NCBI GenBank assembly: GCA_963734545.1 | Contig: CAVTHO010000010.1 | Span: forward strand, 96,001 to 160,000 | Origin: an uncultured Spirochaetota bacterium | GTDB lineage: Bacteria > Spirochaetota > Spirochaetia > SZUA-6 > Fen-1364 | Direction: 5' to 3' | Length of the DNA: 64,000 nt | Shown here: positions 1 through 64,000 of the stretch, piece after piece | Layout of the letters: the number at the start of each line of letters is the position of its first letter | How positions within the stretch are numbered: the stretch's first letter is position 1 | Translations under genes and position numbers: made by a program | The notes under the pieces: generated by a model | What the model was told of the DNA's origin: nothing | Databases searched by the model: none | What the model saw: only the letters and a program-made list of their open reading frames with translations

Positions 1-1
1 A

Positions 2-3000
2 AAGAATGCCGCTCACCATTTCCGTCGCTCCGAGGACCCTGGCCTGCTCCAGGGTGAGCCCGTCGAACCTGGAATAGGTGGATGCGGCCGTGGCCATGGG
101 CACAGCGGCGGGCAATGTCACGGTCATCCTGAACCCGGAGAGGAACCGCAGGTCGAACAGCTTCTTGTAGTGCAGGTGATCCATGATGGCATTCAGGCGT
201 TCGGTATCTGTCAGGTCGCCCCAGCCCTTGTACTGCGTCTCGCCGTCGTCCGTGCCGGAAATCACCCTGTCCACGAGACCGGTATGGAGCTCCGTGTAGG
301 TGTGGGCGGTATAGAGCTGCACGTCCTGCACCGCTGCGGCTCCCTCCACGGTCAACGCCGCGCTCATCGCCCCTCCGCCCATCAGCGACGCGGGCACGTA
401 CAACGGCGGGTTCATGACTCCTCCCGTTGTGCCCGCCTGAGCGTCAAGAACCACGGCGTCGAGCGCGGCCCCCTCCGCCAGCGGACGGCCGAGGTCCAGG
501 ATGAGGCCGGAGTAGTTGATGACCTCCGCTATCGCGTAGAGCAGGGCTTCATCCTCCACCAGGAGCCTGACGCCCGAAACCGGGTCCCGCATGTAGACAC
601 TGTCCGTGTCGGGATGGTACTTGCCCGGCCAGTCCAGGTCTGCCACGTGGAAGTCAATGCCCTCGATGAAGTACTCCCGGAACCGGTTCGATTCCGCGAC
701 GCCCGCCCAGTCTGACCAATACCCATCCTGGACGAGCCGGGTTTCTATGGAGGCGAACTCGCTGCCGACTTTCACGTCGTCAAAGCCCGTCTGCTCCGTC
801 GTGAGGGTGGGGACCCAGTGGACGACCGGGCGCAGGATGTACCCGGCCTCCACCATCCGGTATCCCGTCACCACGTCCTTGTAGACGAGCTCGTAGGTCA
901 CGTAGGGAGGAGCGAAGGAGAGATCTGCATTCATCGTGTCGTCATATGCCAGGAGGGACACGACGCCCGGGGCCTGCAGGGTGATGTTTCCGCTGAGCGT
1001 TCCTGGCCCGTAGCCGGCGGCGATCTTTCCTTCCTGGGAAACCACGATGCTCCCGTCAGCCTCGCTCTCCCCGGCCTGAACGGTCACATCACCCGCCGAA
1101 AGAATTTCACCCTGCACCAGTACATCGCTTCCGGCATGGAGGGTGACGGCGCCCCCCGCTTCCCCGACGGAAATGGTGCCGTACACCCCGATGTTCCGGC
1201 CGGTGAGCGTCACGTCCGCCCCTGCGGCAATCAGCGCGCGGAAGTAGTAGATGAGGCTCCGGGCGATGTAGATGCTGCCTTCCCCTTCTTCCGCACCGGA
1301 AGCTGTCAGGGAGACCGAAGAGCCGGATCCGCGGGCGATGACCACGCTCTCATCCAGCGCCCACACGTTGGTTCCGGTGACGGCAACCGCATGATGGGCG
1401 TTGGCCAGGGCGTCGCCCCTGAAATAGATCTCGGCGTCGCTCTCCAGGATGACGTCCTGCACGTCCACGGCAGGCAGGGACGTGGTCTCGTCCAGGTGCA
1501 CGCGTCCCACCATTCCGAGAAGCTCGAGATCCCCCGCGCCATCGATCGTGATTGTTCCGCCCTGTCCCGTGTTGAGGAGGCCGCCGCTCTTCCGCTCCGG
1601 CAGGCCTGCCACGACAAAGCCGGTTGTGGCCTTTGGCGCGAGGCCCGGCTGCGCGATGCCGTCCTTGAGGCTCCCGTCTTCATTGATGAGGGAGCCATAC
1701 TGGTTGATCCGATTGCCCCCCTGATCGAGGCGCAGACCGTCTTCCCCGATGACAAAGCCGGCTTCATCGAGGAGCTGGCCCGCCGCGTCCACCCGGTAGA
1801 AGCGGCCGCTGGCCTTCTTCTCCATTCTGTGTCCGAGCTTGTCCACGAATTGGAGGGCGTGTGCGCTGTCGTGGGTGATATAGACGGGCGTGGCCCCCAG
1901 GACCGGGTTTCCGCCGGTGCCCTCGACCAGGACAGGCAATCCATCCGCATCGACCACCACCCGGCCCTCCGCGTCGGTGGCGATGAGGAAGCCGGAATCG
2001 TTGATGAGCTGACCGTTGGCGTCAACCGTGAAGTCGCCCCAGGACCCGGCCGTGGTCTGTACCCGCAGGGTCTCCGTCACGTTGAGAAGCTTTGTCAGCA
2101 GCACGCTCACGGGCGATACCGAGCCGGCGTCAGCCCCGGTCAGGTGGAGATTGTGTCCCGCCTCGACGAACCCGCTGATTTCCAGAAGACCATGGCCGGA
2201 GCCGATCGTCACGTCCGAACCAGGATCCAGGGACTGGATGATCCCCTTGATCACGGCGCCGTCTCCGACGGCCAGGGTGACTCCGCTGGGCGAGCCGCCG
2301 GCCAGGACTTCCGTCCTGATAAAGCTCTTCTCGTTCAGGGAGAAGAATGGCGCCGTGCCGCCGGTCACCGTGATGGACACCAGGCCTGTTGCCTGGGCTG
2401 ACCCTCCCCACGCCAGCGCTTCTCCCGCCGCGGCGGCGTCTCCGTTGACCACGTCCAGGTCCGTGGAGGTCACGACCCCGCCAAAAGTAACCAGGTCGGA
2501 AGCGACGATGGTTATTCCGGCGCTGCCGGCGGTCCAGCTCAGGGCAGGCTCTTCTCCCAGATACGTCCTGCCCCGCTCGGCCCCCGCGATAAGCCCGCCC
2601 AGAACATCAACGTAGTCGGCTTCAAGACGAATCACGCCGCCGCCCAGGCGGGTCCTCACTTCGCCGGCCCGGGCCACGAGGATCCCGCCGTTCCCGGCAA
2701 TCAAGGCCACCCCGCTGGACGCGACGATCGAGGCTCCCAGCGGGTATGTCGCCCCGGGAGGAAGTGCCGGATGGCTTTCATCCGCCGTGCCCGTGGCGCC
2801 GGCGACCGTGATGGCGTCCGACAGGATCCGCACGTTCTCCCCGGCAGCGGAGAGGAAGGTCCGGTTCTCCGTCAGGAACTCGAAGGTCTCCACGCCGCCG
2901 GCCTCGATGTTCCCCTGGATAAGGACCCCGGTGGGTGCGGTGATGAGGAGAGAGCCCAGGGCGTCCAGGTCTCCGGTGGCGGAAATGGAAACGGAATCCC

Positions 3001-6000
3001 GGGCAGCAAGGACAACTTCGAAGTTGTCGGCGGTTGGATCACCGGCCGGTTCAGGGGCTGTGACGCCGGCGTTCTTCAGCACACCGGAAATGTCCAGGTT
3101 CTCCGCTGTCAGCACGATCCGGCCGTTGGTCTCGATCCAGCCGGATTCTTCGGTGACCGCGATGTCCGCGTGCAGGGAGGTGATCCGCACGTCGCCGTTC
3201 ATCCGGGGCTCGTCGTTCTGCAGGGAGCCGATGGGGCCGTCGACGATGACGTGATTGTATCCAACAATCTCAATGGCTTGAGAGCTCGACGCCGGTCCCG
3301 TCGTCTTCAGATACCCCGTCGGGTTGAGGACGACGCTGTTCCCGCTCGCGCCGGAACCCGCCGCAAGCCCGGCTTCGATGTGGACATTCCGATCGGCCTT
3401 GATCCGGCCGCTGATGGTCAGGGTGTCATTGGCGGTCAGGATGACGTCGCCCTCAGCACCACCGGCCGTGAGATCTCCCTTCAGCTCCCCGGTGTCCCCG
3501 AAATCGAGGACGATGGGCCCGTCCACCGTCTGGAGGAGGCTCGACCAATCCAGGTCCAGGAACGTCGCCGGCCCCTTCACCATGGAGATCTGGTGGTTCG
3601 ACAGGACAGACCCGGCGATGTACAGGGTGCCCACCGGGTTCTCCGGCGTTCCGAACTGGACCTCGGATCCGGCCGCGGCGGCGATGATGTTGAACGGCCG
3701 CGATGGAACGGCCACGGCTCCGCCTGCCACGGCGTCCAGGCCCAGGAGCTCGGCATGATGGCTCTGGAAGCCTGCCCCGCCGGACGGGTTGGCCGCTGAA
3801 GGCAGCACCTTGAACAGGTACTGGCTGGTCAGCAGGATCTTCCCGTTCTTCAGCTTCACCCTGATCAGGGGATCGGCGGCCCCGCCCGTGGTGACCGGGT
3901 CGTCGGCGAAATACCCCGGCTCCAGGGCGGTCCCGTCGAGAGCGTAGTAGTCGGCGCTGTTGAGCGCGTTCTGGATGTCCATGAGAAGGTCCATGATCCG
4001 GCCGTTGGAGTAGTTGTCAGTCGTCGCGGCCGCGGGAATTGTCACCTGGCCGACGATCTTCCTTTCCCCGAGGCTGATGAAGATGACGAGCGTCACGTCC
4101 TCGGGCAGCACGCCGGTGTTGGACGACCTGTTGGCGAGGATCGTGTCGTTGGGCATGCTCGTGAGGCCCAGGAGGTCTTCATGGACCGAGCTGTACTCGA
4201 TCTTGAACACTTCGCCGGACACGAAGGCTATTGAGCCGCCCATTTCGACCGCGCGGATTTCGGCCGGCATCACGTCGTTTACATCCGCCACCAGGTCGGC
4301 CAGGGTCGAATTGTCCGCGGCTGCCGCCGCCGGCACGGTGACCGTGTACTCGGAGGGGATCGTGCCCAGCACCCGCAGATCGAGGACTACGTCCCCGGCC
4401 AGCCCGCGGCTGGGAGGCAGGACGGCTTCCGCGGCCACGACCTGCAGCGGAACCGAGAGAACCGCGGAGACATCCGTCCCCGGTGCAGCGGCCATGCCCA
4501 GCTGTCCTGCCTCGAGGGAGTCGTCACCGATGACGGAGAAGGCCCGATTGCCCGTGAGCAGCAGCCGGTCGCCGCTGTTCCCCACCACGATGAGCTGGCC
4601 GGCGTAGGAGCCGGTGGGCACTCCGTCGTGGAACACAGGGGCCGCCACGAAAGCGGTCTCGATGTCCAGCAGGAGGTCCGCCCGTCCGGCGTTCGTGGCA
4701 GTGTCGGCCTGCCGGACGATGACAGTGGCCGTGAACCATCCGCCCGCCCCGTCATCCACCGCCAGGGCCAGCGTCACGTCTGCCGTGAGGATACCGGACG
4801 CGGGGAGGTCGGTCGTGCCGGTTATCTCGAAGCCCGGCGTCTCCAATCCTGAAGTCTTGATGCCTGCCGTGAAGCCGAGCTGGTCCAGGTGATCGACGAG
4901 CTCCACGGTCAGATGGAACACGCGCGAGCCGACGAGCACCACGACGCCGCGCCGATCCTGGGCCGTGATGTAGTCCCCGAAGTATTCACCGGAGAGGCCG
5001 GGCACCGGCGTGGCTGCCAGGGCATCGTTCAAGTCGCGCACCAGGTCGGCGATCCCGGCGTTTGCCGTGGTGCCTGACTGGGTCCCGTCCGTGGCCCCCT
5101 GCAGAACGATTACATCGCCGCCGAACGTTCCACCCATGCCGTCGTCGAAAGTGAGCTCCATTGTCAGGTCCGCCGAAAGCCTGCCGTTCACCATGCTGTT
5201 CAACGGGATGATCCTCTGGGTCGGCGGGGGCCGGACGGCCAGTTCTTCCGTCACACCGGCAAGCTCGGTCAGCCCGAGGAGATGACCATTCACCGAATCC
5301 CCGACCAGTGCGAAGGCCCGGGCGCTCGATATCACCAGCGTCCCGGCCTCGTTCAGGGCGGAAATCTCCTTGAACCCGCCGCGGATAAAGGCGAGGTTGA
5401 GATCAGCCACGAGGTCGTCCAGCCCGGCGTTGTCCCGCGTCTCGTCCCGGGAGAGAACCACCCGGCCCGTCGCCACTCCCTGGCGCTCGCCGGTCACGGG
5501 ATCCGCGGCCGGCAGGTCGGGATCCAGGGTCTTCGGGTCATCGTTGGGATCCACATTGGACATGACGATTGAAAGCTCCACGTTGTCCGGCAGGACGCCG
5601 GTCGTGGACAGCGGATCGTGGGGGACAACGTCGAAGATGGACGGATCCCTCACGGACTGCGAAACGCCGCCGGCAGCCGCGAGGGAAAGGCCGAGGAGGT
5701 CCGCGTTCTCCGACAGAGGATTGATCGCGATATCGAGGGTTGCGCTGGCAAGCACGAGGGTTCCGCTCACGTACCTTGCCGTGATGTCCAGGCCGGCAGC
5801 CTGGAGGGCGCGGGTGATGTCGGCTGCCAGGTCATCGAGCCCGGTATTGGCCGTCCCGTTCGTTCCGTCCGTGTCCCGGCGGCTGATTGCCACCAACGAG
5901 GAAATCATCACGTCAGCCGAATCCACGGTGGTGATGCTGAGCGTGACGTCCTGGGCCAGGATGCCTGTCGTGGGAACGGGCCGGGCGCCGACGAGCTCGT

Positions 6001-9000
6001 GGACGGACGGCGCCCTCGCCGAATCGAGCGCCGCGCCGCCCGAGACAGTGGTGAACCCCAGGAGGCCGGCCGAAACGGACGTGTTCTCGATTGTGAAGTC
6101 GTACAGGCTCGAGAACACTATCCTGTTTCCTTCCAGAGTCGCCCGGATATCACCGAAGCCGGCCAGGAGGAGATCTGCGTTGACGTCGAGGAGGAGGTCG
6201 GCAGCCCCGGTACGGGCCCCGTCCGAGGCTATGATGAAGGACCCTGAAGACGACTCGCCCAGCCGGTTGATGGCAAGCGCGAGTGTCACGTCGCCTCCAA
6301 GGATCCCGGTAGCCAGGACCCCCGAGTCCAGCTCGGTGTCGGCGACCACCCGGGCGTCATGGAAGAGCTCCACGGCCTCCAGGTCCTCGCCGGGGGTGAA
6401 GCCCATGAGGGCCACGTTCCGGGAAGCGCGCTTGATCTTGAAGGCGGAATCGCCGGTCAGGACGATCTTCCCGTCACGTATTCCTGCCGACACGTAGTGG
6501 CTGAAATGCAGTCCCTCCGTCTCGTAGCGGGGAATGAGAGTCGAGGCCAGGGCGTCGTTCACGTCCGAAGCCAGCTCGGGCAGCGTGGTATTGTCCGTGG
6601 TTGCCGCGGCCGGAACGACCACGGCGCCCAGGAGCACGTCCTCCAGGTCCGTGGCCTCGATGCGGATCACCAGCGTCACGTCGCGGACGAGCTGTCCCGT
6701 CACGGGCGCCGCGCTTTCAGCTTCCAGGATGGCCTCGTAGCGGGTCTCCGCGGTTTCCCACTCGTAGCGCATGCCCAGGAGATTCACGTTCTGGGAGGTC
6801 TTCTCGATCTCGAACTGGTACCCGAGACTCGTGAACACGAGCTTCCCGGCACGCAGCACGGCGTTGATCGGGGCAAAAGGACCGGCGTCCAGGGCGGCGT
6901 TGACATCGTCCACGAGGTCGTCCAGTCCCGCATTGTCCAGGGTCGAGGCCGCGGTGATGAGCACGGACGGAGCATCGACGACTGTTCCGCCGGCATCTTC
7001 CATGCGAATGTCCAGGGTCACGTCGGCCGCGAGCCGGCCGCCGGTGGGCAGCGGCTCGTCAGCTTCGATCTCCGCCGGCAAATAGTAGATGACCGAGCTC
7101 AGGACCGGCGCCAATCCCAGGAGGTCCAGGTTCCGCGAGCTCGGGAGGATTGCGAAGTCGTACGGAGCGTCAATGAGGATGCTGCGTCCCAGCCAGCTGA
7201 CATCCAGGTCGCCGAAGGATGCGCTGGCGTCCAGGAGACCGTTGATGTGCACGATGATCCCCACATCGGGCGCGACGGGGTATTCCGTCCGCACATCCAT
7301 GCCGGGGATGAGCACCGTTGCCGTGGTTTCGACCCCGTCCACGCGCTTCCACAGATCGAGCGTGACCGGCACCGGCAGGACGCCGCCCAGCAGGAAATCG
7401 CTCTCGCCGACGATTCGGGCCAGGGGACCCTTCACCCAGGTGTCTGGCTCGATTTCATAGAAGTGAGTCGGTGTCAGCACCTTGATGGGATCCGGCCCGC
7501 TCAGGACCACCCGGCCGTTCTCCCCCCAGGTCTCCACGAGGGCGGACCCGTATATCAGGACGCTCACGTTCGTGAAGTTGAAGGGATCCGCGGGGTCCCC
7601 TTCCGCAGGGTCATCACCGCCGGTGAGCTCGATCAATCCGCCCGCCCGGACCACGGTGCCGATCCTGACCTGGTGCCCCGCCGCAATGCGGATGGCCGTG
7701 TGGGAAGCGGCGGTCCCGAAATCGAGCAGCTCGGACCCGATGTAGCCCCCGGTCTCTGAGTCGCGGATATTCCTGACCTCGCCGCCTGCAATCAGGTGAC
7801 CCTCGATTTCGGCGTCGTTCACCGCGACGATCGATATCAGGCTGTAGTCCCGGCGGGTCGTGATCTCGCTTGCGCCCTGGATCCGGACCCCGATTTCTCC
7901 TGCAATGAAGGGATGCGCGGCCGTATCCACGTTTCGAAGCTCGATATTGTCCTTGGCAGTGATGTAGCCGCCCGTGACCAGGATGTCGCCGAAGAGGGAG
8001 TAGAGCGCCTGGATCTCGTAGCGGGAGGAGCCGGGCAGGGTTTCATTGGCCTCCAGCTCCCCGCCTGCCAGCCCAAGAAGATCCTGGTGAACGGAGTCAG
8101 CGGTGATGGCGAAAGGATTCTCGGCCACGAACACCAGCCGGCTGTTGCGGATCTGGATGTCGATGACCCCGCCCGCCATTCCGGACAGGGCAGCAGAAAG
8201 CTGGTCACGCAGCTGCGCGAGTGAGGCGTTGTTTTTCGTCTGCGCCTTGGTGAGAGTGATGGATCCGAGCAGGGTCCCCTCCCCATCCTGGAAGAACAAT
8301 GTCACGTCTTCAGCAAGCTGGACCTGGCTCCTCATGTTCCGGGTCCACCCGCCGATGAACACCTGCCCCGGAGACTCGATCCTGACGTCGCCGCCCACGC
8401 TCGTGTCGAAGTCCACCGACTCCTTGATGAGGTTTCCTTCCGCGTCCAGGAGAAGGGACTTGCTGGCGCCGGAGTAGATGTGCCCCATCATCTCGACGCC
8501 GCTCTCGCCGTAGAGGGAGACCAGGCCGTGGGACCCGTCGGAGGTCCGACCCGCCGAGGTGATCCCGCCCGCCGTATTGATGATGACGCTGACCCGGCCG
8601 CCCTCCGAGCCCAGGCTCACGTCATCCGGCCCGGCAGCTCCGCCCGTCACGGTCACCGAATCGCTGGCCAGGAGCCCGGAATCCAGGTACACCTGCTCGC
8701 CGGCAGCGACCACGATGTCCGAATCCGTCCCGGACCAGATGACGCCGCAGGGGCCGATGGAGCCGCCCGCCACGACCGTGCCGAAGATATCAACGTCTTT
8801 GGCGCCCCAGATATGCACGTCGCTCCCGTTCTGGAATGAGGTGATGACGGCTGTGGCTTCCACCAGGACGCTGCTGACCAGGTCAAGGTCGAGGTCCCGG
8901 GTTTCTCCCCGGCCGTACACGTTGATGCCGTCCTCCACCTCGACAAATGAGGTGGCGAACTTCACCCGCTGGCCGGAATCGATCAGCAGGCCGGCGCCCT

Positions 9001-12000
9001 TCCCGCGAACGAAGATGCTTCCCTCGATGATGATGTCGTCGGGGCCCTCCAGCCGGAGCAGGCTGTTGTCGGCCAGGGACATCAACTGGCCGGTCAGGTG
9101 GATGCTGGCGCTCACCGGGTCGCGGTCGTTCCAGTCCTGGTCCACCGCGCCCCGCAGGTCCATGACGTCGCTGGAGGTGATGGCGCCGTAGATGCGCAGC
9201 TCGTGCGGTGTCCGGATGACCACGTCGGCACCGGGACCGGTCAGGGCCTTGACCCCTCCCTGCCACTCGACGCCGGCCAGGATCTCCCCATTGATGTAGA
9301 CCGCCTCGGGCGCCTCGATGTGGATCAGGCTCTCGGCGTCCCGGGAGGAAATGACCCCGGCGATCTGGACGAGCTCGAAGAAGGTGCCGGGAAGGATCGT
9401 GATCCGGGCGTTCTCGCCGCGCACGATGGTGTGGCCTTCCAGCACCACGGAGTTTTTCGTGATGATCTCGATGACGCCGCCGTCGAGCAAGGTCTCGATC
9501 GTGCCGGCGACGCCCTGGATGACGTTGTTGAGCCTGCGCGTGTCGTCCTCCACGCTGCTCATCATGGGAGAGACGTACGATTCACCGTCGCCCTGGATGT
9601 TGACGTAAATGCTGCCGTTGGTCCTCAGCCATCCGTCGACGATCATGCGGTTGCGGACGCCGTCCAGAACCAGCAGGTCGCCCGTGATCCCCGAATCTGT
9701 GCCGCCCAGGGGGTTGTTGATGTTCTTGGACTTGATGTGGAGCCGGTCGGTGTTGACCTCGAGCGTGACGGGGGGCTGGCCGGGCGTGGCGCAGGCCTGC
9801 ACCTCGCCTTCGATATAGATCCGCCGTGCGTTGAGGATCACGTCGTCCCGGAAGGAGGAATCGCGCACCCGCGGCCGGCCGTCGTACTTGACGACCGCTG
9901 CGTTCATGGCGTCACCGAAGGTCATCCTCTCCGTGGGGTTCAGGGCCAGCGGGTCCGCGTAGTCCTCGCCGATGGTGATGAGGGTGAACCCTTCCTTGAT
10001 GGCGGACAGGTCCCGGGTGGAGAGGTGGACCGTGTTGGCGAAGAGGCTGCCGTCGTTGTTGTATGTGGCCTCCAGTCCCTCGCCGGTGAAATTGCCGCCC
10101 ACGTGCGCGGGGAAGTTCGTGAAGCCGGGATAGGTGTCGTGGATATAGGTCCAGTCGTTCCCCAGCTCGTGCTCGGCAGCAGTCCCGAGGATGAAGTCGG
10201 TAGCCTGCATGGCCTTGAGGAACAGCCGGCCCGTCCCGATCACGCCGCCGCGCGCCCGAGCCGGGTCAGGGTCACGCTCATACGGGGCGCTCAGGAAGTC
10301 GAAATCGTCCGCGGTCAGGGTGATGTCCATCCCCGGCGCCCGGGTGATGATGCTCCCCGTGTGCAGCGTCAGCCGCGCCCCCACGCCGTTCAATGTGACC
10401 GTGATGATCCCGTGGGCGCTGGAAAGCCCCGCAGGGTTGAGCGCCGGGACATCCGCCACGGGCACGCCATAGACAACGAGACTGTCGGTTTCCTCGATGA
10501 CGATCTCGCTGCCGGCAACGGCTCCCTCATCGCGAGTGAACACGGTGATGCCGGCAACCGTCGTGATGATTGTGTTCACGCTGCCGGTCGAATAGTTGAG
10601 GATGTCGTCCGCCGCAATGATGAGGTGCGTGCCCGCGCCCAGGAACCTCATGTTGTTCCGCATATACAGGGAGCCTTCGGCCACCAGCTTGATGGTCCCC
10701 CCGCCCAGGTTGTCCGAGTTGTCTCCCGAACCGGAGGTGATGTCGGCCCGCAGATCGATGTCCGAGGGCAGGGCATTGTTGGCTGTGTGGATATCGAGCC
10801 GGCCGTTGTTGATCGCGTTGATCGGGACCGTGACCACCAGGCCGCTCACCCTGATGATCCAGTCAAGGTCGTGCGCGTCGATGCGGTGCGCGATGGTGCC
10901 CGCGGCGTCCGCGACGCCGTTCACGACCGTGGCGCTCGTGCCGACGCTGTCAGCCGTGATGTCGAAGTCACCCGTGGCGTGGACCGTTCCGTTCAGGATC
11001 ACGTCCTCTACAGCGGTGAACACGAAGCTGTCTCCGTCCAGCCGGGGCTCGACGGTCAGGTTCCGCGCGGTCACCACGAGATCCGTGGCCCCCATCACGA
11101 CCCCGGCAGGGCCGTTGGTGGAAACGATGGTCAGGTCGCGCAGGTGGGTGGTGGTCACGCCTGCCGCATCGATTTCGGACTCCTCCACCGGCAGCGTGAC
11201 CTGCTCCAGGCCGTCGGTGAACTGGATGATCTCGCGGCCGCTCACGATCTCGTGGTCGTTGAACTCGAGAATGTCCGGAAGCGTGTCATTCGGCTGGATC
11301 CCGGGGATGTTCCGCAGTATCAGCTCGTCGAAGGCCGTGTCGTTGTCCAGGAGCCGGATCGTGCCGTCTGCCTTGGTGGAGGTCTGACGGCCGAGCTCGA
11401 AGGTGATGGTCGAGGCTCCGCCTGCGTCCTCGATCTCGATGACCCGCTCCGGCGGCTCCTTGATGGTGACGATGTCGTTTCCCGTTCCCAGGACAATCCG
11501 GGTCACGTTCGAGCGCCCGGCCTTGAGCTCGACCCCGGCGGTTGCGACGGTGATTCCGGTCTTGTTGATCTGGACCGTCAAGCCCGTGGTCACTGCCGAG
11601 AAGTCGAGGACGGTAACGCCCTGGGCGTCGCGGAAGGTGTCCTCCCCGAAATCCGTGGCAAAGACATACGTATCGGCCCCGTCACCGCCGCTCAAGGAGT
11701 CGACGCCGGAGCCTCCGTCCAGGATGTCGTCCCCGCCCAGGCTGGTGAGCCGGTCGTCACCCGCGCCGCCGCTCATGGTGTTGTTCCCGGCTCCTCCGGT
11801 CAACCTGTCGTTGCCGGGACCGCCGTCCAGTGTCATGTCTCCCGTGGTGCCGGCGCCCAGCCCGGCCAGGGTGTCATCCCCGGGGCCGCCGATCAGGATT
11901 CCGCCTGCGTTCCCCGCGGTGAGCTTGTCGCTGCCTTCCCCGCCGTCGAACTCGACCGACACTCCCACCAGGCCAGACGCGTTGAACACGTCGTCACCCG

Positions 12001-15000
12001 CGCCGCCGTCCGCGATGACCTTGGTGAAGCTGCCGGTGCCGCTCTCCGGGAAACGGTGGCTCCATTCGCCGTACTCCACGGTGATGGCACTGGCATCCCC
12101 GGTCACTGTGAACTTCTCGCCGCCGTCCGTGGTATCCAGGTACTCGCGATCACCTGCCCGCTTGCCGGTATGGAGAATCAGGGTCCCGGCCTCCTCATGC
12201 GCCAGCACCGGCTGGACCTTGGGCGCCTTGTATTCCCATTCCGCCAGGGTGATGTCGAAGATCTCCCAGTCCACCACGCGCTTCATGATCTTGCCGACGA
12301 ACGGGATGGACACTCCCACGTCCACGAACACGTAGGCTTCGAAGTACGCGCGGCCGTGCAGGTTGAAGAGGTTCAGGAGCCCTCCGGGGGCGTCGTAGCC
12401 GGTGTAGTTCCACATGGTGATGAGCTCGGACACGCGGATCTTGCCGTCGTCGTTGATGTCCTGGAGGTCCAGGCCCGCCTCGAAGCCGATGTCCCCGCCC
12501 AGGCCCGCCTCCACGACGAGCGCCCAGATGGAGGCCTCCACGCCGATCTCGATGCCGAAGGTGAGCTCGTCCTTTTCCTTGCCCTTGTTGTCGCCGCTCA
12601 GGCTGTAGTCCGATATGAAGAATCCGTCGAAGGCTTCCCAGGCGTTCCCGGTCTGGATGGCGCGCCTGATGCCGTAGGTGTCGTAGCCGAAGCCCAGGTC
12701 TGCCGTGATGCGGAACCCGCCCTTTCCGTACACATTGATCACGACCGGGCCCGCGGTGATGGAAGCGATCTGCTGGAGGAAGCTGAGCTCATATCCGAGA
12801 AGGGGCATCTCGTAGGTCAGGAGCGTCGCGTCCCCGCCCGTCAGGAGCTTCATCCAGTTCCCGATGTCGGTGAGGTAGTCGATGATCTCGAAGCCGCTGC
12901 GCTGCTCCGAGATGGTCCCGCCGCCCGCGCCGGTCTGTATCGTCTCGCCGCCCAGGCTCATGTTCTTGATGTCGTCCAGGAAAGACTTGAAGTCGCTCAC
13001 CAGGGAGTTCTCCGCCTGGACGGCCGAAGGATGGTCGGTGCCGAGGCCGAGGATGTTGCCCAGGAGGATGTCCCCGTTCGTGCCGAGCATCTTGTCCACC
13101 GTGAGGGTGAGGTCGATCATGTTCTGCACTGCGTACAGGAAGGCGGGCGGCATCTCGGGATAGCCGAAGAGCGAGGCGATCTTGTTGATGAGGCCCAGCA
13201 GGCACGGCGGATCGACCAGCACGTCCAGCCCGGGGACAGGCGTCAGAAGGATGTCGACCACGATCCCGACGGGCTCCAGGATGTCGGCGATCTTGTCCAC
13301 GATGGGCTTCAGGATGTCGCTGATGAAGCTTCCCACCTCCAGGCGCAGGTTGTTCAGCCCGATTTCGGGCTCCTGAGCTCCGTCGTCCAGGCTCCAGCCC
13401 CAATTCGCCACGAGGTCGGCCCGCAGGCGCGGGAGGCCCTTTGCGCCCTCGATTTCCAGGATCAGGTCGAGCTTCAATGTCGCGTCCACGCCCAGGTTCA
13501 CGTTGAAGAGATCGTCCATGGGCGTGGAGAGGAGCCGGTTGAAGGTGAGCCGACCGGTGCCCGGCTCGCCCGACACGTCGATGGAGAGGAACCCGAAGAG
13601 GCCGCTGGGCTGGAACCCGTCCTTGGCCGGGTCGCGGTCCGCGTCCCGGGCGGTCACCTTGAAGAACAGCAGCACGCCTTCGGCGACGAACGGAGTGACC
13701 ACGGCGTTGTCCAGGGGCTTGCCGTCCAGGAAGGCGCCGATCTCGACCTCGATTTCAGGGTCGCCGGGATTGTGGGTATCGTTGGTGACGAGATAGAACC
13801 CGTCCGCCAGGCTCAGGCCCATGCCGAAGTCGAAGGTCCATGACATCTGCACCGCGAACCCGCCGTCCACCTGCAGCCCGAAGCCCGGCAGGTCTATGTC
13901 CAGGGGGATGTCCACCCCGGTCCCGAACACGATCCCGCCCAGGGACACCTCGAACTGGATGGCATCCGCGTCGGAGTCGTACCCGTCGCTCTCCTGGGGC
14001 ACCTCGTCGCCCAGGACCCACGCTTTCAGCAGGTTTCCGTTCTCGTCGTACCAGCCGACCATGATGTCGGAGATATCGATCCGCCCGTCTCCGTTCCCGT
14101 CCAGGACGATGTCCAGACCCGAGGGGCCGAATACATCCCAGATCGCGTCGCGAATGTACTGGATGGCCGCCCCGGGCCTTTCCAGCTTGGCCCGCAGCTC
14201 CGCCAGGAACCCGAGGCGCAGATCCCGGATGAAGGTCGCGGCCTGTGCCAGCTTGTTCCCCACGATGGGCAGGTCGACCGCCAGGTTGGAGCCCAGCACG
14301 TCCTGCACCGCGCCCAGGGCAAAGTCCACGCCGTCCAGGATGTAGCCGGGGTCGTTGAGGATGCTCAGAAGCGAGAAGTCGGGCAGCTCGAGATTCGGAA
14401 GCACCACGATGACCGCGTCCACGGTGCCCGTGGGGGATCCGGCGAGCCTGCGGAACACCTCCAGGAGAGCCTGCTCACCGTACCCTGCCGGGCTCGGCGC
14501 GGCGTTGGTGTAGACGTGGACCGGGTCCAGGTCGAAGAGGCCGGGGATTTCGACCGGCAGGAGAATGTCGAACCCGCCCTTCAGGTCGTAGTCGAGATTG
14601 TCGAGGATGCCTTCGTCCAGGAAGTGGAACCGGCCGTCGTCCGCGACAGGGCCCGACCGCTGGTTGATGGACAAGGTGAACGTGGCGAAGTCCACGGCGG
14701 TGACGACCGCGCCCTCCGTGTAGAAGGCGCCCCCGGCCCCGTAGGTGAGCCTCCCCAGATACGCCGAGCCGCCCCGCACGCCGATCCCGAAGGGCTGGAA
14801 CAGCAGCTCGAGGTTTGTCCCCTCCACCTTCAGGCCGATGGTGACTCGCGTTCCCGTGTCGTCGGCGGGGGAAGAGTTGCCCTGATCCTCAAAGTCGAAG
14901 AGGAAGAAGTCCACGTTCCCGTTTTCGATGTCGCCGAAGTCGATCCCCACGTCGACGACCATCTCGACGAAAGCGTCCCAGGAGATGTCGGCCCCGGCAG

Positions 15001-18000
15001 ATACCAGCTCGTCGATGAACCCCCAGCCGGTCCCCGTGCTTCCCGTGAACATGCCGATGATATCGCCCAGGTTGAAGGAGAAGCTGACGTTCATCATGTC
15101 TTCGGAGAGGATGTCCGAGAGGACCTTGTCCCACTCGATGTGCAGCTTGAGGACCGTCATGTCGGCCAGTGACAGGGAGAAGACCTGCTGGTCCGGCGCG
15201 AGGCTGTTGTTGTCGTGAATGCCCAGCGCGTCCTCGATGATCACTTCGACTTCCTGGATGGCTGCCGCGGGGTTCTCCGCCGCCGTCTCGAGCTTGTTCA
15301 GGAGGTTATCGACGAAATTGAAGGCGTCGCTCACCCTGCGGTTGATGATGGGGATTTCCTGCTCGTAGAAAGGAGTTTCCTTCAGCGCCGCCTCGATGAA
15401 CTGCACGCCGGAGCGGATGGCCTCGATGATGTTCTCGAAGCTCAGGTCCTTGAAGCCGAACGAGCTCCCGAAGTCGGGAAGAACGAGGACCACGTGCTTC
15501 GCCGCGATCCACTGATCGAACTGCGCCTGGTTGTACTCGGTGTCGAGGACCGTTTCGATATTCGACCACTCGGTGAGGTCGGGAATGGTGAGGGAGATCT
15601 CCTTGCCGGCCAGGGCGCTCGTGTCGAGGAGAGGAATTTCCGGCTCCACCGCGAGGCCTTTCAGCTTCGCCTGGGCGTAGCCTTCAAAGTCGAAGTCGAG
15701 GGCGTCGATGAGGTCACCGCTCACGAGATCCAGGAGAGAGAAGGTCCGGTCGTTCTCCGTGGCAAGGTTGCCGTCCGCGTCGAGAGTCAGGGTGGCCCGG
15801 GCCAGGAGGTGCACCCCGCTGCCCGTTCCCGGGCCGCCCGCCGTGAGGCTTACGAACCCGAGCCGGGCAAAGAAGGCGAGGTTCTCGAGGTCCAGGGACG
15901 CCCGGCCGGAAACGTGGGCATTGTTGATGAGCACGCTCAGCCCCTCGCTCCCGGTCAGGCCGTCGAAATCCACGATCCATTCGAAACCGCCTTCCACGGT
16001 GACCTTCAGGTCGGCGACGGCGGAGGTGCCCAGCTCCAGCACGTCCCCCAGATCGAACCCGAGGTTCAGCGGGAGGCCCTTGATGTTGAAGAGGTCGACC
16101 TCGAAGGAGGCCACGTCGCTTTGCGTGAGCAGCCCCACGTCCACCAGCTCGTACAGGTCGAATCCGTCGAAGCTCAGTTTCCCGGCCTCCACCAGGTCGA
16201 GGTCGGAGAGGTTGGACCGGCCCAGGAGCCCCGCGCCGATCAGGTCTGCCAGGGTGACGCCGAGGGTATCCGACGCCAGGAGGTCAACGAGGTTTATTGA
16301 CGATTCGGGGATGACACCGGCCCCGATGAGCCCCTTGCCGACAAGGTCGGCCACGGCGAGGCTCACGTTGGTGAACTCGGATCCCCCGATGAAGCTCATG
16401 TCGATGAGGTCGGACAGGCTGTACAGTTTCAGCCCGGTCAGCGCGGTCATGTCCACCCAGTCGGCCTGCTGGAGCTCCGTCGTCAGCGCCAGGCTGCCGT
16501 CGGGTTTGGTCGCGTACAGCGAAACGTGCAGCTTCAGCAGGTCCGCCCCTGTCATGAGACGGGAAGCGATCAGGGCGTCATAGGGGATTTTCAGGCCGGT
16601 CTTCAGGCTCGTCGCGGAAACAAGGTCGGCGTCCAGGAGATCGGTCAGACGGACCTTCACGGCAGTCGAGGAAAGGAGCGCGGACAGGGAGATCGTCGAC
16701 CCGGTCAGCGCGCCGGGGGAAACGAGCTTGAGGCTCTCCAGGGACGAAATCGACAGGGAGGTGGCGGGGGCGAAGGAATCGGCCGTGATCAGGTCCCACT
16801 GTGCCAGATCGCGCAGTTTCACCAGGGGCAGGTTCAAAAGCCCGTCCAGGAGAACGTCCTTGTCAAACTCCTGCGACGGGTTGATGGCGCCAAGCTCGAG
16901 AAGCTTCGCGAAATCCGCCCGGCCCAGGTTGTTCAGGTTCCGAAGGTTGAAGCTGTTCAGGAGGAAGTTGAAATCCACCGGCAGGTGAAGGCTTCGCGTT
17001 GCAGGATCGTAGACGGCGTCAAGGCCGGCAGGCAGGATTCCCGCCCTGGTGAACTCTTCAACAAAGCCCTGGACGGTGTTGATCCTGGCCAGGTCGATCC
17101 TGGAGAATACCTGCTCGTTGAAGGTGGTGGCGAAGTCGAAGATATCGCCCAGGGTCTTGTTGACGATGGGGATTTCGGTGGACATGAAATCCGAACCGCT
17201 CACGGACTCCAGCCAGTCCAGGGTGTTCTGGATCATTGCAATCAGTGAGCCGAGGTTGAAATCGCTGAAATCAAGGAGGGATTCGAGGTTCTCGTGGGTG
17301 AGAGCGAGCGAAGGGCCGCCCGCTTCGGGGAAGAGAGTGCCGCTCAAGCCCACGCGGGGCGGCGCGCGGGGATCACCGAAACTGACGCCGCCAAGGTTCG
17401 CGAAGACGGGAAGGTCCACCTCGATGTAGTTGTTCCGCGTTCCGGCGCTGTTCATGGTCGGGGCAAAATCAATGCCCGCGCTCTCGTGGTAGGAAACGGT
17501 CGCTCCCAGGTCCAGGGACAGATTTCCTTTTTCTCCGTCGGCCTTGCCTATCGAGATGTCCAGGGGCCCGATGGCGGCGCCCAGGACCAGGTCATCAACG
17601 GACGCGTGACCCTGGAAGGTCAGATGGTTTATGGAGAAGGAAGCTTCGTCGGTTTCCCAATTGAAGGAGAAGCTCAAGGACAGATCCATTGCCAGAACGA
17701 GATTCACCTGGGCATCGCCGTCCAGGACCAGGCCGATGGTCTGGGCCGGCTCACCCAGATTGATGCCCATGGTGCGCTGATAGGTCGACGCAGCATCGAA
17801 GGTGACGCTGACCCCGACAATGGCGTCCGAAGCGTTCCGCTGGGGCTCCCAGGCCAGCAGGCCGTTACCCCCGGCCAGGCTGGGGAGCCAGTACTTCTCG
17901 AGGTACGTGAAGAGGCCGCCGATGGTGGGGCCTCCCGCACTGTAGAAATCCTTCTCCGGGTTCCCCGCCTCCTCCTGCCCCAGGGGGATGCTCAGGTCCC

Positions 18001-21000
18001 GCTCGAATGTCCCTGTCGTCAGGTACGGACGCAGGTAGTGCTTGATGTACTGGCCGAGCTGCAGCAGGTTGTCGAGCCCCAGGAGGCCCACGAGCGAGGA
18101 ATCGGTGCCGGGAATGGTCTTGTTGAGGAACGCGTTTCCCTCCGCGACGACGTTTCCCCGGTTGTCGTAGCGCGTGATGAACTGGTCTTTCAGGTCGAGG
18201 ATCTGGTCACCGAGCAGGTCCAGGGCCGCGAAGGCCAGGTCGTTCAGGATCCCGCCGATTTCCCTCAAGTCTGCCGTGAACCCGGGGGAAAGCTCACCGT
18301 CGTAGAGGTCAGTGTCCCCGAATCCGATGCTTCCGAGCGCCACGCCCGTTCCGCCCACCGAGGCGTAGAGGGGCAGGAAAACGAGCACACGGTTCTGGAA
18401 GGCATTGTGGGCCTTGTCCTCCTGGTGGTTGAAGCTGAAGGCCCCGGCGTCAAAGGTTACGCTTCCACCCAGCTCAATCTCCACCCGGCCGGCGTGGTTG
18501 GTGTGCAGGTCGATTGCCTCGTAGCCCAGGCCGATCTCGATGTCGGGGGCACTGAACGATCCTGAGAACTTGAACTCGTCGAAGTTGAACGCGAACTCCC
18601 CGGTAGAGAGATCCACCCCGAAGTCGAACCTCAAGGCCGTGGAGACGGACACTGCGAGGTCGACCTCGGCGTCGAGCGCGAGCCCCACGCCGCCCAGGTT
18701 CTCCGCGATGGCGAGGGTCACAACGTCGGCAAAGGAATAGGCCCCGTTGAAGGAGATTCCCAGGTGGCTGCCGGCCATCGTCACGGTCAGGAAGTCACCG
18801 CCCACGCCGGTCGAAATCCCCGGCAGTGTCGGGACCCAATGGGCGGTCAGGAAGGACGCCAGGCCGTTCCAGATGTCCGCCGGCGTGACATCTCCCGTGG
18901 CCACCGAGCCCGGCCCGATCCAGGACACCGTGTCGAGGTAGGCGAACACATGGGTGTCGATGTCGAGAAGGGCCTCGATCCCATTTCCCGCGCCGAAGAA
19001 GCTGTTCAGGTCACGGTCGATCCCGGGGATCGTCAGGTCGAAGAACCCCGAGCCGAGCAGGTCCTGCTTCAGGCCCCGAATGAGCCCTGCCAGGTCTTCC
19101 AGGAGTCCCCGGATCACGCTGTCCGCCAGGTTGCCGAGGGCGCCGGCGATGTCGGGAGTCGTGATGATCACGGGATCATAGGGGCCCGGGTTGAGGTTCA
19201 CGATGTGCCGGAAGACCTCCTCCAATCCCGTGTTGATGCTCCCCTGATAGAGAGGATTGGTCCGAATGCTCAGATCCGGCGACAGGGGTATCACGGTCCC
19301 GAACACGTCCAGGGTCAGGGGCAGAACGACTTCCAGGCCGCCGTTCACGCCCGCGAACTGGACGTTGTCCAGGAGGTTCTCCGTGGCGAAGTGGAACCTC
19401 CCGTCCGACAACGGATCTGCCGGATCCAGCACGAAGGCAATGGTAACAAAGTCCGACCGGTCGGCGGGATCCGTCGCCTCCGGGTTCGTGGACGCGTCCC
19501 CGTCGGCGTCCATGGTCATCGTTCCCGCTGTTACGCTCAGACCGATGGAATCGAAAATGCTGAACGACAGGTCGAGGTTCTCCGCGAGCAGCTTGAACCC
19601 GGCATCCACGCGCGTGCCCGTCTGCTCGGCGTCGTTCCAGTCGTAGAGGAACTTGTCGGCCGACCCGCCCGATGCCCGGGGCCCAAGGTCAATTCCGGCC
19701 TCGATTCGAACCCGGGCGAATGCGCTCACGCGGACGGTCCCGCTGCCCTCCAGGGCCACCAGGTCGTCGATCCCTTCCAGGCCGGGGAGACTCCCGCCGA
19801 CGAGACCCTTGAACAGACCGAGATCGAAATTGAAGGGCGTGCTTTCCTCCACGTCCTCTTCCAGCTTGAACCGCAGGCGAAGGACTGTGCCCTCCATGAA
19901 GACGGCGAAAACTGCCCCTGCTGTCTCGAAGTTCAGACCCAGCTTGTTCAGGATCAACCCTATCAGTTTCTGGATGTCGTTCTCCGGGTTGTACAGCTCA
20001 CGCTCCACGGCGTTCACGGCATCATTCATCATTCCGATGAAGGCCAGGATCTCGCGCGGGGATTTGTCGATCAGGGGGATCCTGAGGTCCTTGAAGGCAT
20101 CGTAGATCGGGGAGTTGGGATCCGTGACCCAGAAGGGAAGCCGGTCAAAAGCCTTGAACGCGTAATCCCGGGCCCTCAGGATCATGGACAGTATGTCCTC
20201 GATATGGAGGTACTGGTAGAAAGTGAAAGCAGCGGGGAGGTTTGTCAGGTCGAGGGTCATGTAGCCGGGGGCGGTCCGGGCACGGGCCAGATCGCTCACC
20301 ATGAGCGTGACTCCGCCATCGTCCGACGCGGGGATCCCGCCTATGCCCGTGTTCACCTTGATTCCGAGCAGCGTCGCCTGCGCCTCGCCGGTCACAGCGC
20401 CGTGAAGGATGGAAGCGACATCCAGCCCCGAGAGGGACGAGATCAGGAATTGCCGATCGCCGGCGGTCGCAAGGTCACCGTCCTGGTCGGGCACCAGGGT
20501 CTGCGACACGTTCACCCGGACAAGGCTTCCCGGTGCGTATCCCAGTGTCACCCCCACGAATCCGAGCCGACCCGCGGCCTCGAAGTCCGTCACCTCGAAA
20601 GATACCGACCGTGTGAGGGACGCCGCGTCCACGGAGTACGTCAGCTCCCCTTCGGTCGGACCGCCGGTCTCCCCGTCAAAATCCACGACATAGTCGAGCT
20701 GTCCGGACACCTCGACCAGGAGGTCTGCCAGCGCCGTTGTCCTCAGACCCACCAGGTCGAGGCCGTAGTCACCTGAAAGGTCGAGGGCCGCACCGTTCAA
20801 GCCGAAGTATTGCAGGGCGTGGCTGTCCACCTCGGCGTCCCCCACAAGACCCAGGCTCACGAATGACGCCAGGCTGTCCAGGTCGTTCAGGTTCAGGAGG
20901 CCGCGGTCGCCGAGCTCGTTAAGGGAGAAAGACGGGGTCTTGAGATCTGCTGAGACGAGCAACCCATGGGCAGCCAGGCTCCTCAGAGAAACCAGTTCCT

Positions 21001-24000
21001 GATCGAGAAGGGCGTCCTTGTCCACGGTGGCCGAGGCGCCGAGATAGGAGGGATCCACCACGCCCGCCTTGACCAGATCGCTGAACCCGGCAAGTCCGAG
21101 GGAGAGAAGGCTCCCGGCCCCGTTCAAGAGAACCTCGTCGTTTCCGGCGCCCGTGATGACGGCGGCCTCCTGGAGGATTGCCCGGTCGAACATCCGGGAC
21201 GAGGCCACATCGTCCAGCGACCGGGCCGTCACAGACCGGCTCAGGTCGCCGAACCCGACCAACCCGTCCGCAACGAGTCCCTTCAGGGACACGAGTCCGG
21301 ATCCGAGCAGCGCCTGGAGGGACACCATACCGTCCGGTCGGATCAACCCCAGGGCGTTCAAGGCCGCCGTTGTGACCAATCCCGAGCCCGTGAGAGCGGC
21401 AGGGCTCAAGGCCTTGTTATTGAAGCGGCTCTTGCCCACGAGGCCTTGATCCACCAGCTGGGGAAGCTCCGCGCCGTGGCGAATGATCAGATCGCCGGGA
21501 TTCAAGAATCCCCAGTCGATCAGGTCCCCCAGGTAGATCGTCTCCAGGACATCGTAGAGAAACACCTGATGCGCGCTGATGTAGTTGTTGAGGTCCCCGT
21601 TCTCGAACAGGACGGATTCCTCGAGCTTCACGATATCCAGGCCCATGCCGGGGTCAGCCAGGTCGGCGGCATCCACGAAGTCCCGGCGAATCAAGGACAG
21701 GAGCGTCACGCCCTCCAGGTCCAGCGCCACCAGGGTCCGCACGGGCACCGCGGCACCCAGGGTGTCGGGGACATCCACCGCGAAGGCAGTCTCGATGTCG
21801 GCCGCGTTCAAACCGACGTCGACGAAATCATCCAGACCGACAAACTCGTAGCCGACATACTCGGCGAGGGTCAGGTCGTAGAGAATGGAGCTCAGGAGCG
21901 TGCTGAGAGGGACCGTGCCCAGGTGAACGATGCCATCGAACTGACCGTCCGTGAAATGGGCGGATCCCTCCAGGTCGCTTTGCTCGAACACCTTGTTGAC
22001 GAAGTCCTGCCGGGAAAGAAGGCCGCAATCCACCAGGGATGCCAGCGTCACGTGACTGTCGGCAAGAAGGTCCTCGAGGGAAACGAAGCCATCGGTGCCC
22101 ACAAGATCCTGCTCAACGATGTACTTCTTTCCCACCACGCCGGAATCCAGGAGCTTCTCCAGGGGTACATGCCCGTTCGCTGCCAGGTCCCCGGCGTCCA
22201 CGAGCCCCGCGTGCACAAGCTGCCACAGGCTGACGGCGCTCTGCTTGTAGAACTGGGCCGGGTCCACCAGGCCTTTCTCGACAAGGGCGTCAATGGAAAC
22301 CAGGTTTTCAGCGAGGAATGTTTCAAGGTCTATGGGGCCTGAGTCACCGTATCCGAGAGTTGAAAGGGCATTGCGAGCGACGATATCCGAGGTCAGAAGG
22401 TCCGGCAGAGGAAGGGTGGGTACGAGTAGAGGCAGCGCCGAGGGCGGCCCGCGAGCAAGCTCGTGCAGGCTCACCATATCCAGCGCCAGCAGGTCCGACA
22501 CGCGCACATAGTCCGGCGCCCCTCCCTCGCCCTCCTGAACCAGGTTATTCTGCTCGAGCTCCCGGATCGAGACCTTCGCCGCGGCCAGAAGGTCGTCCAC
22601 GGTGATCGTCGCCGCGCTCAGGTCCACGTCGTCGGCCGTCACGAGACCGGCAGAAACCAGGTCCTCCATGGTCAGAAGGCTTCCACTCAAGAGATCGGAG
22701 ACGGCGACAACATCGTTTCCCGCGCTGTCCTGTGTCACCAGCCCGTCCAGGAGGGCCAGCTCGAGGAGGTCCGACTCAAGGAGAGCCTGCCGGTCCAGGC
22801 TGCCCTGCACGAAAAGATCGGCAAGCAGCACTTCGGGCAGGTCATCGTTCAGGTCATTCACGGTGATGAGCCCCACCCGGACCAGGTCTTCCATGGTGAC
22901 GGAGGTGTTGGCCAGCAGCAGGGCCGCGGTGACCCGGTCACCGTGACGAATAAAGCCCAGGCCGTCGAGCTGTTCGGTGATGGTACGGTCAAAACCGAAC
23001 AGGCGCAAATCCGCGGCCGGAAGGTCAGCCAGGCGACCGCGCTCAAGCAGTCCCTGGTCGACCAGGTCTCCCATGGTCAAAGAGCCGGCGGACACGATTT
23101 CGGGTATGGACCTGCGTGTCGTCATGCTCTTGTCGATGACCCGGGAGCTCAGGAGAGCGGCTTTATCCGCTTCACCCAGCGGACGGAGGTTGTCGTGGGT
23201 GAGGATCTGGAAGTATACGAGCTGGCTCAGGGTGATGGGGCTTTGCTCCAGCAGCGCACCGAGGTCGATGATGGAGCCCGGGCCGATCAGCCCGCCGTGC
23301 GCCGTGATCGCGGTGAAAAGGGAAGAGGCCTTGGCCATGATGTCCGAGGTGCGCAGCTTGTCCAGCAGCACCTCGGCCGGCAGGATAAGATTGCTCCGGG
23401 CCAGGTCTCCCAGATCGGCGAGGCCAGAATCGACAAGGGCGCTCAGGTCGATGTCCTCGATGTTCAGCGCGGAGATACCCACGAGCCCCGCGTTCACAAG
23501 ATCGTCGATTCCCGCCAGACCGGAGCCCAGGACAGCCCCCAGGTCGAGGGACTCCGTGGCCAGGGCGGACACGTTGAGCAGGCTTTCGCCGACCAGCTCG
23601 GCCACGTTCGTCAACCCCGATCCAAGAAGGGACGAAAGGGAAAGCTGGCTCAAGGTCAGATTGCCGGCGGAAACAAATCCGGCCCCGATCAGCTCTTCCA
23701 GCGTGATTACCCCGGAAGCGGCCAGCGCGTGCAGGGAAACGCTGCCGGAATTGTTGAGACCCTTGTAGTCCAGCTCGAACTGGGTTGCCAGCCCTGCCGC
23801 AACGAGACTCGCCGTGCTCAAGGTCGCGTCCGCGAAATCAGCGGCCTGGACCAGGTTCTTCTTCACGAGCTCGGTTAAGGTGGCGACCCCGCGGGAGAGG
23901 ATGCCGCTGACGGGCAGGAGGGTTGACGGAGTGAAATCGGAGGCGGCAATCAATCCTTCCCGGACAAGATCATTGAGCTGGACAGCGGCCCCGGAAATCA

Positions 24001-26575
24001 GGTTCTGGATGTTCACGAGGGCCGCTCCGGCAAAATCCCCGGCCTGCAGCAGCCCTTCGCTCACCAGGTCCCCCAGCGCCACCACGCCCGAGGAGAGAAG
24101 CTCGGTCAGCGACAGCTTGTCCAGGCCGATGCTCCCCAGGTTCAGCAGCCCCTGGTCGAAAAGGCTCCCGAGCGAGGTGACTCCGCTGCTCAGGAGATTC
24201 TGCAGGTCCACCAGATCCGTGGTTTCTATCATGCTTGTCAGGTCGATGCCGTAGTCGGCGAGCCTGGCCGCCAGGGCGTTGATGTCGCTGACAAATCCCA
24301 GCTTCGCGATAACACTGTCATAGGTAACGAACCCGGCATCCACCAGGTCCCCGAGGGTGACGAGCCCGGAATCTATGAGCTCATCCATGTCCACCGTGCT
24401 GCCGTAGGAGGCCAGGCTCCGTGTGCCGATGATCCCCGCGTCCGCCAGCGCGTTCAGGTTCAGGCCGCCCCAGTTCGCGACGGATTCAGGAGAGAGCAAC
24501 CCCAGCTCGGCAAGCCGGGAGAGGGTGACGAATCCATGGTCAAGGAGGTCATCCATGTCCACCAGGTCGCTGACCTGGACGAGGCCTTCCTCGACCAGGA
24601 GGTCCACGTTGACCCAGCCCAGGGCGTCCAGATCGCGAAGCCCCAGCTGGTCCAGCTCAACGTCGAAAGCCAGGGGAAGAGTGAGCGCCTGGGCGGCAGG
24701 ATCGTATGTGGCGGCTTCCCCCGACTTGAGGAGACCGGACGCATCCACGGCAGCCACGAAGTCCTGGAGTGTCTCGACGCCCTCGATATCGAGCTTCGAG
24801 AGCATCGCCGCTTCAAAAGCCGCGCCGAGATCAACCACCTCGGACAAGGAGCGGCCCAGGAACGGCACGGCGACGTCGAGCCCGGCGGAGCCGGCAGAGG
24901 CATCCAGCCAATCCAGGAAATCCGCGATGCCGCCAACTGCCGCGGAAAGGTCGAACCTGCCGAGGCTCGCAAGCTGGGCAAAGTCTCCGGAACCTGTGAT
25001 GGCGGGATCAGCCCCGCCGAAGAGCGTCCCGCTCACATGGATGGTCGGCCGCGCGCTCCCGCCGCCCGTGACGTCGGCCTGGTCCGCCAGTGCCGCGTAC
25101 ATCGGGAGGACAACGTCGAGGGTGTTGGCGGTGAGGCCAAAGGGATTCGACGTGACTGCGCTCGGCGTGAATACGAATTGATCTCCGCTCAGCGCAACAT
25201 CACCGCACACGTTCAGGGTCGCTGTTCCCAGGGTGCTGCCGACGCCTCGTCTCCCGACACTCGTCTCCAATGTTCCCACCCGGGCAGCGGAAAGCAGCTC
25301 CGTTGCACTCGCCCCGGAATCAATGTGCAGCCCGGTGAGGATGAACTGCGTCCCGCCGCCGGCCAGGTCCACCTGCAGCGTGAAGTCCACGTCACTGTCT
25401 CCGACAATCGGAACGGCGATTGTTCCTGTCAGGTCCAGCCCCAGTGCCTCGCCATAGCGGCTCAAGTCAAGGACAAGCTCTTCGTTCTTGATGCTCAAGT
25501 CCGTGCCGGTGAAGTGGATGCTGAGCCGGCCGTCGCTGACCCCTACAGTGATTGTCTTCGTGCTGTTGGAGAGGGTCGGGAGCCAGTTCGTTTCCAGATG
25601 GAGCTTCAAGCCGCTCAAGGTGGGCACGCCGCCCGTTGCGATGTAGTCACCGGCCGGAAGGAGACCGGCCGCGGCGCCCTCCCCGGCAGGATGCAGATAA
25701 GGTCTCAGGTAGGATTGAACGTAGTCACCGATGGACAACAGATTGTCCATCTGGGCCAGCTCGCTGAGGGAGAGACCGACCCCCGGGATCTCCCGCGTCA
25801 AAGCCTCGTCGCCGCGCGCATTTACCCCGAGGGCGGTCACGAATTGCCCCAGGGACTCGATGTACGTGGCCATCCTGGTCAGTCCTATCTCAGCCGGCCG
25901 GAACTTGACCACCAGGCTCTCGCCGACAGCCGGAATGACCTTGACGTCCGCGGAAGGCACGGCGCTGCGAACGGACAACGCAAGGGACTCGTCCTTGACC
26001 AGGACCTGGGCTACTGTTGCCCCGCCGGCTCCCCCGCTCAAGGCAGATATGAAGGACGCCTTGACGGCGGCATCGGTTACGCCAATCGTCTGGAATTCCA
26101 CGGTCAGTCCGGGCTGGGACTTGAACCCCGCAAGCTCGTCCCCCGCAGAATCGGTCTGCGCCAGGCTGCTGACTCTCAGTATCGTGGCATGGTACACCGT
26201 CGCTGCTGCTTCGAAGGCGCTGTTCAGCCAGTGCACACCGTATCCCGAAGCGCCGGCGCTCACGGTATGGCCCGACGGCGAGATGGCAACCCAACGGGGA
26301 GCGTTGACGTGGTTGAACCACTCCACGGTCAACAGGGCGTCCAGCGAAAGCCTGTACTGCGAATAGTCGGTGGGGTCAGCGGGGAAATCCAGCTGAATGC
26401 CGATGGCCCGCTGGAACGCGGCAAAAGAGGACGCTGTCAGGTCCTGGAAGATGCCGTCCACCTCGAGGAAGTTCCCCTGGTGGTCCCGGTACCCCAGGTA
26501 GTTGAGCCTTTGCTGGATCTTGGCGACCTGGAGCGGGGTCAACTGAGAGATCTGCTCCGGGCCGTCGATGGCCAT
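2..26575 (-). CDS. Giant secreted/surface repeat protein, main body (at least 8,858 codons, 3' end beyond the window start); RTX and haemagglutinin-like adhesin
   Basis: Manual translation of the minus frame from ATG 26575 (MAIDGPEQISQLTPLQVAKIQQRLNYLGY...) to the window edge (...HLHYKKLFDLRFLSGF...). The ORF track has no minus-strand ORF in this frame anywhere in 1-26.6 kb, as expected if no stop occurs. All long plus-strand shadow ORFs (170, 818, 2771, 6359, 9098, 15215, 17294, 18764, 20966, 22463, 24536) are in register with it. The nearest upstream in-frame stop is TAG at 26648-26650. Confidence 0.93.
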   Translation of the reverse strand, partial: MAIDGPEQISQLTPLQVAKIQQRLNYLGYRDHQGNFLEVDGIFQDLTASSFAAFQRAIGIQLDFPADPTDYSQYRLSLDALLTVEWFNHVNAPRWVAISPSGHTVSAGASGYGVHWLNSAFEAAATVYHATILRVSSLAQTDSAGDELAGFKSQPGLTVEFQTIGVTDAAVKASFISALSGGAGGATVAQVLVKDESLALSVRSAVPSADVKVIPAVGESLVVKFRPAEIGLTRMATYIESLGQFVTALGVNARGDEALTREIPGVGLSLSELAQMDNLLSIGDYVQSYLRPYLHPAGEGAAAGLLPAGDYIATGGVPTLSGLKLHLETNWLPTLSNSTKTITVGVSDGRLSIHFTGTDLSIKNEELVLDLSRYGEALGLDLTGTIAVPIVGDSDVDFTLQVDLAGGGTQFILTGLHIDSGASATELLSAARVGTLETSVGRRGVGSTLGTATLNVCGDVALSGDQFVFTPSAVTSNPFGLTANTLDVVLPMYAALADQADVTGGGSARPTIHVSGTLFGGADPAITGSGDFAQLASLGRFDLSAAVGGIADFLDWLDASAGSAGLDVAVPFLGRSLSEVVDLGAAFEAAMLSKLDIEGVETLQDFVAAVDASGLLKSGEAATYDPAAQALTLPLAFDVELDQLGLRDLDALGWVNVDLLVEEGLVQVSDLVDMDDLLDHGFVTLSRLAELGLLSPESVANWGGLNLNALADAGIIGTRSLASYGSTVDMDELIDSGLVTLGDLVDAGFVTYDSVIAKLGFVSDINALAARLADYGIDLTSMIETTDLVDLQNLLSSGVTSLGSLFDQGLLNLGSIGLDKLSLTELLSSGVVALGDLVSEGLLQAGDFAGAALVNIQNLISGAAVQLNDLVREGLIAASDFTPSTLLPVSGILSRGVATLTELVKKNLVQAADFADATLSTASLVAAGLATQFELDYKGLNNSGSVSLHALAASGVITLEELIGAGFVSAGNLTLSQLSLSSLLGSGLTNVAELVGESLLNVSALATESLDLGAVLGSGLAGIDDLVNAGLVGISALNIEDIDLSALVDSGLADLGDLARSNLILPAEVLLDKLRTSDIMAKASSLFTAITAHGGLIGPGSIIDLGALLEQSPITLSQLVYFQILTHDNLRPLGEADKAALLSSRVIDKSMTTRRSIPEIVSAGSLTMGDLVDQGLLERGRLADLPAADLRLFGFDRTITEQLDGLGFIRHGDRVTAALLLANTSVTMEDLVRVGLITVNDLNDDLPEVLLADLFVQGSLDRQALLESDLLELALLDGLVTQDSAGNDVVAVSDLLSGSLLTMEDLVSAGLVTADDVDLSAATITVDDLLAAAKVSIRELEQNNLVQEGEGGAPDYVRVSDLLALDMVSLHELARGPPSALPLLVPTLPLPDLLTSDIVARNALSTLGYGDSGPIDLETFLAENLVSIDALVEKGLVDPAQFYKQSAVSLWQLVHAGLVDAGDLAANGHVPLEKLLDSGVVGKKYIVEQDLVGTDGFVSLEDLLADSHVTLASLVDCGLLSRQDFVNKVFEQSDLEGSAHFTDGQFDGIVHLGTVPLSTLLSSILYDLTLAEYVGYEFVGLDDFVDVGLNAADIETAFAVDVPDTLGAAVPVRTLVALDLEGVTLLSLIRRDFVDAADLADPGMGLDIVKLEESVLFENGDLNNYISAHQVFLYDVLETIYLGDLIDWGFLNPGDLIIRHGAELPQLVDQGLVGKSRFNNKALSPAALTGSGLVTTAALNALGLIRPDGMVSLQALLGSGLVSLKGLVADGLVGFGDLSRSVTARSLDDVASSRMFDRAILQEAAVITGAGNDEVLLNGAGSLLSLGLAGFSDLVKAGVVDPSYLGASATVDKDALLDQELVSLRSLAAHGLLVSADLKTPSFSLNELGDRGLLNLNDLDSLASFVSLGLVGDAEVDSHALQYFGLNGAALDLSGDYGLDLVGLRTTALADLLVEVSGQLDYVVDFDGETGGPTEGELTYSVDAASLTRSVSFEVTDFEAAGRLGFVGVTLGYAPGSLVRVNVSQTLVPDQDGDLATAGDRQFLISSLSGLDVASILHGAVTGEAQATLLGIKVNTGIGGIPASDDGGVTLMVSDLARARTAPGYMTLDLTNLPAAFTFYQYLHIEDILSMILRARDYAFKAFDRLPFWVTDPNSPIYDAFKDLRIPLIDKSPREILAFIGMMNDAVNAVERELYNPENDIQKLIGLILNKLGLNFETAGAVFAVFMEGTVLRLRFKLEEDVEESTPFNFDLGLFKGLVGGSLPGLEGIDDLVALEGSGTVRVSAFARVRIEAGIDLGPRASGGSADKFLYDWNDAEQTGTRVDAGFKLLAENLDLSFSIFDSIGLSVTAGTMTMDADGDASTNPEATDPADRSDFVTIAFVLDPADPLSDGRFHFATENLLDNVQFAGVNGGLEVVLPLTLDVFGTVIPLSPDLSIRTNPLYQGSINTGLEEVFRHIVNLNPGPYDPVIITTPDIAGALGNLADSVIRGLLEDLAGLIRGLKQDLLGSGFFDLTIPGIDRDLNSFFGAGNGIEALLDIDTHVFAYLDTVSWIGPGSVATGDVTPADIWNGLASFLTAHWVPTLPGISTGVGGDFLTVTMAGSHLGISFNGAYSFADVVTLAIAENLGGVGLALDAEVDLAVSVSTALRFDFGVDLSTGEFAFNFDEFKFSGSFSAPDIEIGLGYEAIDLHTNHAGRVEIELGGSVTFDAGAFSFNHQEDKAHNAFQNRVLVFLPLYASVGGTGVALGSIGFGDTDLYDGELSPGFTADLREIGGILNDLAFAALDLLGDQILDLKDQFITRYDNRGNVVAEGNAFLNKTIPGTDSSLVGLLGLDNLLQLGQYIKHYLRPYLTTGTFERDLSIPLGQEEAGNPEKDFYSAGGPTIGGLFTYLEKYWLPSLAGGNGLLAWEPQRNASDAIVGVSVTFDAASTYQRTMGINLGEPAQTIGLVLDGDAQVNLVLAMDLSLSFSFNWETDEASFSINHLTFQGHASVDDLVLGAAIGPLDISIGKADGEKGNLSLDLGATVSYHESAGIDFAPTMNSAGTRNNYIEVDLPVFANLGGVSFGDPRAPPRVGLSGTLFPEAGGPSLALTHENLESLLDFSDFNLGSLIAMIQNTLDWLESVSGSDFMSTEIPIVNKTLGDIFDFATTFNEQVFSRIDLARINTVQGFVEEFTRAGILPAGLDAVYDPATRSLHLPVDFNFLLNSFNLRNLNNLGRADFAKLLELGAINPSQEFDKDVLLDGLLNLPLVKLRDLAQWDLITADSFAPATSLSISSLESLKLVSPGALTGSTISLSALLSSTAVKVRLTDLLDADLVSATSLKTGLKIPYDALIASRLMTGADLLKLHVSLYATKPDGSLALTTELQQADWVDMTALTGLKLYSLSDLIDMSFIGGSEFTNVSLAVADLVGKGLIGAGVIPESSINLVDLLASDTLGVTLADLIGAGLLGRSNLSDLDLVEAGKLSFDGFDLYELVDVGLLTQSDVASFEVDLFNIKGLPLNLGFDLGDVLELGTSAVADLKVTVEGGFEWIVDFDGLTGSEGLSVLINNAHVSGRASLDLENLAFFARLGFVSLTAGGPGTGSGVHLLARATLTLDADGNLATENDRTFSLLDLVSGDLIDALDFDFEGYAQAKLKGLAVEPEIPLLDTSALAGKEISLTIPDLTEWSNIETVLDTEYNQAQFDQWIAAKHVVLVLPDFGSSFGFKDLSFENIIEAIRSGVQFIEAALKETPFYEQEIPIINRRVSDAFNFVDNLLNKLETAAENPAAAIQEVEVIIEDALGIHDNNSLAPDQQVFSLSLADMTVLKLHIEWDKVLSDILSEDMMNVSFSFNLGDIIGMFTGSTGTGWGFIDELVSAGADISWDAFVEMVVDVGIDFGDIENGNVDFFLFDFEDQGNSSPADDTGTRVTIGLKVEGTNLELLFQPFGIGVRGGSAYLGRLTYGAGGAFYTEGAVVTAVDFATFTLSINQRSGPVADDGRFHFLDEGILDNLDYDLKGGFDILLPVEIPGLFDLDPVHVYTNAAPSPAGYGEQALLEVFRRLAGSPTGTVDAVIVVLPNLELPDFSLLSILNDPGYILDGVDFALGAVQDVLGSNLAVDLPIVGNKLAQAATFIRDLRLGFLAELRAKLERPGAAIQYIRDAIWDVFGPSGLDIVLDGNGDGRIDISDIMVGWYDENGNLLKAWVLGDEVPQESDGYDSDADAIQFEVSLGGIVFGTGVDIPLDIDLPGFGLQVDGGFAVQMSWTFDFGMGLSLADGFYLVTNDTHNPGDPEIEVEIGAFLDGKPLDNAVVTPFVAEGVLLFFKVTARDADRDPAKDGFQPSGLFGFLSIDVSGEPGTGRLTFNRLLSTPMDDLFNVNLGVDATLKLDLILEIEGAKGLPRLRADLVANWGWSLDDGAQEPEIGLNNLRLEVGSFISDILKPIVDKIADILEPVGIVVDILLTPVPGLDVLVDPPCLLGLINKIASLFGYPEMPPAFLYAVQNMIDLTLTVDKMLGTNGDILLGNILGLGTDHPSAVQAENSLVSDFKSFLDDIKNMSLGGETIQTGAGGGTISEQRSGFEIIDYLTDIGNWMKLLTGGDATLLTYEMPLLGYELSFLQQIASITAGPVVINVYGKGGFRITADLGFGYDTYGIRRAIQTGNAWEAFDGFFISDYSLSGDNKGKEKDELTFGIEIGVEASIWALVVEAGLGGDIGFEAGLDLQDINDDGKIRVSELITMWNYTGYDAPGGLLNLFNLHGRAYFEAYVFVDVGVSIPFVGKIMKRVVDWEIFDITLAEWEYKAPKVQPVLAHEEAGTLILHTGKRAGDREYLDTTDGGEKFTVTGDASAITVEYGEWSHRFPESGTGSFTKVIADGGAGDDVFNASGLVGVSVEFDGGEGSDKLTAGNAGGILIGGPGDDTLAGLGAGTTGDMTLDGGPGNDRLTGGAGNNTMSGGAGDDRLTSLGGDDILDGGSGVDSLSGGDGADTYVFATDFGEDTFRDAQGVTVLDFSAVTTGLTVQINKTGITVATAGVELKAGRSNVTRIVLGTGNDIVTIKEPPERVIEIEDAGGASTITFELGRQTSTKADGTIRLLDNDTAFDELILRNIPGIQPNDTLPDILEFNDHEIVSGREIIQFTDGLEQVTLPVEESEIDAAGVTTTHLRDLTIVSTNGPAGVVMGATDLVVTARNLTVEPRLDGDSFVFTAVEDVILNGTVHATGDFDITADSVGTSATVVNGVADAAGTIAHRIDAHDLDWIIRVSGLVVTVPINAINNGRLDIHTANNALPSDIDLRADITSGSGDNSDNLGGGTIKLVAEGSLYMRNNMRFLGAGTHLIIAADDILNYSTGSVNTIITTVAGITVFTRDEGAVAGSEIVIEETDSLVVYGVPVADVPALNPAGLSSAHGIITVTLNGVGARLTLHTGSIITRAPGMDITLTADDFDFLSAPYERDPDPARARGGVIGTGRLFLKAMQATDFILGTAAEHELGNDWTYIHDTYPGFTNFPAHVGGNFTGEGLEATYNNDGSLFANTVHLSTRDLSAIKEGFTLITIGEDYADPLALNPTERMTFGDAMNAAVVKYDGRPRVRDSSFRDDVILNARRIYIEGEVQACATPGQPPVTLEVNTDRLHIKSKNINNPLGGTDSGITGDLLVLDGVRNRMIVDGWLRTNGSIYVNIQGDGESYVSPMMSSVEDDTRRLNNVIQGVAGTIETLLDGGVIEIITKNSVVLEGHTIVRGENARITILPGTFFELVQIAGVISSRDAESLIHIEAPEAVYINGEILAGVEWQGGVKALTGPGADVVIRTPHELRIYGAITSSDVMDLRGAVDQDWNDRDPVSASIHLTGQLMSLADNSLLRLEGPDDIIIEGSIFVRGKGAGLLIDSGQRVKFATSFVEVEDGINVYGRGETRDLDLDLVSSVLVEATAVITSFQNGSDVHIWGAKDVDIFGTVVAGGSIGPCGVIWSGTDSDIVVAAGEQVYLDSGLLASDSVTVTGGAAGPDDVSLGSEGGRVSVIINTAGGITSAGRTSDGSHGLVSLYGESGVEMMGHIYSGASKSLLLDAEGNLIKESVDFDTSVGGDVRIESPGQVFIGGWTRNMRSQVQLAEDVTLFFQDGEGTLLGSITLTKAQTKNNASLAQLRDQLSAALSGMAGGVIDIQIRNSRLVFVAENPFAITADSVHQDLLGLAGGELEANETLPGSSRYEIQALYSLFGDILVTGGYITAKDNIELRNVDTAAHPFIAGEIGVRIQGASEITTRRDYSLISIVAVNDAEIEGHLIAGGEVRNIRDSETGGYIGSELLDFGTAASHTAIRIAAGHQVRIGTVVRAGGLIELTGGDDPAEGDPADPFNFTNVSVLIYGSALVETWGENGRVVLSGPDPIKVLTPTHFYEIEPDTWVKGPLARIVGESDFLLGGVLPVPVTLDLWKRVDGVETTATVLIPGMDVRTEYPVAPDVGIIVHINGLLDASASFGDLDVSWLGRSILIDAPYDFAILPSSRNLDLLGLAPVLSSVIYYLPAEIEADEPLPTGGRLAADVTLDIRMEDAGGTVVDAPSVLITAASTLDNAGLDDLVDDVNAALDAGPFAPINAVLRAGKLVFTSLGYQFEIEKTSQNVNLLGMRYEWETAETRYEAILEAESAAPVTGQLVRDVTLVIRIEATDLEDVLLGAVVVPAAATTDNTTLPELASDVNDALASTLIPRYETEGLHFSHYVSAGIRDGKIVLTGDSAFKIKRASRNVALMGFTPGEDLEAVELFHDARVVADTELDSGVLATGILGGDVTLALAINRLGESSSGSFIIASDGARTGAADLLLDVNADLLLAGFGDIRATLEGNRIVFSSLYDFTIENTSVSAGLLGFTTVSGGAALDSARAPSVHELVGARPVPTTGILAQDVTLSITTVDSADVMISSLVAISRRDTDGTNGTANTGLDDLAADITRALQAAGLDITARYVSGTLVLASATLDIAINPLSENADLLGLSLAAAGGVSQSVRDPSIFDVVPHDPLSTTGVLPDNVELSIVMSNVDPNDDPKTLDPDLPAADPVTGERQGVATGRVVLSRDETRDNAGLDDLVADLNLAFIRGGFKEISALNEAGTLVISSARAFALVGDSVNGHLLGLTELAGVTEELAVRPPPTQRIIPLNSMVNGRLSADLTMELTFDDGMGGTFGGDVIVLQGATDGTQSGTTANAGIADLVRDLNDALAATPVPGLSGEYFGDYITAQDRRGVVVLVGSRVFHLTVELVDHLDQLGFTAGIKTSGLETPGFEITGTTDLPASGILTADVTLALAVDDGAGGWFTATVIVRQADTATNAGRADLLLDIETAFVAAPVFHDGVPTGSYAGQLIVVGNSGDRLLLTGNRAFSVIGDDSLEAGQLGMAAAPGTDVSAVLSVPLQVVAAEAVLPPSRGLAGDVVLDLRVLGTIPSEYTVTVPAAAAADNSTLADLVADVNDVMPAEIRAVEMGGSIAFVSGEVFKIEYSSVHEDLLGLTSMPNDTILANRSSNTGVLPEDVTLVIFISLGERKIVGQVTIPAAATTDNYSNGRIMDLLMDIQNALNSADYYALDGTALEPGYFADDPVTTGGAADPLIRVKLKNGKILLTSQYLFKVLPSAANPSGGAGFQSHHAELLGLDAVAGGAVAVPSRPFNIIAAAAGSEVQFGTPENPVGTLYIAGSVLSNHQISMVKGPATFLDLDWSSLLQTVDGPIVLDFGDTGELKGDLTAGGAEGDVILTANDTLTISGRIKADRNVHIEAGLAAGSGASGNSVVLNPTGYLKTTGPASSSQAIEIVGYNHVIVDGPIGSLQNDEPRMNGDVRITSLHADIAVTEESGWIETNGRIVLTAENLDISGVLKNAGVTAPEPAGDPTADNFEVVLAARDSVSISATGDLDALGSLLITAPTGVLIQGNIEAGGVETFEFLTENRTFLSAAGENVRILSDAITVAGATGTADESHPALPPGATYPLGASIVASSGVALIAGNGGILVARAGEVRTRLGGGVIRLEADYVDVLGGLIAGAERGRTYLGEEPALSWTAGSAGITIVASDLVTFGGVVTSTDLDVVNGDAAAAGEALAWGGSAQATGLVSITVTGGTAPFFSLNEKSFIRTEVLAGGSPSGVTLAVGDGAVIKGIIQSLDPGSDVTIGSGHGLLEISGFVEAGHNLHLTGADAGSVSPVSVLLTKLLNVTETLRVQTTAGSWGDFTVDANGQLINDSGFLIATDAEGRVVVDADGLPVLVEGTGGNPVLGATPVYITHDSAHALQFVDKLGHRMEKKASGRFYRVDAAGQLLDEAGFVIGEDGLRLDQGGNRINQYGSLINEDGSLKDGIAQPGLAPKATTGFVVAGLPERKSGGLLNTGQGGTITIDGAGDLELLGMVGRVHLDETTSLPAVDVQDVILESDAEIYFRGDALANAHHAVAVTGTNVWALDESVVIARGSGSSVSLTASGAEEGEGSIYIARSLIYYFRALIAAGADVTLTGRNIGVYGTISVGEAGGAVTLHAGSDVLVQGEILSAGDVTVQAGESEADGSIVVSQEGKIAAGYGPGTLSGNITLQAPGVVSLLAYDDTMNADLSFAPPYVTYELVYKDVVTGYRMVEAGYILRPVVHWVPTLTTEQTGFDDVKVGSEFASIETRLVQDGYWSDWAGVAESNRFREYFIEGIDFHVADLDWPGKYHPDTDSVYMRDPVSGVRLLVEDEALLYAIAEVINYSGLILDLGRPLAEGAALDAVVLDAQAGTTGGVMNPPLYVPASLMGGGAMSAALTVEGAAAVQDVQLYTAHTYTELHTGLVDRVISGTDDGETQYKGWGDLTDTERLNAIMDHLHYKKLFDLRFLSGFRMTVTLPAAVPMATAASTYSRFDGLTLEQARVLGATEMVSGIL
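3735..8310 (-). repeat. About 11 protein-level repeats of ~100-130 aa in the giant ORF (flagellin hook-IN-like); approximate bounds
   Basis: Recurring pattern GxLxxDVTL...DNxxLxDLxxDxNxAL...GxxVxxS...SxNxxLLG(L/F/M), e.g. GRLAADVTL/DNAGLDDLVDDVNAAL/SQNVNLLGM and GLAGDVVL/DNSTLADLVADVNDVM/SVHEDLLGL. Confidence 0.8.
11670..12010 (-). repeat. RTX Ca-binding nonapeptide repeats (about 8-9) in the giant ORF
   Basis: GGAGDD, GGEGSD, GGPGDD, GGPGND, GGAGNN, GGAGDD, GGSGVD, GGDGAD read in the minus frame. Confidence 0.9.
16100..16950 (-). repeat. Short Leu-rich micro-repeat array B (LxxLxxxGL[V/I/L]); approximate bounds
   Basis: e.g. VADLVGKGLI, TLADLIGAGLL, LYELVDVGLL. Confidence 0.7.
20800..24650 (-). 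repeat. Long Leu-rich micro-repeat array A (dozens of ~11-aa LxxLxxxGL[V/I/L] units); approximate bounds
   Basis: e.g. DMDELIDSGLVTLGDLVDAGFV, SLGSLFDQGLL, ALGDLVSEGLL, TMEDLVRVGLI, SLWQLVHAGLV. Confidence 0.8.
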
Positions 26576-26591
26576 GGCCCCGGTTCTGGAA

Positions 26592-29552
26592 TCAGCCGGA
26601 CAACACGTCGAGGGGGACCCTCGTCTGGCTTTCCCCTGTCCCGTAGACTATCCAGATCCGTCCCTGGAATCCCGGGCTGCTCGCGCAATCGTCTCCGGGC
26701 AAGCCGTCCCGGACGCCGGGAGCCAGATAGAGCATTCCGCTCGTTGCGAAATCCACCGGCAGGTCCCAGTCGTTTCTGTCCGCGAAGATCACGTAGCCGA
26801 AGTTCACCGTTTGAACGGTCGCCGGATCGATCACCGTCAACGTCCAATCTCCGCGGAGCGGGTTTTCGCTCCTGGCAACGGTCACGACTTCTATGCCGCG
26901 CATCACCTCGAATGCGAGCTGCGTCTTGTCAAAGCTCGTCGCGTTCGTGCAATCCGACAGGTCGATCGGGATCATGTCGCCGGTCCGGGGGCCGTTGTCC
27001 GTGACGATCAGGCGGACACCCGGCTCAAGGGGCGCGGCCATTACGGCCAGCTCACAGCTCGCGCCAAGACCCAGCACAACGCCCATCTCGCGCATGACGA
27101 CCGAAAGCAGATCAGGGCGATCCATGGCGTCGGTCCCCTGGCTTGCCCTCAGGGCTGTTCCGAAGGGCTGGAGCGTAAACTCCAGATCGTCAGCCGGGGT
27201 TGGATCGACGAACCAGCCTGTCTGGCCGCCCCAGGGATCCAGCCTCACGCGACGGGCCGCTGCGTCTGTTGATGCAAGATCGTCGCCCAGGGCGGCGATC
27301 TGGAAAGTCACTCCCTCCAACAGCGTCCGAGGATCGGTTCCCGAAGGTCTGAAGGCACTCCACCGGTTGATGGCTTCCGCCACGATGGGGGAAAGCCTTG
27401 CGGCATTGATCGCGAACATGAGCCGCGCACACTGGATCGACGTCCCGGGGAGTTGTACGAGCTCCCCTGCAGCGTCGACTCTCACCACCTCACCCGTGCC
27501 GGGGACCCCGCCGAGGCCGGGCGCTCCGCCGCTGCAGTCGACATTCCCGCTTGTGATCGATCCGCTGTGGCTCGTCAGCGTGACCGCGCCCCCGTTCCCT
27601 CCGTTGATCAGCGGATCAACACCGTCGGTTCCGTTGGCCTGGATGTCGCCCTGGAGGAGCATGTTGCCGGCAGATTCCAGCGACATGTCCCCCGCGTGTG
27701 ACCCGTGTCCGACGCCGACGGTGCTGAGCACGGAACCGGCAGAGAGCGTCAAGGTGGTTCCGGCGTGGATGCCGAGGGTCTTTTCCGGAACCGCTATCGA
27801 AGCCCCGATAACCACGGAGCCCGCCGCGGCAATGTCGACCGAGCCGGTGCTGACGATGACTGCCCCCGTGTTGTCGAATTCCCCGCTCGCAACGGTTATC
27901 CCGCCGTCGGAAATCGTCAGGACCGTGCCGTTCAGATCGATCTTTCCCGATGCATGGAGATCGATATCGTTCTCGACGCTGAGCGCCCCCATGACGACGT
28001 CTCGAGCCGTGGAAACAAGGAGGCCTTCACTCATGATGGCGCTCGCATGGATGTCGTGCGCCGTCGATGAAAGTGACAACTGGCCCATGACAATGGCCGG
28101 CGCGTTCAGGACGATGTCTCCTGCCGCGGCCAGCTCCACACGGGTAAAGCTCGCACCGAGATTCCCCAGACCGCCGTCGAATCGAATCCCTGCGCCGGCG
28201 CTGGCCAGAAAAACGGTGGAATCGTCCGCATCCACGGACATGAACACAGCGCTGCCCTGCGCCTGCACCTGAACGATCCCTTTGACGAGCAGAGGGCTGC
28301 TGATGCTCAGGTCGCCGACGGAAGTCACCGTCAGCCCATCCGGGTCATCGAGAGACAGTCCGCCTCCGGTCACGGGCAGACCGAAGGCGTTTCCCTGGAT
28401 GACGAGCTGATCGGCGCCCGTGCCGGTCTTGATCGTGAGAGACTGCAGGTCCGCGGCAACAAGCCCCGCAGAGCTAATTGTTATCCGGTCATCTCTGTTG
28501 ATCAGAGTGTCATTGAAGCCAGAGTCGATGGTCATGTCGGCGATATTGTAGAAGGTGACGGACTCGAAACTGACACCGTTGATGGTTCCCGAAATGCGGT
28601 TATTGAAGGTGTTGAAATTGCCCGGCACGCCGGCCCCGCCCGGGTTCACGTCGATAATGAGCTCGTCCACGCCGCTGCCGTAGTCCGAGGTGAGAAATAC
28701 ACCAGGGGATTCGCTGATATAGGTGGGTTCAAGGCCTGCCAGAGAAATGGCGCTCGAGCGGGCGCCCTCGCTCAGCAGCATGCGGGCGCCGTCACTGCCC
28801 ATGGGGCTGTAGGAAACAGTTACTGCCGGGTTTCCGTCAAAGGAAAACGAGTCGAAACACCCCACTCCGCCGTCGTAGGAGATCCCGGCCGGCAGCCAGA
28901 AAGGATCCGAGAAGTCCACGGTGAGAAGATCATCCCCATGGTCGCTGCCGATGATCATGACCCCGTCGACTTCCTCCAGAAGGCAGCTCTCCAGGAGCGA
29001 GCCGCTGCGGGTATCGAATAGCCCGAGAGTGCGGGAACCGCTCGTCTCCACACGAAGTGTCAGATCACTTCCGCCATCCGGAGCCGTGTAGGACAGGTAT
29101 GTCAGAGCAGCCAGCGGCGGGGGAGCCGATGCGTGAAGCGCTTCGACCAATTCATCTGCTTTCGTCAGTTGCTCGGGCTCGATCGAAGCGAGCGCGTGCG
29201 ATGTATCCCCGACCACCGTGCCCTGTGACGCAGCGGGCTGCTGCTGCCCGAAGACTTGAGCTTCAGCCGTCAGGTCGCAGTCAACGCCCTGCGCGGGATC
29301 GCTGTCACCGGGCGCCGCAGGCGGACCAGCGGTTTGAGGGGACGGGGCCAGAAGGTCTGGCACGCTCGCTTCCGGGGCATATGAGAAATCGGCGGTCGCG
29401 CCGGCGCGCGTCGTTCCTGCGGTATCAAACACCTGTTCGGCGGCGAGGGCGTCTATCGGGATGGGTCCGGCAGGCTGATCCAGGATGCCGTTGACAGAGA
29501 GGAGGAGTCGAGGCTCCAGGGCCTCCAAAGTAAACTTCCTATCGCTGCCCAT
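26592..29552 (-). CDS. N-terminal part of the giant protein (LEPRxLL motif, 986 aa); probably the same gene as 2..26575, split by a +1 frameshift
   Basis: Starts MGSDRKFTLEALEPRLLLS (LEPRxLL motif at 29496-29519). Gly/Ser-rich beta-helix-like segments and a DLLSVVMREMGVVLG motif. Stops 16 nt before the next frame's ATG, with no clear Shine-Dalgarno there. Confidence 0.88.
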   Translation of the reverse strand: MGSDRKFTLEALEPRLLLSVNGILDQPAGPIPIDALAAEQVFDTAGTTRAGATADFSYAPEASVPDLLAPSPQTAGPPAAPGDSDPAQGVDCDLTAEAQVFGQQQPAASQGTVVGDTSHALASIEPEQLTKADELVEALHASAPPPLAALTYLSYTAPDGGSDLTLRVETSGSRTLGLFDTRSGSLLESCLLEEVDGVMIIGSDHGDDLLTVDFSDPFWLPAGISYDGGVGCFDSFSFDGNPAVTVSYSPMGSDGARMLLSEGARSSAISLAGLEPTYISESPGVFLTSDYGSGVDELIIDVNPGGAGVPGNFNTFNNRISGTINGVSFESVTFYNIADMTIDSGFNDTLINRDDRITISSAGLVAADLQSLTIKTGTGADQLVIQGNAFGLPVTGGGLSLDDPDGLTVTSVGDLSISSPLLVKGIVQVQAQGSAVFMSVDADDSTVFLASAGAGIRFDGGLGNLGASFTRVELAAAGDIVLNAPAIVMGQLSLSSTAHDIHASAIMSEGLLVSTARDVVMGALSVENDIDLHASGKIDLNGTVLTISDGGITVASGEFDNTGAVIVSTGSVDIAAAGSVVIGASIAVPEKTLGIHAGTTLTLSAGSVLSTVGVGHGSHAGDMSLESAGNMLLQGDIQANGTDGVDPLINGGNGGAVTLTSHSGSITSGNVDCSGGAPGLGGVPGTGEVVRVDAAGELVQLPGTSIQCARLMFAINAARLSPIVAEAINRWSAFRPSGTDPRTLLEGVTFQIAALGDDLASTDAAARRVRLDPWGGQTGWFVDPTPADDLEFTLQPFGTALRASQGTDAMDRPDLLSVVMREMGVVLGLGASCELAVMAAPLEPGVRLIVTDNGPRTGDMIPIDLSDCTNATSFDKTQLAFEVMRGIEVVTVARSENPLRGDWTLTVIDPATVQTVNFGYVIFADRNDWDLPVDFATSGMLYLAPGVRDGLPGDDCASSPGFQGRIWIVYGTGESQTRVPLDVLSG

Positions 29553-29586
29553 CTTTCATTCACTTTTGGATTGGCAAACTTGATCT

Positions 29587-29615
29587 ATTAAATCCCCGTG
29601 CCCCGGTCCTGTCAA
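29587..29615 (-). promoter_or_regulatory. Sigma70-type promoter of the giant protein gene
   Basis: Minus-strand TTGACA (29615-29610), 17 bp, TTTAAT (29592-29587) in an AT-rich intergenic stretch, 35 nt upstream of ATG 29552. Confidence 0.7.
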
Positions 29616-29686
29616 TAAAAATGTTTCTTCTATTATAAGCGACGACACGTTGCGGATCGGAAATGCAGGCGCTGGCGGTCAGCGGC

Positions 29687-30640
29687 CTATGGGATGGCGG
29701 CGATCCGACCTGCCTCCTCCGACAGGCTCCTCAGGGCGTCACGCAGCTCCGGCGGCTCCTTCACCACGAAGCGCAGGCTCAAGCCCATGAGGTAGCGTGA
29801 CGCGTAGTCCAGGTCATCGATCGGCCAGTCGAATGCCACGCCCTCCGCAATCTTCGTGAGGATCCCCCAGGAGGAGGGGATCCTCCTGCGCAGCCGGGCA
29901 AGCTCCGTTTCGAAAACCACCCTGATCCGCCACCTGGCCCGCGTGTTTTCCAGGTACTCGATGGCATAGGCGCGGAAATCGAACTTTTCGTTCTTGTGAA
30001 AGCGTTCCTCGAGAGGACGGGTCTTTCTCATCCGGTCCAGCCGAAATGTCCGGTAGTCCTCCCGCAGGCGACAGTATCCGACGAGGTACCATCTGCCCCG
30101 CCTGCCGACGAGACCGTACGGCTCCACGACCCTGTGAGTGAGCTGGTCATTCTCCGAGCGATAGGTGATCTGCACGCATTGCCGTGCCTGGATGCTCTCG
30201 CTCAGGAGGATGAGCAGGGAGGCATCGGGCCGGGGCTCGTCCCGGTAGGGCGAGAGAATCGCCAGGGAGGAAATTCCGTTCACGACCTGTCGCGCCCCCT
30301 GGGGCAGGACCCGGGTGATCTTGGAGAGCGCCGCCTCGACAACTGCCGGGGACTGCCCGATCTCCAGCCATGAGCTTCCCAGCAGCCCGAGCACGATGGC
30401 GGCTGCCTCCTCCTCGCTGAACATGAGCGGCGGCAGCTTGTAGCCTGCCCGCAGCCGGTAGCCGCCATACCGGCCGCGTGTCGCCTCGACCGGTATCCCC
30501 ACGTCCTGCAGCTTGGTGACGTATCGGCGCACGGTGCGCACGTCGGTTTCCAGCCGTGCGGCGAGCTCCGGGCCGGTCAGGTTCGGCCGTGATTGCAGGA
30601 GCTCGAGAACCGTCAGGACCCGGCCTGTCGGATGGTACAT
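29687..30640 (-). CDS. YafY-family HTH-WYL transcriptional regulator
   Basis: N-terminal HTH (ELAARLETDVRTVRRYV...GRYGGYRL), LPPLMFSEEEA, and WYL core VEPYGLV...WYLVGYC...RTFRLDR. Confidence 0.95.
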   Translation of the reverse strand: MYHPTGRVLTVLELLQSRPNLTGPELAARLETDVRTVRRYVTKLQDVGIPVEATRGRYGGYRLRAGYKLPPLMFSEEEAAAIVLGLLGSSWLEIGQSPAVVEAALSKITRVLPQGARQVVNGISSLAILSPYRDEPRPDASLLILLSESIQARQCVQITYRSENDQLTHRVVEPYGLVGRRGRWYLVGYCRLREDYRTFRLDRMRKTRPLEERFHKNEKFDFRAYAIEYLENTRARWRIRVVFETELARLRRRIPSSWGILTKIAEGVAFDWPIDDLDYASRYLMGLSLRFVVKEPPELRDALRSLSEEAGRIAAIP

Positions 30641-30689
30641 GTCAGGCGGCCTCCCGGGCTCTACGGATTCTTTTCATGCCCGATTAATA

Positions 30690-30706
30690 AGGACCGATTC
30701 TGTCCT
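30690..30706. promoter_or_regulatory. Candidate WYL-regulator operator AGGAC-N7-GTCCT
   Basis: Inverted repeat AGGACcgattctGTCCT in the short divergent intergenic region between the WYL gene and the small ORF. Confidence 0.55.
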
Positions 30707-30755
30707 CTTTCAACAGTACACTCTCACCGGATGCCGGTCAAGAAGGGGGATCGCG

Positions 30756-30977
30756 ATGTACCACAACTGGTACGAGGTCTACATGAATGCCAGGCAGAAG
30801 CAGGAGGATCTCTACCGGCGATCGGACGAAGCGCGGCGCGCCGATGAGGCCCGCAGGAGCCGGAAGGAGCAGAGAAAGCAGGCGCGCGCGCGGCGGTTGC
30901 ACTCGCGCACGGCCTCGGCCGCGCGCGAACCGACCATCTTCGACCGCCTCCAGAGTGTGGAAAAGCACATGGAATAG
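30756..30977 (+). CDS. Small Arg-rich helical hypothetical protein (73 aa)
   Basis: AAGGGGGA ribosome-binding site before ATG 30756; MYHNWYEVYMNARQKQEDLYRRSDEARRADEARR...; fills the gap between the WYL and APH genes. Confidence 0.65.
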   Translation: MYHNWYEVYMNARQKQEDLYRRSDEARRADEARRSRKEQRKQARARRLHSRTASAAREPTIFDRLQSVEKHME

Positions 30978-30980
30978 CCG

Positions 30981-31898
30981 CTATGGGGCGCTATCCCATT
31001 GATCTCCAAGGACTTGATCGATTGCGTACCTGGATATGGCGGCAAGCGGGGGGTGAGTGTTCTGGTAGTAGGGCAGCGCAATTGCTCCGATGGACAGCGC
31101 CCAGCCGCGACCACGAGCCCACATTGCCTCATCGACCGCCAATTCCCGGCGAAATGTCCGCCGGGCCCTGGTGGAGAGGAAATTCCACGCTACCGCCAGG
31201 TCGCATGCGGGATCACCCACGCCCAGACAGCCAAAGTCGATGACGGCACAGAGCCGGCCTCTCCGCGCGAGCAGATTGCCGGTTTGCAGGTCTCCATGGA
31301 TCCAGACGGGTGGACCACTCCATGCAGGTGCCTGGAGTGCGGCTTTCCACGCCGTGATCGCCGCGTCGGCATCGAGCGTGCTGCGAAGCGCCTCGATCGC
31401 CGCTCGCGTCGAAGAGTCCCTCGTTCGCAGCGACACTCCGCGGAAAGAGTTGTGAGGACCGGGGACGGGTCCATCGGCGGTATCAATCCGTCGGAGGGCA
31501 GCAATGAACCCTGCCAGGTCCGTCGCGACCTGGCTCGAATTCGCCATGCTCTCGACGGCAGCGTTCTGGCCCTCGAGCCACCTGTAGACGGACCAGCGCC
31601 AGGGGTAGCCCTCGCCCGGTATCCCCTTCCCGAGCGGCACGGGGACAGCAAGAGGCAGGAGCGGGCCGAGCCTCGGAAGCCACTTGAGCTCCTTGTCCAC
31701 CTGCCCCACGGCCGAGGGTATTCGGGGCAGTCGCACTACCTTGTCGTCTCCGAGACGATAAAGCGCATTATCGGTTCCCGCGGATTGCACGGGCTCGATG
31801 GGAAGGTCCGCCCACTGAGGAAACTGCGCCGCAAGCAGACTGCGCACAAGAGATGGATCGGTGTCCTGCTCGTCAACGTGCATCCTGCCGGGAGGCAT
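30981..31898 (-). CDS. Aminoglycoside phosphotransferase (APH)-family kinase
   Basis: SAGTDNALYRLG, VVRLPR, WIHGDLQTGNLL (Brenner motif), VIDFG, GDPACDL. Confidence 0.93.
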   Translation of the reverse strand: MPPGRMHVDEQDTDPSLVRSLLAAQFPQWADLPIEPVQSAGTDNALYRLGDDKVVRLPRIPSAVGQVDKELKWLPRLGPLLPLAVPVPLGKGIPGEGYPWRWSVYRWLEGQNAAVESMANSSQVATDLAGFIAALRRIDTADGPVPGPHNSFRGVSLRTRDSSTRAAIEALRSTLDADAAITAWKAALQAPAWSGPPVWIHGDLQTGNLLARRGRLCAVIDFGCLGVGDPACDLAVAWNFLSTRARRTFRRELAVDEAMWARGRGWALSIGAIALPYYQNTHPPLAAISRYAIDQVLGDQWDSAP

Positions 31899-31916
31899 AG
31901 CGGCCGTCCGTGCCGT

Positions 31917-33278
31917 CTAGGAACCGGCGGTAATCCGCACAGAGATCTCCTTTTCGAAGCGTCCGGTCACCATCAAGACAAGATCATCACCGCGGGTAGC
32001 GCAGGCGATTTCCTCCGGCTGGACTTTCGCGCCGGACACCTGCACGACCGCCTCCGGGCTTTTCCAACCGTTGACGACGAAAACGGGATTGAGCATCGGG
32101 TACTTCGGGGAGGCGGTGAACTCGATCTGCTTCCCCCCCGAGGTGCGCAGGACGTATGCCCTCTCGGAGAATGCGAAACCTTCGTACAGAAGCGGGCCCG
32201 ATGACATCCCGGGGATCGACTTGACGCACTCGTTGCCCGTCAAGACGGTTGCCGGCCGGTACCATGAGTGAGCAAGCTCTCGCAGATGCTCCGTGGGCTT
32301 CTCGGTTGCTCCGACCAGGAAGAGCCACGAAGTCCCGCGGGGAGGCGTCTCAACATGGTACGACGCGGCGATCTTCTGTGACTCCTCGTCCTCCTGCAAG
32401 AGGAAGGGCCGCCAGTCGTAGTTGCAGTCGACAAACGAACTGTGCGTGGCCTGGCGCCCTGCAACGTCGTCTCCCCTTGCGGCGAGGACGAAGTCCTCCG
32501 CGTCCGTGACCGGCCAGTGCTTGTACACATTGCCGATCCCGCTGAAGAGAGTGAAATAGGGATGGTTCCCGCCGCACACTCCGCAGCGGCGGTATGCGAA
32601 GAGCCTCTGGTCCTTGGCAAAAATGACATACGGGCTCGGCCGATCCTTGAAGTTGACTCGCCCGATGTACATGTTCCAGTCCGCAATCTGGGGAAAGGCA
32701 GTGCACAGGGGCTTGAACTCATTGAACTGGATGGGCCAATCGAGGGAAATGCTCTCCCCCTTGTCGTTGGACAGCTCGAACGCCCCCTTGGGGCGCAGCG
32801 TGGAATCCGGCGTCGTCCCTGCCCCGTTGACGATGATCCATTCCAGAACCTGCCACATGTTGGGGTTGCCGCCGTAGCCAGATTCGTCCCCGGGGTATGC
32901 GGTGAGCGTGCGCACGGCCACGCCGTCACGGTACATCAGGTATGTCTCCTCGGCGGTGGTGTTGCCGTGGAAGACCCGGTAGCGCATGTCGGCGCAGGCG
33001 TATTGCCAGCGCACCCTGCCCCGCACGTCGTTGGCCTCGATGATGGAAGCCCGGCTGAACTTGAGCTTCTTGTCCATGATCGGCTCGTAGCAGTGGTTGT
33101 CCTCGGGGCTGTTGGTTTCCAGCCATTCCGGGGTGAACCAGACATCACCGCCCAGGTCGAGGCAGGGCACGTACTGCGCCTTGGACCAGAGGACCAGGCG
33201 GTGCTTCTGGCCGCATTCCACTACTATGGCGTGCCCCGTTGCGCCGGAAAAGCTCAGCTGCGTTTCATAGACTTTCAT
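31917..33278 (-). CDS. Uncharacterised ~450-aa protein, paralogue 4
   Basis: Shares GHAxVVE, FTPEWxExNSP, CYEPIMDK, RVFHGN, GGNPNxWQ, CxxCGxxHP and HWP with the three upstream paralogues. Confidence 0.9.
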   Translation of the reverse strand: MKVYETQLSFSGATGHAIVVECGQKHRLVLWSKAQYVPCLDLGGDVWFTPEWLETNSPEDNHCYEPIMDKKLKFSRASIIEANDVRGRVRWQYACADMRYRVFHGNTTAEETYLMYRDGVAVRTLTAYPGDESGYGGNPNMWQVLEWIIVNGAGTTPDSTLRPKGAFELSNDKGESISLDWPIQFNEFKPLCTAFPQIADWNMYIGRVNFKDRPSPYVIFAKDQRLFAYRRCGVCGGNHPYFTLFSGIGNVYKHWPVTDAEDFVLAARGDDVAGRQATHSSFVDCNYDWRPFLLQEDEESQKIAASYHVETPPRGTSWLFLVGATEKPTEHLRELAHSWYRPATVLTGNECVKSIPGMSSGPLLYEGFAFSERAYVLRTSGGKQIEFTASPKYPMLNPVFVVNGWKSPEAVVQVSGAKVQPEEIACATRGDDLVLMVTGRFEKEISVRITAGS

Positions 33279-33309
33279 GGACGTTCACTCCCTTTCCGTT
33301 GGCGGGTCC

Positions 33310-34005
33310 TCAGCGCTTGGCGAATCGATAGTACCGGGGATAGTCCTTCATCAGGAGGTAGAGCGGCTCCTCGTCCTCCTCGATCGTGGGAAACCTGCCC
33401 ACCTGCTCATGGAAGCGGTTGTCCGTGTTGTCGTCATTGCACACCGACACCTCCCCCACAAGGACTTTCGCCCCGACGCCCCAGAACTTGTGGTACATGC
33501 CCTGGGTGAGGGTGATGCTCTCCCCCGGTTCCAGAACTACCGTCTCCCCGGCAGGGACGGCCCGGCTCACGCCGTCCATGCTGACGGTCACCGGCGTGTG
33601 CGCGAAGTCTCCCGTCGCGCTGCTGTTGTACAACTGGATTGCGAGCTTCCCGCCTCCGCGGTTGATGATGTCTTCCATCTTTTTCCAGTGGAAGTGCATG
33701 GGCGTCACCTGGTTCACGTCGACGATCAGGAGCTTCTCCGCGTAGATCTTGCCCTTGCCGTTCTTCAAGCTCAGGTGGCTTCCGTTGCGGATCGTGAACA
33801 GGAAGAGGCCTCGGCGCTGGAATTCCCCGGAACCCCAGTCCGTGATGTCCCACCCCATGTCCATATCGGAGATTTCGCGAGCCTCCGCCCCTTTTCCGCG
33901 CCAATCCTGCGGCGACCAGTACGCAAACGGCGGAAGGTAGAAGTGATTCGCCCTGGCGAACGCGTCGCCTTCCCGCATTATCCCGTTGATCTCTGATCTC
34001 TTCAT
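33310..34005 (-). CDS. D-lyxose/D-mannose-family sugar isomerase (cupin)
   Basis: MKRSEIN...LPPFAYWSP, GWDITDWG, LFTIRNG, YAEK, QVTPMHFHWKKMEDIINRGGG, PGESITL, GEVSxxNDDxTDNRF. Confidence 0.93.
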   Translation of the reverse strand: MKRSEINGIMREGDAFARANHFYLPPFAYWSPQDWRGKGAEAREISDMDMGWDITDWGSGEFQRRGLFLFTIRNGSHLSLKNGKGKIYAEKLLIVDVNQVTPMHFHWKKMEDIINRGGGKLAIQLYNSSATGDFAHTPVTVSMDGVSRAVPAGETVVLEPGESITLTQGMYHKFWGVGAKVLVGEVSVCNDDNTDNRFHEQVGRFPTIEEDEEPLYLLMKDYPRYYRFAKR

Positions 34006-34062
34006 TCCATCAGCTCCATTCCCGCGGTCACCGGCATCCGTTCGCCCGTTCCCGCATGCAGT

Positions 34063-35412
34063 TCATTTCCCGTAGAAACCGACGCTCGTCCTGCTCGACC
34101 ACGTCCCGTCAATCCACACCACGAGGTCCCGGCCGCTGATCTGCGCCGCGTAGGCGCCCGGGCTCACATCTGTCCCGTTGACCTTCACGCGGATGTCCTC
34201 CGGTGCGGAGGTCCAGTTCATCAGGCGGAAAGCCGGGTTCACGGCCGGGACCGTCGGATCCAGCGAAAACTCGACGCGGTCCTCCTCGTCATGCTGGCGG
34301 AACGCGTAGGCCCGAAGGGAGTAGTCGAACCCCTCGAAGATGACACGGCCTCTGCGCGGGTCTCCCTTTTCCGCGGGGCGGACGATCGTCACGGCGGCCG
34401 GCCGGCGCCAGGACATGGTGAGCCGGTCGAGCTCCGCCGGGTCGGACTTCTCCGGGACGGCTCCCACGAGCATGTACCAGGTGGTTCCCGGAAAGGGAGT
34501 GGGGACGAAATCGTCGTCGCTCGTCCGCCAGGCGTAGTTGCAGTTCATGAAGCAGGTGTGCGTGGTGATCTTGCCCACCTGGTCCAGCGCGAGGGACCCG
34601 AGGATGAAATCCTCCCTCTCTGTCCCCGGCCAGTGGGAGTAGATGGGATCGCCTTCCTGCCGGCCGAACACCTTCATGAACGGGTGATCCTTTCCGCACT
34701 TCGCGCAGCGGATGTAGGGAAACAGCGCCTGGCTTTTCGGGATGATCGTGAACGGACTGGGAGTTCCCCGCAGGCCGACGGTCCCGATATAGTTGCTCCA
34801 TCCGGCCAACTGTGGGAAATGATCGCAGATCGGACCGGGTACAGCGGGAAGCGGCCAGGATACGTTCACCGACTCCCCCTCGCCGCTTCGCAGCATCAAC
34901 GCCTCGGGCGCTCGAATGCAGTCCGTCGGCTTCGTTCCGGCGGCGTTGATGATGATGTATTCCTCGACCTGCCAGAAGTTGGCATTCCCCCCGTGGTTGC
35001 TCGCGGTCCCCGGCCACAGCACCACTTCCCGCACGGCCACCCCGTCCGGGTAGATCGTGTAGATTTCCTCCGCCGTGGTGTTCCCGTGGAAGACCTTGTA
35101 CCGCATGTCGTTCAACGCGTAGCGCCACTTGATCCTGGCGCGCGCCGGCCCGGACTCGAGGATCTCCACGCTGCTCCACCGCAGCCGCTTGTCCATGATC
35201 GGCTCGTAGCATTCCTCATCGTTGGGGCTGTTGACTTCGCACCATTCGGGCGTGAACATCACCCCGTTGCCGAGGTCCACACACCCGACGTACTGCGCCT
35301 TGTCCCAGAAGACGAATCGCCAGGCCTTGCCGAACTCCACCACGACCGCATGTCCCCTGGCGCCGGAAAACTCGAATTGGGTCTCGAACGCCCTCACAAC
35401 AGGTCCGCTCAT
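34063..35412 (-). CDS. Uncharacterised ~450-aa protein, paralogue 3 (449 aa)
   Basis: True start MSGPVVRAFETQ at 35412, overlapping the upstream stop (ATGA); the longer 883-aa track ORF is an out-of-frame extension over paralogue 2; same motifs. Confidence 0.9.
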   Translation of the reverse strand: MSGPVVRAFETQFEFSGARGHAVVVEFGKAWRFVFWDKAQYVGCVDLGNGVMFTPEWCEVNSPNDEECYEPIMDKRLRWSSVEILESGPARARIKWRYALNDMRYKVFHGNTTAEEIYTIYPDGVAVREVVLWPGTASNHGGNANFWQVEEYIIINAAGTKPTDCIRAPEALMLRSGEGESVNVSWPLPAVPGPICDHFPQLAGWSNYIGTVGLRGTPSPFTIIPKSQALFPYIRCAKCGKDHPFMKVFGRQEGDPIYSHWPGTEREDFILGSLALDQVGKITTHTCFMNCNYAWRTSDDDFVPTPFPGTTWYMLVGAVPEKSDPAELDRLTMSWRRPAAVTIVRPAEKGDPRRGRVIFEGFDYSLRAYAFRQHDEEDRVEFSLDPTVPAVNPAFRLMNWTSAPEDIRVKVNGTDVSPGAYAAQISGRDLVVWIDGTWSSRTSVGFYGK

Positions 35413-36803
35413 GTGACGCTCCCTTCTGAGCCGCGCGAGATGATCCCCCGGTCCGCGAGCTCGAGCGTGACCTTCGAGTCGAAGGATCCCGCAAGCCAGA
35501 GAACCAGCTCGTGCCCGCTCACCTGGGCGCAATAGGCGTCCGGCGGCAGCACGTGCCCGTCCCGGCGGACCGCGAGCCGCTCCGCGGGCGTGTGCCACCC
35601 CTCGACGACGACCACCGGATCGAGCACGGCGGCGCCTCCGGGGTGGAAGACCGCCCGCACGCCGTCCTCCGAGCTGTTCTGACGGAACGTGTAGGCGCGC
35701 CGGGGGAAGTCGTACCCCTCGTAGACGAGCCTGCCGCTGCGGGGATCGCCCCGCTCGCCGGGTCCGCGCACGATCTCCACGGCCGCGGGGTTGCGGTAGG
35801 AGCGCACGACCCGGTCCAGCTCCGCCCCGTCGGCGCCCTCGGCCACTGCCCCGACGAGGATGTACCAGGAAGTTCCCGGGTCCGGCGTGGCCACGTAGTC
35901 CTCGTCCTTCCACCGCATGGAGTAGTTGGCGTCGACGAACGAGGTGTGCGTGGCGACTTTGCCGATGGCATCCCCGGCGGCCACCCACTCGAGGAAGTCC
36001 TCCATGTCGGTGACCGGCCAGTGCTGGTAGATGTTGATCAGGTCCTTGCCGGGGAAGAGGGTCATCGGGGGATGGTTCTTCCCGCATGACGTGCAGGGGA
36101 CGAACGGAAACAGCCTCTGGCTCTTGCAGAAAGCGGCGAAGGGGTTCGGCACGCCGGCAAGCTCCACCTTCCCGATGTAGTTCTGCCAGTCCCCGATCTG
36201 CGGAAAGTGCGTGCACAGGGGAGAGAACCAGTCGGGCGGAAGCGGCCAGGGGATCTTGAGCATTCCGCCGTTGCCGTCCCGCATGGTGAAGGCCGATGGA
36301 GTCTTGAGGAAATCCAGCGGGCTCGTCCCTGCCGCGTTGATCAGGATCCATTCCTGCATCTGCCAGAAGTTCGGGTTGCCGCCGTGGGCGTTCTCGGTGC
36401 CCGGCCACAGCGACACCTCCCGCACGGCGATGCCGTCGGGATAGATCGTGTAGATCTCCTCCGCCCGCGAGTTGCCGTGGAAGACGCGGTAACGCATGTC
36501 GGCAAGGGCGTAGCTCCATTTCACCCGGGCCCGGGCCGGTCCTGATTCCAGGATCTGGATTCTGCTCCACCGCAGTTTCTTGTCCATGATGGGCTCGTAG
36601 CAATGGTTGTCGTTGGGGCTGTTGGTCTCGCACCACTCGGGGGTGAACAGCACGCCCTTGCCCAGGTCCACGCAGCCCACATACTGCGCCCCGCTCCAGA
36701 ACACGAACCGCCACGGCTTGTCGAATTCGACGACGACGGCGTGCCCTTTCCTCCCGGAGAACTCGAAATCGGTCTCACGCGCATGCACACTCGGGTAGCT
36801 CAT
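35409..36803 (-). CDS. Uncharacterised ~450-aa protein, paralogue 2 (464 aa)
   Basis: GAGGAGG ribosome-binding site before MSYPSVHARE at 36803; same motifs. Confidence 0.9.
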   Translation of the reverse strand: MSYPSVHARETDFEFSGRKGHAVVVEFDKPWRFVFWSGAQYVGCVDLGKGVLFTPEWCETNSPNDNHCYEPIMDKKLRWSRIQILESGPARARVKWSYALADMRYRVFHGNSRAEEIYTIYPDGIAVREVSLWPGTENAHGGNPNFWQMQEWILINAAGTSPLDFLKTPSAFTMRDGNGGMLKIPWPLPPDWFSPLCTHFPQIGDWQNYIGKVELAGVPNPFAAFCKSQRLFPFVPCTSCGKNHPPMTLFPGKDLINIYQHWPVTDMEDFLEWVAAGDAIGKVATHTSFVDANYSMRWKDEDYVATPDPGTSWYILVGAVAEGADGAELDRVVRSYRNPAAVEIVRGPGERGDPRSGRLVYEGYDFPRRAYTFRQNSSEDGVRAVFHPGGAAVLDPVVVVEGWHTPAERLAVRRDGHVLPPDAYCAQVSGHELVLWLAGSFDSKVTLELADRGIISRGSEGSVT

Positions 36804-36813
36804 ATCCCCCTCC

Positions 36814-38191
36814 TCATCCGTTGAAGCCAAAGGTCGTTGGCCGTCGGAAGGTCCCCTCCATCCACACCACGAGGTCCCTTCCGCAGTTCTGCGCGCGGAA
36901 GGTGTCCGCCGCCCGGGCCTCTCCCCCCACCGTCACCCGCGTGGCCGAGGCCGGGGCGGTCCACCCGTTGACGAGGAACACGGGATTGATCACGGGAATT
37001 CCCTCCATTCGGGCTCAGGGAGACCTCGACACGGTTCTGCCGATCGTTCTGGCGGAATGTGTAGGTCCGGATGGAGTAGTCATAACCTTCCACGACCACC
37101 CGTCCCCGGTGCGGATCCCCCTTGTCCGACGGGTCACGCACCACCACTGCGTCTGCCGGGAACCGGTAGGAGAGCGCCAGCGGATCGAGCTCCGCGCCAT
37201 CCGTTCCGTGGGAAGTGGCCCCGATCAGGAGATACCAGGTGGTGCCGGGGAACGGCTGCTGCACGAAGTCGCTCTCCTTGCGCCGCATGGAAAAGTTGCA
37301 GTCGATGAAGCAGGAATGGGTCGGGACCGTCCCCACTTCCCCGCCGCCGCTGACCCAGCCGATGAAATCCTCCTTCTCGTACGCCGGCCAGTGGACATAG
37401 GAGTTGTGGATCCCGGTCTCGTTGTGATGATCGATTCCCTGGAACAGGGTGAAATAGGGGTGGTTGCCGCCGCACGCGCTGCAGGGCATGAACGGGAAGA
37501 GCTTCTGGCTCTTGCAGATGACGGCGAACGGATTCGGGATGCTCATCATGTTGATCTTGCCGATGAAATTGGGCCAGTCCTTGATCTGCGGGAAACGGTC
37601 GCACAGCGGCCCTGCCTTTTCGGTGGGGATGGGCCAGGGAAAGCTGAACGAGCCGCCGAGGCCGTTCCTCATCGTGAAGGCGGCTTCCCGGTTCAGAACC
37701 TGCGAGGGGGTGGAGCCCTTCGCGTTGATCATGTACCACTCGTGCACCTGCCAGAAGTTCGTGTTGCCGCCGTGGTTGCTGGCGTCCCCCGGCCACAGCA
37801 CGATCTCGCGGACCGCCACCCCGTCGGGGTAGATTGTGTATGTCTCTTCCGCCCGCGAGTTGCCGTGGAACACACGGTATTGGATGTCGGCCAGCGAATA
37901 GCTCCAGCGGATTCGCGCGCGGGCGGGGCCTGATTCCAGGATCTGAATCCGGGCGTAGCGCAGCTGCTTGTCCATCATGGGCTCGTAGCATTCCTCGTCG
38001 TTGGGGCTGTTCTCCTCGCACCACTGGGGCGTGAACATCACCTCGTCGCTCAGCTGCACGGTGCCGGCGTACTGGGACTGCGCCCAGAACACGAACCGCC
38101 ACGGCTTGCCGAACTCGACCACAACCGCGTGATCCTTCTTGCCGGAGAACTCGAACTGCGTCTCATACGCATGAACGGTCGGTACATTCAT
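36814..38191 (-). CDS. Uncharacterised ~450-aa protein, paralogue 1; +1 frameshift near 37001-37003
   Basis: Homology to the other paralogues continues in the 36814..37008 frame (IPVINPVFLVNGW...DLVVWMEGTF). Removing one G from the minus-strand GGG run gives ...SPNGGIPVINP. Confidence 0.85.
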
Positions 38192-38221
38192 CCCCTTCTC
38201 CTTTTCCGCACGAATGCCGTC

Positions 38222-39392
38222 CTACCGATAGCGGCCGTAGGTCTGCGCGACCTCCACCATCTTGAAGATGTTCGCCTCCGGGGTATCCCTCCCGCACTGG
38301 TCTCCCGTCGACAGCACGAACCCTCCCCCATCGGCACAGGCGTCGATCAGCCGCTTGGCCTCCTCTCCGACCTGGTACGGCGTGGCGCGCAGCATGAAGT
38401 CGAAGGTGTTGAGATTGCCCTTGAGACACACCCGGCGGCCGAATCGCTTCTTGAAACCGGCGATGTCCACGTCTCCGCCGGGCTTCCCTTCCAGGGGCTC
38501 GATGACGTTCACGTCCGACTCTTCGGCCACCAGCTCGGCGATAGCCGCTGACTTCCCGCAGACATGGACGTGGGAGATGATGCCGGCCTCCTTGCAGAGG
38601 GCGCTCACCGTTCGAATGAACGGCAAGTCATATTTACGGAAGTACTCCAGGCTGCTCACGCTCAGGCTCGAGGCCGATCCGCCCAGCCACACCTCGTCCG
38701 GCTTCGCCGCGAGGCCGGCCTTCACCTTCCCGACCGCGTACGCGCTGTACCAGTCCATCACCTCCTGGATGTACGCCTCGTCGTCGACGTAATCAAAGAA
38801 GATGGTGTTGTAGTTGCCGTCGCGCTGGCCGAACCACCAGTCCTGGGGAAGCGGAAGGATGAACGCGTACACCCCGAGATCGCCGATGGCGCCGGCGTTC
38901 GAGAACTGGGAGCTCCATCTCCAGGATCCCGGCTCTCCCAGGACGGACCGCAACCGGGGCCAGTCACGCCTCAAGTCCTTGATGGGCTTTTCCAGCTCCC
39001 AGGGGGGCTCGTCCGTGAAATAGCGCGTGGCCTCGGACAACTCGCCCACGGGCGTCTGCACGCGCGAGTGCTTGATCTTCCCGCCCTCCGGGCAGGACGC
39101 TGATTTCGGAGCCCCACGCGGGCCGGTCATCCGGAACCAGCTCCGGCAGCGAGCCGTAGATGTACATCCCGTCGAAGCCGTAGTACCGGACCGCCTCGAC
39201 GTATGCCCGGGCCACGCTCGCGGAGGTGTAGCCGGAATGCGGAAGGCCATCGAGGTACATCTCGTCGAACGGGCGCCCGCTGAGTCGCACCGGCATCATG
39301 TTGGACATGTCCGGGGACACGGCGACGTGGTCCGCTTCCGTGCAGGAATAGGCCGCGAGCATGCGCGTCCGCGCTGTCCACGCTTCCGCCAT
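38222..39392 (-). CDS. Uroporphyrinogen decarboxylase / MtaA-like superfamily protein; +1 frameshift near 39090-39092
   Basis: N-terminus RMLAAY...DHVAVSP; the second frame has TPVGEL, EKPIKD, HVHVCGK, CLKGNL, GGGFVLSTGDQCGRDTPEANI. Removing one C restores ...VLPEGGKIK. Confidence 0.85.
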
Positions 39393-39398
39393 GAATGC

Positions 39399-40235
39399 CT
39401 ACCCTTTCAACGCGCCGGCCATGATTCCCCGGACGAACTGCTTCTGGAAGATGATGTAGGCGATGACCGGCGGAATGGTCGCTGCCGCGAGCCCCGCCAT
39501 CTGCAGGCCCCAGTTCGTTATGTAGCGGCTGTTGAGGAAAAGCACGCCGAGGGGGATCGTGTACATCGACTGCTTCTGCATGTAGACCAGGGGATACATG
39601 AACTCGTTGTAGATCCACATGGTGTAGAAAATGGCGATCGTGGCCATGGAAGGACCGGAGAGCGGCACAAAGAGTTTCCGGAAAACCTGCCAGTGGCTGG
39701 CGCCGTCGATCCGCGCCGCGTCCAGCAGGGACTTCGGGACCGATTCGAAGAAATTCCGCAGAACCAGGACACCGAAGGCAGACCAGCTGAGGTAGGTCAG
39801 GATCAGCGCGGGGTAGCTCGAGAGGAGGTGCAGAGTGGAGATGAGCTGGTAGCCCGAGATGATGAGCGCCTGGGGCGGGACCATGAATCCGAGGAGGACG
39901 AAGATGTAGAGGGCCGTCTTGCCCCGGAAGCGAAGGGTGGCAAAGGCATAGGCCTCCAGGGCGCACAGCCCGAGGAGGCCCGCAACGGACACCGCGGTGA
40001 CGAGGATGCTGTTGAGGAAGTACCTGCCCATGCCGGCTTTCAGAAAGACGATCTGGAAGTTGCCCAGGTACAGCGTCTTGGGAAGGCCGAAGATGCTCGC
40101 GAAGATGTCCGCGCTCGGCTTGAAGGAGCTGTAGACCATCCAGACAACCGGGTACAGGACGATCACCGCGATGATCAGGAGGAAGGGGTAGGTAGCCGCC
40201 GTCAGGAATACTTTGTTCCAGGTCCTGCTGCTCAT
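39399..40235 (-). CDS. Carbohydrate ABC transporter permease (MalG-like)
   Basis: Hydrophobic helices, SSFK, YFLNS, EAA loop VPKSLLDAARIDGAS, FQKQFVRGIMAGALKG. Confidence 0.95.
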   Translation of the reverse strand: MSSRTWNKVFLTAATYPFLLIIAVIVLYPVVWMVYSSFKPSADIFASIFGLPKTLYLGNFQIVFLKAGMGRYFLNSILVTAVSVAGLLGLCALEAYAFATLRFRGKTALYIFVLLGFMVPPQALIISGYQLISTLHLLSSYPALILTYLSWSAFGVLVLRNFFESVPKSLLDAARIDGASHWQVFRKLFVPLSGPSMATIAIFYTMWIYNEFMYPLVYMQKQSMYTIPLGVLFLNSRYITNWGLQMAGLAAATIPPVIAYIIFQKQFVRGIMAGALKG

Positions 40236-40251
40236 GGTCGTCTCCCCCGCC

Positions 40252-41169
40252 TCAGACATCGACCTTGGGCTGATACTTCGTCTGGAGGAAGATGATCAGC
40301 ACCGTGATCAGGAGCTGGATGAGAAGAATGGAGCTGCCATAGCCGACCTTGTTCGCCGTGAACGCCTCGAAATACGCCCAGGTGGAAAGCACCTCGCTGG
40401 CGTGGTTGGGCCCGCCGGTGGTCAGCACATAGACGTTCGCGAACAGCTTGAAGCTCTCGATTGCGCCCAGCAGCGCGACCATCCAGTAGGTGGGGGCCAG
40501 CTGCGGGAAGGTGATGTACCAGATGTCCTGGAGCCGGTTGGCCCCGTCGATGTACGCCGCCTCGTGAAGCTCCTGGCTGATCCCGATCAGCCGGGAAACG
40601 AAGAGGAACATGAACAGCCCGAAGCCTCCCCACGCGTCGATCAGGACCAGGACAATGAGGGCCCGGGACGGGCTGCCCAGGAAATCCCCCGCGAGCGAGC
40701 GCAGCCCGATCGCCTTGAGGAATGGATTGATGAACCCGAGGGTCGGGCTCAGTGCCAGCTTGAACGTCACCCCTATGACCACAAGGGAAAGTACGGTCGG
40801 CAGCAGGTAGACGCCGCGCAGAAAGTTGGCGCCCGGTATCCCCTGGTCCAGGATCAGGGCGAGGAGGAGGGCCAGCCCGATCTTGAGCGTCATGTTGCCG
40901 AGGAAGAAGACGAGGTTGTGGACGAACGACCAGAGGAACACCGGATCGTCCTTCACCATGTGACGGAAGTTCTCGAAGCCGACGAAGCGGATCTGCTGGA
41001 AGCTGAAGCCGTTCCAGTCGGTGAAGGACAGGACGAGGGTGCCGACAAGCGGCAGGACAAGGAAACAGACGTAAAAAAGCAGTCCCGGGAAGAGGAACAG
41101 GAAAGCCGGGAGCCGATCTCCATGCCCGAGCAACTGCCCGTGGGTGGGGCTATTCTTTCTGACGTTCAT
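40252..41169 (-). CDS. Carbohydrate ABC transporter permease (MalF-like)
   Basis: SFTDWNG, FVGFENF, EAA loop ISQELHEAAYIDGAN, TTGGP; start chosen at MNVRK (41169). Confidence 0.93.
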   Translation of the reverse strand: MNVRKNSPTHGQLLGHGDRLPAFLFLFPGLLFYVCFLVLPLVGTLVLSFTDWNGFSFQQIRFVGFENFRHMVKDDPVFLWSFVHNLVFFLGNMTLKIGLALLLALILDQGIPGANFLRGVYLLPTVLSLVVIGVTFKLALSPTLGFINPFLKAIGLRSLAGDFLGSPSRALIVLVLIDAWGGFGLFMFLFVSRLIGISQELHEAAYIDGANRLQDIWYITFPQLAPTYWMVALLGAIESFKLFANVYVLTTGGPNHASEVLSTWAYFEAFTANKVGYGSSILLIQLLITVLIIFLQTKYQPKVDV

Positions 41170-41235
41170 GGGTGGGTTTTCTCGACCTCGCGTTCTCGCT
41201 CCATCTCCTCGCTCGGAGGCGGGGACGATGCAAAG

Positions 41236-41269
41236 GGAAGGGGCCGGATACGCCACCCGGCCCGCTTCC
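41236..41269 (-). terminator. Stem-loop downstream of the solute-binding-protein gene (stabiliser or partial terminator)
   Basis: ggaaggggccgg ... ccggcccgcttcc imperfect inverted repeat; no U-tract. Confidence 0.45.
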
Positions 41270-41277
41270 GGCGATGA

Positions 41278-42540
41278 CTACTTACGGGCCTCCGCGATGG
41301 AAGCCTGCAGATCGTTGAGGAACTTGTCCCGTGTCAGGCTGCCGGCGAGGAGCGCAACCAGACCGTTGTAGATCTTGTCCTCCCCGACAGACGGGGGCGA
41401 CTCGATCTCGAGCCAGGGCACGGACGCCTTGGCATTCGTGTACACGGTCGCCCAGAGCTTCTTGATGCTCGGGGGCGCCACTTCGGCAATGACTCCCTTG
41501 TAGAGCGCGATGTTGCCGTCCTTCGCCCAGATCACGAACGCTTCGCGGGTTCCCAGCCAGGACAGCACCTTGAGGGCTTCGGCCTTGTGCGCCGCCCTCG
41601 AGGGAACGCCGAAGGTGCAGAGACTCGCGCCGGTAACGTCCGTCTTGTTCTTCGCATTCTTGAAGCGCGGGAATTGCGCGATGCCGACCTCGATTGCCGG
41701 AGGTTCCTTTGCCATGTCAGCGGCCATCCAGGTGCCGGTCTGGAAGAACGGGGACTTCTGGGCATAGAACGCGGCCTGCCCGGTTCCGAAGTCGTCGCTC
41801 GTCATCCCTTCGCTGAAGTAGCCCTTGTTCTTCAGGTTCAGGAAATCATCCGTGGCCAGAACGAAATCCGCATCCGTGAACTTCACGCCATTGCGGGCCC
41901 ACAGCGCGTCGAACACCCTCTGCGCGCCGACACGCTGGGCGAGGAATCCCATCCACCAGTGCATGGCGGGCCAACCGTTGCGCGCGCCGAGAGCGATCGG
42001 GTAGATCCCCTTCTGCTTGAATTTCTCGCAGGCAGCGAGGAAATCCTCGAAGGTGGCGGGGACCGCGATCCCGGCATCCTTCAGCATCTTCACGTTGTAG
42101 TAGAACTGGAAGCCGCCGTGATATGCCATGGGGATTCCGTAGATCTTGCCTTTGTACGCGACCGCGCTTTCGGCAATCGGGAACAGATCGAACTTGTCCT
42201 TCAGCTTGGCCCAGATGTCGGGAATTTCCGTCAACTGGCCCGCCGCGGCGAAGTCCCGGGTCTGCTGGTTGCCTTCCCACTGCAGCAGGTCCGGCGGCTC
42301 GTTTCCGGCGAGGCCGGTTCGGATAACGGTGAAGAAGTCTTCGTTCCCGATGGGCCTGTCCTGGATCTGGATGTTCGGGTTGGCCTTGTTCCAGGCCCCG
42401 ATCAGATCGTCCATGCCTGCCTTCTCACCGCCTGCCGTGAACTCGTGCCACCAGCTCAGGGTTACCTTAGCCTGGCCAAAGGTGACAAGAGACACGAGCA
42501 GGAGCACCAGCACCAATACTCCACGTATAGTCTTTCTCAT
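41278..42540 (-). CDS. Carbohydrate ABC transporter solute-binding protein (family 1)
   Basis: Signal peptide, VTLSWWH, PPDL, GKIYGIP, YYNVKML, FQTGTW; GGAGG ribosome-binding site. Confidence 0.95.
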   Translation of the reverse strand: MRKTIRGVLVLVLLLVSLVTFGQAKVTLSWWHEFTAGGEKAGMDDLIGAWNKANPNIQIQDRPIGNEDFFTVIRTGLAGNEPPDLLQWEGNQQTRDFAAAGQLTEIPDIWAKLKDKFDLFPIAESAVAYKGKIYGIPMAYHGGFQFYYNVKMLKDAGIAVPATFEDFLAACEKFKQKGIYPIALGARNGWPAMHWWMGFLAQRVGAQRVFDALWARNGVKFTDADFVLATDDFLNLKNKGYFSEGMTSDDFGTGQAAFYAQKSPFFQTGTWMAADMAKEPPAIEVGIAQFPRFKNAKNKTDVTGASLCTFGVPSRAAHKAEALKVLSWLGTREAFVIWAKDGNIALYKGVIAEVAPPSIKKLWATVYTNAKASVPWLEIESPPSVGEDKIYNGLVALLAGSLTRDKFLNDLQASIAEARK

Positions 42541-42557
42541 GGTGACCTCCTAGACTC

Positions 42558-42590
42558 GCAACGCTATCACGTGTTTTCCTGAGATGTCAA
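42558..42590 (-). promoter_or_regulatory. Promoter of the ABC/paralogue operon with an overlapping LacI-type operator
   Basis: Minus-strand TTGACA at 42590-42585; TGATAGCGTTGC (central CG, LacI-like) over the -10 region. Confidence 0.5.
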
Positions 42591-42678
42591 GAAAAATCGC
42601 GATGTTTTATTACTACATTTTGGAGATATGGTCAGAAATTGTCTTATATTTTTCAGAGAATATTCGCAAAATCCTGAC

Positions 42679-42707
42679 TTGACACCGCTTAAAAACGGTG
42701 CGAAACT
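42679..42707 (+). promoter_or_regulatory. Candidate promoter of the LacI gene
   Basis: TTGACA, 17 bp, GAAACT preceded by TG; ATG follows within a few nt with no Shine-Dalgarno. Confidence 0.45.
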
Positions 42708-42713
42708 GCCACT

Positions 42714-43712
42714 ATGGCATCGGTCACAATGCAACACGTTGCTCGTCTTGCGGGGGTTTCGATCTCAACAGTGTCCAGAGTCCTGAGAAACGATGAATCA
42801 GTCGAACCTGACAACCAGGTCAGGGTGCGAAAAGCCATCAAGGAGTCGGGCTACCGGGTAAAGCCGGCGGCAAGGCGGGATGATTCAGATCATCGTTTCG
42901 TCGCTTTGATAGTCCCCGAGATCACCAACCCCTTCTACGCAAGCATCGTGAAAGGCGTCGAAAGGGTCGCGCGGACACACGACTTCGGCGTGATGGTATA
43001 CAACTCCGAGGAAAGCGTCGAAGTCGAGAACCGTAACCTTGCGTCCGTCGTCAAGCAGGGCACGCGCGGACTCATCTATGTATCCTGCGTCGTAGAGCCG
43101 AACGATCTCGTGGAAGAGCTCATCAAAAGCCAATTCCCCCTCGTGTTCCTGGACCGGATCGCGGAGGAGAAAAACACGAACGTCGTTTTCACGGACAACA
43201 TAGAGGGGGCCTACCAGGCGGTGAAATACCTGCTGCAGCTCGGCCACCGACATATCGTGTACGTCGCCGGAACCAAGACTTCCAGCACCGAGCGTGACCG
43301 CTACCTTGGCTACTGCCAGGCCCTGCGGGACGAAGGGATCGCCGTCGATGAGCGGCTCATCGTGAACGGCGAGTACGACATAGACGTTGCCTATGAAGCA
43401 TTGAACGGGCTCCTCAGCCGGGGGGTCGATTTCTCTGCCGTCTTTTCTTCAAACGACCTGATGGCCTTCGGCGTCAAGCAGGCGCTTGAAGAAAACGGCA
43501 AGAAAGTTCCCGACGATGTCTCCATCGTCGGCTACGACGACATCAGCTTCTCGCACACGATTTCGCTCACCGTCATCTCCCAGCCGATCGTGGAAATGGG
43601 AAAAAGCGCCATGACGCTCCTCCTCGACCTCATCCATAACCGGGTCACGCCCCCGCAGAGGATCGTCCACCGGCCGTCGCTCATCATCCGCAGCTCCTGC
43701 AAGAGACGATAG
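42714..43712 (+). CDS. LacI-family transcriptional regulator
   Basis: VTMQHVARLAGVSISTVSRVL HTH; ITNPFY, LGHRHI, NDLMAFG, VPDDVSIVGYDD, LIIRSS. Confidence 0.96.
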   Translation: MASVTMQHVARLAGVSISTVSRVLRNDESVEPDNQVRVRKAIKESGYRVKPAARRDDSDHRFVALIVPEITNPFYASIVKGVERVARTHDFGVMVYNSEESVEVENRNLASVVKQGTRGLIYVSCVVEPNDLVEELIKSQFPLVFLDRIAEEKNTNVVFTDNIEGAYQAVKYLLQLGHRHIVYVAGTKTSSTERDRYLGYCQALRDEGIAVDERLIVNGEYDIDVAYEALNGLLSRGVDFSAVFSSNDLMAFGVKQALEENGKKVPDDVSIVGYDDISFSHTISLTVISQPIVEMGKSAMTLLLDLIHNRVTPPQRIVHRPSLIIRSSCKRR

Positions 43713-43732
43713 TACTCGCCATCCACGAAGGC

Positions 43733-43759
43733 GCGCCCGCACCGACGCGGTGCGGGCGC
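43733..43759. terminator. Perfect 12-bp GC hairpin after the LacI gene
   Basis: gcgcccgcaccg-acg-cggtgcgggcgc; no U-tract. Confidence 0.5.
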
Positions 43760-43792
43760 CAAAGGTCAGGTTGACAGGGATAAGGAGGAACC

Positions 43793-45634
43793 ATGTACCG
43801 TTGTCTGAATCCGGGAGCGATCGGAATCCGTGCAGGCTGGGAAGAGTGTGCGGCGCTGGCACAAGAGGGTGACTTCGAGGGAATAGACGTGCCGGTCACG
43901 GCCGCGCTCGACGTGCAGAAATGCCTCGATCGACTTGCGGAGTCCGGCCTTCGGCCGGGAGGCACGACGCTTCCCTTTGATTTCCGATCCGAGGCAGCCG
44001 TCTACGCCGACGGGCTGAAGCTCCTGGACGACATCGTTCGGCGCGCCGACAGGATCGGGGAGAGGCGTTTCTACACGTGGATCTGGTCTTTCTCGGATGA
44101 CCGGCCGATGAAAGACAACTTCCGCTTTCATGTGGAACGTCTGCGCCCGATTGCCCAGGCCCTGGACGCACGCGGCTGTGTCCTCGGGCTTGAGTTCCTC
44201 GGCCCGAAAACCCTGCGCCTCGGGCATCGTTACGCCTTCATCCACACCATGGAACACATGCTCGACCTGTGCGAGGCGGTCGGCCCGAACACCGGCCTTC
44301 TTCTCGACGCCTGGCACTGGCATACGTCCCTCGGGACCCTCGAAGATATTCGCAACCTCGCCGCACGCCAGGTCGTCTACGTGCACGTCAACGACGCCCC
44401 TGCCGGAATCCCCGTGGAAATGCAGGTGGACACTGTCCGCGCGCTCCCCGGTGAGACCGGCGTCATCGATCTTCCGGGCTTTCTCGATGCGCTGAGACAC
44501 ATCGGGTACGACGGCCCGATCGTGCCCGAGCCCTTCATGCCGGAGCTGGCAGCACTCGAGCCAATCGACGCGATCCGCCGCGTCGGGGGGGCGCTGCGTC
44601 GTGCCGGGCAGCTCCCGCCGCGCACCCCTCTTCCCACCACCATGAAGGCGATAGCGACAGGCAGCAGGAAAGCTTGGACCGTCGACGTGCCCGTTCCGCG
44701 GGCGCGCGGAAACGAGGTAGTCATCAAGCTCTATGCCAGCCCGATTTGCGGCAGCGTGATGGGAGGCTTTTTCGGAGAGGGAGAATGGATCAATCGCGGC
44801 CACGAGGGGGCGGGCGAGGTGGTCGAAGTGGCGCACAGCACCCGTCTCAAAGTCGGAGATCGCGTGGCAGCCGGAGTTCTGACCGGCTGCGGCACATGCC
44901 CTGATTGCCTTCGCGGAGACGCCATCTTCTGCAGGGAACGGCCCGAGGTCCACGGCACGTTTGCCCAGTTCACACGGGCGGCCGACATCGTGTGCACGCG
45001 TATCCCGGATTCCCTGAGCTACGCCCACGCCTCCCTCATGTGCTGCGGGCTGGGACCGGCCTACGAATCACTCAAGCGCCTGCACCTGCGCCCCTATGAT
45101 ACCATCCTGGTGTCCGGGCTCGGACCTGTCGGCCTCGGGGCAGTTGCCCTGGCCTCCACCCACGGTGCCAGAATCATTGCCGTTGATCCCGTTGCGTATC
45201 GCCGCGAGCTGGCCAGGAAACTCGGCGCCGCGGAAGCCTTCGATCCGTCCGACACCAACTTGTCGGAGATCGTGGTCGGCTTGACGGACGGCAGGGGCAT
45301 TCCCAAAGCCATCGACGCTTCGGGCGATGCATCGATGCAGCGAATGGCAATTGATCTTGCGGGAACACGCGGCGAGATCGCGTTTGTGGGGGAGAACCCG
45401 GGCACCATTCCCCTCTCTCCCAGCAAAGACATGATCCGCAAAGGACTTACCCTGCACGGCTGCTGGCACATGAACATGCTGGATGCCCCGGACCTCATTC
45501 AGTTCCTTCAGCGCTGGCCCGCCAAGGCGGACATGCTGATCACGCACTCCTGCGGATTCGCTGACGTGCAGCAGGCATTCGACACATTCGCGTCGAGACA
45601 GTGCGCGAAAGTGCTGCTCGAGCCCTGGAAGTGA
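43793..45634 (+). CDS. Fusion: sugar phosphate isomerase/epimerase TIM barrel + Zn-dependent (MDR) dehydrogenase
   Basis: N-half GLEF, LLLDAWHW, YVHVND, RALPGETGVID, YDGPIVPE; C-half ICGS, GHEGAG, CGTCPDCLRGDAIFC, GLGPVG; AAGGAGG ribosome-binding site. Confidence 0.9.
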   Translation: MYRCLNPGAIGIRAGWEECAALAQEGDFEGIDVPVTAALDVQKCLDRLAESGLRPGGTTLPFDFRSEAAVYADGLKLLDDIVRRADRIGERRFYTWIWSFSDDRPMKDNFRFHVERLRPIAQALDARGCVLGLEFLGPKTLRLGHRYAFIHTMEHMLDLCEAVGPNTGLLLDAWHWHTSLGTLEDIRNLAARQVVYVHVNDAPAGIPVEMQVDTVRALPGETGVIDLPGFLDALRHIGYDGPIVPEPFMPELAALEPIDAIRRVGGALRRAGQLPPRTPLPTTMKAIATGSRKAWTVDVPVPRARGNEVVIKLYASPICGSVMGGFFGEGEWINRGHEGAGEVVEVAHSTRLKVGDRVAAGVLTGCGTCPDCLRGDAIFCRERPEVHGTFAQFTRAADIVCTRIPDSLSYAHASLMCCGLGPAYESLKRLHLRPYDTILVSGLGPVGLGAVALASTHGARIIAVDPVAYRRELARKLGAAEAFDPSDTNLSEIVVGLTDGRGIPKAIDASGDASMQRMAIDLAGTRGEIAFVGENPGTIPLSPSKDMIRKGLTLHGCWHMNMLDAPDLIQFLQRWPAKADMLITHSCGFADVQQAFDTFASRQCAKVLLEPWK

Positions 45635-45669
45635 GGGGAAGCACCCGCGCGGACTTCGTGGAGACCAGC

Positions 45670-48405
45670 ATGGCACAGAGGAAGCAGCGTGAGCCTGAGG
45701 GGGACTTTGGCATCGTCGAGGCGCTTTGCGAATATCAAAGGAACCCTCTGGGCATCGACGTCACCGCCCCGCGTTTCTCATGGATTCTTCGTCACACCGG
45801 CCGCGGCCAGCGGCAGTCTGCCTACCGGATCAGGGTGGCGTCAACCCTGTCCCGCCTCGAGTCAGGACGGGCCGATCTGTGGGACAGCGGACGAATCCGA
45901 TCGGCGCAGTCGGTCAACGTGCCTTATGGGGGCCGTGCGCTCCGCAGCGGGACCGCGTACCACTGGAACGTCTGCGCATGGGACCGCGGCGGACGTCGCC
46001 GCGCGCAAGGCGAAACGGCCAGCTTCGAAATGGGCCTTCTTCACGCCCGGAACTGGCGCACGGGCTGGTTCGGGTGCAGCGGGGCGACGTCCGGTGAAGG
46101 CGTTCTTTTCCGGCGCGAATTCGCCTTCCCGGGAGAGGTGACACGCGCCAGGGTCTATATCTCAGGTCTTGGCTACTACGAGCTTTCGATCAATGGCAGG
46201 AAAGTGGGCGACCATGTGCTCGATCCCGGGTGGACCGAGTACAGCAAGACCGCTCTCTACGTCACCTACGACATCGCCCCCTACCTGATGCAAGGGACGA
46301 ACGCAGTGGGCGTGATGCTGGGAAGCGGATGGCACGGCGAGCCCCTGCTTCTCCTGCAGATGGACATCGCGCTTGCGGATGGAAGCCACGTCGTCCTCCA
46401 GGATGCTGAAGGGTCCTGGCAGACGACCGGGGCTCCCGTCGTGCGCAACAGCATCTACGGCGGCGAGGTGTACGATGCCCGACTGGAGCTGCCGGGGTGG
46501 GACATGCCGGGATTCCGGACCGATCCCCGCGTCTGGGCCAATGCGCGTCGAGTGGAAGGCCCCGGCGGGAAACTGAAAGCGCAGATGCTCGAGGCAATCA
46601 AGGTGGTCCGCACGGTGAAACCGGTTCGGATCACCCGCCCCCAGCCGGGCGTTCATATCGTGGATTTCGGTCAGAACTTCAGCGGCTGGTGCCGGCTCTC
46701 CGTGCAGGGTCCACGAGGGACCTCTGTCGTCATGAGGCATGCGGAGGTCCTCTCCGCGGACGGCACCGTCAACCAGGAAAACCTCCGCACCGCGCGGGCC
46801 ACGGCTGTGTATGTCCTGAAAGGCGGAGGTGGGGAGACCTACGAGCCGCGCTTCACCTACTTCGGATTCCGCTACGTCGAAGTCACAGGCTTCCCGGGCG
46901 AGCTGACACCCGAAGACCTGACCGGCTGCGTCGTTCGTTCTTCGGTCGACACGTCCGGTGAGTTCTCCTGCTCCAATGCGCTGTTCAACCGGATCCAGAG
47001 CAACATCGTGTGGACGGAAGGGAACAACCTTCACAGCCTGCCCACGGACTGTCCGCAGCGCGACGAGCGCATGGGATGGCTCAACGACATGACGGTCCGG
47101 GCCGAGGAAGCCATCTACAACTTCTCCATGGTGCGGCTGTACACGAAATGGATGCGGGATATCCGGGATGCCCAGGACCCCGTCACGGGGGCGATAGCCG
47201 ACACGGCGCCCTTTCTGTGGGGCGGCCGCCCGGGAGACCCGGTGGACTGCTACCTGTTCGTGGCGTGGTTCCTCTACCTTTACTACGGCGATGCGCGCAT
47301 TCTCGAAGAATACTACGACAGCATGAAGCGGTGGGTGGATTTCCTCGGACGCCAGGCCGATGACCTCATTGTGCCCTACACCCGCTATGGCGACTGGTGC
47401 ACGCCGATCAAAGACTGCCTGCCCGCAGACACGTCCGATATTCCTGAGGAATCCCGGGGCGCAGTTGTCCGTCTCGGGTCCTATCCCCGGGCAACCCCGG
47501 GCGCTCTCATCTCCACTGCCTACTACCATTACAATGCCCTCATCCTGTCGCGAATCGCTGAACGGACGGGGAACGGGCGCGATTCACGCCGCTATGCTGC
47601 GCTGGCACGCCGGATAGCATCAGCGCTCAATAAACGCTTCTTCGACCCTGACACGGGCAACTACGCCACCGGGAGCCAGGGCTCCAACACTCTCCCGCTC
47701 TTCCTGGGGATCGTGCCCCGGCAGCAGCGTCATCTGGTCCTGCGCAACATCGTTCAGGACATCGTCGAGAAGCACGGGGGGCACCTGAACGCGGGCAACC
47801 AATGCACGAAGTACATGTTCGAAGTGCTCACGGAGCTCGGGGCGGGGGACGTCGCCTACGGGATGATGAACCGCACCACGTATCCCAGCTGGGGCTACAT
47901 GATCGAGCACGGTGCCACCACGATCTGGGAACGCTGGGAGGAGTTGACCGGGCCGGGCATGAACTCCCACGACCATCCCATGCTGGGAGCTGTCGGCGCC
48001 TGGTTCTACAAGTACCTGGCCGGGCTGCAGGCAGATCCTCGGTCCCCCGGATGGCAGTCGTTCCAGGTCAGGCCGCATGTCCTTTCTGACCTTGGCTCTG
48101 TCACGGCGACGATTCGAACCGTTCGAGGGAGGATTTCCGTCGCGTGGGAACGAAAGCCCGGCCAGCTTACGCTCGACGTATGCGTTCCTGTCAACAGCTC
48201 AGCCAGGATCCACATCCCCTTGCTGGGAAGCACGCACGCGCAGGTATCAGAGGGCGACACTCCGCTGTGGGACGGGACGAAGGGTTCGGAAGGAATTGCC
48301 GGCTTGAGGCGCGTTCGGCAGGTGGACGGATACCTGGCGGTCGACGCGGGATCCGGCTCCTACCATTTCGCTGTCCGCGCCCACGAGCCGGTCAAGCCGC
48401 AGTGA
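45670..48405 (+). CDS. Alpha-L-rhamnosidase, glycoside hydrolase family 78
   Basis: PRFSW...QSAY, LWDSG, ISGLGYY, DFGQN, PRFTYFGFRY, PTDCPQRDERMGW, GATTIWERW, MNSHDH; start uncertain (GGAG before ATG 45670). Confidence 0.94.
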   Translation: MAQRKQREPEGDFGIVEALCEYQRNPLGIDVTAPRFSWILRHTGRGQRQSAYRIRVASTLSRLESGRADLWDSGRIRSAQSVNVPYGGRALRSGTAYHWNVCAWDRGGRRRAQGETASFEMGLLHARNWRTGWFGCSGATSGEGVLFRREFAFPGEVTRARVYISGLGYYELSINGRKVGDHVLDPGWTEYSKTALYVTYDIAPYLMQGTNAVGVMLGSGWHGEPLLLLQMDIALADGSHVVLQDAEGSWQTTGAPVVRNSIYGGEVYDARLELPGWDMPGFRTDPRVWANARRVEGPGGKLKAQMLEAIKVVRTVKPVRITRPQPGVHIVDFGQNFSGWCRLSVQGPRGTSVVMRHAEVLSADGTVNQENLRTARATAVYVLKGGGGETYEPRFTYFGFRYVEVTGFPGELTPEDLTGCVVRSSVDTSGEFSCSNALFNRIQSNIVWTEGNNLHSLPTDCPQRDERMGWLNDMTVRAEEAIYNFSMVRLYTKWMRDIRDAQDPVTGAIADTAPFLWGGRPGDPVDCYLFVAWFLYLYYGDARILEEYYDSMKRWVDFLGRQADDLIVPYTRYGDWCTPIKDCLPADTSDIPEESRGAVVRLGSYPRATPGALISTAYYHYNALILSRIAERTGNGRDSRRYAALARRIASALNKRFFDPDTGNYATGSQGSNTLPLFLGIVPRQQRHLVLRNIVQDIVEKHGGHLNAGNQCTKYMFEVLTELGAGDVAYGMMNRTTYPSWGYMIEHGATTIWERWEELTGPGMNSHDHPMLGAVGAWFYKYLAGLQADPRSPGWQSFQVRPHVLSDLGSVTATIRTVRGRISVAWERKPGQLTLDVCVPVNSSARIHIPLLGSTHAQVSEGDTPLWDGTKGSEGIAGLRRVRQVDGYLAVDAGSGSYHFAVRAHEPVKPQ

Positions 48406-48428
48406 CGGCAGTGTCGACTCACATGGCA

Positions 48429-48518
48429 AACGAGCAGCATGTCCCGGCCCGGCCCGCCATCGAGAACATCCGCGCCGGGCCCTCCGATCAGGAGATCGTT
48501 TCCGGGACCGCCAAGCAA
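48429..48518 (-). pseudogene. Orphan RTX-repeat fragment (3 nonapeptides)
   Basis: LLGGPGNDLLIGGPGADVLDGGPGRDMLL, with unconvincing flanking translation. Confidence 0.6.
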
Positions 48519-48885
48519 GGCGGTACTTTTCCCTATCGATCCACATTTCACTTCAACTTTTGTGAAGCCGGGCCGACAGGACTCAGCCGACAAAGACCAA
48601 TGCCACACCCGCGCAATGCACCTGTCAATAGAAGCTTCTTCATCGGCCCCATGAGAAGGGCGCCCCTGACGGACCGGATCCCCTCTTCATTTATCCGGCC
48701 CTGCATCAACACGCATGCGGGTGGAGCCTCCCCTGGGAGCGAACTGGCTCCCCAATGCCCGCTTTTTCAGGCTTTTCCCGTCTCGAATGCCTTCGAAGAT
48801 TGACAATGCCTGTGCGAAAAACCACCCTCTCCACGCGAAGGTTGTTGCCCGCAGCTCAACGGGAATGAAAAACAAAGGAGCCTCC

Positions 48886-50421
48886 ATGGACGTGAACAAG
48901 GAGAACGGGTGGTCTGCGATCTGGAAGAAGGATGACTGGCTGTCCGTCTGGATCGGCTTTCTCATCCTTGGCGTCTTCATCGCCGGCTTCGCGCTCAGGC
49001 TCCCTGACTGGAAGTGGATGAGCGGCGCCGAGTTCGACGGGAAGGGTGCAGCCTGGGCGGAGAGAGTCCAGGCGCTCGCGGCGGATGCGGAGGCGAAGAG
49101 AGAGGCCGGCCTCAAGGGATCCCTCGTGGCCCTCTACTCGGCCCTCTCCATGAAGGACCGGCTGAGCGCAGCAGATGCGGCGGCAGCCCTGCAGGATACG
49201 GCAAGAAACGTGCAGGACTCCGACCTGAAGAAAAAGGCGGGCGCGATCGGAGCGGAAATCAGGACCGCCGCGGGCCAGCGCATTGCGCGGGTCATCTCCT
49301 GGACGAACCTTCAGGGGGCGCTCCTGATCCTGGCGGGCTTCTGGTTGCTTGCCGCGATAGCGATCGTTCTCATGGGTGAGAAGCTCGGCAGGTTTCTCAT
49401 TGGATTTCCCGTGGTCTTCGTCCTGGCCGCGGCAGCCTTTTTCATCGCGGGAAACGACACCGTCACCTACTACGGCATCGAGTACGTCATCTGGGCCCTC
49501 CTCATCGGTCTGTTCATCAGCAACGTGCTCGGCGTTCCCGGCTGGCTGAAAGCGGCCGCAAAGACGGAGCTCTACATCAAGATCGGGCTCGTGATGCTCG
49601 GCGCCGAGGTCATCTTCAGCACCATCCTGAAGGCGGGAGCGCTGGCGATGATCCAGGCCGTCGTCGTCATCGGCGCCGTGTGGTACGTCTGCTACTGGCT
49701 GGCCAAGAAGCTCGGCCTCGACAAGGAGTTCGGCGCCATCCTGGCCACGGGAGTCTCGGTCTGCGGAGTCTCCGCCGCTATCGCTGCCGGTGGCGCCCTG
49801 AAGGGCGACCCGAAGAAGGTGAGCCATACGATCTCGCTCGTCCTGCTCGTTGCCATCCCGATGCTGATCCTGCAGCCCCTCATCGCTCGCGCGGTGCAGC
49901 TGCCCCTCAGCGTCGCCGGGGCGTGGATCGGCGGGACCATCGACACCACCGGCGCCGTGGCTGCCGCGGGATCCCTCGTCGGGCCGGTGGCGCTCAACGT
50001 TGCCACGGTCGTGAAGCTGTCCCAGAACGCGCTGATAGGGGTCATCGCGTTCCTGCTCGCTCTCTGGGCCGCGTTCACCCGCAAGGGAGCCGGCGCCGAG
50101 CGGCCGCGCGCAGGGGAGATCTGGGGCAGGTTCCCCAAGTTCGTCCTCGGCTTCATCGTCGCATCGCTCGTCGTCTCCCTTTTCCTGAGCGAGCCGTCAG
50201 CCAAGGCACTCACGAAGCTCACCTCCAGCCTGCGGGGCATCTGGTTCGCCCTCGCCTTCCTCTCCATCGGGCTGGACACGAGGTTCAAGGACCTCATCGC
50301 CATGGGCGGCGGGAAACCGGCGCTCACGTTCGTCCTGGCGCAGGTCTTCAACATCTTCTGGACCCTCCTTGTCGCCTACCTCCTGTTCGGCGGCCTCCTC
50401 TTTCCGGCACCGAGCCTCTGA
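48886..50421 (+). CDS. Putative sulfate exporter (YeiH/PSE) family membrane protein
   Basis: AAGGAG ribosome-binding site; ELYIKIGLVMLGA, GVSVCGVSAAIA, GAWIGGTID, VVKLSQN, RFPKFVLGF. Confidence 0.92.
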   Translation: MDVNKENGWSAIWKKDDWLSVWIGFLILGVFIAGFALRLPDWKWMSGAEFDGKGAAWAERVQALAADAEAKREAGLKGSLVALYSALSMKDRLSAADAAAALQDTARNVQDSDLKKKAGAIGAEIRTAAGQRIARVISWTNLQGALLILAGFWLLAAIAIVLMGEKLGRFLIGFPVVFVLAAAAFFIAGNDTVTYYGIEYVIWALLIGLFISNVLGVPGWLKAAAKTELYIKIGLVMLGAEVIFSTILKAGALAMIQAVVVIGAVWYVCYWLAKKLGLDKEFGAILATGVSVCGVSAAIAAGGALKGDPKKVSHTISLVLLVAIPMLILQPLIARAVQLPLSVAGAWIGGTIDTTGAVAAAGSLVGPVALNVATVVKLSQNALIGVIAFLLALWAAFTRKGAGAERPRAGEIWGRFPKFVLGFIVASLVVSLFLSEPSAKALTKLTSSLRGIWFALAFLSIGLDTRFKDLIAMGGGKPALTFVLAQVFNIFWTLLVAYLLFGGLLFPAPSL

Positions 50422-50513
50422 GCAACGGAGCGGACGCCGCGTCCAGCGGTGCGTGAGAGACGCGGCTTCACGCTTGCTCGAGGGAGATCCAAGCGATAAA
50501 GTGGGAATCTGCA

Positions 50514-50818
50514 ATGGACAACCCAGGCAAAGCCGAAAGCCTTTCGCTCCTCATTGTCGACGACGAGGTGCTCACCCGATCCCTGCTCAGGAACTGCCTC
50601 GACTGGGGGAGCCTCGGCATTCGAATCGTCGGAGAGGCGGCAGATGCGGAGGAGGGCTACACTATCGTCAAGGGCCTTCGCCCCGACATGGTGCTGACCG
50701 ATATCCGGATGGGACGGATCGACGGTATCAATTTCGGAGGCACGGTACGCTGGGCATACTCGAACTCGTCATAGCCCGTGATCACGACTACCCGTGTGCG
50801 CGGGAATTCGGCCTTTAC
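50514..50818 (+). pseudogene. Disrupted YesN-like response-regulator receiver domain (first half on +, second half inverted on -)
   Basis: + strand LLIVDDE...DW...VGEAAD...PDMVLTDIRMGRIDGINF; - strand 50818-50741 reads VKAEFPRTRVVVITGYDEFEYAQRTV. Confidence 0.8.
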
Positions 50819-52332
50819 TCCCTGGCGCGCGCGCCCTGCAGGGGGCTGTACTCGAACCAGTCGAAGTCTGCCGGTGACGAACAGGGCGCTCCGTTCCCGC
50901 TGCTGAACATCGCCAGGTACATCCCGGTAAATCCTCCGGCAACCTCGGTCGCCAGGTAGCGGGTCTCGCCCGCTGCCATCTCCTCAGGTCGGCCGGCGTC
51001 GGACGCTCCGGAGAACCTGTAGGTCTCGCGGTCCGCGTCGACGCGGAGGAGAACCACGCCTGGGTCGACCTCGCGGCACGCCACCTCCGCCGCGAGGCTT
51101 CCGATCCGCCGGCGGACCACGAGGCACCGCTTTCCCCCGCGCAGTGCAAGGAACAGATCGTAGTGGTGCCTCTCGTTCATCCACACAGTCAGCCCGGCCC
51201 ATTCGCGCTCCGAACGGGGCGTGAAGTCCAGTCGGGCCGTCACACGCAAGGCGAAATGCTCCTGACGACGGCCGACCCATGCGGGCGAGCCCGCCTGGTC
51301 CAAAGCAGTCGCCGCTCCGTGCAGACGCAGCCATCCCGGCCGGTCCGCGAGCGACCATGACCAGTCCTCGGGGTTGCGGAGGAAGTTCCATTCCCGGCCC
51401 AGGCTGTTATGCTCGAAGTCGTTCCGCTCAGGCGGAGCAGGCCATGGCTGCGGCGGCGGCAGCGGGCCCGACATCTCGAGGGCCACCCTTCCACCTGTGC
51501 CGATCACCGGCCACCCGTCGGCGTCCCAGGTCACTGGCGCGAGGAAGGTTTCCCGGCCGAGATGATGACAGGGCCAGTGGCCGTTCGGACGTATGCCGAG
51601 GAACACTACCCACCAGTTTCCGCTGCCGTCCTGGACAAAGTCGCCGTGGCCGGTGGCCTGGATGGGGCTGGAGAGACTGCGGTGACTCAGGATCGGGTTG
51701 CGCGGGCAGGGCTCGAACGGGCCCCAGGGAGATGGCGAGCGCGCGATCGTCAGCATGTGCCCGTACTCGGTGCCGCCTTCGGAAATGAGAAGGTAGTACT
51801 GGCCGCGGATCCTGTAGAGGTGCGGCCCTTCGGGGTATTGCCCGCCCGTGCCTTGCCAGATCGACCGCTCCTTTTCGGCGTTCCCCGAGGGGAGATGGAT
51901 TTCTCGCTGGACGATGCCCTCCGAGGAGCAGGAGAAGTAGACCTTCCCGTCGTCGTCAAAGAAGAGCGACGGATCGATCCCTGCCCCCGCGAGCCAGACC
52001 GGCTCCGACCACTCGCCTGCAGGGTCAGAGGCGGTTACGAGAAAATGACCTCCATTGGTAGTATTGGTCGTGATCATGAAGAAGGCGCCCTGGTAGTGAC
52101 GGATAGTCGGCGCGTAGATGCCGCCCGAGCTTCGTGCCCCTCGCAGAGGCAGTTGCGAGGCGCGGGACAGGCAGTGACCGATCTGACGCCAGTGCACGAG
52201 GTCGCGCGAATGAAAGACCGGGACTCCCGGGAAGTATTCGAAGGAACTGGTCACCAGGTAGAAGTCAGTGCCCACCCGGCACACGCTGGGGTCTGGGTGA
52301 AAACCGGGGATCACAGGATTCGTATAGTTCAC
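50815..52332 (-). CDS. Glycoside hydrolase family 43 (beta-xylosidase/arabinofuranosidase)
   Basis: NPVIPGFHPDPSVCR, TSSFEYFPG, YAPTIR, IDPSLF, EGPHLY, EGGT, GHGD, LGRETFL, GGFTG; GTG start after GGGAGG. Confidence 0.95.
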   Translation of the reverse strand: MNYTNPVIPGFHPDPSVCRVGTDFYLVTSSFEYFPGVPVFHSRDLVHWRQIGHCLSRASQLPLRGARSSGGIYAPTIRHYQGAFFMITTNTTNGGHFLVTASDPAGEWSEPVWLAGAGIDPSLFFDDDGKVYFSCSSEGIVQREIHLPSGNAEKERSIWQGTGGQYPEGPHLYRIRGQYYLLISEGGTEYGHMLTIARSPSPWGPFEPCPRNPILSHRSLSSPIQATGHGDFVQDGSGNWWVVFLGIRPNGHWPCHHLGRETFLAPVTWDADGWPVIGTGGRVALEMSGPLPPPQPWPAPPERNDFEHNSLGREWNFLRNPEDWSWSLADRPGWLRLHGAATALDQAGSPAWVGRRQEHFALRVTARLDFTPRSEREWAGLTVWMNERHHYDLFLALRGGKRCLVVRRRIGSLAAEVACREVDPGVVLLRVDADRETYRFSGASDAGRPEEMAAGETRYLATEVAGGFTGMYLAMFSSGNGAPCSSPADFDWFEYSPLQGARARE

Positions 52333-52430
52333 CAAGGTTCCTCCCCGCATTCCTATTCATCTGCCGGATCGCACTCCAGTACATCATATTTCTTGTCCCG
52401 CATCACGGTTTTCTTGACCTGAGCCGCACC

Positions 52431-52459
52431 TTGACGCCGAGGTCCGGGCTTTCCATACT
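52431..52459 (+). promoter_or_regulatory. Sigma70-type promoter of the LuxR-type gene
   Basis: TTGACG, 17 bp, CATACT, ending 5 nt before GTG 52465. Confidence 0.6.
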
Positions 52460-52464
52460 GGCAG

Positions 52465-53415
52465 GTGCCGATGCCCCACCTCCTGGTGCTCTCCTACGTC
52501 GCGGCAACCATGATCGGACTGACGGCGCTGGCAGTCTCGGCGGTCGCGGCGATACGCTCCCGAGACAGGGCGTACTGGCTGCTGATCCTCTTCTACGCCG
52601 CGTTTACCGCGCAGATCGCCACCGTGTTCACTCGTGAGTACCTGTACGTGAACGTCACGGGCTTTTCGCCCCGGGCGGTCCTCGTCACCTACGGGGCCGG
52701 CACGGTACTGGTCATGGTGTACATGGCCGCGATCACTCTCTACTACCACCGGATCTTCGCGGTCCGGTTTCAGAGGCTTCGCGACGGCGTGGTGATAGCG
52801 GCAGCGTTGTTCGTCGTGGCCGCTTTTCTGTGGCCGAATTCAGTCACCATGGATGCCGCCCGAAACCTGTTTGTCCGCAATACGCCCGTGCTCGCGGGTT
52901 CCTGCGTGCACATCCTCGTGTTCGCCTATCTCCTGGTGATCGGAGCGGCAGGTTCCAAGGCGGATCGACCGGCGCGCGAGCTGCTGCTGATCTGGGCCAC
53001 CTATGCGTTCGGGATCATCGGCTTTGCCGAAAGCCTCCTCGGATTGGTCCAGCAGGTGAAGGATCCCCGCGTGATCATGTCCGCCTCCGGCCAGGGGTTC
53101 ATGATCAGCACGGTACCCTATGTGCTGTTCGGAGGCGTTCTTGCATACTACTTCGGGTCCTTCCTGGTTGCCGATGCGGGACCGGCTCGGAAAGTCGGCG
53201 ACGAGTTCGCCAGCCGGTTCCAGATCTCGCCAAGGGAACGCGAAGTAGTCCAGCTGCTGAACGAGGGCCTGGGTAATCGGGAGATCGCCCAGAGGCTGTT
53301 CGTCAGTGTTGCCACCGTGAAGACACACGTGCACAACGTCTACGAAAAGACAGGGGCGAAGAGCCGCTATGAGCTCTATCGTCTCATCGAACCCCTGGAC
53401 CAGAAAGCCACATGA
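52465..53415 (+). CDS. Membrane-anchored LuxR-family regulator (about 7 TM helices + C-terminal HTH)
   Basis: Hydrophobic N-terminal segments; [42 protein letters not shown]. Confidence 0.92.
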
Positions 53416-53443
53416 CGCGAGCCCGCCCGCCTTTTCCCGAGAA

Positions 53444-53489
53444 ATCAATCCGTTGATGGATGCCGGGAACCCCCGATCAATCCGTTGAT
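53444..53489. promoter_or_regulatory. Twin palindromic operator ATCAATCCGTTGAT (2 identical copies)
   Basis: Copies at 53444-53457 and 53476-53489; each is ATCAA-N4-TTGAT; 32-bp period. Confidence 0.75.
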
Positions 53490-53538
53490 CGATGGTTCGG
53501 CCTGCCCCCTTGTGATGAACTTCACCTCGGAGGCTTAT

Positions 53539-55140
53539 ATGAACAAGATTTTCTTTGAACTTCTGATGGCCCTGCTCGCCCTTGGCCTTGTCACCGGCTG
53601 CGCCAGCTCGAGCGGCGGCCAGAAGGTCAACGACCCGCGCGGCCGTTTTTCCTTTCAGGTGGGCCCCGAGCTGACACCGTTGGCGGGCGACGAAACCTTC
53701 TATCATTACCGCCTGGAAGGGCACGGCATCGACGCCTTTGTGACAGCCCAGCCGGCTCGCATCGAAGAGGAGGGAGTCGAGCAGACACTGCGGAGGGTCG
53801 GCGTCGACCCGGCGCTCCTCGTGCTGGATGGCAGCACCTCCTTTGGCGACTGGCAGGCCAGGCGGCTGGTCGGCAGCGGAAAGGACCTCGTGGCAGCAAT
53901 AGCGTTCCAGATGCGCGGCGATGTCGTGTATTCCCTCGTGGTCACCGGTACCGCCGCGTCCCTGCCGGGGGACCCGCCCGCCGGCGTCATGCGCATTTTG
54001 GGGAGCTTCACCTTCACCGAGGCCGCGGGCCGCATTGCGGTTCCTGGCACGCGGGAGGACCTTGAGGCGCTGGTACGCCGTTCTGCCGAGGCGCGCGGCG
54101 GGAGCATATCGCTTGCCGCGATCCGTGACGGCAAGATCATCTACCGATACTCCTCCGGCACGAGTCGGGGGAACGAACAGACCTCGCCCGGCACGGCTTA
54201 CCACTGGGGCTCCATGACAAAGGTGGTAACCGCGGTGGCCGTCATGCAGCTCGTGCAGCGCGGGCTGGTCGACCTGAATGCGCCCATCAGCAGGTACCTG
54301 CCCGTGTTCCCGAAGGAGCTCGGGATCAGGGTGATCGACCTGTTGAACCACAGCTCCGGGCTCCCCGACCGGGAGACCGACCACCTGATCGCCTACGCCA
54401 ATCACCCGCTGCCGCCCCTGGAGGGGATTCTGGCGGAATACCTTGCGCGCGTGGATCGGCTCGACTTCGCGCCGGGCACGCAGTCCCAATACTGCAACTG
54501 GAACTACCTGGCCCTCGGGGTCCTGATCGAGCGCGTGACGGGCAAGCCCTACGCGTCGTACGTGGCCGAATCGATCCTTGGCCCATCCGGGATGGGAAAT
54601 ACAGCGTTCCGCCATGCAGACCTGCCGCTGGGGACCCCGCTGGCCAGCCCCATCATTTCTAGCCGGAGAGAGGCTGCCCTGCTGGCTGTCCTGAACGAAA
54701 ACCTCCCGGAGCATGACGGTGAAGGGGTGATCAGTGCGAGGTCGGGTGACTACACCTTTCTTTCCGACATCGACATCCTCGCCCCCTGGGGCGGGCTGGC
54801 CGGCACTGCTGATGATGTCGCGCGGTTTCTCTGGACGAACATCGACGGCGATGCCGCGAAAGCCCAGTGGGGCCTGTCTCGCGCAGCACTGGAGGCAATG
54901 CAGCACATGCAGAAGTCCGCGGATGGCCGCCCGCTCGGTCGCGGTATCGGGTGGGTTCTCCGGCAGGAGAAGGGGGAAGCCGTCCTGGAGCACGCAGGCG
55001 GCGGGCCCGGCATCAGTACGCTGATGCGGCTGTACCCCAAACGCGGGCTGGGAGTGGTGGTGATGGGGAATATCAACGACTACGGGGCGGCGCGCATCCT
55101 CTCCGCGGCAGCGGATATCCTCTCAGGCCAGGGGCACTAG
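53539..55140 (+). CDS. Lipoprotein serine hydrolase (class C beta-lactamase-like) with an extra N-terminal domain
   Basis: GGAGG ribosome-binding site, lipobox LVTGC, SxxK (GSMTK), LLNHSSGL, YxN (YCN), HAGG. Confidence 0.9.
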   Translation: MNKIFFELLMALLALGLVTGCASSSGGQKVNDPRGRFSFQVGPELTPLAGDETFYHYRLEGHGIDAFVTAQPARIEEEGVEQTLRRVGVDPALLVLDGSTSFGDWQARRLVGSGKDLVAAIAFQMRGDVVYSLVVTGTAASLPGDPPAGVMRILGSFTFTEAAGRIAVPGTREDLEALVRRSAEARGGSISLAAIRDGKIIYRYSSGTSRGNEQTSPGTAYHWGSMTKVVTAVAVMQLVQRGLVDLNAPISRYLPVFPKELGIRVIDLLNHSSGLPDRETDHLIAYANHPLPPLEGILAEYLARVDRLDFAPGTQSQYCNWNYLALGVLIERVTGKPYASYVAESILGPSGMGNTAFRHADLPLGTPLASPIISSRREAALLAVLNENLPEHDGEGVISARSGDYTFLSDIDILAPWGGLAGTADDVARFLWTNIDGDAAKAQWGLSRAALEAMQHMQKSADGRPLGRGIGWVLRQEKGEAVLEHAGGGPGISTLMRLYPKRGLGVVVMGNINDYGAARILSAAADILSGQGH

Positions 55141-55415
55141 GAGCCTGAGGGCGATGGTCCGTCTGATCCGGATAGACGTATCTGCCGTGGGCTCCCGGCG
55201 TTTGCTCCGCAAACGCCTGCCGCCCTACGGATATCGCGCTTCGCGCGATGTGCCCTGGGGCATGACGGCAGGCCGGACAGGTCCACGACGGACCTGGGGG
55301 AGGGGCTCCGGTCCCTCCTCCCCCGCCCCGTCCGTAAAGTACGGTGCCTTCCGTCGACATGCTCGTATTTAAAAAAGTTCTGGAAGTGTCGTGACCAAGC
55401 GATATCATTGAAGTT

Positions 55416-55835
55416 GTGGAGATCTCGCGCTCGCTGGCCATAGTGATGATGCTCGGGGCGGCCTGCCTTCTTGTCGCCTGTACGACAACAGGCACGCCAC
55501 CTCAATCACCGGCTGCCGGCAAAACCCAGGCGGCACACCCTTCCGCAGGGGCCGCCGCTCTCGCTCAGGCGCCCACCTCTTCCTCACAGGCTGCCGGCGC
55601 GCCTCAGGCGACGGCGCGCGCACGTTCGGCAAGCCGAAATGGAACCGCAAGACACTCAGGAGGCGTGGTGTCGGAGATGCTGGGAAAACTGTACGACACC
55701 GTTGCAGGACCAAGAACGGGCCCCGCGGGAGCCATCGAATATGCCGCCGTGGCTGCCATCGTAGTTGCAGTTGGAGCGGCGGCCGTTGCCGTGGGCATCA
55801 GGCGACACCGAAAACCGACACCTCGGGCATCATAG
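55416..55835 (+). CDS. Small hypothetical lipoprotein-like protein with a C-terminal TM anchor
   Basis: Hydrophobic leader with LVAC, Ala/Pro/Gln-rich linker, C-terminal hydrophobic helix followed by RRHRK. Confidence 0.5.
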   Translation: MEISRSLAIVMMLGAACLLVACTTTGTPPQSPAAGKTQAAHPSAGAAALAQAPTSSSQAAGAPQATARARSASRNGTARHSGGVVSEMLGKLYDTVAGPRTGPAGAIEYAAVAAIVVAVGAAAVAVGIRRHRKPTPRAS

Positions 55836-55884
55836 CAAGCTGTCATCTGGCGCGGCAGGCCTCGGCCGACCTCGCCGTCCCTGG

Positions 55885-56382
55885 CTACGCCTGATATGCT
55901 CCGCGGGAGTATGTCAGCTCGTAGCTGTGGCTGTACAGCTCGAACACGTTTCCGAAAGGATCCTCCACGTACACCATGCGGTAGGGCAGCTCGCCGGGGT
56001 AGTACTCCCGGATGGGCATTCTCTGGCGGCCGCCGTTTGCAACGATCTTCTTGACCGTTTCCTCGATTTCAGGGTCCTGGATGCAGAAGTGGAAGATCCC
56101 GCTCTTGCGGAACTCGAGGTTGTTCTTCGGCGTCACGGTATCCGGCCACTCGAACATCTCCACGCCGATCTTGTCCGAAGTCGACATATGTGCAATGCGG
56201 AACTTCCCGAACCCCTTGCCGAACACGTCCTTGCACATCACGCCGATGGCGCTGTCATCCTCCACGACCTCCGTCGGCTTCATGATGAGGTACCAGCCGA
56301 AGCATTTCGTGTAGAAGTCCACTGCCTTGTCGAGGTCAGGGACCGTGATTCCCACATGGGAAAATGCGCGTGCCTGTGTCAT
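55885..56382 (-). CDS. VOC / lactoylglutathione-lyase-family protein
   Basis: GAGGAGG ribosome-binding site; FSHVGITVPDLDKAVDFY, VEMFE, FHFC, YVEDPFGNVFELYSHSYE. Confidence 0.93.
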   Translation of the reverse strand: MTQARAFSHVGITVPDLDKAVDFYTKCFGWYLIMKPTEVVEDDSAIGVMCKDVFGKGFGKFRIAHMSTSDKIGVEMFEWPDTVTPKNNLEFRKSGIFHFCIQDPEIEETVKKIVANGGRQRMPIREYYPGELPYRMVYVEDPFGNVFELYSHSYELTYSRGAYQA

Positions 56383-56395
56383 GTCTCGATCCTCC

Positions 56396-57277
56396 TCATC
56401 GCCGGGCCCGCGCCATGCGCGGACGGCTGCTCCTGGCCGGCTTCCCGTTTGAAGGCTTCCCGTCGGACAACGCCGACGGGCCTCCCGTCTGCCGGTACCC
56501 CATTCTCTGTGATATTTCCTCGGCCGCCCGCAGGACGATGGACTGGTAGCGGGGGATCTCCTTGTCCGGCAGCCTGACGGTCGGGACTGAAACGCTGATG
56601 GCGGCGCACACGCCCCCATGAGTGTCTCTCACCGGCGCCGCGACGCAACGCACGCCGATCTCGTGCTCTTCATTGTCGATGGCAAATCCGTTTTCCCGGA
56701 TGGAGGCGAGCTCCCGGTCCAGGTCGGGCCGCCGCGTGAGGGTACGCGCGGTGAACTTGATGACCCTTTCCCGCTTCAAAATGTCATTGACGCGATCCGC
56801 GGGAAGGTAGGCAAGCAGCGTCTTGCCGAGGCCCGTGCAGTAGGTCGGCGCGCTCTGGCCCACGCGCGACATCATGGAAACCCGGAGCCCCCGGGCGGAT
56901 TCGATCTTTCCCAGGTAGACGAGGCTGTAGTCATCCATGGTGGCCAGGTGGACCGTCTCCCCGGTGACATGGGCGATTTCCTTGAGGATCGGCTGCGCTT
57001 CGCGCCAGAGCTCGAGCCGGTCCAGAACGGACATGCCGATCTCGAAGAGCTTGAGGGTGAGGCTGTACTTTTCGGTCTCGGGGTCCTGGCGGACGAAGCC
57101 CAGCTCCTTCAGCGACGTGAGGAAGCGGTAGACGGTGCTCTTGTTCATGCGGAGGCTGTTCGCCGTGGCCGAAACCCGGTGGGCGAGCTCCGTGATGCCG
57201 AAGCTCGGCTCGTGGGAAAGGCATTCGAGAATCTTCATGGTCTTGACGACTGCCTTGGCAGGGGCGGCTTCGCTCAC
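56396..57277 (-). CDS. IclR-family regulator (KdgR-like)
   Basis: KSTVYRFLTSLKELGFVRQDPETEKYSLTLKLFE, ETVHLA, CTGLGK, DNEEHEIGVRCVAAPV. Confidence 0.94.
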   Translation of the reverse strand: MSEAAPAKAVVKTMKILECLSHEPSFGITELAHRVSATANSLRMNKSTVYRFLTSLKELGFVRQDPETEKYSLTLKLFEIGMSVLDRLELWREAQPILKEIAHVTGETVHLATMDDYSLVYLGKIESARGLRVSMMSRVGQSAPTYCTGLGKTLLAYLPADRVNDILKRERVIKFTARTLTRRPDLDRELASIRENGFAIDNEEHEIGVRCVAAPVRDTHGGVCAAISVSVPTVRLPDKEIPRYQSIVLRAAEEISQRMGYRQTGGPSALSDGKPSNGKPARSSRPRMARARR

Positions 57278-57318
57278 ACGAGGATACTACACAACAACGG
57301 CGCCGGTGTCCAGCATAT

Positions 57319-57368
57319 TTATAAAACGACGTTTTAATATTGACAGCCCCGGGAGCTGGCGCTATCGT
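57319..57368 (+). promoter_or_regulatory. KdgR-like box plus sigma70 promoter of the lactonase gene
   Basis: ATAAAACGACGTTTTAAT (57321-57338) next to TTGACA (57340-57345), 17 bp, TATCGT. Confidence 0.75.
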
Positions 57369-57416
57369 GGCCCGGGGCGCGGAGGGGCGAGCCCGCAACG
57401 CCCGGGGGAGGTGACC

Positions 57417-58286
57417 ATGGACAGGGTGGAAGTGGCTCTGGAAGCCGGGTGCATCCACGCGGAAGGGCCGGTCTGGGACGACCGGGCAGGGCGCCTGTAC
57501 TGGACGGACATCGAGTCCCGCACGCTGTGGAGGCTCGATCCCGTGTCGGGACGGCCGGAGACCTGGGCGATGCCGGAGAAGGTCTGCTCCATCGCCTTCC
57601 GCCGGACCGCCGGCCTGCTCATTGCCTTCGAGACGGGGATCTCCTTCTATGACCTCGATTCCCGCACCGAGAAGCGGATCGTGGACGTGGAGCCCGACAT
57701 TCCGGTCACGAGGCTGAACGACGGCAGGTGCGACCGGCAGGGGCGCTTCATTGTGGGAGGCTTCGACCCGAGCGAAAAAGGCCTCTCGGGGGCCTACCGG
57801 CTGGACGCGGACCTCAGCATTCACCGCCTGTTCGGGGGACTGAGCAGCGCCAACAGCACCTGCTTCAGCCTGGACGGGAAGACGATGTACTACGCGGACT
57901 CGCCCCAGGCGGCGATCTGGGCGTTCGACTACGACATCGACGCGGGGGTACCCTCCCACCGGCGGGTTTTTTGCGATTTCAAGGACCAGCCGGGGATTCC
58001 GGATGGCTCGGCCATCGACGCGGAGGGGTGCCTGTGGAACGCGCAGTGGAACGGTGCCCGCGTGGTGCGCTACCGCCCGGACGGCTCGGTGGAGCGCGTC
58101 ATCGAGGTGCCCTGCAGGAATCCGACCTGCGTGGCCTTCGGCGGCCGGGACCTCGACACGCTGTACATCACCACTTCCCGTCTCACCCTCAGCCCGGAGG
58201 AAGTACGGAAACAGCCCCTTGCCGGGGCCCTCCTGGCGGTCCGCCCGGGAGTGACGGGTCTGCCGGAGGACAGGTTCATAAAATAA
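57417..58286 (+). CDS. SMP-30/gluconolactonase family sugar lactonase
   Basis: EGPVWD, LYWTDI, RLNDGRCD, ANSTCFSLDG, YYADS, PDGSAIDAEG, PTCVAFGG; GGAGG ribosome-binding site. Confidence 0.95.
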   Translation: MDRVEVALEAGCIHAEGPVWDDRAGRLYWTDIESRTLWRLDPVSGRPETWAMPEKVCSIAFRRTAGLLIAFETGISFYDLDSRTEKRIVDVEPDIPVTRLNDGRCDRQGRFIVGGFDPSEKGLSGAYRLDADLSIHRLFGGLSSANSTCFSLDGKTMYYADSPQAAIWAFDYDIDAGVPSHRRVFCDFKDQPGIPDGSAIDAEGCLWNAQWNGARVVRYRPDGSVERVIEVPCRNPTCVAFGGRDLDTLYITTSRLTLSPEEVRKQPLAGALLAVRPGVTGLPEDRFIK

Positions 58287-58332
58287 AACAACGTTCTAAT
58301 CTATTGACAGCGGGCCGCTCCGGCTCTATACT
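58281..58332 (+). promoter_or_regulatory. Second KdgR-like box plus near-consensus sigma70 promoter
   Basis: AAATAAAACAACGTTCTAAT (58281-58300), TTGACA (58304-58309), 17 bp, TATACT (58327-58332). Confidence 0.78.
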
Positions 58333-58341
58333 CGTTCGGGA

Positions 58342-59148
58342 ATGAAACAGTATTTCAGTAATTCCGCTCCGGGCTCACCCGCCTCCCTGGCGGACATGGT
58401 AGCCGCCTTTCGCGAATCCCTGGGCAGACGCGTGGTCCTGGGTCCCTTCTCGAAGTCCAGCGACCCTGCCTTTGTCGAGGTCATGGGCTACGCCGGATTC
58501 GACTTTGTCGTGCTCGATCTCGAGCATGGCCCCAACAACGTGCTCTCCCTCCAGAACCTGATCCGCGCCGCCCAGGTGTCGGGCCTGCTGCCGATCGTGC
58601 GAGTCAAGGACGACGTTCCCTCCCTCATCGGCGAAGTGCTGGACGTGGGGGCGGGCGGGATCCAGGTGCCCAAGATCAGCTCTGCGAAGGACGTGGAGGA
58701 GATCCTGCGGCTGGGCCGCTTCTCCCCGCAGGGCATGCGGGGGGTATGCCGTTTCGTGCGCGCGGCACGCTACTCGGCAACGGAGCGCCACCAGTACTTC
58801 GCCCAGTCGAACGACACGATACTCGTCCTCCAACTGGAAGGCACGGAGGCCATCGAGAACCTGGACGAGATCCTCGCCGTGCGCGGCGTGGATGTCATTT
58901 TCGTCGGTCCGTACGACCTCTCGCAGTCCCTGGGGACGCCCGGGGACGTGGACAACCCCCGGGTGGTGGAGGCGATGCGCGGAATCGTCGAGCGCTGCCT
59001 GAAGCGCAGCGTCACGGTCGGCACGTTCGTGGACACCCTGGAGAACGCCAGGAAGTGGCGGGACGCCGGGGTCCGCTACCTGTGCTACTCGGTGGACGTG
59101 GGGCTGTTCCTGGACAAGTGCACCGAGGTTGTCAGGAGTCTGTTGTGA
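58342..59148 (+). CDS. HpcH/HpaI-family 2-keto-3-deoxy sugar-acid aldolase
   Basis: GFDFVVLDLEHG, IVRV, LDVGAGG, PQGMRG, LQLEG, IFVGPYDLSQSLG. Confidence 0.93.
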   Translation: MKQYFSNSAPGSPASLADMVAAFRESLGRRVVLGPFSKSSDPAFVEVMGYAGFDFVVLDLEHGPNNVLSLQNLIRAAQVSGLLPIVRVKDDVPSLIGEVLDVGAGGIQVPKISSAKDVEEILRLGRFSPQGMRGVCRFVRAARYSATERHQYFAQSNDTILVLQLEGTEAIENLDEILAVRGVDVIFVGPYDLSQSLGTPGDVDNPRVVEAMRGIVERCLKRSVTVGTFVDTLENARKWRDAGVRYLCYSVDVGLFLDKCTEVVRSLL

Positions 59149-59197
59149 GAAGAAGCCAGGTTCTGGCAGAAGAAGAGATCTTCACAGGAGGTAGTCT

Positions 59198-60280
59198 ATG
59201 AAGAGAACGACACAGGTCCTTGCGGTCTTGATTCTCCTTGGCGCAGTGGCGGCGGGCGCGTTCGCCAGCGGAGGGGGGGAAGCCGCGCAGAAGGGCCAGT
59301 TCGCGTACAAGCAGGCCATCAGCTACGCCGCACCCGTCGCCATCAAGGCGCAGTCCAATTTCAGCACGCTGAAGTACGTGAAGGGAAAGGCGCCGGTCAT
59401 CGCCTACATGCCCCCGGCCACCGAGTTCAACTACTATATCGCCATCGGAGAGGGGATCAAGGCCATCGCCAAGGACATGGGAGCCTCGACATTCATGCTG
59501 GCGCCGCAGAGCGGTGCGGACATCAACGGCCAGATGGGGATGCTCCAGGACGTCATGACGAGGGGAGTCGATGCGATCATCCTCTCCACCCATGACGAGC
59601 ACGCGGCCGCGCCGCTCGTGAAGCAGGCGGTCGAAAAGGGCATCGAGATCGTCATCGTCAACTCGGACATCCTCGACTTCCCCACTCCGGTGCACGGCGT
59701 GGTGGGATACAGCCAGCGGCACGGCACCCAGAAGGAAGGCGAGTACGCGAAGACGCTTATGGGGAGCAAGCAGGTGATCGTCGGCATCATCGAGGGCCAG
59801 CCGGGATACCACTCCACGGAGCGCTGCGGCGGCTTCATCGACGTCATCTCCAAGCTCGCGAACTTCAAGATCGTGGCGAGCCTCCCCGGGGACTGGAACG
59901 TCGAAGGAGGCAACCGGGCCGGCATGGACATGCTGCAGGCGCATCCCGACATCCAGCTCATCTTCGCCGCCAACGACTACGAGATCATGGGGGTGCAGAA
60001 AGCGGCGAGCGCACTGGGACGGAACGACCTGGTTCTCCTCGGCAACGACGGCGACACGGCATGCCTGGAGGAGATCAACGTGGGCAATGTCACGGCCACG
60101 GTGAACACGACTCCCTTCGTGATGGGGCAGATCGCCCTGCAGGTGGCGCTGGACGGGCTGCACGGCAACTTCAAGGGCGGGTTCGTGGAGACGCCGACCG
60201 TCATCACGGACAAGGCCAACGTCCTGGGCTTCCTCCAGAAGCCCGAGAACCTCTTCCCGAAGCCGTCGAAGCCGTACTAG
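59198..60280 (+). CDS. Monosaccharide ABC solute-binding protein (RbsB-like)
   Basis: Signal peptide ending AFASGGGE; GVDAII, IEGQPG, ERCGGF, GDWN, IFAAND, GNDG. Confidence 0.93.
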   Translation: MKRTTQVLAVLILLGAVAAGAFASGGGEAAQKGQFAYKQAISYAAPVAIKAQSNFSTLKYVKGKAPVIAYMPPATEFNYYIAIGEGIKAIAKDMGASTFMLAPQSGADINGQMGMLQDVMTRGVDAIILSTHDEHAAAPLVKQAVEKGIEIVIVNSDILDFPTPVHGVVGYSQRHGTQKEGEYAKTLMGSKQVIVGIIEGQPGYHSTERCGGFIDVISKLANFKIVASLPGDWNVEGGNRAGMDMLQAHPDIQLIFAANDYEIMGVQKAASALGRNDLVLLGNDGDTACLEEINVGNVTATVNTTPFVMGQIALQVALDGLHGNFKGGFVETPTVITDKANVLGFLQKPENLFPKPSKPY

Positions 60281-60481
60281 GTCCTGCGGGTAATGGCTCA
60301 ACTGGAGCAAGCGGCTTTCGGATGTTGCTGCCGCGCCTCGCGCGGTGCGGACGAGAGATGAATGGGCGCGGCGCGCGCGTGGGTCCCCCGGGACTCATGC
60401 GCCGCCGGGCCGGCTGAACAGCCGATTCTCTTGAGAAAAGAACCGAAATGCATATAGCAAACTCGGCGGCAGGGGCATACT

Positions 60482-62011
60482 ATGGCAGGTGAGATGCAGC
60501 CCCTCTGGGAGCTGGAGTCGATCCACAAGTACTTCCCCGGCGTGAAGGCGCTTGACGGCGTCGATATCAGGATATTTCCCGGGGAGGTGCACGGTCTGCT
60601 CGGGGAGAACGGCAGCGGCAAATCGACTCTCGTGAAGTGCCTCTCCGGCGTGCACCAGCCCACCGCGGGACGCATCCTTCTGAGGGGCGCACCCACCGTC
60701 ATCCACGACCCGTTCGTCGCCCGGTCCCTCGGAATCGCCACGATCTACCAGGAACTCTCGCTCGTTCCCAACCTCACGGTCGCCGAGAACATCTTTCTCG
60801 GACGGCTGCCTCGGCGGCGCGGCTTCGCCGTCGTCGTGGACTGGCCCCGTGTGTGGGACCGCAGCGCAGCCCTGCTCGAACGCCTGGGGATACGGCTCGA
60901 CCCCGGAGCCGTGGTCTCCGAGCTGTCCGTCTCGGAACAGCAGACCGTGGAGATCGCGAAGGCGCTGTCCCAGGACGCGAGCCTGCTCATCATGGACGAG
61001 CCGACAGCCTCCCTGGGAATGGACGAGGTGGCGCGCCTGCACGAAATCGTCCGCAACCTCGCGCGGCAGGGCTGCGCCGTGATCTACATTTCCCACCGGC
61101 TGGACGAGGTGACCGGGCTCGTGGACTCGGTCACCGTCATGAAGGACGGCAAGGTCGTTGCCGGCGAGCGCATCGGGAACATCGACATGACCCGGATCGT
61201 CAGCCTCATGATCGGCGGAGACTTCCGCTCGCACTACCCGAAGGAGCGAAACCAGACCGACCAGGCGCTCCTGGAGGTGGAGGACATCCGCACGGCGCAC
61301 GGCGTGCGCGGAGCGAGCTTCACTGTCCACCGCGGCGAGGTTGTCGGGCTCGCCGGGCTCATCGGGACGGGACGGACGTCCATCGCCCACGCGCTGTTCG
61401 GCATCGAGCGCCTCACCGGCGGGCGTGTCACGCACTACGGCGGGGCCGGCGCGGGGCGCGACTCCCGCTTCCCGTCCCCCGGCCGCGCAATCGCGGACGG
61501 CGTGGCGCTTCTCACCGAGGACCGCAAGTCGACGGGCCTGTTCATGAACTTCACCGGCGTGCACAACATCTCCATTGCGCGGCTCTCGCAGATCTCCCGG
61601 CGCGGCATCCTGGACCTCGGCAGGGAGCAGAGCCTCGTGCAGGGACACTTCGAGAAGCTGCGCATCAGCCCCTCGGCGCGCGACCGCTCGGTCCAGTATC
61701 TCTCCGGCGGCAACCAGCAGAAGGTCATCATCGCCCGATGGATCTTCTCGGAAGCGGACGTGTTCATCCTGGACGAGCCCACGCAGGGGATCGACGTCGG
61801 GGCCAAGGTGGAGGTCTACAACCTCGTCAACCGCCTCACGCGGGAGGGCAAGGGCGTCATTCTCATCAGCTCGGACCTGGAGGAGCTTCTCGCCATCAGC
61901 GACACGATCTGCGTCGTGGCCGACGGCCGCATCGTGGAATCGCGCCGGGCGGAGGAGATAGACCGGAAGTACCTGATGGAGAAAGTGTTCACGCGCCAAA
62001 AAGACAGTTAG
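60482..62011 (+). CDS. Monosaccharide ABC ATP-binding protein (RbsA-like, tandem NBD)
   Basis: GENGSGKST, MDEPT, YISHRL, LSGGNQQKV, DEPTQGIDVGAK. Confidence 0.96.
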   Translation: MAGEMQPLWELESIHKYFPGVKALDGVDIRIFPGEVHGLLGENGSGKSTLVKCLSGVHQPTAGRILLRGAPTVIHDPFVARSLGIATIYQELSLVPNLTVAENIFLGRLPRRRGFAVVVDWPRVWDRSAALLERLGIRLDPGAVVSELSVSEQQTVEIAKALSQDASLLIMDEPTASLGMDEVARLHEIVRNLARQGCAVIYISHRLDEVTGLVDSVTVMKDGKVVAGERIGNIDMTRIVSLMIGGDFRSHYPKERNQTDQALLEVEDIRTAHGVRGASFTVHRGEVVGLAGLIGTGRTSIAHALFGIERLTGGRVTHYGGAGAGRDSRFPSPGRAIADGVALLTEDRKSTGLFMNFTGVHNISIARLSQISRRGILDLGREQSLVQGHFEKLRISPSARDRSVQYLSGGNQQKVIIARWIFSEADVFILDEPTQGIDVGAKVEVYNLVNRLTREGKGVILISSDLEELLAISDTICVVADGRIVESRRAEEIDRKYLMEKVFTRQKDS

Positions 62012-62040
62012 GCCGGGCAGGCAGGAGAGAAAGGAATTCC

Positions 62041-63051
62041 ATGGCAAGAAGGGTGACCAGTTCGTCGATCGTCGGCCCCGTCATCGCGACGGCGGTCGTC
62101 ACGCTGTTCGTGGGCCTGACGACCGACCGGTTCTTCATGGTGGAGAACCTGCGCAATCTCGCGCTCCAGGTGAGCATCGTGTCCCTCCTGGGGATCGGCT
62201 CGACGCTCGTGATCATCACCGGAGGCATCGATCTGTCTCCCGGGTCCTCGGTCGCCCTGCTGACGATGATGCTGGCGTCCATGCTCAAGTTCATGGGCGC
62301 GCCTCTCGTCGTCGCCATGGGCATGACGGTGGTGATCGGCGCCGGCCTCGGGCTCTGGAATGGCGTTCTCACCGCGTACCTGCGGATCCCGGCGTTCATC
62401 ACGACGTTGGCCTCCCTGAGCATCTTCCGGGGCTTCGCTTTCATGTTCAACATGGGATCGCCGATCTTCTCGATCTCCAACTCCCTCACGAAGGTCTTCT
62501 ACAACACGATCCTGGGAATCCCGTACGTGTTCATCTACGTGGTCATCTTCTTCGCGCTCGCCGCGTTTGTCATGAGCTACACGGAGATGGGCCGCCGCAT
62601 GTACGCCGTGGGCGGCAACGCCAACGCCGCCCGGTTTTCCGGCCTGAACACGAAGGGCGTCGTGATGCTGAGCTTCGTCGTGGCCGGCGTCATGGCCGGA
62701 TTCGGCTCGATCCTCATGGCAGGGCGCCTCAACTCCGGGTCGCCGAACTACGGGGTGGGCATGGAGCTGTCCGCGATCGCCGCCGCGGTCATTGGCGGGG
62801 CGAGCCTGCAGGGGGGCAAGGGCAACGTCATCTCGACGCTTTTCGGCGCGCTCACGATCGTCATCGTTCAGAACGGCCTCAACCTGCACGCCGTGGAAAC
62901 ATCCGTGCAGGGGGTCGTCATCGGTCTCATCATCATGCTGGCGGTTTTCATCGACATGTGGCGCGTGGAGATGTGGTCCGCCCTCTCGCGCCTGGCGCGC
63001 CTCGTGGTGAGGCGGGGGGCCGCGGAGGAAGACCACCGGAGGGGCGCGTGA
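62041..63051 (+). CDS. Monosaccharide ABC permease (RbsC-like)
   Basis: GGIDLS, IPAFITTL, YAVGGN, ELSAIAAAVIGGASLQGGKG; ATG 62041 after AAGGA. Confidence 0.95.
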   Translation: MARRVTSSSIVGPVIATAVVTLFVGLTTDRFFMVENLRNLALQVSIVSLLGIGSTLVIITGGIDLSPGSSVALLTMMLASMLKFMGAPLVVAMGMTVVIGAGLGLWNGVLTAYLRIPAFITTLASLSIFRGFAFMFNMGSPIFSISNSLTKVFYNTILGIPYVFIYVVIFFALAAFVMSYTEMGRRMYAVGGNANAARFSGLNTKGVVMLSFVVAGVMAGFGSILMAGRLNSGSPNYGVGMELSAIAAAVIGGASLQGGKGNVISTLFGALTIVIVQNGLNLHAVETSVQGVVIGLIIMLAVFIDMWRVEMWSALSRLARLVVRRGAAEEDHRRGA

Positions 63052-64000
63052 CGAAAGCGAAGTTCAAGGTCTACATCAGTGACTACGACTACCCGGACAA
63101 CGAGATCGAGAAGTCGATCCTCGAGCCCATCGGAGCCGAGGTGATCGGGCTGCAGTGCAGGACGGGTGAAGGGCTTGCCGATCTGGCGGCCGACGCGAAC
63201 GCCATCCTCCAGCAGTACGCCAGGATCCCGCGCTCCACCATCGAGAAGCTGAAAGTCTGCAAGGCCATCTGCCGCTATGGAACGGGAGTGGACATCGTCG
63301 ACGTGGAGGCGGCCTACGAGCACGGCATGGTCGTGACCAACGTGCCGGATTACGCCATCGACGAGGTTGCCGACCACTCGATCACCCTCGCTCTGATGCT
63401 GATCCGCCGGATCCCCTGGTATGCGGAGGCCACGCGCGCCGGCCGCTGGCACTGGAGCGAGTCGCGGGGGCCGATCCAGAGGCTGCGTGACTCCACCTGG
63501 GGCCTCATCGGGTTCGGCCGCATCGCGCAGAACATCGCCCGCAAGGTGCGGGCGTTCAACTTCTCCCTCATCGCCTCTGATCCCTACGTGTCGGCAGGAT
63601 TCATGGCCACATACGGCGTGGAGAAGGTGGACTTCGAGACCCTCCTCGCCCGTTCCGAGGTCGTGGACGTCATGTGCCCGTACACCCCGGAAACGGAGCA
63701 CCTGATCAACGAGCAGGCCCTGAGGAAGATGAAGAAATCAGCAGTCCTGATCGACTGCTCCCGGGGGAAGATCGTGGACGATCGGGCGCTGTATCGCGCC
63801 CTGTCGGAGGGGTGGATCGCGTCAGCGGGCCTGGACGATACCGAAGAGGAGCCCGCGAAGCTGGATCATTGGGACCCGGCGGACAATCCCCTGTTTTCCC
63901 TGCAGAACTGCATCATCACTCCGCATGTCGCCTACGTGTCGGAGGGATCGCTCCACGAATGCCGTCACGTCGCGGCGGAGAACGCGAAAGCTGTGCTGCT
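63048..64000 (+). CDS. D-isomer-specific 2-hydroxyacid dehydrogenase (3' end beyond the window; absent from the ORF track)
   Basis: GTG overlapping the permease stop; RYGTGVDIVD, NVPDY, EVADH, GLIGFGRIA, SRGKIVD, AGLD, TPHVAY. Confidence 0.93.
   Translation, partial: MTKAKFKVYISDYDYPDNEIEKSILEPIGAEVIGLQCRTGEGLADLAADANAILQQYARIPRSTIEKLKVCKAICRYGTGVDIVDVEAAYEHGMVVTNVPDYAIDEVADHSITLALMLIRRIPWYAEATRAGRWHWSESRGPIQRLRDSTWGLIGFGRIAQNIARKVRAFNFSLIASDPYVSAGFMATYGVEKVDFETLLARSEVVDVMCPYTPETEHLINEQALRKMKKSAVLIDCSRGKIVDDRALYRALSEGWIASAGLDDTEEEPAKLDHWDPADNPLFSLQNCIITPHVAYVSEGSLHECRHVAAENAKAVL

What the first reader, a model, noticed from the sequence alone, without database searches (positions are those of the whole stretch)
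2..29552. Hidden giant gene: at least ~9,850-aa LEPRxLL/RTX surface protein, mostly missed by the ORF track
Seen: one minus frame stays open for 26.6 kb up to the window edge, preceded by a LEPRxLL-initiated 986-aa ORF and a TTGACA-17-TTTAAT promoter. Known: LEPRxLL N-termini mark very large extracellular proteins best described in Planctomycetes, and GGxGxD repeats mark Ca-binding RTX proteins, many exported by type I secretion. Inference: a ~1 MDa mosaic adhesin or surface appendage with several domain types I cannot assign to known families. No secretion genes lie upstream in this window.
Basis: partly seen in the sequence, partly recalled or inferred. Interest (0 to 1): 0.85.

Follow-up and report, generated by a model that had tools for sequence, protein, structure and literature searches.

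The report
Giant LEPR-XLL surface-protein gene, split in two
This is a real gene pair encoding more than one megadalton of mostly unrecognisable, calcium-binding protein from a named but unstudied family of giant bacterial proteins, whose relatives sit beside an unusual set of export genes.

Summary
A minus-strand frame is open from 26575 to the window edge (8,858 codons; the longest of 100 shuffles was 541). A 986-aa ORF upstream starts with LEPRLLL. The two ORFs are in different frames, separated by a TGA and 16 nt. A single-chain relative (P0180) spans that junction, so A+B is one ancestral architecture split at a domain linker.

Only three things are recognisable in about 9,844 aa:
- the LEPR-XLL N-terminal motif
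- one PG_binding_1 domain
- one internal RTX block with 8 repeats

The rest is a duplicated supermodule, about 1,500 aa of 11-residue repeats with no confident fold, a conserved core rich in long beta-hairpins, and about 11 repeats of about 120 aa.

Collinear but uncharacterised homologues occur in Phycisphaerae, Gammaproteobacteria and other MAGs. The canonical RTX-adhesin/T1SS architecture is not met.

In alphaproteobacterial plasmids, giant genes carrying the same N-terminal motif (7 of 8 read) lie directly upstream of a recurrent cluster. It holds DUF3467, membrane-fusion proteins, a PqqD/M50-protease/MFP fusion, a truncated SecA paralogue and TolC. I found this cluster in no paper. No such genes lie in this window, and the downstream side is off the edge.

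Verdict: a new member of a named, unstudied family, with a testable export hypothesis.

The parts
29587..29615 (-). Promoter-like TTGACA-17-TTTAAT in the 134-nt AT-rich spacer between the WYL regulator gene and ORF A
   Evidence: Read directly. The consensus scan does not call it because position 2 of the -10 hexamer is T. Weak evidence.
26592..29552 (-). ORF A, 986 aa including its stop (P0001): the leader-bearing N-terminal piece of the giant protein. pI 4.05, 100.6 kDa.
   Evidence: It is present as a 986-aa protein on a 217,059-bp contig in the protein collection. A 1-406 matches P0043 at 36% identity.
29496..29534 (-). LEPR-XLL N-terminal motif (A residues 7-19; LEPRLLL starts at residue 12)
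   Evidence: NCBIfam NF012209 LEPR-8K scores 17.9 bits against a cut-off of 17. It is the only such motif in the six-frame translation of the window, and B has none. The consensus over 33 N-termini is LE.LEPR.LLSA.
27486..28493 (-). A residues ~354-689: beta-rich repeat region weakly like filamentous-haemagglutinin repeats and like B regions 5168-6135 and 7642-8541
   Evidence: Fil_haemagg scores 19.0 bits against a cut-off of 21.5, below threshold. Weak internal BLAST matches. The fold is inferred.
26595..26984 (-). A residues 857-986: C-terminal domain of A, homologous to P0180 residues 1090-1219
   Evidence: 34% identity. No Pfam family at E<=1.
26576..26594 (-). A|B junction: TGA stop of A (26594-26592) plus 16 nt before the ATG of B. 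B is in the +1 frame relative to A.
   Evidence: The single-chain relative P0180 has a linker here; its aligned blocks end at residue 1219 and resume at 1233.
2..26575 (-). ORF B, 8,858 aa with no stop, running off the window. pI 4.18, 927.1 kDa, 5 Cys, 1,204 D+E against 477 K+R.
   Evidence: Homologues at 44-68% identity.
26393..26530 (-). PG_binding_1 domain (B residues 16-61)
   Evidence: Pfam PF01471 scores 25.8 and 24.3 bits against a cut-off of 23 when B 1-260 or 1-600 is scanned alone. It scores 21.8 within the 4,500-aa piece. The region is conserved in P0180 at residues 1244-1288.
24656..25846 (-). X1 domain (B ~244-640), first copy of a duplicated domain with no family assignment
   Evidence: 28-30% identical to B 2798-3200. 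No Pfam match.
20876..24718 (-). R1: about 1,280 aa of Leu/Asp/Gly-rich repeats with an 11-residue period (B ~620-1900)
   Evidence: Hydrophobic autocorrelation peaks at lags 11, 5, 16 and 22. The AlphaFold model of B 1003-1402 has pLDDT 50.6 and shows 6-residue helices. No fold match (0 hits at E<=0.001). No usable Atlas hit.
19016..21085 (-). Y1 domain (B ~1831-2520), first copy of a second duplicated domain
   Evidence: 28-30% identical to B 3409-4106.
16976..18184 (-). X2 domain (B ~2798-3200)
   Evidence: Shared with P0008-P0013.
16316..17008 (-). R2: short second run of the 11-residue repeats (B ~3190-3420)
14258..16375 (-). Y2 domain (B ~3401-4106)
12026..14257 (-). Conserved family core (B ~4107-4850): helical bundle plus long antiparallel beta-hairpins
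   Evidence: The model of B 3900-5000 has pLDDT 77.6 and pTM 0.50. 53 of 187 retrieved proteins carry at least 600 of 951 core positions. No convincing fold match apart from the RTX part.
11501..12007 (-). Single internal RTX beta-roll (B 4857-5025; 8 GGxGx[D/N] motifs at 4857-4968)
   Evidence: HemolysinCabind 41.5 bits. PDB sequence hits to CyaA RTX, AlgE R-modules and serralysins. Foldseek probability 1.0 to CyaA RTX. Motif count.
7424..11500 (-). B ~5026-6384: beta-rich region without family assignment, including one isolated ~80-aa copy of the repeat domain at ~6090-6170
   Evidence: No Pfam match. Weak similarity to A 354-689 and to B 7642-8541. Conserved in P0003/P0004/L002.
3656..7423 (-). 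Array of about 11 repeats of 102-139 aa (B ~6385-7640) with motif ..DN..L.DLV.DVN.AL....G.LV.TS..F.I.....N..LLGL
   Evidence: No Pfam match even at E<=5. The Atlas returns only 'hypothetical' clusters, one with Flagellin_IN in 22% of members, which is a lead only.
1076..3655 (-). B ~7641-8500: second beta-rich region without assignment
   Evidence: Aligns to P0009 3800-4797 and to P0010.
2..1075 (-). B ~8501-8858: conserved domain cut by the window edge. The gene continues beyond it.
   Evidence: It aligns to P0009 up to residue 4797 of 7,008 and to P0010 up to 4613 of 5,597, so about 1,000-2,200 aa follow in those relatives. No full-length self-hit of 4,871-15,502 aa appeared.
29687..30640 (-). 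WYL-domain transcription regulator (HTH_11 + WYL + WCX) directly upstream on the same strand. It may or may not regulate the giant gene.
   Evidence: Pfam.

Best explanation
ORFs A (986 aa) and B (at least 8,858 aa) together encode one giant, acidic, cysteine-poor, calcium-binding exoprotein of the LEPR-XLL ('LEPR-8K') family. In this assembly it is split at an inter-domain linker by a stop codon and a +1 frame change.

Shown:
- Both ORFs are real coding sequence.
- The split coincides with a linker in a single-chain relative.
- The body is a mosaic: PG_binding_1, a duplicated X-R-Y supermodule, a conserved beta-hairpin-rich core, one internal RTX beta-roll, beta-rich stretches and about 11 tandem domains of about 120 aa.

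Inferred:
- The product is a cell-surface or extracellular fibre. The internal RTX roll and perhaps other parts fold with extracellular calcium. The N-proximal PG_binding_1 domain tethers the base to peptidoglycan. A related giant (P0007) carries an OmpA-type domain (PF00691), which I read at about residues 500-600 in the sequence.
- Export is N-terminus first and uses the LEPR-XLL motif as a leader.
- The exporter is of the kind that sits beside genes carrying this leader in alphaproteobacterial plasmids. That set holds a PqqD-like/M50-metalloprotease/MFP fusion (leader recognition and cleavage), a truncated SecA-like ATPase (motor), further membrane-fusion proteins and TolC (conduit), and DUF3467.

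In this genome such genes would have to lie downstream of B, outside the window. If the split is real, only A carries the leader.
For: Reality of the gene.

One architecture:
- P0180 (3,186 aa, LEPRILL at residue 25) aligns to A 857-986 at its residues 1090-1219, and to B 4-141 at residues 1233-1367.
- 32 of 187 retrieved proteins have the motif in their first 120 aa. Of those 32, 16 carry at least 600 of 951 core positions on the same chain.

Extracellular character:
- pI 4.05 and 4.18; 5 Cys in 8,858 aa.
- An RTX roll.
- No TM-like segment.
- In other giants the core co-occurs with Calx-beta, SdrD-B, cadherin-like, PKD and dockerin domains (precomputed Pfam column; core overlap).

Peptidoglycan tether:
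- PG_binding_1 scores above its cut-off.
- P0007 carries PF00691.

Export model:
- Using the M50-MFP fusion of Thalassospira marina as probe, I looked at 10 plasmid loci. A giant ORF on the same strand lies directly upstream in 9. The tenth could not be assessed.
- Of 8 N-termini read, 7 carry xEPRxLL(S/N)AD.
- HExxH is intact in 8 of 8 fusions.
- A truncated SecA paralogue (SecA_DEAD + PP_bind + P-loop, 638-674 aa) is present in 6 of 6 proteins scanned.
- The bodies of these giants are unrelated to B, except the T. marina core (27% identity). The leader is therefore the shared feature.
Against: - A and B are separate ORFs here, and B has its own ATG 16 nt after A's stop. The A-frame homology to P0180 holds to A's last residues, and no homopolymer lies at the stop, so a simple sequencing slip is not obvious.
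- No exporter gene of any kind lies in the 34 kb upstream, and none was found by tblastn anywhere in the window, L001 or L002.
- The link to the SecA-like/M50-MFP cluster rests on alphaproteobacterial plasmids only. The T. marina locus lacks the SecA paralogue within the 40.8 kb fetched. One of the 8 giants lacks the motif at its annotated start.
- Nothing here shows localisation, calcium binding, leader cleavage or adhesion.
- In the fused relative, PG_binding_1 lies about 1,240 aa from the N-terminus. It could equally bind another cell's wall.
- The 11-residue-repeat model is of low confidence (pLDDT 50.6).
Confidence: 0.6

Rival explanations
1. It is a canonical RTX adhesin of the LapA/MpIBP/FrhA type. 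The protein would be exported C-terminus first by an ABC/HlyD/TolC type I system, held in the outer membrane by an N-terminal retention module, with the fibre projecting outward.
For: It has an RTX beta-roll. It is acidic and Cys-poor, has no Sec-type hydrophobic segment, and is giant and repetitive. PG_binding_1 at the start of B would suit a periplasmic anchor. The C-terminus and the downstream genes are unseen.
Against: [quoted passage not shown] Here the only beta-roll is internal, with at least 3,833 aa after it. The full-length relative P0009 likewise has its aligned core and RTX region mid-chain, ending near residue 2,588 of 7,008. No Ig-like extender is detected by Pfam in any of 25 tiles. 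No ABC, HlyD or TolC gene lies in the window. Family members carry a conserved N-terminal motif, which this class is not known to need.
Confidence: 0.15
2. A and B are two genuinely separate, co-translated proteins produced by gene fission. A would be a 100-kDa leader-bearing exoprotein. B would be a leaderless megaprotein that either stays cell-associated or is exported by binding A or by a C-terminal signal.
For: There is a clean stop at a domain boundary, and an ATG 16 nt later opens directly into a folded domain (PG_binding_1 at residues 16-61). The A frame stays homologous to P0180 to its end. The protein collection holds A as a 986-aa protein. B's 26.6 kb remain free of stops.
Against: All 32 retrieved motif-bearing proteins are long single chains of 2,598-7,745 aa. 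In the near-length search A found only itself. No clear Shine-Dalgarno sequence precedes B (my reading). Whether a leaderless B could be exported is unknown.
Confidence: 0.3
3. The locus is a recently inactivated pseudogene, or the split is an assembly or sequencing artefact. Functionally it was, or still is, one ORF of at least 9,844 aa.
For: The relative L001 (Gammaproteobacteria MAG) is broken into 4 frames, which shows that such breaks are common in assemblies of this family. The B frame is open 24 codons upstream of its ATG and overlaps A's last 18 codons and stop, so a single +1 shift in that stretch would join the frames.
Against: There is only one break in 29.5 kb. It lies exactly in a linker, and no homopolymer lies at the stop. 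GC3 and homology are intact on both sides.
Confidence: 0.3
4. It is a giant toxin or effector-delivery protein (RTX cytolysin, MARTX or contact-dependent type). The beta-hairpin-rich core would insert into a target membrane.
For: The core model has eight hairpin strands of 15-22 residues. I read some of them as amphipathic in the sequence. Its weak Foldseek neighbours are outer-membrane barrels and gasdermin-type pores. PG_binding_1 could target another cell's wall.
Against: Those fold matches are not significant (TM <= 0.13, probability <= 0.6 apart from the RTX part). NCBIfam RTX_toxin scores 57 bits against a cut-off of 1,000 and covers only the repeats. There are no hydrophobic helices. 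The Pfam and NCBIfam scans named no acyltransferase, effector or protease domain.
Confidence: 0.07

Closest known systems
LEPR-XLL domain-containing giant proteins (NCBIfam NF012209 'LEPR-8K'). Examples: the single 6,534-codon ORF on Phycisphaerae bacterium SM23_30 contig LJUC01000038.1 (L002), and WP_101286450.1 of Thalassospira marina plasmid pCSC3H3.
   Same: The N-terminal LEPRxLL motif. L002 is collinear with B 1002-6816 at 48-52% identity. T. marina shares the core plus RTX (B 4071-4980, 27% identity). All are giant, acidic and mostly without Pfam domains.
   Different: Here the motif sits on a separate 986-aa ORF. B has a much longer 120-aa repeat array and a PG_binding_1 domain. No member has been studied experimentally as far as my searches show: 2 papers mention the name in passing.
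RTX adhesins exported by type I secretion (LapA, MpIBP, FrhA, SiiE class)
   Same: Megadalton-scale, repetitive, acidic and Cys-poor, with a Ca-binding beta-roll. Likely a surface fibre.
   Different: The beta-roll is internal, not C-terminal. No Ig-like extenders or retention module were detected. The family carries a conserved N-terminal motif. No T1SS genes are in view.
Giant epibiont proteins Cag_663/Cag_665 of Chlorobium chlorochromatii (preprint 10.64898/2026.03.19.712371, passages read)
   Same: Giant proteins with haemagglutinin-like beta repeats and no known signal, sitting next to sapC and tolC. SapC and TolC also occur in the plasmid clusters seen here.
   Different: No sequence comparison was made here. 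That paper does not mention a peptidase (0 occurrences of the word). No LEPR motif is reported in the passages read.
Omnitrophota giant proteins with embedded SecA-like domains (preprint 10.1101/2023.11.21.568195, passages read)
   Same: SecA DEAD and preprotein-binding domains that lack the scaffold and wing parts are associated with giant proteins. The plasmid clusters here encode stand-alone SecA paralogues of 638-674 aa with the same three domains.
   Different: There the SecA domains are part of the giant chain and the nearby secretion genes are type II/IV-like. 'LEPR' does not occur in that text.

Membership tests
LEPR-XLL ('LEPR-8K', NCBIfam NF012209) giant proteins | LEPRxLL motif within the first few dozen residues | tested here: met
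   A residues 7-19 score 17.9 bits against a cut-off of 17. The motif starts at residue 12, inside the 12-54 range of 33 aligned N-termini.
LEPR-XLL ('LEPR-8K', NCBIfam NF012209) giant proteins | Motif and multi-thousand-residue body on one polypeptide | tested here: not met
   A stop plus a +1 frame change at 26576-26594 separates the 986-aa motif-bearing ORF from the 8,858-aa body. The relative P0180 is continuous across this point.
LEPR-XLL ('LEPR-8K', NCBIfam NF012209) giant proteins | Homology of the body to other family members | tested here: met
   P0003/P0004 match at 53-54% identity over 89% of B 1-5000, and both start with the motif. 16 motif-bearing proteins carry the core.
RTX adhesins (T1SS) | C-terminal beta-roll followed by a T1SS signal | not testable with these tools
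   The C-terminus lies outside the window. The one beta-roll seen is internal (B 4857-5025 of at least 8,858).
RTX adhesins (T1SS) | Tandem array of Ig-like (BIg) extender domains | tested here: not met
   No Ig-like family appears in 25 Pfam tiles at E<=0.1. The two AlphaFold models show none. Most of the chain was not modelled.
RTX adhesins (T1SS) | N-terminal retention module | tested here: inconclusive
   No Pfam or NCBIfam match in A or in B 1-600 other than PG_binding_1. That region was not modelled.
RTX adhesins (T1SS) | Adjacent ABC transporter, HlyD-type MFP and TolC-type OMP | tested here: inconclusive
   None in 29.6-64 kb; the only ABC genes there are of the sugar-import type. The downstream side is off the window.
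RTX pore-forming toxins (HlyA/CyaA class) | Hydrophobic pore-forming region, acylation by a HlyC-type enzyme, whole-protein match to RTX toxin models | tested here: not met
   No 19-residue window has mean hydropathy above 2.0. NF033943 scores 57.4 bits against a cut-off of 1,000 and covers the repeats only. The Pfam scan of 28 neighbouring ORFs names no acyltransferase.
Two-partner-secretion exoproteins (FHA/CdiA class) | N-terminal TPS (Haemagg_act) domain with a Sec signal, and Fil_haemagg repeats | tested here: not met
   No Haemagg_act match. Fil_haemagg is below threshold (17.6 and 19.0 bits against 21.5).
Substrates of the SecA-like / PqqD-M50-MFP / MFP / TolC gene cluster (seen here in plasmids; I found no description in print) | xEPRxLL(S/N)AD leader on the giant protein | tested here: met
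   A has ALEPRLLLSVN. 7 of 8 cluster-linked giants have the motif. A has SV where they have SA or NA.
Substrates of the SecA-like / PqqD-M50-MFP / MFP / TolC gene cluster (seen here in plasmids; I found no description in print) | Cluster encoded immediately downstream of the giant gene | not testable with these tools
   The downstream region lies beyond base 1 of the window. tblastn with four cluster proteins finds nothing in the window, L001 or L002. The source genome was not found in genome contigs.

The most novel reading that the evidence does not exclude
The LEPR-XLL motif is the leader peptide of an undescribed envelope-spanning secretion route for megadalton proteins. In this reading a PqqD-like domain fused to a membrane M50 metalloprotease and a membrane-fusion domain recognises the leader and removes it. 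A truncated SecA paralogue drives the chain N-terminus first. Extra membrane-fusion proteins and TolC carry it across the periplasm and outer membrane. The window's A/B gene would be a substrate of such a system encoded just beyond the window edge. Its conserved beta-hairpin core and 11-residue-repeat arrays would be new folds of the exported fibre.
Probability: 0.3. Interest if true: 0.85.

Novelty: new member of a known kind. Interest (0 to 1): 0.6.

Why it matters
How bacteria with two membranes export proteins of 1 MDa or more is understood for only a few routes: type I RTX adhesins, two-partner secretion and type IX.

This gene belongs to a widespread family that annotation pipelines name 'LEPR-XLL' but that nobody appears to have studied. 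More than 97% of its about 9,844 residues match no Pfam family.

Going from the window to its relatives gives a concrete, testable lead. The family's N-terminal motif travels with a recurrent gene set: a PqqD/M50-protease/MFP fusion, a truncated SecA paralogue, further MFPs, TolC and DUF3467. My literature searches did not find this set described. If the lead holds, it would explain the motif and would add a secretion mechanism that can be tested in culturable Alphaproteobacteria.

For the window itself, the result corrects the annotation. It is two ORFs rather than one, the antisense ORFs are shadows, and the RTX part is a minor internal module.

Tried and rejected
**Searches and models that gave nothing**
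- Pfam and NCBIfam on whole pieces and on 25 tiles. Only LEPR-8K, PG_binding_1 and HemolysinCabind pass. 'Ribosomal_L27A' (24.8 bits, 0 stretches), RAMA, Baseplate_Tube_p140, SprB and FlgE-D1 are compositional or sub-threshold hits.
- A degenerate metzincin site in A (the 'VVMREMGVVLGL' stretch, an idea from reading the sequence). A 640-986 matches no Pfam family at E<=1. Dropped.
- Flagellin_IN likeness of the 120-aa repeats. This is an Atlas lead only, carried by 22% of one cluster. Pfam gives nothing at E<=5.
- AlphaFold model of the 11-residue repeats: pLDDT 50.6. Foldseek against PDB gives 0 hits at E<=0.001. The Atlas has no usable hit.
- Foldseek of the core model. Against PDB only the RTX part is convincing. 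The outer-membrane-barrel and pore hits have TM <= 0.13. Against BFVD nothing exceeds TM 0.14.
- Programmed +1 frameshifting at the junction. I see no slippery or prfB-like context at GGC-TGA. It was not tested further.
- tRNA and Rfam scans of the window: 0 and 0.

**Limits of the searches**
- The search for related loci returned only 2 loci. Both contigs end inside the gene, so it gave no C-terminus and no flanking genes.
- The count of core relatives from the representative search (88,420 at E<=0.001; 3,413 at E<=1e-30) is inflated by RTX repeats and is not used as a family size.
- The taxon of the window's organism was not determined.

**Not run or not available**
- No supplements of any paper were opened. 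Tables S2-S4 of preprint 10.64898/2026.03.19.712371 may bear on the SapC/TolC comparison.


Full report
**Observation**

On the minus strand an ATG at 26575 opens a frame that runs without a stop to base 2, which is 8,858 codons. Stop-to-stop the frame is open from 26647, 8,882 codons. In 100 shuffles of 1..29552 the longest stop-free run was 541 codons. From base composition, ln P of no stop in 8,858 codons is about -237. GC3 is 84% in B and 74% in A, against 78-83% in neighbouring genes. The long plus-strand ORFs over the same DNA (for example 9098..13843, 1,581 aa) carry their GC excess at codon position 1, as antisense shadows do. With open-ended ORFs switched off the giant ORF is not listed at all. 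That explains why an ORF track missed it.

Upstream lies ORF A (29552..26592, 986 aa), which starts MGSDRKFTLEALEPRLLLS. An in-frame TGA lies just before its ATG. The hexamers TTGACA and TTTAAT, 17 nt apart, are there. The -10 element lacks the A at position 2, and the consensus scan does not call it.

**One gene or two**

A ends with TGA at 26594-26592. Sixteen nucleotides follow, and B starts in the +1 frame. So the window does not literally encode a 9,850-aa chain.

The two pieces do belong together:
All 32 are single chains of 2,598-7,745 aa, and 16 of them also carry at least 600 of the 951 positions of B's conserved core.
- P0180 (3,186 aa, LEPRILL at residue 25) aligns to A 857-986 with its residues 1090-1219. 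Fourteen residues later, its residues 1233-1367 align to B 4-141. The stop and frame change therefore fall in an inter-domain linker of an ancestrally continuous protein.
- The A frame stays homologous to P0180 to its last residues, and no homopolymer lies at the stop.

I cannot tell a real fission from a very local error. The Gammaproteobacteria relative L001 is broken into four frames, so such breaks do occur in assemblies of this family. A searched alone finds only itself at similar length, on a 217,059-bp contig. At greater length it finds one hit, P0043, which matches A 1-406.

**Anatomy**

A is 100.6 kDa with pI 4.05. B is 927.1 kDa with pI 4.18, 5 cysteines, and 1,204 D+E against 477 K+R. 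Neither has a TM-like segment.

Three things are recognisable:
- the LEPR-XLL motif, NF012209 at 17.9 bits against a cut-off of 17
- PG_binding_1 at B 16-61, at 25.8 and 24.3 bits against a cut-off of 23 when short pieces are scanned
- one RTX beta-roll at B 4857-5025, with 8 GGxGx[D/N] motifs

PDB sequence searches of all three pieces hit only that roll.

Self-comparison shows a duplicated supermodule. X1 (244-640), R1 (620-1900) and Y1 (1831-2520) are matched by X2 (2798-3200), R2 (3190-3420) and Y2 (3401-4106) at 28-30% identity. After these come, in order:
- the core (about 4107-4850)
- the RTX roll
- a beta-rich stretch (5026-6384)
- about 11 tandem domains of 102-139 aa (6385-7640)
- a second beta-rich stretch (7641-8500)
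- a conserved domain cut by the window edge

R1 and R2 have an 11-residue hydrophobic period. The AlphaFold model of B 1003-1402 (8-row alignment) has pLDDT 50.6. It shows strings of 6-residue helices, has no fold match, and draws no Atlas signal.

The model of B 3900-5000 (29-row alignment) has pLDDT 77.6 and pTM 0.50. It shows a beta-sandwich, a helical bundle, eight hairpin strands of 15-22 residues and the RTX roll. Foldseek is convincing only for the roll. The remaining hits are outer-membrane barrels and pore-formers at TM <= 0.13, or viral proteins at TM <= 0.14. I do not treat these as evidence.

**Relatives**
- B 1-5000 finds P0003-P0006 (5,906-6,204 aa) at 44-54% identity over 76-89% of the query. 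P0003-P0005 begin with the motif.
- P0007 is named 'OmpA family protein' from a Desulfuromonadales MAG and carries PF00691.
- P0009 is named 'LEPR-XLL domain-containing protein' from a Methylocystaceae MAG.
- The genome scan gave two loci. L002 (Phycisphaerae bacterium SM23_30) is one ORF of 6,534 codons, open at both ends and collinear with B 1002-6816 at 48-52% identity. L001 (Gammaproteobacteria bacterium RBG_16_51_14) covers B 945-5248 at up to 68% identity.
- B's tail aligns to P0009 only up to residue 4797 of 7,008.
- No full-length self-hit of 4,871-15,502 aa appeared, although A did appear as a self-hit.

The gene therefore continues well beyond the window. Its product is either longer than 15,502 aa or is not called as one protein in that collection.

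The core (B 3900-5000) has many relatives among 1.84 billion representatives, but the raw counts are inflated by RTX repeats. Counted without the RTX part, 53 of 187 retrieved proteins hold at least 600 core positions and 16 hold 200-600. In more distant giants the core sits with Calx-beta, SdrD-B, cadherin-like, PKD, FG-GAP and dockerin domains. That fits an extracellular life.

**Context**

Upstream on the same strand is a WYL-type regulator gene (29687-30640). Beyond it lie an APH-family kinase gene and sugar-use genes. No ABC exporter, MFP, TolC, SecA-like or M50 gene is present. The downstream side is outside the window.

**Export lead from relatives**

A tblastn search of the non-RTX core against plasmids found 8 distant matches. 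One is an annotated LEPR-XLL protein of Thalassospira marina, 4,033 aa. It is followed by:
- DUF3467
- a 622-aa HlyD-type MFP
- a 730-aa protein with a Peptidase_M50-like region (24.7 bits against a cut-off of 27.2) and HlyD-like parts
- a 287-aa MFP
- a TolC-family protein

No ABC ATPase gene is listed or fits between them.

Using the 730-aa fusion as a probe gave 79 plasmid records, 26 with at least 80% coverage. I looked at 10 loci:
- In 9 a giant ORF on the same strand lies directly upstream. The annotated ones measure 4,033 to 12,918 aa. Two unannotated ones measure about 9,000 and about 11,500 aa, pieced from two fetches each.
- The tenth lies 1.3 kb from the start of a circular record and could not be assessed.
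- Of the 8 N-termini I read, 7 carry xEPRxLL(S/N)AD: IEPRILLSAD, LEPRFLLSAD, LEPRVLLNAD, LEPRLLLSAD, MEPRVLLSAD, LEPRYLLSAD and YEPRLLLSAD. The Alisedimentitalea gene lacks it at its annotated start.
- The fusion proteins have an intact HExxH in 8 of 8, plus several TM-like segments. The one fusion scanned from these further loci, that of L016, matched PqqD only, at 24.1 bits against a cut-off of 23.4.
- The gene after the fusion is annotated variously as 'SecA', 'DEAD/DEAH box helicase', 'prepilin peptidase' or 'hypothetical'. In 6 of 6 scanned it is a 638-674-aa SecA paralogue with SecA_DEAD, SecA_PP_bind and P-loop_SecA.
- SapC occurs in two loci and TolC in two.

Apart from the T. marina core (27% identity to B 4071-4980), these giants show no BLAST similarity to A or B. 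What they share with the window's gene is the leader. That is the pattern expected of a secretion signal and its machinery.

I found no paper that describes this set:
- 'LEPR-XLL': 2 papers, both in passing.
- 'DUF3467': 1 unrelated paper.
- PqqD + SecA + HlyD + TolC: 0 papers.
- SecA + site-2 protease + membrane fusion protein + giant: 0 papers.

Two preprints offer partial parallels; I read passages only. Giant Chlorobium epibiont proteins sit beside sapC and tolC. Omnitrophota giant proteins carry embedded truncated SecA domains.

**Comparison with known kinds**

[quoted passage not shown] The extenders are not found. The only roll is internal. The retention module is not detected. The C-terminus cannot be seen. 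RTX cytolysin and two-partner-secretion memberships fail on their defining domains. Membership of the LEPR-XLL family is met for the motif and for body homology, with the exception that the chain is split here.

**Verdict**

The gene is real and very large, and it is mostly dark sequence. It is a new member of a named but unstudied family.

The most likely function is a calcium-stabilised surface fibre whose base is tethered to peptidoglycan. Adhesion is plausible but untested. The most interesting point is the inferred leader-dependent export route. It rests on synteny in alphaproteobacterial plasmids and cannot be checked in this window.

What I recall rather than tested: the reading of '8K' in the model name as an average length of about 8,000 aa, the general properties of T1SS substrates, and the role of PqqD-like domains as leader-peptide binders in RiPP pathways.

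Noticed in passing
window 9098-13843 (+), 24536-27004 (+) and other plus-strand ORFs over 1-29552: Long antisense 'shadow' ORFs (up to 1,581 aa) overlie the giant gene. Their GC excess is at codon position 1 (0.90 and 0.75), not position 3, so a closed-ORF track would annotate them wrongly.
   Followed up: yes
window 29687-30640 (-): A WYL-domain regulator (HTH_11 + WYL + WCX) lies directly upstream of ORF A on the same strand, separated by a 134-nt AT-rich spacer. It is a possible regulator of the giant gene.
   Followed up: partly
window 31917-33278 (-), 34063-36714 (-), 36800-38191 (-), 52840-54993 (-): Four sizeable ORFs (453, 883, 463 and 717 aa) have no Pfam match at E<=1e-4 and no NCBIfam match at E<=1e-3. 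They sit inside a sugar-utilisation neighbourhood.
   Followed up: partly
window 33310-63998: A carbohydrate-use region. It holds D-lyxose isomerase, two ABC sugar-import sets, a LacI regulator, a GH78 alpha-L-rhamnosidase (45601-48405), a GH43 xylosidase (50815-52350), gluconolactonase and a HpcH aldolase. One 613-aa ORF (43793-45634) joins a xylose-isomerase-like TIM barrel to a zinc alcohol dehydrogenase.
   Followed up: no
L005 21080-23104, L006 20219-22135, L007 20165-22123, L011 12031-14037, L014 22177-24138, L016 22112-24097: Stand-alone truncated SecA paralogues (638-674 aa; SecA_DEAD + PP_bind + P-loop). They are annotated inconsistently as 'prepilin peptidase', 'SecA', 'DEAD/DEAH box helicase' or 'hypothetical'. 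Each sits immediately after a PqqD/M50/MFP fusion gene.
   Followed up: partly
L016 18114-19970: The long membrane-fusion protein of the cluster carries a GAF domain ahead of its HlyD-type part. This hints at small-molecule control of the exporter.
   Followed up: no
L004 19431-28682 (Nostoc sp. PCC 7120 plasmid alpha): A 3,083-aa 'putative Ig domain-containing protein' shares 66% of B's non-RTX core at 27.8% identity. It is flanked by NACHT, NB-ARC and P-loop NTPase genes rather than export genes.
   Followed up: no
L001 1-14201 (Gammaproteobacteria bacterium RBG_16_51_14): By best-segment identity (68%) this is the closer of the two genome-scan relatives. It is broken into four ORFs in three frames, so it is either degraded or mis-assembled.
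   Followed up: partly
P0007: A family member whose N-terminal ~2,000 aa differ entirely. By my reading of the sequence they include BNR/sortilin-like repeats. PF00691 (OmpA) is precomputed for this protein, and I place it at about residues 500-600 by eye. Together these suggest that peptidoglycan-binding modules recur near the N-termini of these giants.
   Followed up: no

Follow-up and report, generated by a model that had tools for sequence, protein, structure and literature searches.

LapA, SiiE and MpIBP are giant adhesins of the RTX type that leave the cell by type I secretion, and the extenders of such adhesins are built of Ig-like domains of ~100 aa. Other very large proteins carry the label LEPR-XLL ('LEPR-8K', NF012209), the model of which consists of a 24-position N-terminal motif and does not cover the body; no paper on this family was found in the literature searched. 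More generally, most giant proteins of bacteria bear the annotation 'hypothetical', and it is rare for their bodies to be studied in detail. Here, we analyzed one such body in a 64,000-nucleotide stretch of a contig from an uncultured Spirochaetota bacterium (the window), where an open reading frame (ORF) on the minus strand encodes at least 12,450 aa, counted from its ATG within the contig (12,474 stop-free codons from stop to stop); its 3′ end is a frame change beyond which the reading continues, and this length is a lower bound. The protein is comparable to the giant RTX adhesins in being very large, acidic (pI 4.2) and cysteine-poor (5 Cys in 12,450 aa) and in combining calcium-binding RTX repeats with long 'extender' regions in tandem, but its repeated unit is a helix-plus-beta-meander module of 305–360 aa without a Pfam match, and a scan of 11 upstream ORFs found no type I secretion component, neither an ABC transporter nor a membrane-fusion protein or outer-membrane factor of such a system. 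With the LEPR-XLL proteins it shares a length of thousands of residues, an RTX block and the N-terminal motif, which is here absent from the giant ORF as called and lies on a separate, adjoining ORF upstream. The features of the locus are as follows (window positions; residues numbered along the giant ORF):

26592..29552, minus strand: upstream ORF (P0159) of 986 aa with N-terminal LEPR-XLL motif (NF012209)
2..26575, minus strand: in-window part of the giant ORF, residues 1–8858 of at least 12,450
24890..25810, minus strand: copy A, module m1, residues 256–562, with the helical head IPG..DNLL..YLRPYL..WLP at its start
24659..24889, minus strand: copy A, head of module m2, residues 563–639, with LDWL, the VPFLG motif and the YDPA strand
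20801..24658, minus strand: array A, residues 640–1925, 1,286 aa, Leu/Asp/Gly-rich with an 11-residue period
20105..20800, minus strand: copy A, beta body of m2, residues 1926–2157, with VDFDG, RLGFV and DxDGxLAT
19055..20104, minus strand: copy A, module m3, residues 2158–2507, with the IPLID motif, TGTRV and DGRFHF
18140..19054, minus strand: lone m1-type module, residues 2508–2812
17198..18139, minus strand: copy B, module m1, residues 2813–3126
16964..17197, minus strand: copy B, head of m2, residues 3127–3204, with the IPIVN motif and the YDPA strand
16091..16963, minus strand: array B, residues 3205–3495, 291 aa, same repeat type as array A
15380..16090, minus strand: copy B, beta body of m2, residues 3496–3732
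14297..15379, minus strand: copy B, module m3, residues 3733–4093
12476..14296, minus strand: conserved 'post' region, residues 4094–4700, with an LPIVG-type motif at its start, as in the modules
11600..12034, minus strand: RTX calcium-binding nonapeptide repeats, residues ~4848–4992 (PF00353, HemolysinCabind)

The upstream ORF matches NF012209 at its residues 7–19 (17.9 bits, cut-off 17) and ends 17 nt before the ATG of the giant ORF, in a different frame. In the homologues P0154 and G026 the LEPR-XLL motif is found on the same polypeptide as the modules (20.6 bits against NF012209 for G026; the same N-terminal motif recognized by eye in P0154), and a third homologue, P0018, is labelled as a LEPR-XLL protein at NCBI. 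No signal peptide was seen by eye on the giant ORF as called. Tandem GGxGxD nonapeptide repeats at residues 4910–4943 score 32 bits with PF00353 (Pfam gathering score 23), and the remaining part of the protein, with RTX, cadherin-like, PKD and Ig-like domains, has the look of an adhesin. Assignment to a hemolysin subfamily was rejected, the RTX_toxin subfamily model reaching 52–57 bits against a cut-off of 1000. Because of the RTX repeats, the LEPR-XLL motif in the adjoining ORF, the low pI and the scarcity of cysteine, the protein is read as one that is probably exported and located on or outside the cell surface. The 'post' region was found in every full-length relative mapped and gives a weak match to the modules (hhalign).

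Residues 244–4106, encoded at 14.3–25.8 kb of the window, make up the N-terminal third of the giant protein and contain the repeats. The original prediction had described them as a multi-kb macro-unit occurring twice with the same ordered landmarks, accompanied by a partial third copy, and its account of the order, the positions and the sizes proved accurate: all landmark strings lie where it had put them in one minus-strand open frame (residues in copy A/copy B: IPG 263/2821, YLRPYL 289/2847, WLP 330/2895, LDWL 554/3119, YDPA 624/3189, VDFDG 1964/3535, RLGFV 2003/3571, TGTRV 2319/3907, DGRFHF 2391/3980), with copy A at 19022–25846, the partial copy at ~18314–19054 and copy B at 14258–18184 of the window. 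Collinear A/B diagonals, on which it had staked the duplication, are present in a whole-protein dot-plot as well as in BLASTP, where residues 244–915 align with 2798–3489 (28.5% over 716 columns, E 1.5e-46) and residues 1832–2518 with 3409–4106 (29.4% over 741 columns, E 1.9e-44). The partial copy aligns at residues 2508–2754 with copy B at 2813–3068 (24.7%, E 1.3e-11) and with copy A at 239–496 (22%, E 0.002).

The composition of the macro-unit had to be revised. What had been called a scaffold domain, in the singular, is a triplet of one homologous module, and the partial third copy is one extra m1-type module, so that, judged from profile–profile comparison, the whole region is a chain in which a module of ~305–360 aa occurs seven times, ordered as m1-m2-m3 (copy A), a single m1 and a further triplet (copy B). 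Modules match one another with hhalign probabilities of 92–97% over 107–272 columns (e.g., m1_B vs. m2 with 95.9%, E 5e-9 and 267 columns, m3_B vs. m2 with 97.0%, E 9e-11 and 272 columns, and m1_C vs. m3_A with 95.5% and 266 columns), while the lone module matches m1 of copy B with 100% and E 6e-62. Each module begins with a short helical head, opened by I/L-P-x-x-G/N/D, and continues as a meander in which the beta strands are antiparallel and very long; the motif of the head is present at residues 263, 2166, 2516, 2821, 3135, 3741, and 4102. Neither the module nor the array has a curated family or a solved relative: Pfam gave only PG_binding_1 (22 bits, just below the cut-off of 23) and HemolysinCabind across the whole region, NCBIfam only RTX-related models, a PDB sequence search no match at E ≤ 1 for array A or for copy B, and the ESM Atlas only clusters of unnamed 'hypothetical protein' for the scaffold and no usable match for the array. 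No published description of the module or the repeat was found in the portions consulted of the literature on giant bacterial proteins, LEPR-XLL and DUF4347.

The arrays, predicted at ~3.8 kb and ~0.85 kb, measure 3.86 kb (A) and 0.87 kb (B). In array A, the identity at a lag of 11 residues is 0.168, compared with a mean of 0.094 (sd 0.014; lags 1–119), and the profile consensus of the 11-residue repeat is LVDLDDLVDSGLVDLSDLV. The repeat profile matches array A 28 times, with no matches in 8,344 aa of the remaining protein and none in five shuffles of array A. At the DNA level, Tandem Repeats Finder returned five trivial rows with periods of 7–15, and a direct-repeat scan just families of 25–46 nt with 60–80% identity. 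Array A also includes degenerate, proline-bearing stretches that are possible fold-back points. AlphaFold2 predicts the array to be a folded alpha/beta repeat of a short strand and two short helices, with 21–44 residues from strand to strand: in the model of array B, the means of pLDDT over 10-residue blocks are 82–97 (model residues 51–270; pTM 0.66), and in the whole-unit model they are 80–94 across most of the array core. A disordered linker was rejected on account of this high-confidence core.

Comparisons of the array model with solved structures gave no close neighbour. Foldseek against the PDB returned nothing at E ≤ 0.001 (best E 1.5), and VIA-align against 48,161 chains nothing at Z ≥ 5, the best row being the XPA DNA-binding domain (Z 3.9, rmsd 3.7, 48 residues aligned). 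A sub-unit of ~55 residues resembles small winged-helix/excisionase-like proteins with Z 3.3–3.5, values too weak for naming a fold. The array is similar to LRR proteins in being Leu-rich and tandem and in having a helix after a short strand. The LRR signature is LxxLxLxxN, whereas the array has a period of 11, a strand-to-strand distance of 21–44 residues and no LxxLxLxxN; Pfam likewise found no LRR at E ≤ 10 in four array pieces, and no LRR chains occur among the listed structural neighbours of the array model (Foldseek best E 1.5, VIA-align best Z 3.9), which does not by itself exclude the LRR fold, a curved solenoid that has a parallel beta sheet on its concave face. Two array pieces score above the cut-off of the ribosomal protein L15/L27A family (PF00828; 24.5 and 25.7 bits, cut-off 21.5), with which they have in common a short 'L..L...G-L-V' helix-turn motif. 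Homology was rejected here, as the matches extend over ≤ 50 positions of the profile and concern a short, repeated motif in a putatively extracellular giant, and we read them as a likeness of motif.

Each array sits in the second module (m2) of its triplet, at a short turn of the array-less relatives, which bears out the original prediction of a defined insertion point. In 10 of the 10 array-less units (those caught by the landmark patterns), YD.A and VDFDG lie 53–56 aa apart; array-bearing units have the same flanks and, between '..LPVDFNF' and 'GLPLNLGFDLG', an additional 270 to ~1,700 residues. Natural array-less units lie, for instance, at residues ~721–1790 of G026 and 120–1110 of P0017. 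In the AlphaFold2 model of the whole unit (pTM 0.40) strands flank the site at model residues 375–380 and 671–683 (pLDDT ~74–80), and pLDDT falls below 50 at both array edges. A complex prediction with residues 2821–3204 and 3496–3760 as separate chains scored 0.01 against a mark of 0.32 and is evidence neither way.

At E ≤ 1e-3, a search of 1.84 billion proteins gives 182 representatives of the family, and named members carry labels of Phycisphaerae, Methylocystaceae, Magnetococcales, and cyanobacteria. The long members mostly have one triplet and no array, while copy A, the lone m1 and copy B are all kept in five orthologues (55–65% identical in the searched part) and two partial ones. A copy-B query found no match in 20 genomes of the same genus or in four others of the same family, and one in 16 genomes of the same order (G026); an array query found none in 400 other genomes sampled across the phylum. 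In its own genome, array and unit are absent outside the giant ORF (32,507 frames of ≥ 80 aa). Array length, which the original prediction had proposed to compare among relatives and had called tunable, ranges in seven proteins from 1,286 to 1,835 aa for A and from 285 to 357 aa for B. It does differ among orthologues, but the arrays align position by position, the differences amount to a few blocks of ~353, 63 and 37–45 columns, and DNA-level repeats are lacking, so that 'tunable' is too strong a word. Identity to the giant protein is 46–50% in array A of the five orthologues vs. 50–52% in the adjoining scaffold (35% vs. 40% in the most distant homologue, P0058), and 43–52% in array B vs. 57–65% in the scaffold. 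Given the position-by-position identity of 43–52% and the lack of DNA-level repeats, the arrays change in length slowly rather than freely.

With regard to their origin, the ancestral unit of the family would have been a triplet, occurring once in distant relatives, in which one lineage probably gained the Leu/Asp/Gly-rich repeat, placed in the ~8-residue turn that joins strands one and two of m2. This gain most likely predates the duplication of the triplet, after which array length would have changed by gain or loss of whole blocks, leaving A long and B short today. It is rather unlikely, in our judgement, that the two arrays were gained independently after the duplication, at a site that is a hot spot of expansion. 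Such convergence would agree with the best ML tree, in which A and B stand apart, A being sister to P0025 and P0055 (support 99) and then to G026 and P0051 (89), and six array-less units (P0025, P0055, G026, P0051, P0026, and P0034) fall between the clades of A and B, a topology that implies two gains or several losses. It would also agree with the presence in P0025, the sister of clade A, of a short tandem expansion of another kind at the insertion site, and with two Leu repeat units that G026 has elsewhere (residues 640–680). However, the first ~140 aa of both arrays are collinear (642–780 in A vs. 3207–3347 in B, 33% identity, E 2.7e-4) and the BLAST diagonals of A and B pass the junctions into the arrays, a single clade of A and B is not rejected by the AU test (p 0.247), and the deep nodes have just 84–89 SH-aLRT support. 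As a source of the array, tandem duplication of the native 'FVxxFxxAGILPxG' segment before the site was rejected: a profile from 221 array windows misses the segment in 28 of 28 array-less relatives, its sole clear matches being the two G026 units (8.5 and 7.1 bits).

The explanation that we favour overall, and hold to be somewhat better than an even bet, is that of a giant acidic, cysteine-poor protein of the LEPR-XLL/RTX type, with a chain of seven modules in its N-terminal third and an array grafted into the m2 turn and standing out from it as an arm. The flanking strands would still pair, and the array would thus extend away from the chain as a structured arm, with a role that may lie in reach or binding rather than in catalysis. 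The narrower version, in which an undescribed alpha/beta repeat fold in the beta-hairpin turn of an undescribed module makes a rigid lateral arm with a length set by blocks, is a doubtful one. If array A were a straight rod, its 1,286 aa could scarcely come back to a tight turn, a consideration that favours either fold-back or an in-line spacer. As such a spacer, the array would separate the helical head of m2 from its beta body, leave the flanking strands unpaired and lengthen the fibre axially, which we regard as possible rather than probable. The ends of a long regular repeat would be distant from each other and fit an eight-residue turn poorly, the low-confidence array edges (model residues 383–420 and 642–669) are in keeping with such a spacer, and so are the flank strands in the array-only model, with pLDDT < 60. 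In the context of the whole unit, however, the same flanks are modelled as strands at the higher confidence given above, they are equally conserved in array-bearing and array-less units, and the proline-bearing stretches of array A could allow it to fold back.

A lipid or other hydrophobic cargo could be conducted if the beta meanders formed a continuous, open groove with a hydrophobic lining as in bridge-like lipid-transfer proteins (LPD-3/BLTP1), the arrays being accessory. Such proteins likewise have repeated long-stranded meanders with helices after each, Foldseek ranks LPD-3 first for the whole-unit model (9cap_A, E 4.8e-4), with ApoB, BPI, CETP and LptD further down its list, and the strands of the module are long and amphipathic. 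Yet the LPD-3 match has a TM-score of 0.05 and a probability of 0.11, the second aligner lends it no support (LPD-3 is absent among the 50 best VIA-align rows, best Z 6.6), no sequence relation was found, a Pfam search as permissive as E ≤ 10 finds no AsmA, TamB or related family, and elsewhere the protein looks like an adhesin, all of which makes a conduit very improbable. The rows that VIA-align did return for the whole unit are barrel-like meanders (model residues 66–285) and helical hairpins (888–948), which are common arrangements only. Least credible of all is an artefact, with the duplication as an assembly error or the array as a disordered, low-complexity filling of a gene in decay. 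The genome, with 10 contigs and 89% completeness, is a draft and the gene has frame changes at both ends, at ~26.59 kb of the window and at ~85.2 kb of the contig, but a collapsed or duplicated assembly is impossible because the copies are only 28–29% identical, the architecture is common to seven independent orthologues, and 12,474 open codons, arrays conserved position by position and a high-confidence model do not fit with decay.

The region shows repetition at three nested levels, i.e., the 11-residue repeat, the module of ~330 aa and the module triplet, and two domain families, the module and the array, can be defined from the alignments. It has no bearing on any long-standing open question, and its function is one that we infer; with natural versions that bear or lack an array, the module lends itself well to work on the grafting of repeat arrays into folded domains and on the evolution of array length. 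If the reading as a lateral arm is true, the pair of a long A and a short B, kept over ~50% sequence divergence, would amount to a two-arm geometry and a new class of giant extracellular fibre.

The whole duplicated region lies inside one minus-strand ORF, which starts at position 26575 of the window (G000:C10:96001-160000, C10 being the contig in the genome of origin, G000) and runs off the low end of the window; residue a starts at window base 26575-3(a-1), and residue numbers below follow this scheme. In the contig, the giant frame covers 12,450 aa from its ATG, or 12,474 codons from stop to stop. The first part of the protein was compared with the second by BLASTP, yielding two collinear diagonals between copies A and B: residues 244-915 vs. 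2798-3489 (28.5% identity, E 1.5e-46) and 1832-2518 vs. 3409-4106 (29.4% identity, E 1.9e-44). A whole-protein dot-plot (250-aa windows) showed the same diagonals along with internal repeats in the first array and a short extra diagonal, the "partial third copy" (residues 2508-2754), which matches copy B residues 2813-3068 at E 1.3e-11 and is therefore real. All landmark strings were present twice, in identical order. The region is a nested repeat with three levels. What the original prediction observed, with its coordinates and sizes for the macro-unit copies and arrays, was borne out; its interpretation, a scaffold domain with a defined insertion point from which a repeat arm of tunable length projects, held in part.

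The duplicated unit exists, although not as a single scaffold domain: profile-profile matches resolve it into a triplet of one module. A head motif (I/L-P-x-x-G/N/D, with a helix after it) is repeated at residues 263, 2166, 2516, 2821, 3135, 3741, and 4102, spaced by ~305-360 aa when the arrays are set aside, with a variant (VPFLG) at residue 570 of copy A. Modules were compared profile against profile, using alignments of each stretch built from family members.

Profile-profile matches between modules (probability, E value where available, aligned columns)
m1 of copy B vs. m2 (m2 from the array-less homologue P0017): 95.9%, E 5e-9, 267 columns
m3 of copy B vs. m2: 97.0%, E 9e-11, 272 columns
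lone m1 vs. m3 of copy A: 95.5%, 266 columns
m1 of copy B vs. m3 of copy A: 93.4%, 210 columns
m1 of copy B vs. m3 of copy B: 92.7%, 107 columns

The weakest pair was m3 of copy B vs. the lone m1 (73.7%). Together with the recurring head motif, these matches point to a chain of seven homologous modules, i.e., m1-m2-m3 (copy A), m1 (the partial third copy) and m1-m2-m3 (copy B). The conserved "post" region after copy B (residues 4094-4700) opens with the same head motif and has weak profile similarity to the modules (probabilities 4-77%). In an AlphaFold2 model of residues 2821-4020 (alignment of 72 sequences, mean pLDDT 77.8, pTM 0.40), every module starts with a helical head and continues into antiparallel strands up to 26 residues long. 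Six homologues (P0006, P0007, P0009, P0015, P0021, and G026, the last from a genome of the same order) carry a module chain with two more variable insertion points, one in the m2 head (~147 aa in G026, ~75-90 aa in others) and one in m3 (~120-145 aa), both of which are empty in the giant protein of the window.

The predicted insertion point proved well defined. The distance from YD.A to VDFDG was 53-56 aa in all 10 array-less units caught by the landmark patterns, where the site reads "..T-L-T-V-P-I-T-F", ~8 residues, then "G-I-P-L-D-L-N-L..". The two flanks recur in array-bearing units, as "..LHLPVDFNF" before the array and "GLPLNLGFDLG" after it, and each was modelled by AlphaFold2 as a strand (residues 375-380 and 671-683 of the model). 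Given this constant spacing and the shared strand flanks, the array sits in a short turn between two consecutive m2 strands, which, judging by their adjacency, may pair as a hairpin.

A different three-fold tandem expansion (P0025 residues 690-830; ~35-aa unit "..LV.GG..T......FD....LT.") stands in place of the Leu array at the insertion site of P0025, an array-less sister of clade A in the tree described below, and G026 has two Leu-repeat units, but at another place. These two cases suggest that site and repeat alike change readily.

Array A (residues 640-1925; 20% Leu, 10% Asp, 10% Gly) has a period of 11 residues (lag-11 identity 0.168 vs. a mean of 0.094, sd 0.014) and a recurrent unit approximating (V/L)-(S/T)-L-x-(D/E)-L-(V/L)-x-x-G-L-(V/L)-x-x-x-D-(L/F). 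A repeat profile (221 windows from seven proteins, consensus LVDLDDLVDSGLVDLSDLV) found 28 units in array A and 5 in array B, counts that are partly circular because the profile was built partly from the same protein. It found no units in the scaffold, in the remaining 8,344 aa of the protein or in five shuffles of array A, and a single match of 0 to 3 bits in two of five shuffles of array B. No DNA-level repetition of the arrays was found, so the repeats are old. The model of array B (356 aa including flanks, alignment of 23 sequences, pTM 0.66) had 10-residue block means of pLDDT of 82-97 over model residues 51-270; each unit has a strand of 3 residues and a helix of 6, most adding another short helix, with strand-to-strand distances of 21, 35, 44, 32, and 21 residues along the array.

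Neither module nor array belongs to a curated family: Pfam matches were limited to RTX repeats and PG_binding_1, the latter below threshold, those in NCBIfam to RTX-related rows, and the PDB sequence search gave no match at E ≤ 1. The only notable row at E ≤ 10, Ribosomal_L27A on two array pieces, was read as a short-motif likeness and rejected as kinship. No convincing structural neighbour of the whole unit emerged (best Foldseek row LPD-3, E 4.8e-4 but TM-score 0.05; best Z 6.6), and for the array model the best Foldseek E was 1.5 and the best Z 3.9, with none of 48,161 chains at Z ≥ 5, a missing match not being proof of a new fold.

Five giant orthologues (5,906-7,222 aa, one labelled hypothetical protein, "Phycisphaerae bacterium SM23_30") are 55-65% identical to the C-terminal part of copy B and, like two partial proteins, retain the order A, lone m1, B.

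Array lengths and identities to the protein of the window (seven proteins each)
Array A: 1,286-1,835 aa; identity 46-50% over ~1,275 positions (P0058 35%); adjoining scaffold 50-52% (P0058 40%)
Array B: 285-357 aa; identity 43-52%; adjoining scaffold 57-65%

Lengths differ by discrete blocks, of ~353 columns and some of 37-45 columns in array A and one of ~63 columns in array B. Thus, "long A, short B" is a conserved feature, and the tunability proposed originally amounts to a length that does differ among orthologues but changes slowly, by rare block gain or loss.

Whether arrays A and B were gained once or convergently was approached with a tree of 47 C-terminal parts (590 columns, LG+G4, quick search). 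Clades A and B (8/8 each) both had a support of 100. The best tree would imply either two gains or several losses, as other proteins stand closer to clade A than clade B does: the sister of clade A is P0025 + P0055 (support 99), next come G026 + P0051 (89), and clade B joins all of these, with P0026 + P0034, in a weakly supported group (84). However, the AU test did not reject A and B as one clade (p 0.247), both arrays start alike ("L.LR[DN]L..LG"), and their first ~140 residues align collinearly at 33% identity. A single insertion, earlier than the duplication, is therefore favoured, with convergent gain as its rival.

Searching 1.84 billion cluster representatives with copy B (HMMER) recovered 182 proteins at E ≤ 1e-3 and 114 at E ≤ 1e-10. 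Sub-modules were mapped on the 150 listed of these 182 proteins and on G026, among which the long members have mostly a single triplet and no array; named relatives come from Methylocystaceae (labelled LEPR-XLL), Magnetococcales, Nostoc, and Egbenema. The gene has a patchy distribution: the copy-B query had no match in 20 genomes of the same genus or 4 others of the same family and matched one of 16 genomes of the same order, and the array query had no match in a sample of 400 further genomes of the phylum.

Further features of the giant gene and its upstream neighbourhood
window 29687-30640 (-): regulator with HTH, WYL, and WCX domains, the immediate upstream neighbour of the LEPR-XLL ORF, same strand
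window 26592-29552 (-): LEPR-XLL ORF, 986 aa with the N-terminal motif, directly upstream of the giant ORF
window ~3326-8578 (-): second, unrelated tandem array (residues ~6000-7750), a dot-plot diagonal block with no Pfam match, units apparently of the order of 130-150 aa (estimated from a print-out)

A gap of 17 nt separates the end of the LEPR-XLL ORF from the ATG of the giant ORF; both are on the minus strand, in different frames. Upstream of this ATG, the giant frame continues for another 24 codons without a stop (window 26575-26647) and so overlaps the LEPR-XLL frame. In P0154, P0158, and G026, such a motif and the modules share one polypeptide, with the motif at its head. The break seen in the window stems either from a frame change, whether real or caused by a sequencing error, or from a gene that is truly split. 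The G026 homologue (G026:C91, L011 487-9000) has, in its N-terminal 400 aa, an intact, zinc-protease-like HEYGHALGYAH after the LEPR-XLL motif; the matching stretch in the window (26592-27300, -) reads VMREMGVVLGLG, without the histidines. At the other end, the last ~40 residues of the giant ORF look out of frame (stop at C10:85223), and past the stop the same ~100-aa tandem repeat ("..GGEGEDTLNVDDSGDGEPNSL..") goes on in another frame, as seen in L010 1-360 (G000:C10:85000-85359) up to the end of that stretch; the full gene probably exceeds 12,450 aa. Long plus-strand ORFs antisense to the giant gene (window 9098-13843 and others at 10-27 kb; up to 1,581 aa) are most likely not genes and simply reflect the high G+C content of the coding strand.

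The array is a conserved, folded repeat inserted at a fixed turn in a single type of module, and may form either a lateral arm or an in-line spacer. The acidity of the giant protein (pI 4.2), its 5 Cys in 12,450 aa, the RTX block after the "post" region, the cadherin-like, PKD, and Ig-like domains near its C-terminal end, the LEPR-XLL motif of the upstream ORF and the named relatives fit a large surface protein that is predicted to be exported.

Follow-up and report, generated by a model that had tools for sequence, protein, structure and literature searches.

Array A, a Leu-rich stretch of a giant bacterial protein of secreted type, is predicted to be a folded domain of tandem repeats without significant match in Pfam, NCBIfam or the PDB, which makes it a good candidate for a new type of structural repeat. 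With a probability of roughly 0.55, it is a solenoid-type repeat of a new kind that acts as a length-setting stalk. One unit has about 32-33 residues and consists of three 11-residue short-helix motifs. The features of the protein are collected in Table 1, with positions in the window, the whole 64,000-nucleotide stretch of DNA that was analysed. The repeat region (20840-24652) had been located correctly in a preliminary description, as 20800-24650; the strand, which was left unstated there, is minus.

Table 1. Features of the giant protein and their positions in the window
Feature	Position	Strand	Residues	Length	Basis
Giant open reading frame	2..26575	-		at least 8,858 aa	ORF list, translation, composition, orthologs
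N-terminal PG_binding_1-like segment	26393..26530	-	16-61		Pfam PF01471
Domain preceding array A	24653..25846	-	244-641		tile self-BLASTP
Array A, short-helix repeat	20840..24652	-	~642-1912	~1,270 aa	
Best-modelled array A tile, five units	23450..23980	-	866-1042		AlphaFold2
Domain following array A	19022..20803	-	1925-2518		tile self-BLASTP
Array B, shorter second copy of the array A repeat	15704..16840	-	~3246-3624	~370 aa	
RTX nonapeptide block	11501..12034	-	~4848-5025		Pfam, NCBIfam, motif scan

Overall architecture of the giant protein

The open reading frame starts with an ATG at 26575 and is open at its 3' end, past the low end of the window. By composition, its product is acidic and nearly free of Cys. 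The score of the N-terminal PF01471 segment, 23.0 bits, coincides with the Pfam cut-off of 23 (E 9.4e-5). No Pfam family was found in the domain that precedes array A or in the domain that follows it. A whole-protein self-BLAST returns the identity match only, and internal similarities were therefore taken from tile-against-tile BLASTP. Tile BLASTP also reveals tandem repeats of about 120 residues at residues 6086-7626.

Within the visible part of the protein, whose C-terminus is beyond the window, the position of the RTX block is central. Pfam places HemolysinCabind at residues ~4910-4943 only (E 1.4e-8), NCBIfam gives partial RTX matches, and a scan for the RTX motif finds seven clustered matches at 4857-4963, with only isolated ones, at 814 and 1935, near array A. 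The premise that the protein is an RTX adhesin has partial support, from the RTX block (residues 4857-4970). Neither Pfam nor NCBIfam detects an Ig-like extender or a retention-module family in the 8,858 residues, and no type I secretion genes were seen in the window. According to 10.1101/2025.09.30.679566, family scans often fail to detect Ig-like and retention-module domains. In one ortholog (P0061), the array is accompanied by Big_9 and cadherin-like domains and by RTX repeats near the C-terminus. At the N-terminus of two orthologs, a 'Planctomycete extracellular' motif scores below its cut-off (21.5 and 23.4 versus 25.5 bits). Together with the RTX block, the low Cys content and the negative net charge, these ortholog features point to a secreted context. 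Array A appears to be extracellular and monomeric.

Periodicity and composition of array A

The dominant period of array A is 11 residues. In a BLOSUM62 autocorrelation over residues 643-1925, with 300 shuffles as the reference, z reaches 12.9 at lag 11, and further peaks stand at lag 22 (z 5.3), at lags 32 and 33 (4.5 and 4.3) and at lag 44 (3.2). Secondary peaks at lag 5 (z 7.6) and lag 6 (z 4.6) are sub-harmonics that arise because of the hydrophobic spacing inside the 11-mer. A relaxed motif, [LIVMF]xx[LIVMF][LIVMFA]xx[GNSADE][LIVMFH][LIVMFA], occurs 40 times in the 1,283 residues of the region; 1,000 composition-preserving shuffles give a mean of 6.4 ± 2.4 and a maximum of 15. The other 7,575 residues of the protein contain 19 matches. 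When Glu is left out of position 8 of the motif, 9 of the 18 matches outside the region fall in bins 3250-3749, which correspond to the second array. Spacings between consecutive relaxed-motif matches are multiples of 11 (±1) in 25 of 39 cases.

Array A has about 38 nominal units of 32-33 residues, 27 of which are recognised by the unit HMM (residues 642-1878). The spacing is irregular (10, 11, 17, 21-23 and longer), with inserts of 40-110 residues. Leu accounts for 19.6% of the array versus 11.7% of the remaining protein; Asp accounts for 9.7% and Cys for 0.1%, and the net charge is -120. At the DNA level the tandem repeat is absent, Tandem Repeats Finder giving only four trivial rows. Array A is old and diverged.

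These results bear out most of what the preliminary description had read from the sequence, namely a micro-helix repeat of about 11 residues over about 1,270 residues, acidic and very rich in Leu. Its 'dozens' of (T/S)LxxLVxxGL(V/I/L) hold for the degenerate form of the motif, which gives 25 matches when moderately relaxed and 40 when fully relaxed, but not for the strict consensus, which has three exact matches. The pairs or triplets that it saw ahead of an xxD(F/L) element and a short strand fit both the 33-residue consensus and the predicted secondary structure described below.

Repeat unit and predicted fold

The consensus of the 33-residue unit is xxVDLxxLLxSGLVTLxDLVxxGLVxxxDLxxx. Profiles of different units score 0.86 against each other in register, 0.66 at an offset of 11 and 0.14 at an offset of 22, and the score is negative at every other offset from 1 to 21. 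In the unit alignment, Gly fills the C-cap column of the first helix in 16 of 28 cases and that of the second helix in 25 of 33, and Leu stands in the central column of 32 of 33 units.

The best-modelled tile, 177 residues long, was predicted by AlphaFold2 from an ortholog alignment of 17 sequences, with a mean pLDDT of 92.0 (five models range from 90.1 to 92.0), a pTM of 0.80 and a pLDDT of at least 90 at 125 of the 177 residues. The model repeats the pattern E3-H6/7-loop-H6-loop-H3-E1 five times over, so that each unit has a three-residue strand, two helices of 6-7 residues and a short turn. A longer tile of 314 residues has the same strand-helix-helix-turn pattern with a pLDDT of 76.7 and a pTM of 0.51. 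Its pLDDT is above 93 across about 100 residues, and two low-confidence hinges (pLDDT <50) lie at tile residues 59-64 and 244-252. The confidence that AlphaFold2 assigns to regular repeats can be too high, and both alignments are shallow (17 and 32 rows). Based on the DSSP strings and the pTM values, the units of array A probably pack into one continuous solenoid-like structure. Since the models contain hinges and the array contains irregular inserts, however, array A may be several hinge-joined rods instead of one.

Searches against known families and structures

Known families and structures give no significant match to the repeat. With the whole protein at E ≤ 0.01, Pfam finds no repeat family in array A, and tiles of 147-400 residues at E ≤ 10 give only sub-threshold, chance-level matches to RAMA, Ribosomal_L27A and AF1548-like_C. 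NCBIfam has no match within the array, and PDB sequences have none at E ≤ 1. When the unit profile is compared with PDB sequences, uL15 (E 0.13) and hsRosR (E 0.42-0.5) are found, neither significant. At the structural level, Foldseek gives no PDB match at E ≤ 0.001 for either model, the best query-normalised TM score being 0.20; the top rows include the EF-hand proteins calmodulin and lanmodulin, which are non-significant (E 1.7-3.9, TM ≤0.2, probability ≤ 0.09). Against the viral models of BFVD there are likewise no matches at E ≤ 0.001, only tape-measure-like rows at E ≥ 0.47. The ESM Atlas returned no usable hit for residues 789-1089 or 866-1042, an outcome that speaks neither for absence nor for novelty. 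A search of the literature found no paper describing such a short-helix repeat, and in a term search the text of the giant-gene preprint 10.1101/2023.11.21.568195 did not mention a solenoid, a helical repeat or a novel fold.

The suggestion of a possibly new solenoid family is supported by these searches, with the solenoid geometry itself predicted from the models. The confident Pfam repeat match that would have spoken against it did not turn up, and the proposed tile predictions gave a regular pattern that Foldseek matched to nothing in the PDB or BFVD. The proposed check of the distribution, considered next, revealed a small unnamed family.

Relatives and conservation

Among 1.84 billion cluster representatives, searched exhaustively, there are only 55 relatives. 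The majority are colinear pieces of similar giant proteins, and a few are FG-GAP proteins in which 3-6 units adjoin the FG-GAP repeats. The only names that they carry are 'hypothetical protein' and 'VCBS repeat-containing protein'. A word-index homologue search with the 314-residue tile at near lengths scored 0 of 8,000 candidates, a result that is limited by the index, and the exhaustive search finds short fragments. A single-protein scan for related loci gave only two loci from 82 pattern matches. A 33-residue unit HMM now defines the family, which comprises about 55 clusters at the 50% identity level.

In seven orthologs the array aligns colinearly to residues 601-1917 (to 601-1960 in the case of L001), with 41.6-48.7% identity over about 1,317 residues and only 27-66 gap positions. 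An eighth (P0007) has 31.5% identity and 248 gaps. In several orthologs, self-similar BLAST matches lengthen the array by a few hundred residues. The columns conserved among orthologs are nearly all hydrophobic, Gly or the Asp of the DF/DL motif, and the helix surface varies. As judged from these alignments, the conservation of array A is scaffold-like.

Array B and the paralogous flanks

Array B has six units recognised by the unit HMM, in residues 3246-3489, and its motif matches run to residue 3614. Tile BLASTP pairs residues 601-875 of the array A region with 3166-3450, and residues 865-1059 with 3308-3489. The flanks of the two arrays are also related. Residues 2798-3240, just ahead of array B, are a paralogue of the domain preceding array A, in which residues 473-675 have 32% identity to 3038-3240 (E 3e-29). 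The domain following array A is paralogous to residues ~3600-4106, which follow array B, the best-matching segments being 1895-2098 with 3455-3669 (35% identity, E 4e-20) and 2252-2458 with 3840-4044 (E 1e-15). Between these homologous flanks, the two arrays differ 3.4-fold in length. The array thus appears, from its sequence context, to be a variable-length insert at a fixed place between paralogous domains.

Proposed role and alternative explanations

In the proposed stalk, each 11-residue motif would open with an N-cap residue (Ser, Thr or Asp) and continue as an amphipathic helix of two turns, hydrophobic at positions i, i+3 and i+4, before a Gly C-cap and two hydrophobic residues in an extended conformation. 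The third 11-mer of the unit would be degenerate, forming a short turn with a conserved Asp and Phe or Leu before a three-residue strand. Packing of successive units would produce one rigid solenoid-like rod, its core formed by Leu and Val and its surface acidic and variable. The rod would stand between two conserved beta-rich domains of a giant secreted or surface protein that is acidic, poor in Cys and RTX-bearing. It would keep the distal parts of this protein at a distance, and the number of units would set its reach. Array A would then serve as a structural spacer. A bolder proposal, somewhat less likely than not, is that the repeat represents a new fold class, a three-fold pseudo-symmetric solenoid with three 11-residue sides per turn, each side being a capped helix of two turns with an extended dipeptide after it. 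Its carriers would be a small lineage of giant secreted proteins from uncultured bacteria, in which it would give reach as Ig-like domains do in RTX adhesins.

The unit-by-unit conservation across distant orthologs exceeds what a pure spacer would need, and a binding surface would therefore also fit. Array A would in that case be no passive stalk but the adhesive part of the protein, a scaffold with a role like that of leucine-rich repeats, whose long surface binds a polysaccharide, a protein or a cell partner. Besides the retention of every unit's idiosyncratic sequence in the seven colinear orthologs, unit-specific polar and aromatic stretches are conserved (the VSLH and FEL columns, for example), and short arrays stand next to FG-GAP repeats, a typical feature of binding proteins. 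Such a scaffold is nevertheless unlikely: most of the conserved columns are of the core type, arrays A and B are very different in length between homologous flanks, and neither Pfam nor Foldseek reveals likeness to any binding repeat. A role for metal, with the array unfolded until it meets extracellular calcium, in the manner of RTX and Ig-like extender domains, or acting as an elastic spring, and the conserved Asp as ligand, is improbable. The acidic composition, the one strongly conserved Asp per unit in the DF/DL turn, the RTX block elsewhere in the protein and the non-significant EF-hand rows of Foldseek are all compatible with it, but Pfam finds no EF-hand, dockerin or RTX loop motif in the region, AlphaFold2 predicts a confident fold without ions, and one Asp per 33 residues is more simply explained as a helix or turn cap.

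It is somewhat less probable still that the repeat is not new at all, and is covered by InterPro entries outside Pfam and NCBIfam, by fold clusters of the AlphaFold DB, by a paper or by a divergent known helical repeat. The weak local likeness (E 0.13-0.5) to the helix-Gly-strand element found in winged-helix proteins and in uL15 would agree with this, but Pfam-A, NCBIfam, PDB sequences (with single sequence and unit profile) and Foldseek against PDB and BFVD give nothing significant, the relatives carry no informative names and the literature search found no describing paper. An oligomeric fibre is very unlikely. The period of hendecads is 11 residues, as in array A, and in fibres described in PMC4786415 coiled coils with insertions alternate short helices and short strands, so that a coiled coil of the hendecad type or a trimer of alternating helices and strands ('alpha/beta coiled coil') might be envisaged. 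In array A, however, the helices are broken after every two turns by conserved Gly and N-cap residues, AlphaFold2 predicts a compact monomer with helices of 6-7 residues, the irregular spacing and longer inserts would be intolerable to an in-register fibre, and Foldseek finds no coiled-coil match.

Implications

If the model of the stalk holds, very short helices with capped ends would build a long rod in array A in a way not described before. Catalogues of repeat proteins would gain a class, and the array, being compact, regular and free of Cys, would be an interesting scaffold for repeat-protein design. It would also mean that the giant surface proteins of bacteria can do without Ig-like extenders. 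The unit HMM could label about 1,300 residues per protein in unannotated giant proteins. For now, wider impact is limited by the rarity of the repeat, whose function as a spacer is suggested by sequence and model.

Comparison with known systems

Like leucine-rich repeats (LRRs), array A consists of Leu-rich tandem units, and in its model each unit has a short strand and helical segments; both would form a continuous rod with a hydrophobic core. The LRR unit has 20-30 residues with an LxxLxLxxN/C core motif. The array A unit is different, with 32-33 residues in three 11-residue sub-repeats that form two helices and a short turn, without the Asn/Cys ladder motif and without a Pfam LRR match for the whole protein or its tiles. 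No LRR structure is among the Foldseek PDB matches listed for either model. Pentapeptide repeats have a period of five residues, A(D/N)LXX, and were rejected for array A, in which an 11-residue period dominates and Pfam gives no pentapeptide match. The misfit to the LRR and pentapeptide consensus noticed in the preliminary description is thus confirmed. RTX nonapeptides are tandem units of the form GGxGxDxUx; identity with them was rejected as well, HemolysinCabind being confined to the RTX block.

The alpha-solenoids (HEAT, ARM, TPR, PPR, TALE, mTERF) have units of 30-45 residues with two or three packed helices. They were rejected for array A, which matches no such Pfam family and has none of them among the Foldseek matches listed (E ≤ 10); its models, moreover, hold a strand in every unit. 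Hendecad coiled coils and 11-mer amphipathic helices share the 11-residue period with array A, but are long continuous helices, whereas the helices of array A end after about two turns because of the conserved Gly and N-cap residues. EF-hands and dockerins have a 12-residue DxDxDG-type loop between helices, and were rejected because Pfam gives no match and the Foldseek probabilities of calmodulin and lanmodulin are so low.

The likeness to uL15 and winged-helix proteins is found in the second 11-mer, where LxDLVxxGLV and the extended segment that follows resemble the end of a recognition helix and the start of a wing. The sub-threshold Pfam rows Ribosomal_L27A, RAMA and AF1548-like_C belong with it. 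The likeness is non-significant and only 14-22 residues long, and neither the fold around it nor the tandem arrangement is shared. Supersecondary motifs of this type are common, and it does not indicate homology.

Tandem extender arrays provide reach in RTX adhesins such as MpIBP, LapA-type proteins and FrhA, as stated in 10.1101/2025.09.30.679566 and PMC4083281. By analogy, array A resembles these Ig-like (BIg) extenders in being a variable-copy tandem array in a giant, acidic, RTX-bearing protein, with a proposed role in reach. The BIg extenders are beta-sandwich domains of about 100 residues, often near-identical at the DNA level, whereas the units of array A have 33 residues, are rich in helix, and are diverged from each other yet individually conserved between orthologs.

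The repeat and its unit

The Leu-rich repeat of about 11 aa claimed in the preliminary description is real. In residues 643-1925 of the giant ORF, a BLOSUM62 autocorrelation set against 300 shuffles has its maximum at lag 11 (z = 12.9), with harmonics at lag 22 (z 5.3), lags 32 and 33 (z 4.5 and 4.3) and lag 44 (z 3.2). Motif counts are likewise far above those of shuffled sequences: a relaxed motif has 40 matches in array A, the longer of the two repeat arrays of this protein, compared with 6.4 ± 2.4 and a maximum of 15 in 1,000 shuffles, and 25 of the 39 spacings between matches are multiples of 11 (±1). The consensus originally proposed, (T/S)LxxLVxxGL(V/I/L), holds in a moderately relaxed form (25 matches), while its strict form has only 3 exact matches. 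The array A region is rich in Leu (19.6%, against 11.7% in the rest of the protein) and has a net charge of -120. Since no tandem repeat is found at the DNA level, the array is ancient and diverged.

When the sequence is laid out on motif anchors, the unit is about 32-33 aa long and consists of three 11-mers, of which two are clear and the third is degenerate, with the 33-mer consensus xxVDLxxLLxSGLVTLxDLVxxGLVxxxDLxxx. An HMM refined by iteration over the protein picks out 27 units between residues 642 and 1878 and another 6 in array B (residues 3246-3489), and a six-frame scan with the unit HMM identifies the giant ORF as the only repeat-carrying ORF in the window. Profile similarity between units scores 0.86 in register and 0.66 at an offset of 11, falls to 0.14 at 22 and is below zero at all other offsets from 1 to 21; the threefold substructure is therefore real, with a weak third 11-mer. 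Judged from its residues, each 11-mer would open with S, T or D as N-cap; an amphipathic helix of two turns would follow, closed by Gly as C-cap, and then two hydrophobic residues in an extended stretch.

Predicted structure

Two segments of array A were modelled with AlphaFold2 from shallow alignments of 32 and 17 rows, the latter a clean ortholog alignment. In the tile 1 model about 100 residues form a core with pLDDT above 93, and two hinges fall below 50. In tile 2, 125 of the 177 residues have pLDDT of at least 90, the scores of all five models lie between 90.1 and 92.0, and the high pTM suggests that the units are packed into one body. DSSP gives the same unit in both tiles: a three-residue strand, a helix of six or seven residues, a loop, a six-residue helix and a second loop, then a helical turn of three residues, one bridge residue and a last loop. 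The strand recurs every 27-32 residues in both tiles. Going by the DSSP strings and the pTM, the array would have a solenoid geometry.

Architecture of the giant protein and its neighbourhood

Features of the giant protein, its modelled tiles and neighbouring genes
Feature	Residues	Window position	Strand	Remarks
Giant ORF		2-26575	-	at least 8,858 aa; ATG at 26575; runs past window edge
PG_binding_1 match, N-terminus	16-61	26393-26530	-	Pfam, 23.0 bits, exactly at cut-off
Array A region	~643-1925	20800-24650	-	from translation
Tile 1	790-1103			32 alignment rows; mean pLDDT 76.7, pTM 0.51
Tile 2	866-1042			17 alignment rows; mean pLDDT 92.0, pTM 0.80
Internal duplication	244-4106	14258-25846	-	copies 23-35% identical, tile-vs-tile BLASTP
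Duplication pair	244-675 / 2798-3240			tile-vs-tile BLASTP
Duplication pair	601-875 / 3166-3450			tile-vs-tile BLASTP
Duplication pair	1832-2518 / 3409-4106			tile-vs-tile BLASTP
RTX nonapeptide block	4848-5025	11501-12034	-	7 motif matches
~120-aa tandem domain	6086-7626	3698-8320	-	~13 copies; 24-36% identity between copies
ORF, 986 aa		26592-29552	-	3' end 17 bp upstream of giant-gene start
ORF, 453 aa		31917-33278	-	no Pfam or NCBIfam match
ORF, 883 aa		34063-36714	-	no Pfam or NCBIfam match
ORF, 463 aa		36800-38191	-	no Pfam or NCBIfam match
Sugar ABC ATPase gene		60482-62011

A large internal duplication, which is ancient, divides this part of the protein into two modules that share one order: pre-domain, repeat array, post-domain. 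The two arrays differ greatly in length (about 1,270 and 370 aa), and this arrangement is the chief reason for reading the array as an insert of variable length that keeps its place in the architecture. The RTX block occupies a mid-protein position in the visible part rather than a C-terminal one; the C-terminus itself is beyond the window. Neither Pfam nor NCBIfam shows an Ig-like family in the visible 8,858 aa, and no secretion genes are seen within the window. As an RTX adhesin the protein is therefore only a candidate. The ~120-aa tandem domain has no match in Pfam or NCBIfam, and its copies may be Ig-like extenders missed by family scans. PG_binding_1 is not reported in the scanned orthologs; at the N-terminus, two of these (P0002 and P0057) instead show a 'Planctomycete extracellular' motif that scores below the cut-off.

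The adjacent 986-aa ORF has no match in Pfam or NCBIfam, and it may share a transcript with the giant gene. The 453-, 883- and 463-aa ORFs are flanked by a WYL/HTH regulator and an APH-family kinase on one side and a URO-D-like gene on the other.

Relatives

When 1.84 billion cluster representatives were searched exhaustively by phmmer, with residues 700-1899 as query, 55 relatives came up at E <= 1e-3 (35 at E <= 1e-10, 17 at E <= 1e-30), mostly colinear fragments of similar giant proteins. A word-index search for longer proteins gives 7 matches, named only 'hypothetical protein' (Desulfobulbaceae MAG) and 'VCBS repeat-containing protein', and the genome collection has two loci, one in a MAG labelled Deltaproteobacteria and one in a MAG labelled Phycisphaerae; at each of them the gene extends past the contig end. 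The MAG labels of the orthologs differ in phylum (Phycisphaerae, Deltaproteobacteria, Desulfobulbaceae). For the sugar ABC ATPase encoded in the window, the only relatives that carry an organism name are from Anaerolineae and Anaerolineales, at 53-55% identity.

Aligned with residues 601-1917 (601-1960 in the case of L001, one of the two loci from the genome collection), seven ortholog arrays show 41.6-48.7% identity and 27-66 gap positions; an eighth, P0007, has 31.5% identity and 248 gaps. In several orthologs, weaker self-similar matches add a few hundred residues to the repeat region. FG-GAP repeats adjoin or flank runs of 3-6 units in seven relatives (P0019, P0024, P0034, P0046, P0047, P0048 and P0052), and because of these short runs the repeat is a portable module that extends beyond the giant proteins. 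In P0061 the array occurs together with Big_9 and cadherin-like domains, and RTX repeats lie close to the C-terminus. The Desulfobulbaceae ortholog P0060 has a complete FGGY_C carbohydrate-kinase domain at its end (residues 2366-2555), probably a gene-call or assembly fusion and no real architecture.

Interpretation and comparison with known families

The array would form a rod of solenoid type, built from short capped helices, and would set distances inside a giant secreted or surface protein. We place the probability of this reading at about 0.55, with more confidence in a folded new repeat and less in its role as a spacer. The columns conserved across orthologs hold hydrophobic residues, Gly and the Asp found in the DF/DL turn, and the helix surfaces vary, a pattern typical of scaffolds. 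That the array is a binding scaffold is an unlikely alternative, though the strongest of the four considered here. That it depends on calcium or is elastic, a reading compatible with the distance-setting rod, is rather improbable. We consider it slightly more doubtful again that the array belongs to a described family and escaped detection, and an oligomeric coiled-coil-like fibre is the least probable of all.

The repeat had been put forward as possibly new, and no confident match of the array to a Pfam repeat family was found. Over the whole giant protein at E <= 0.01, Pfam gives only PG_binding_1, HemolysinCabind (residues ~4910-4943) and a sub-threshold Ribosomal_L27A row; array tiles, searched at E <= 10, yield nothing beyond sub-threshold rows for RAMA, Ribosomal_L27A and AF1548-like_C. 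NCBIfam has no match within the array A region, and PDB sequences give none to the array region at E <= 1. Foldseek finds no match at E <= 0.001 for either model in the PDB (best query-normalised TM 0.14-0.20) or for tile 1 in BFVD. The ESM Atlas gave no usable match, an outcome that speaks neither for absence nor for novelty. Literature searches found no description of such a repeat, and the terms solenoid, helical repeat and novel fold are absent from the text of the giant-gene preprint.

Searched against PDB sequences, the 33-position unit profile is closest to uL15 (E 0.13) and a winged-helix protein (E 0.42-0.5). Homology to either is rejected at these E values and spans of 14-22 residues; the likeness is a local one of helix, Gly and strand. 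A helix-rich extender would be unusual among RTX adhesins, as first suggested, and this agrees with the published passages on such adhesins.
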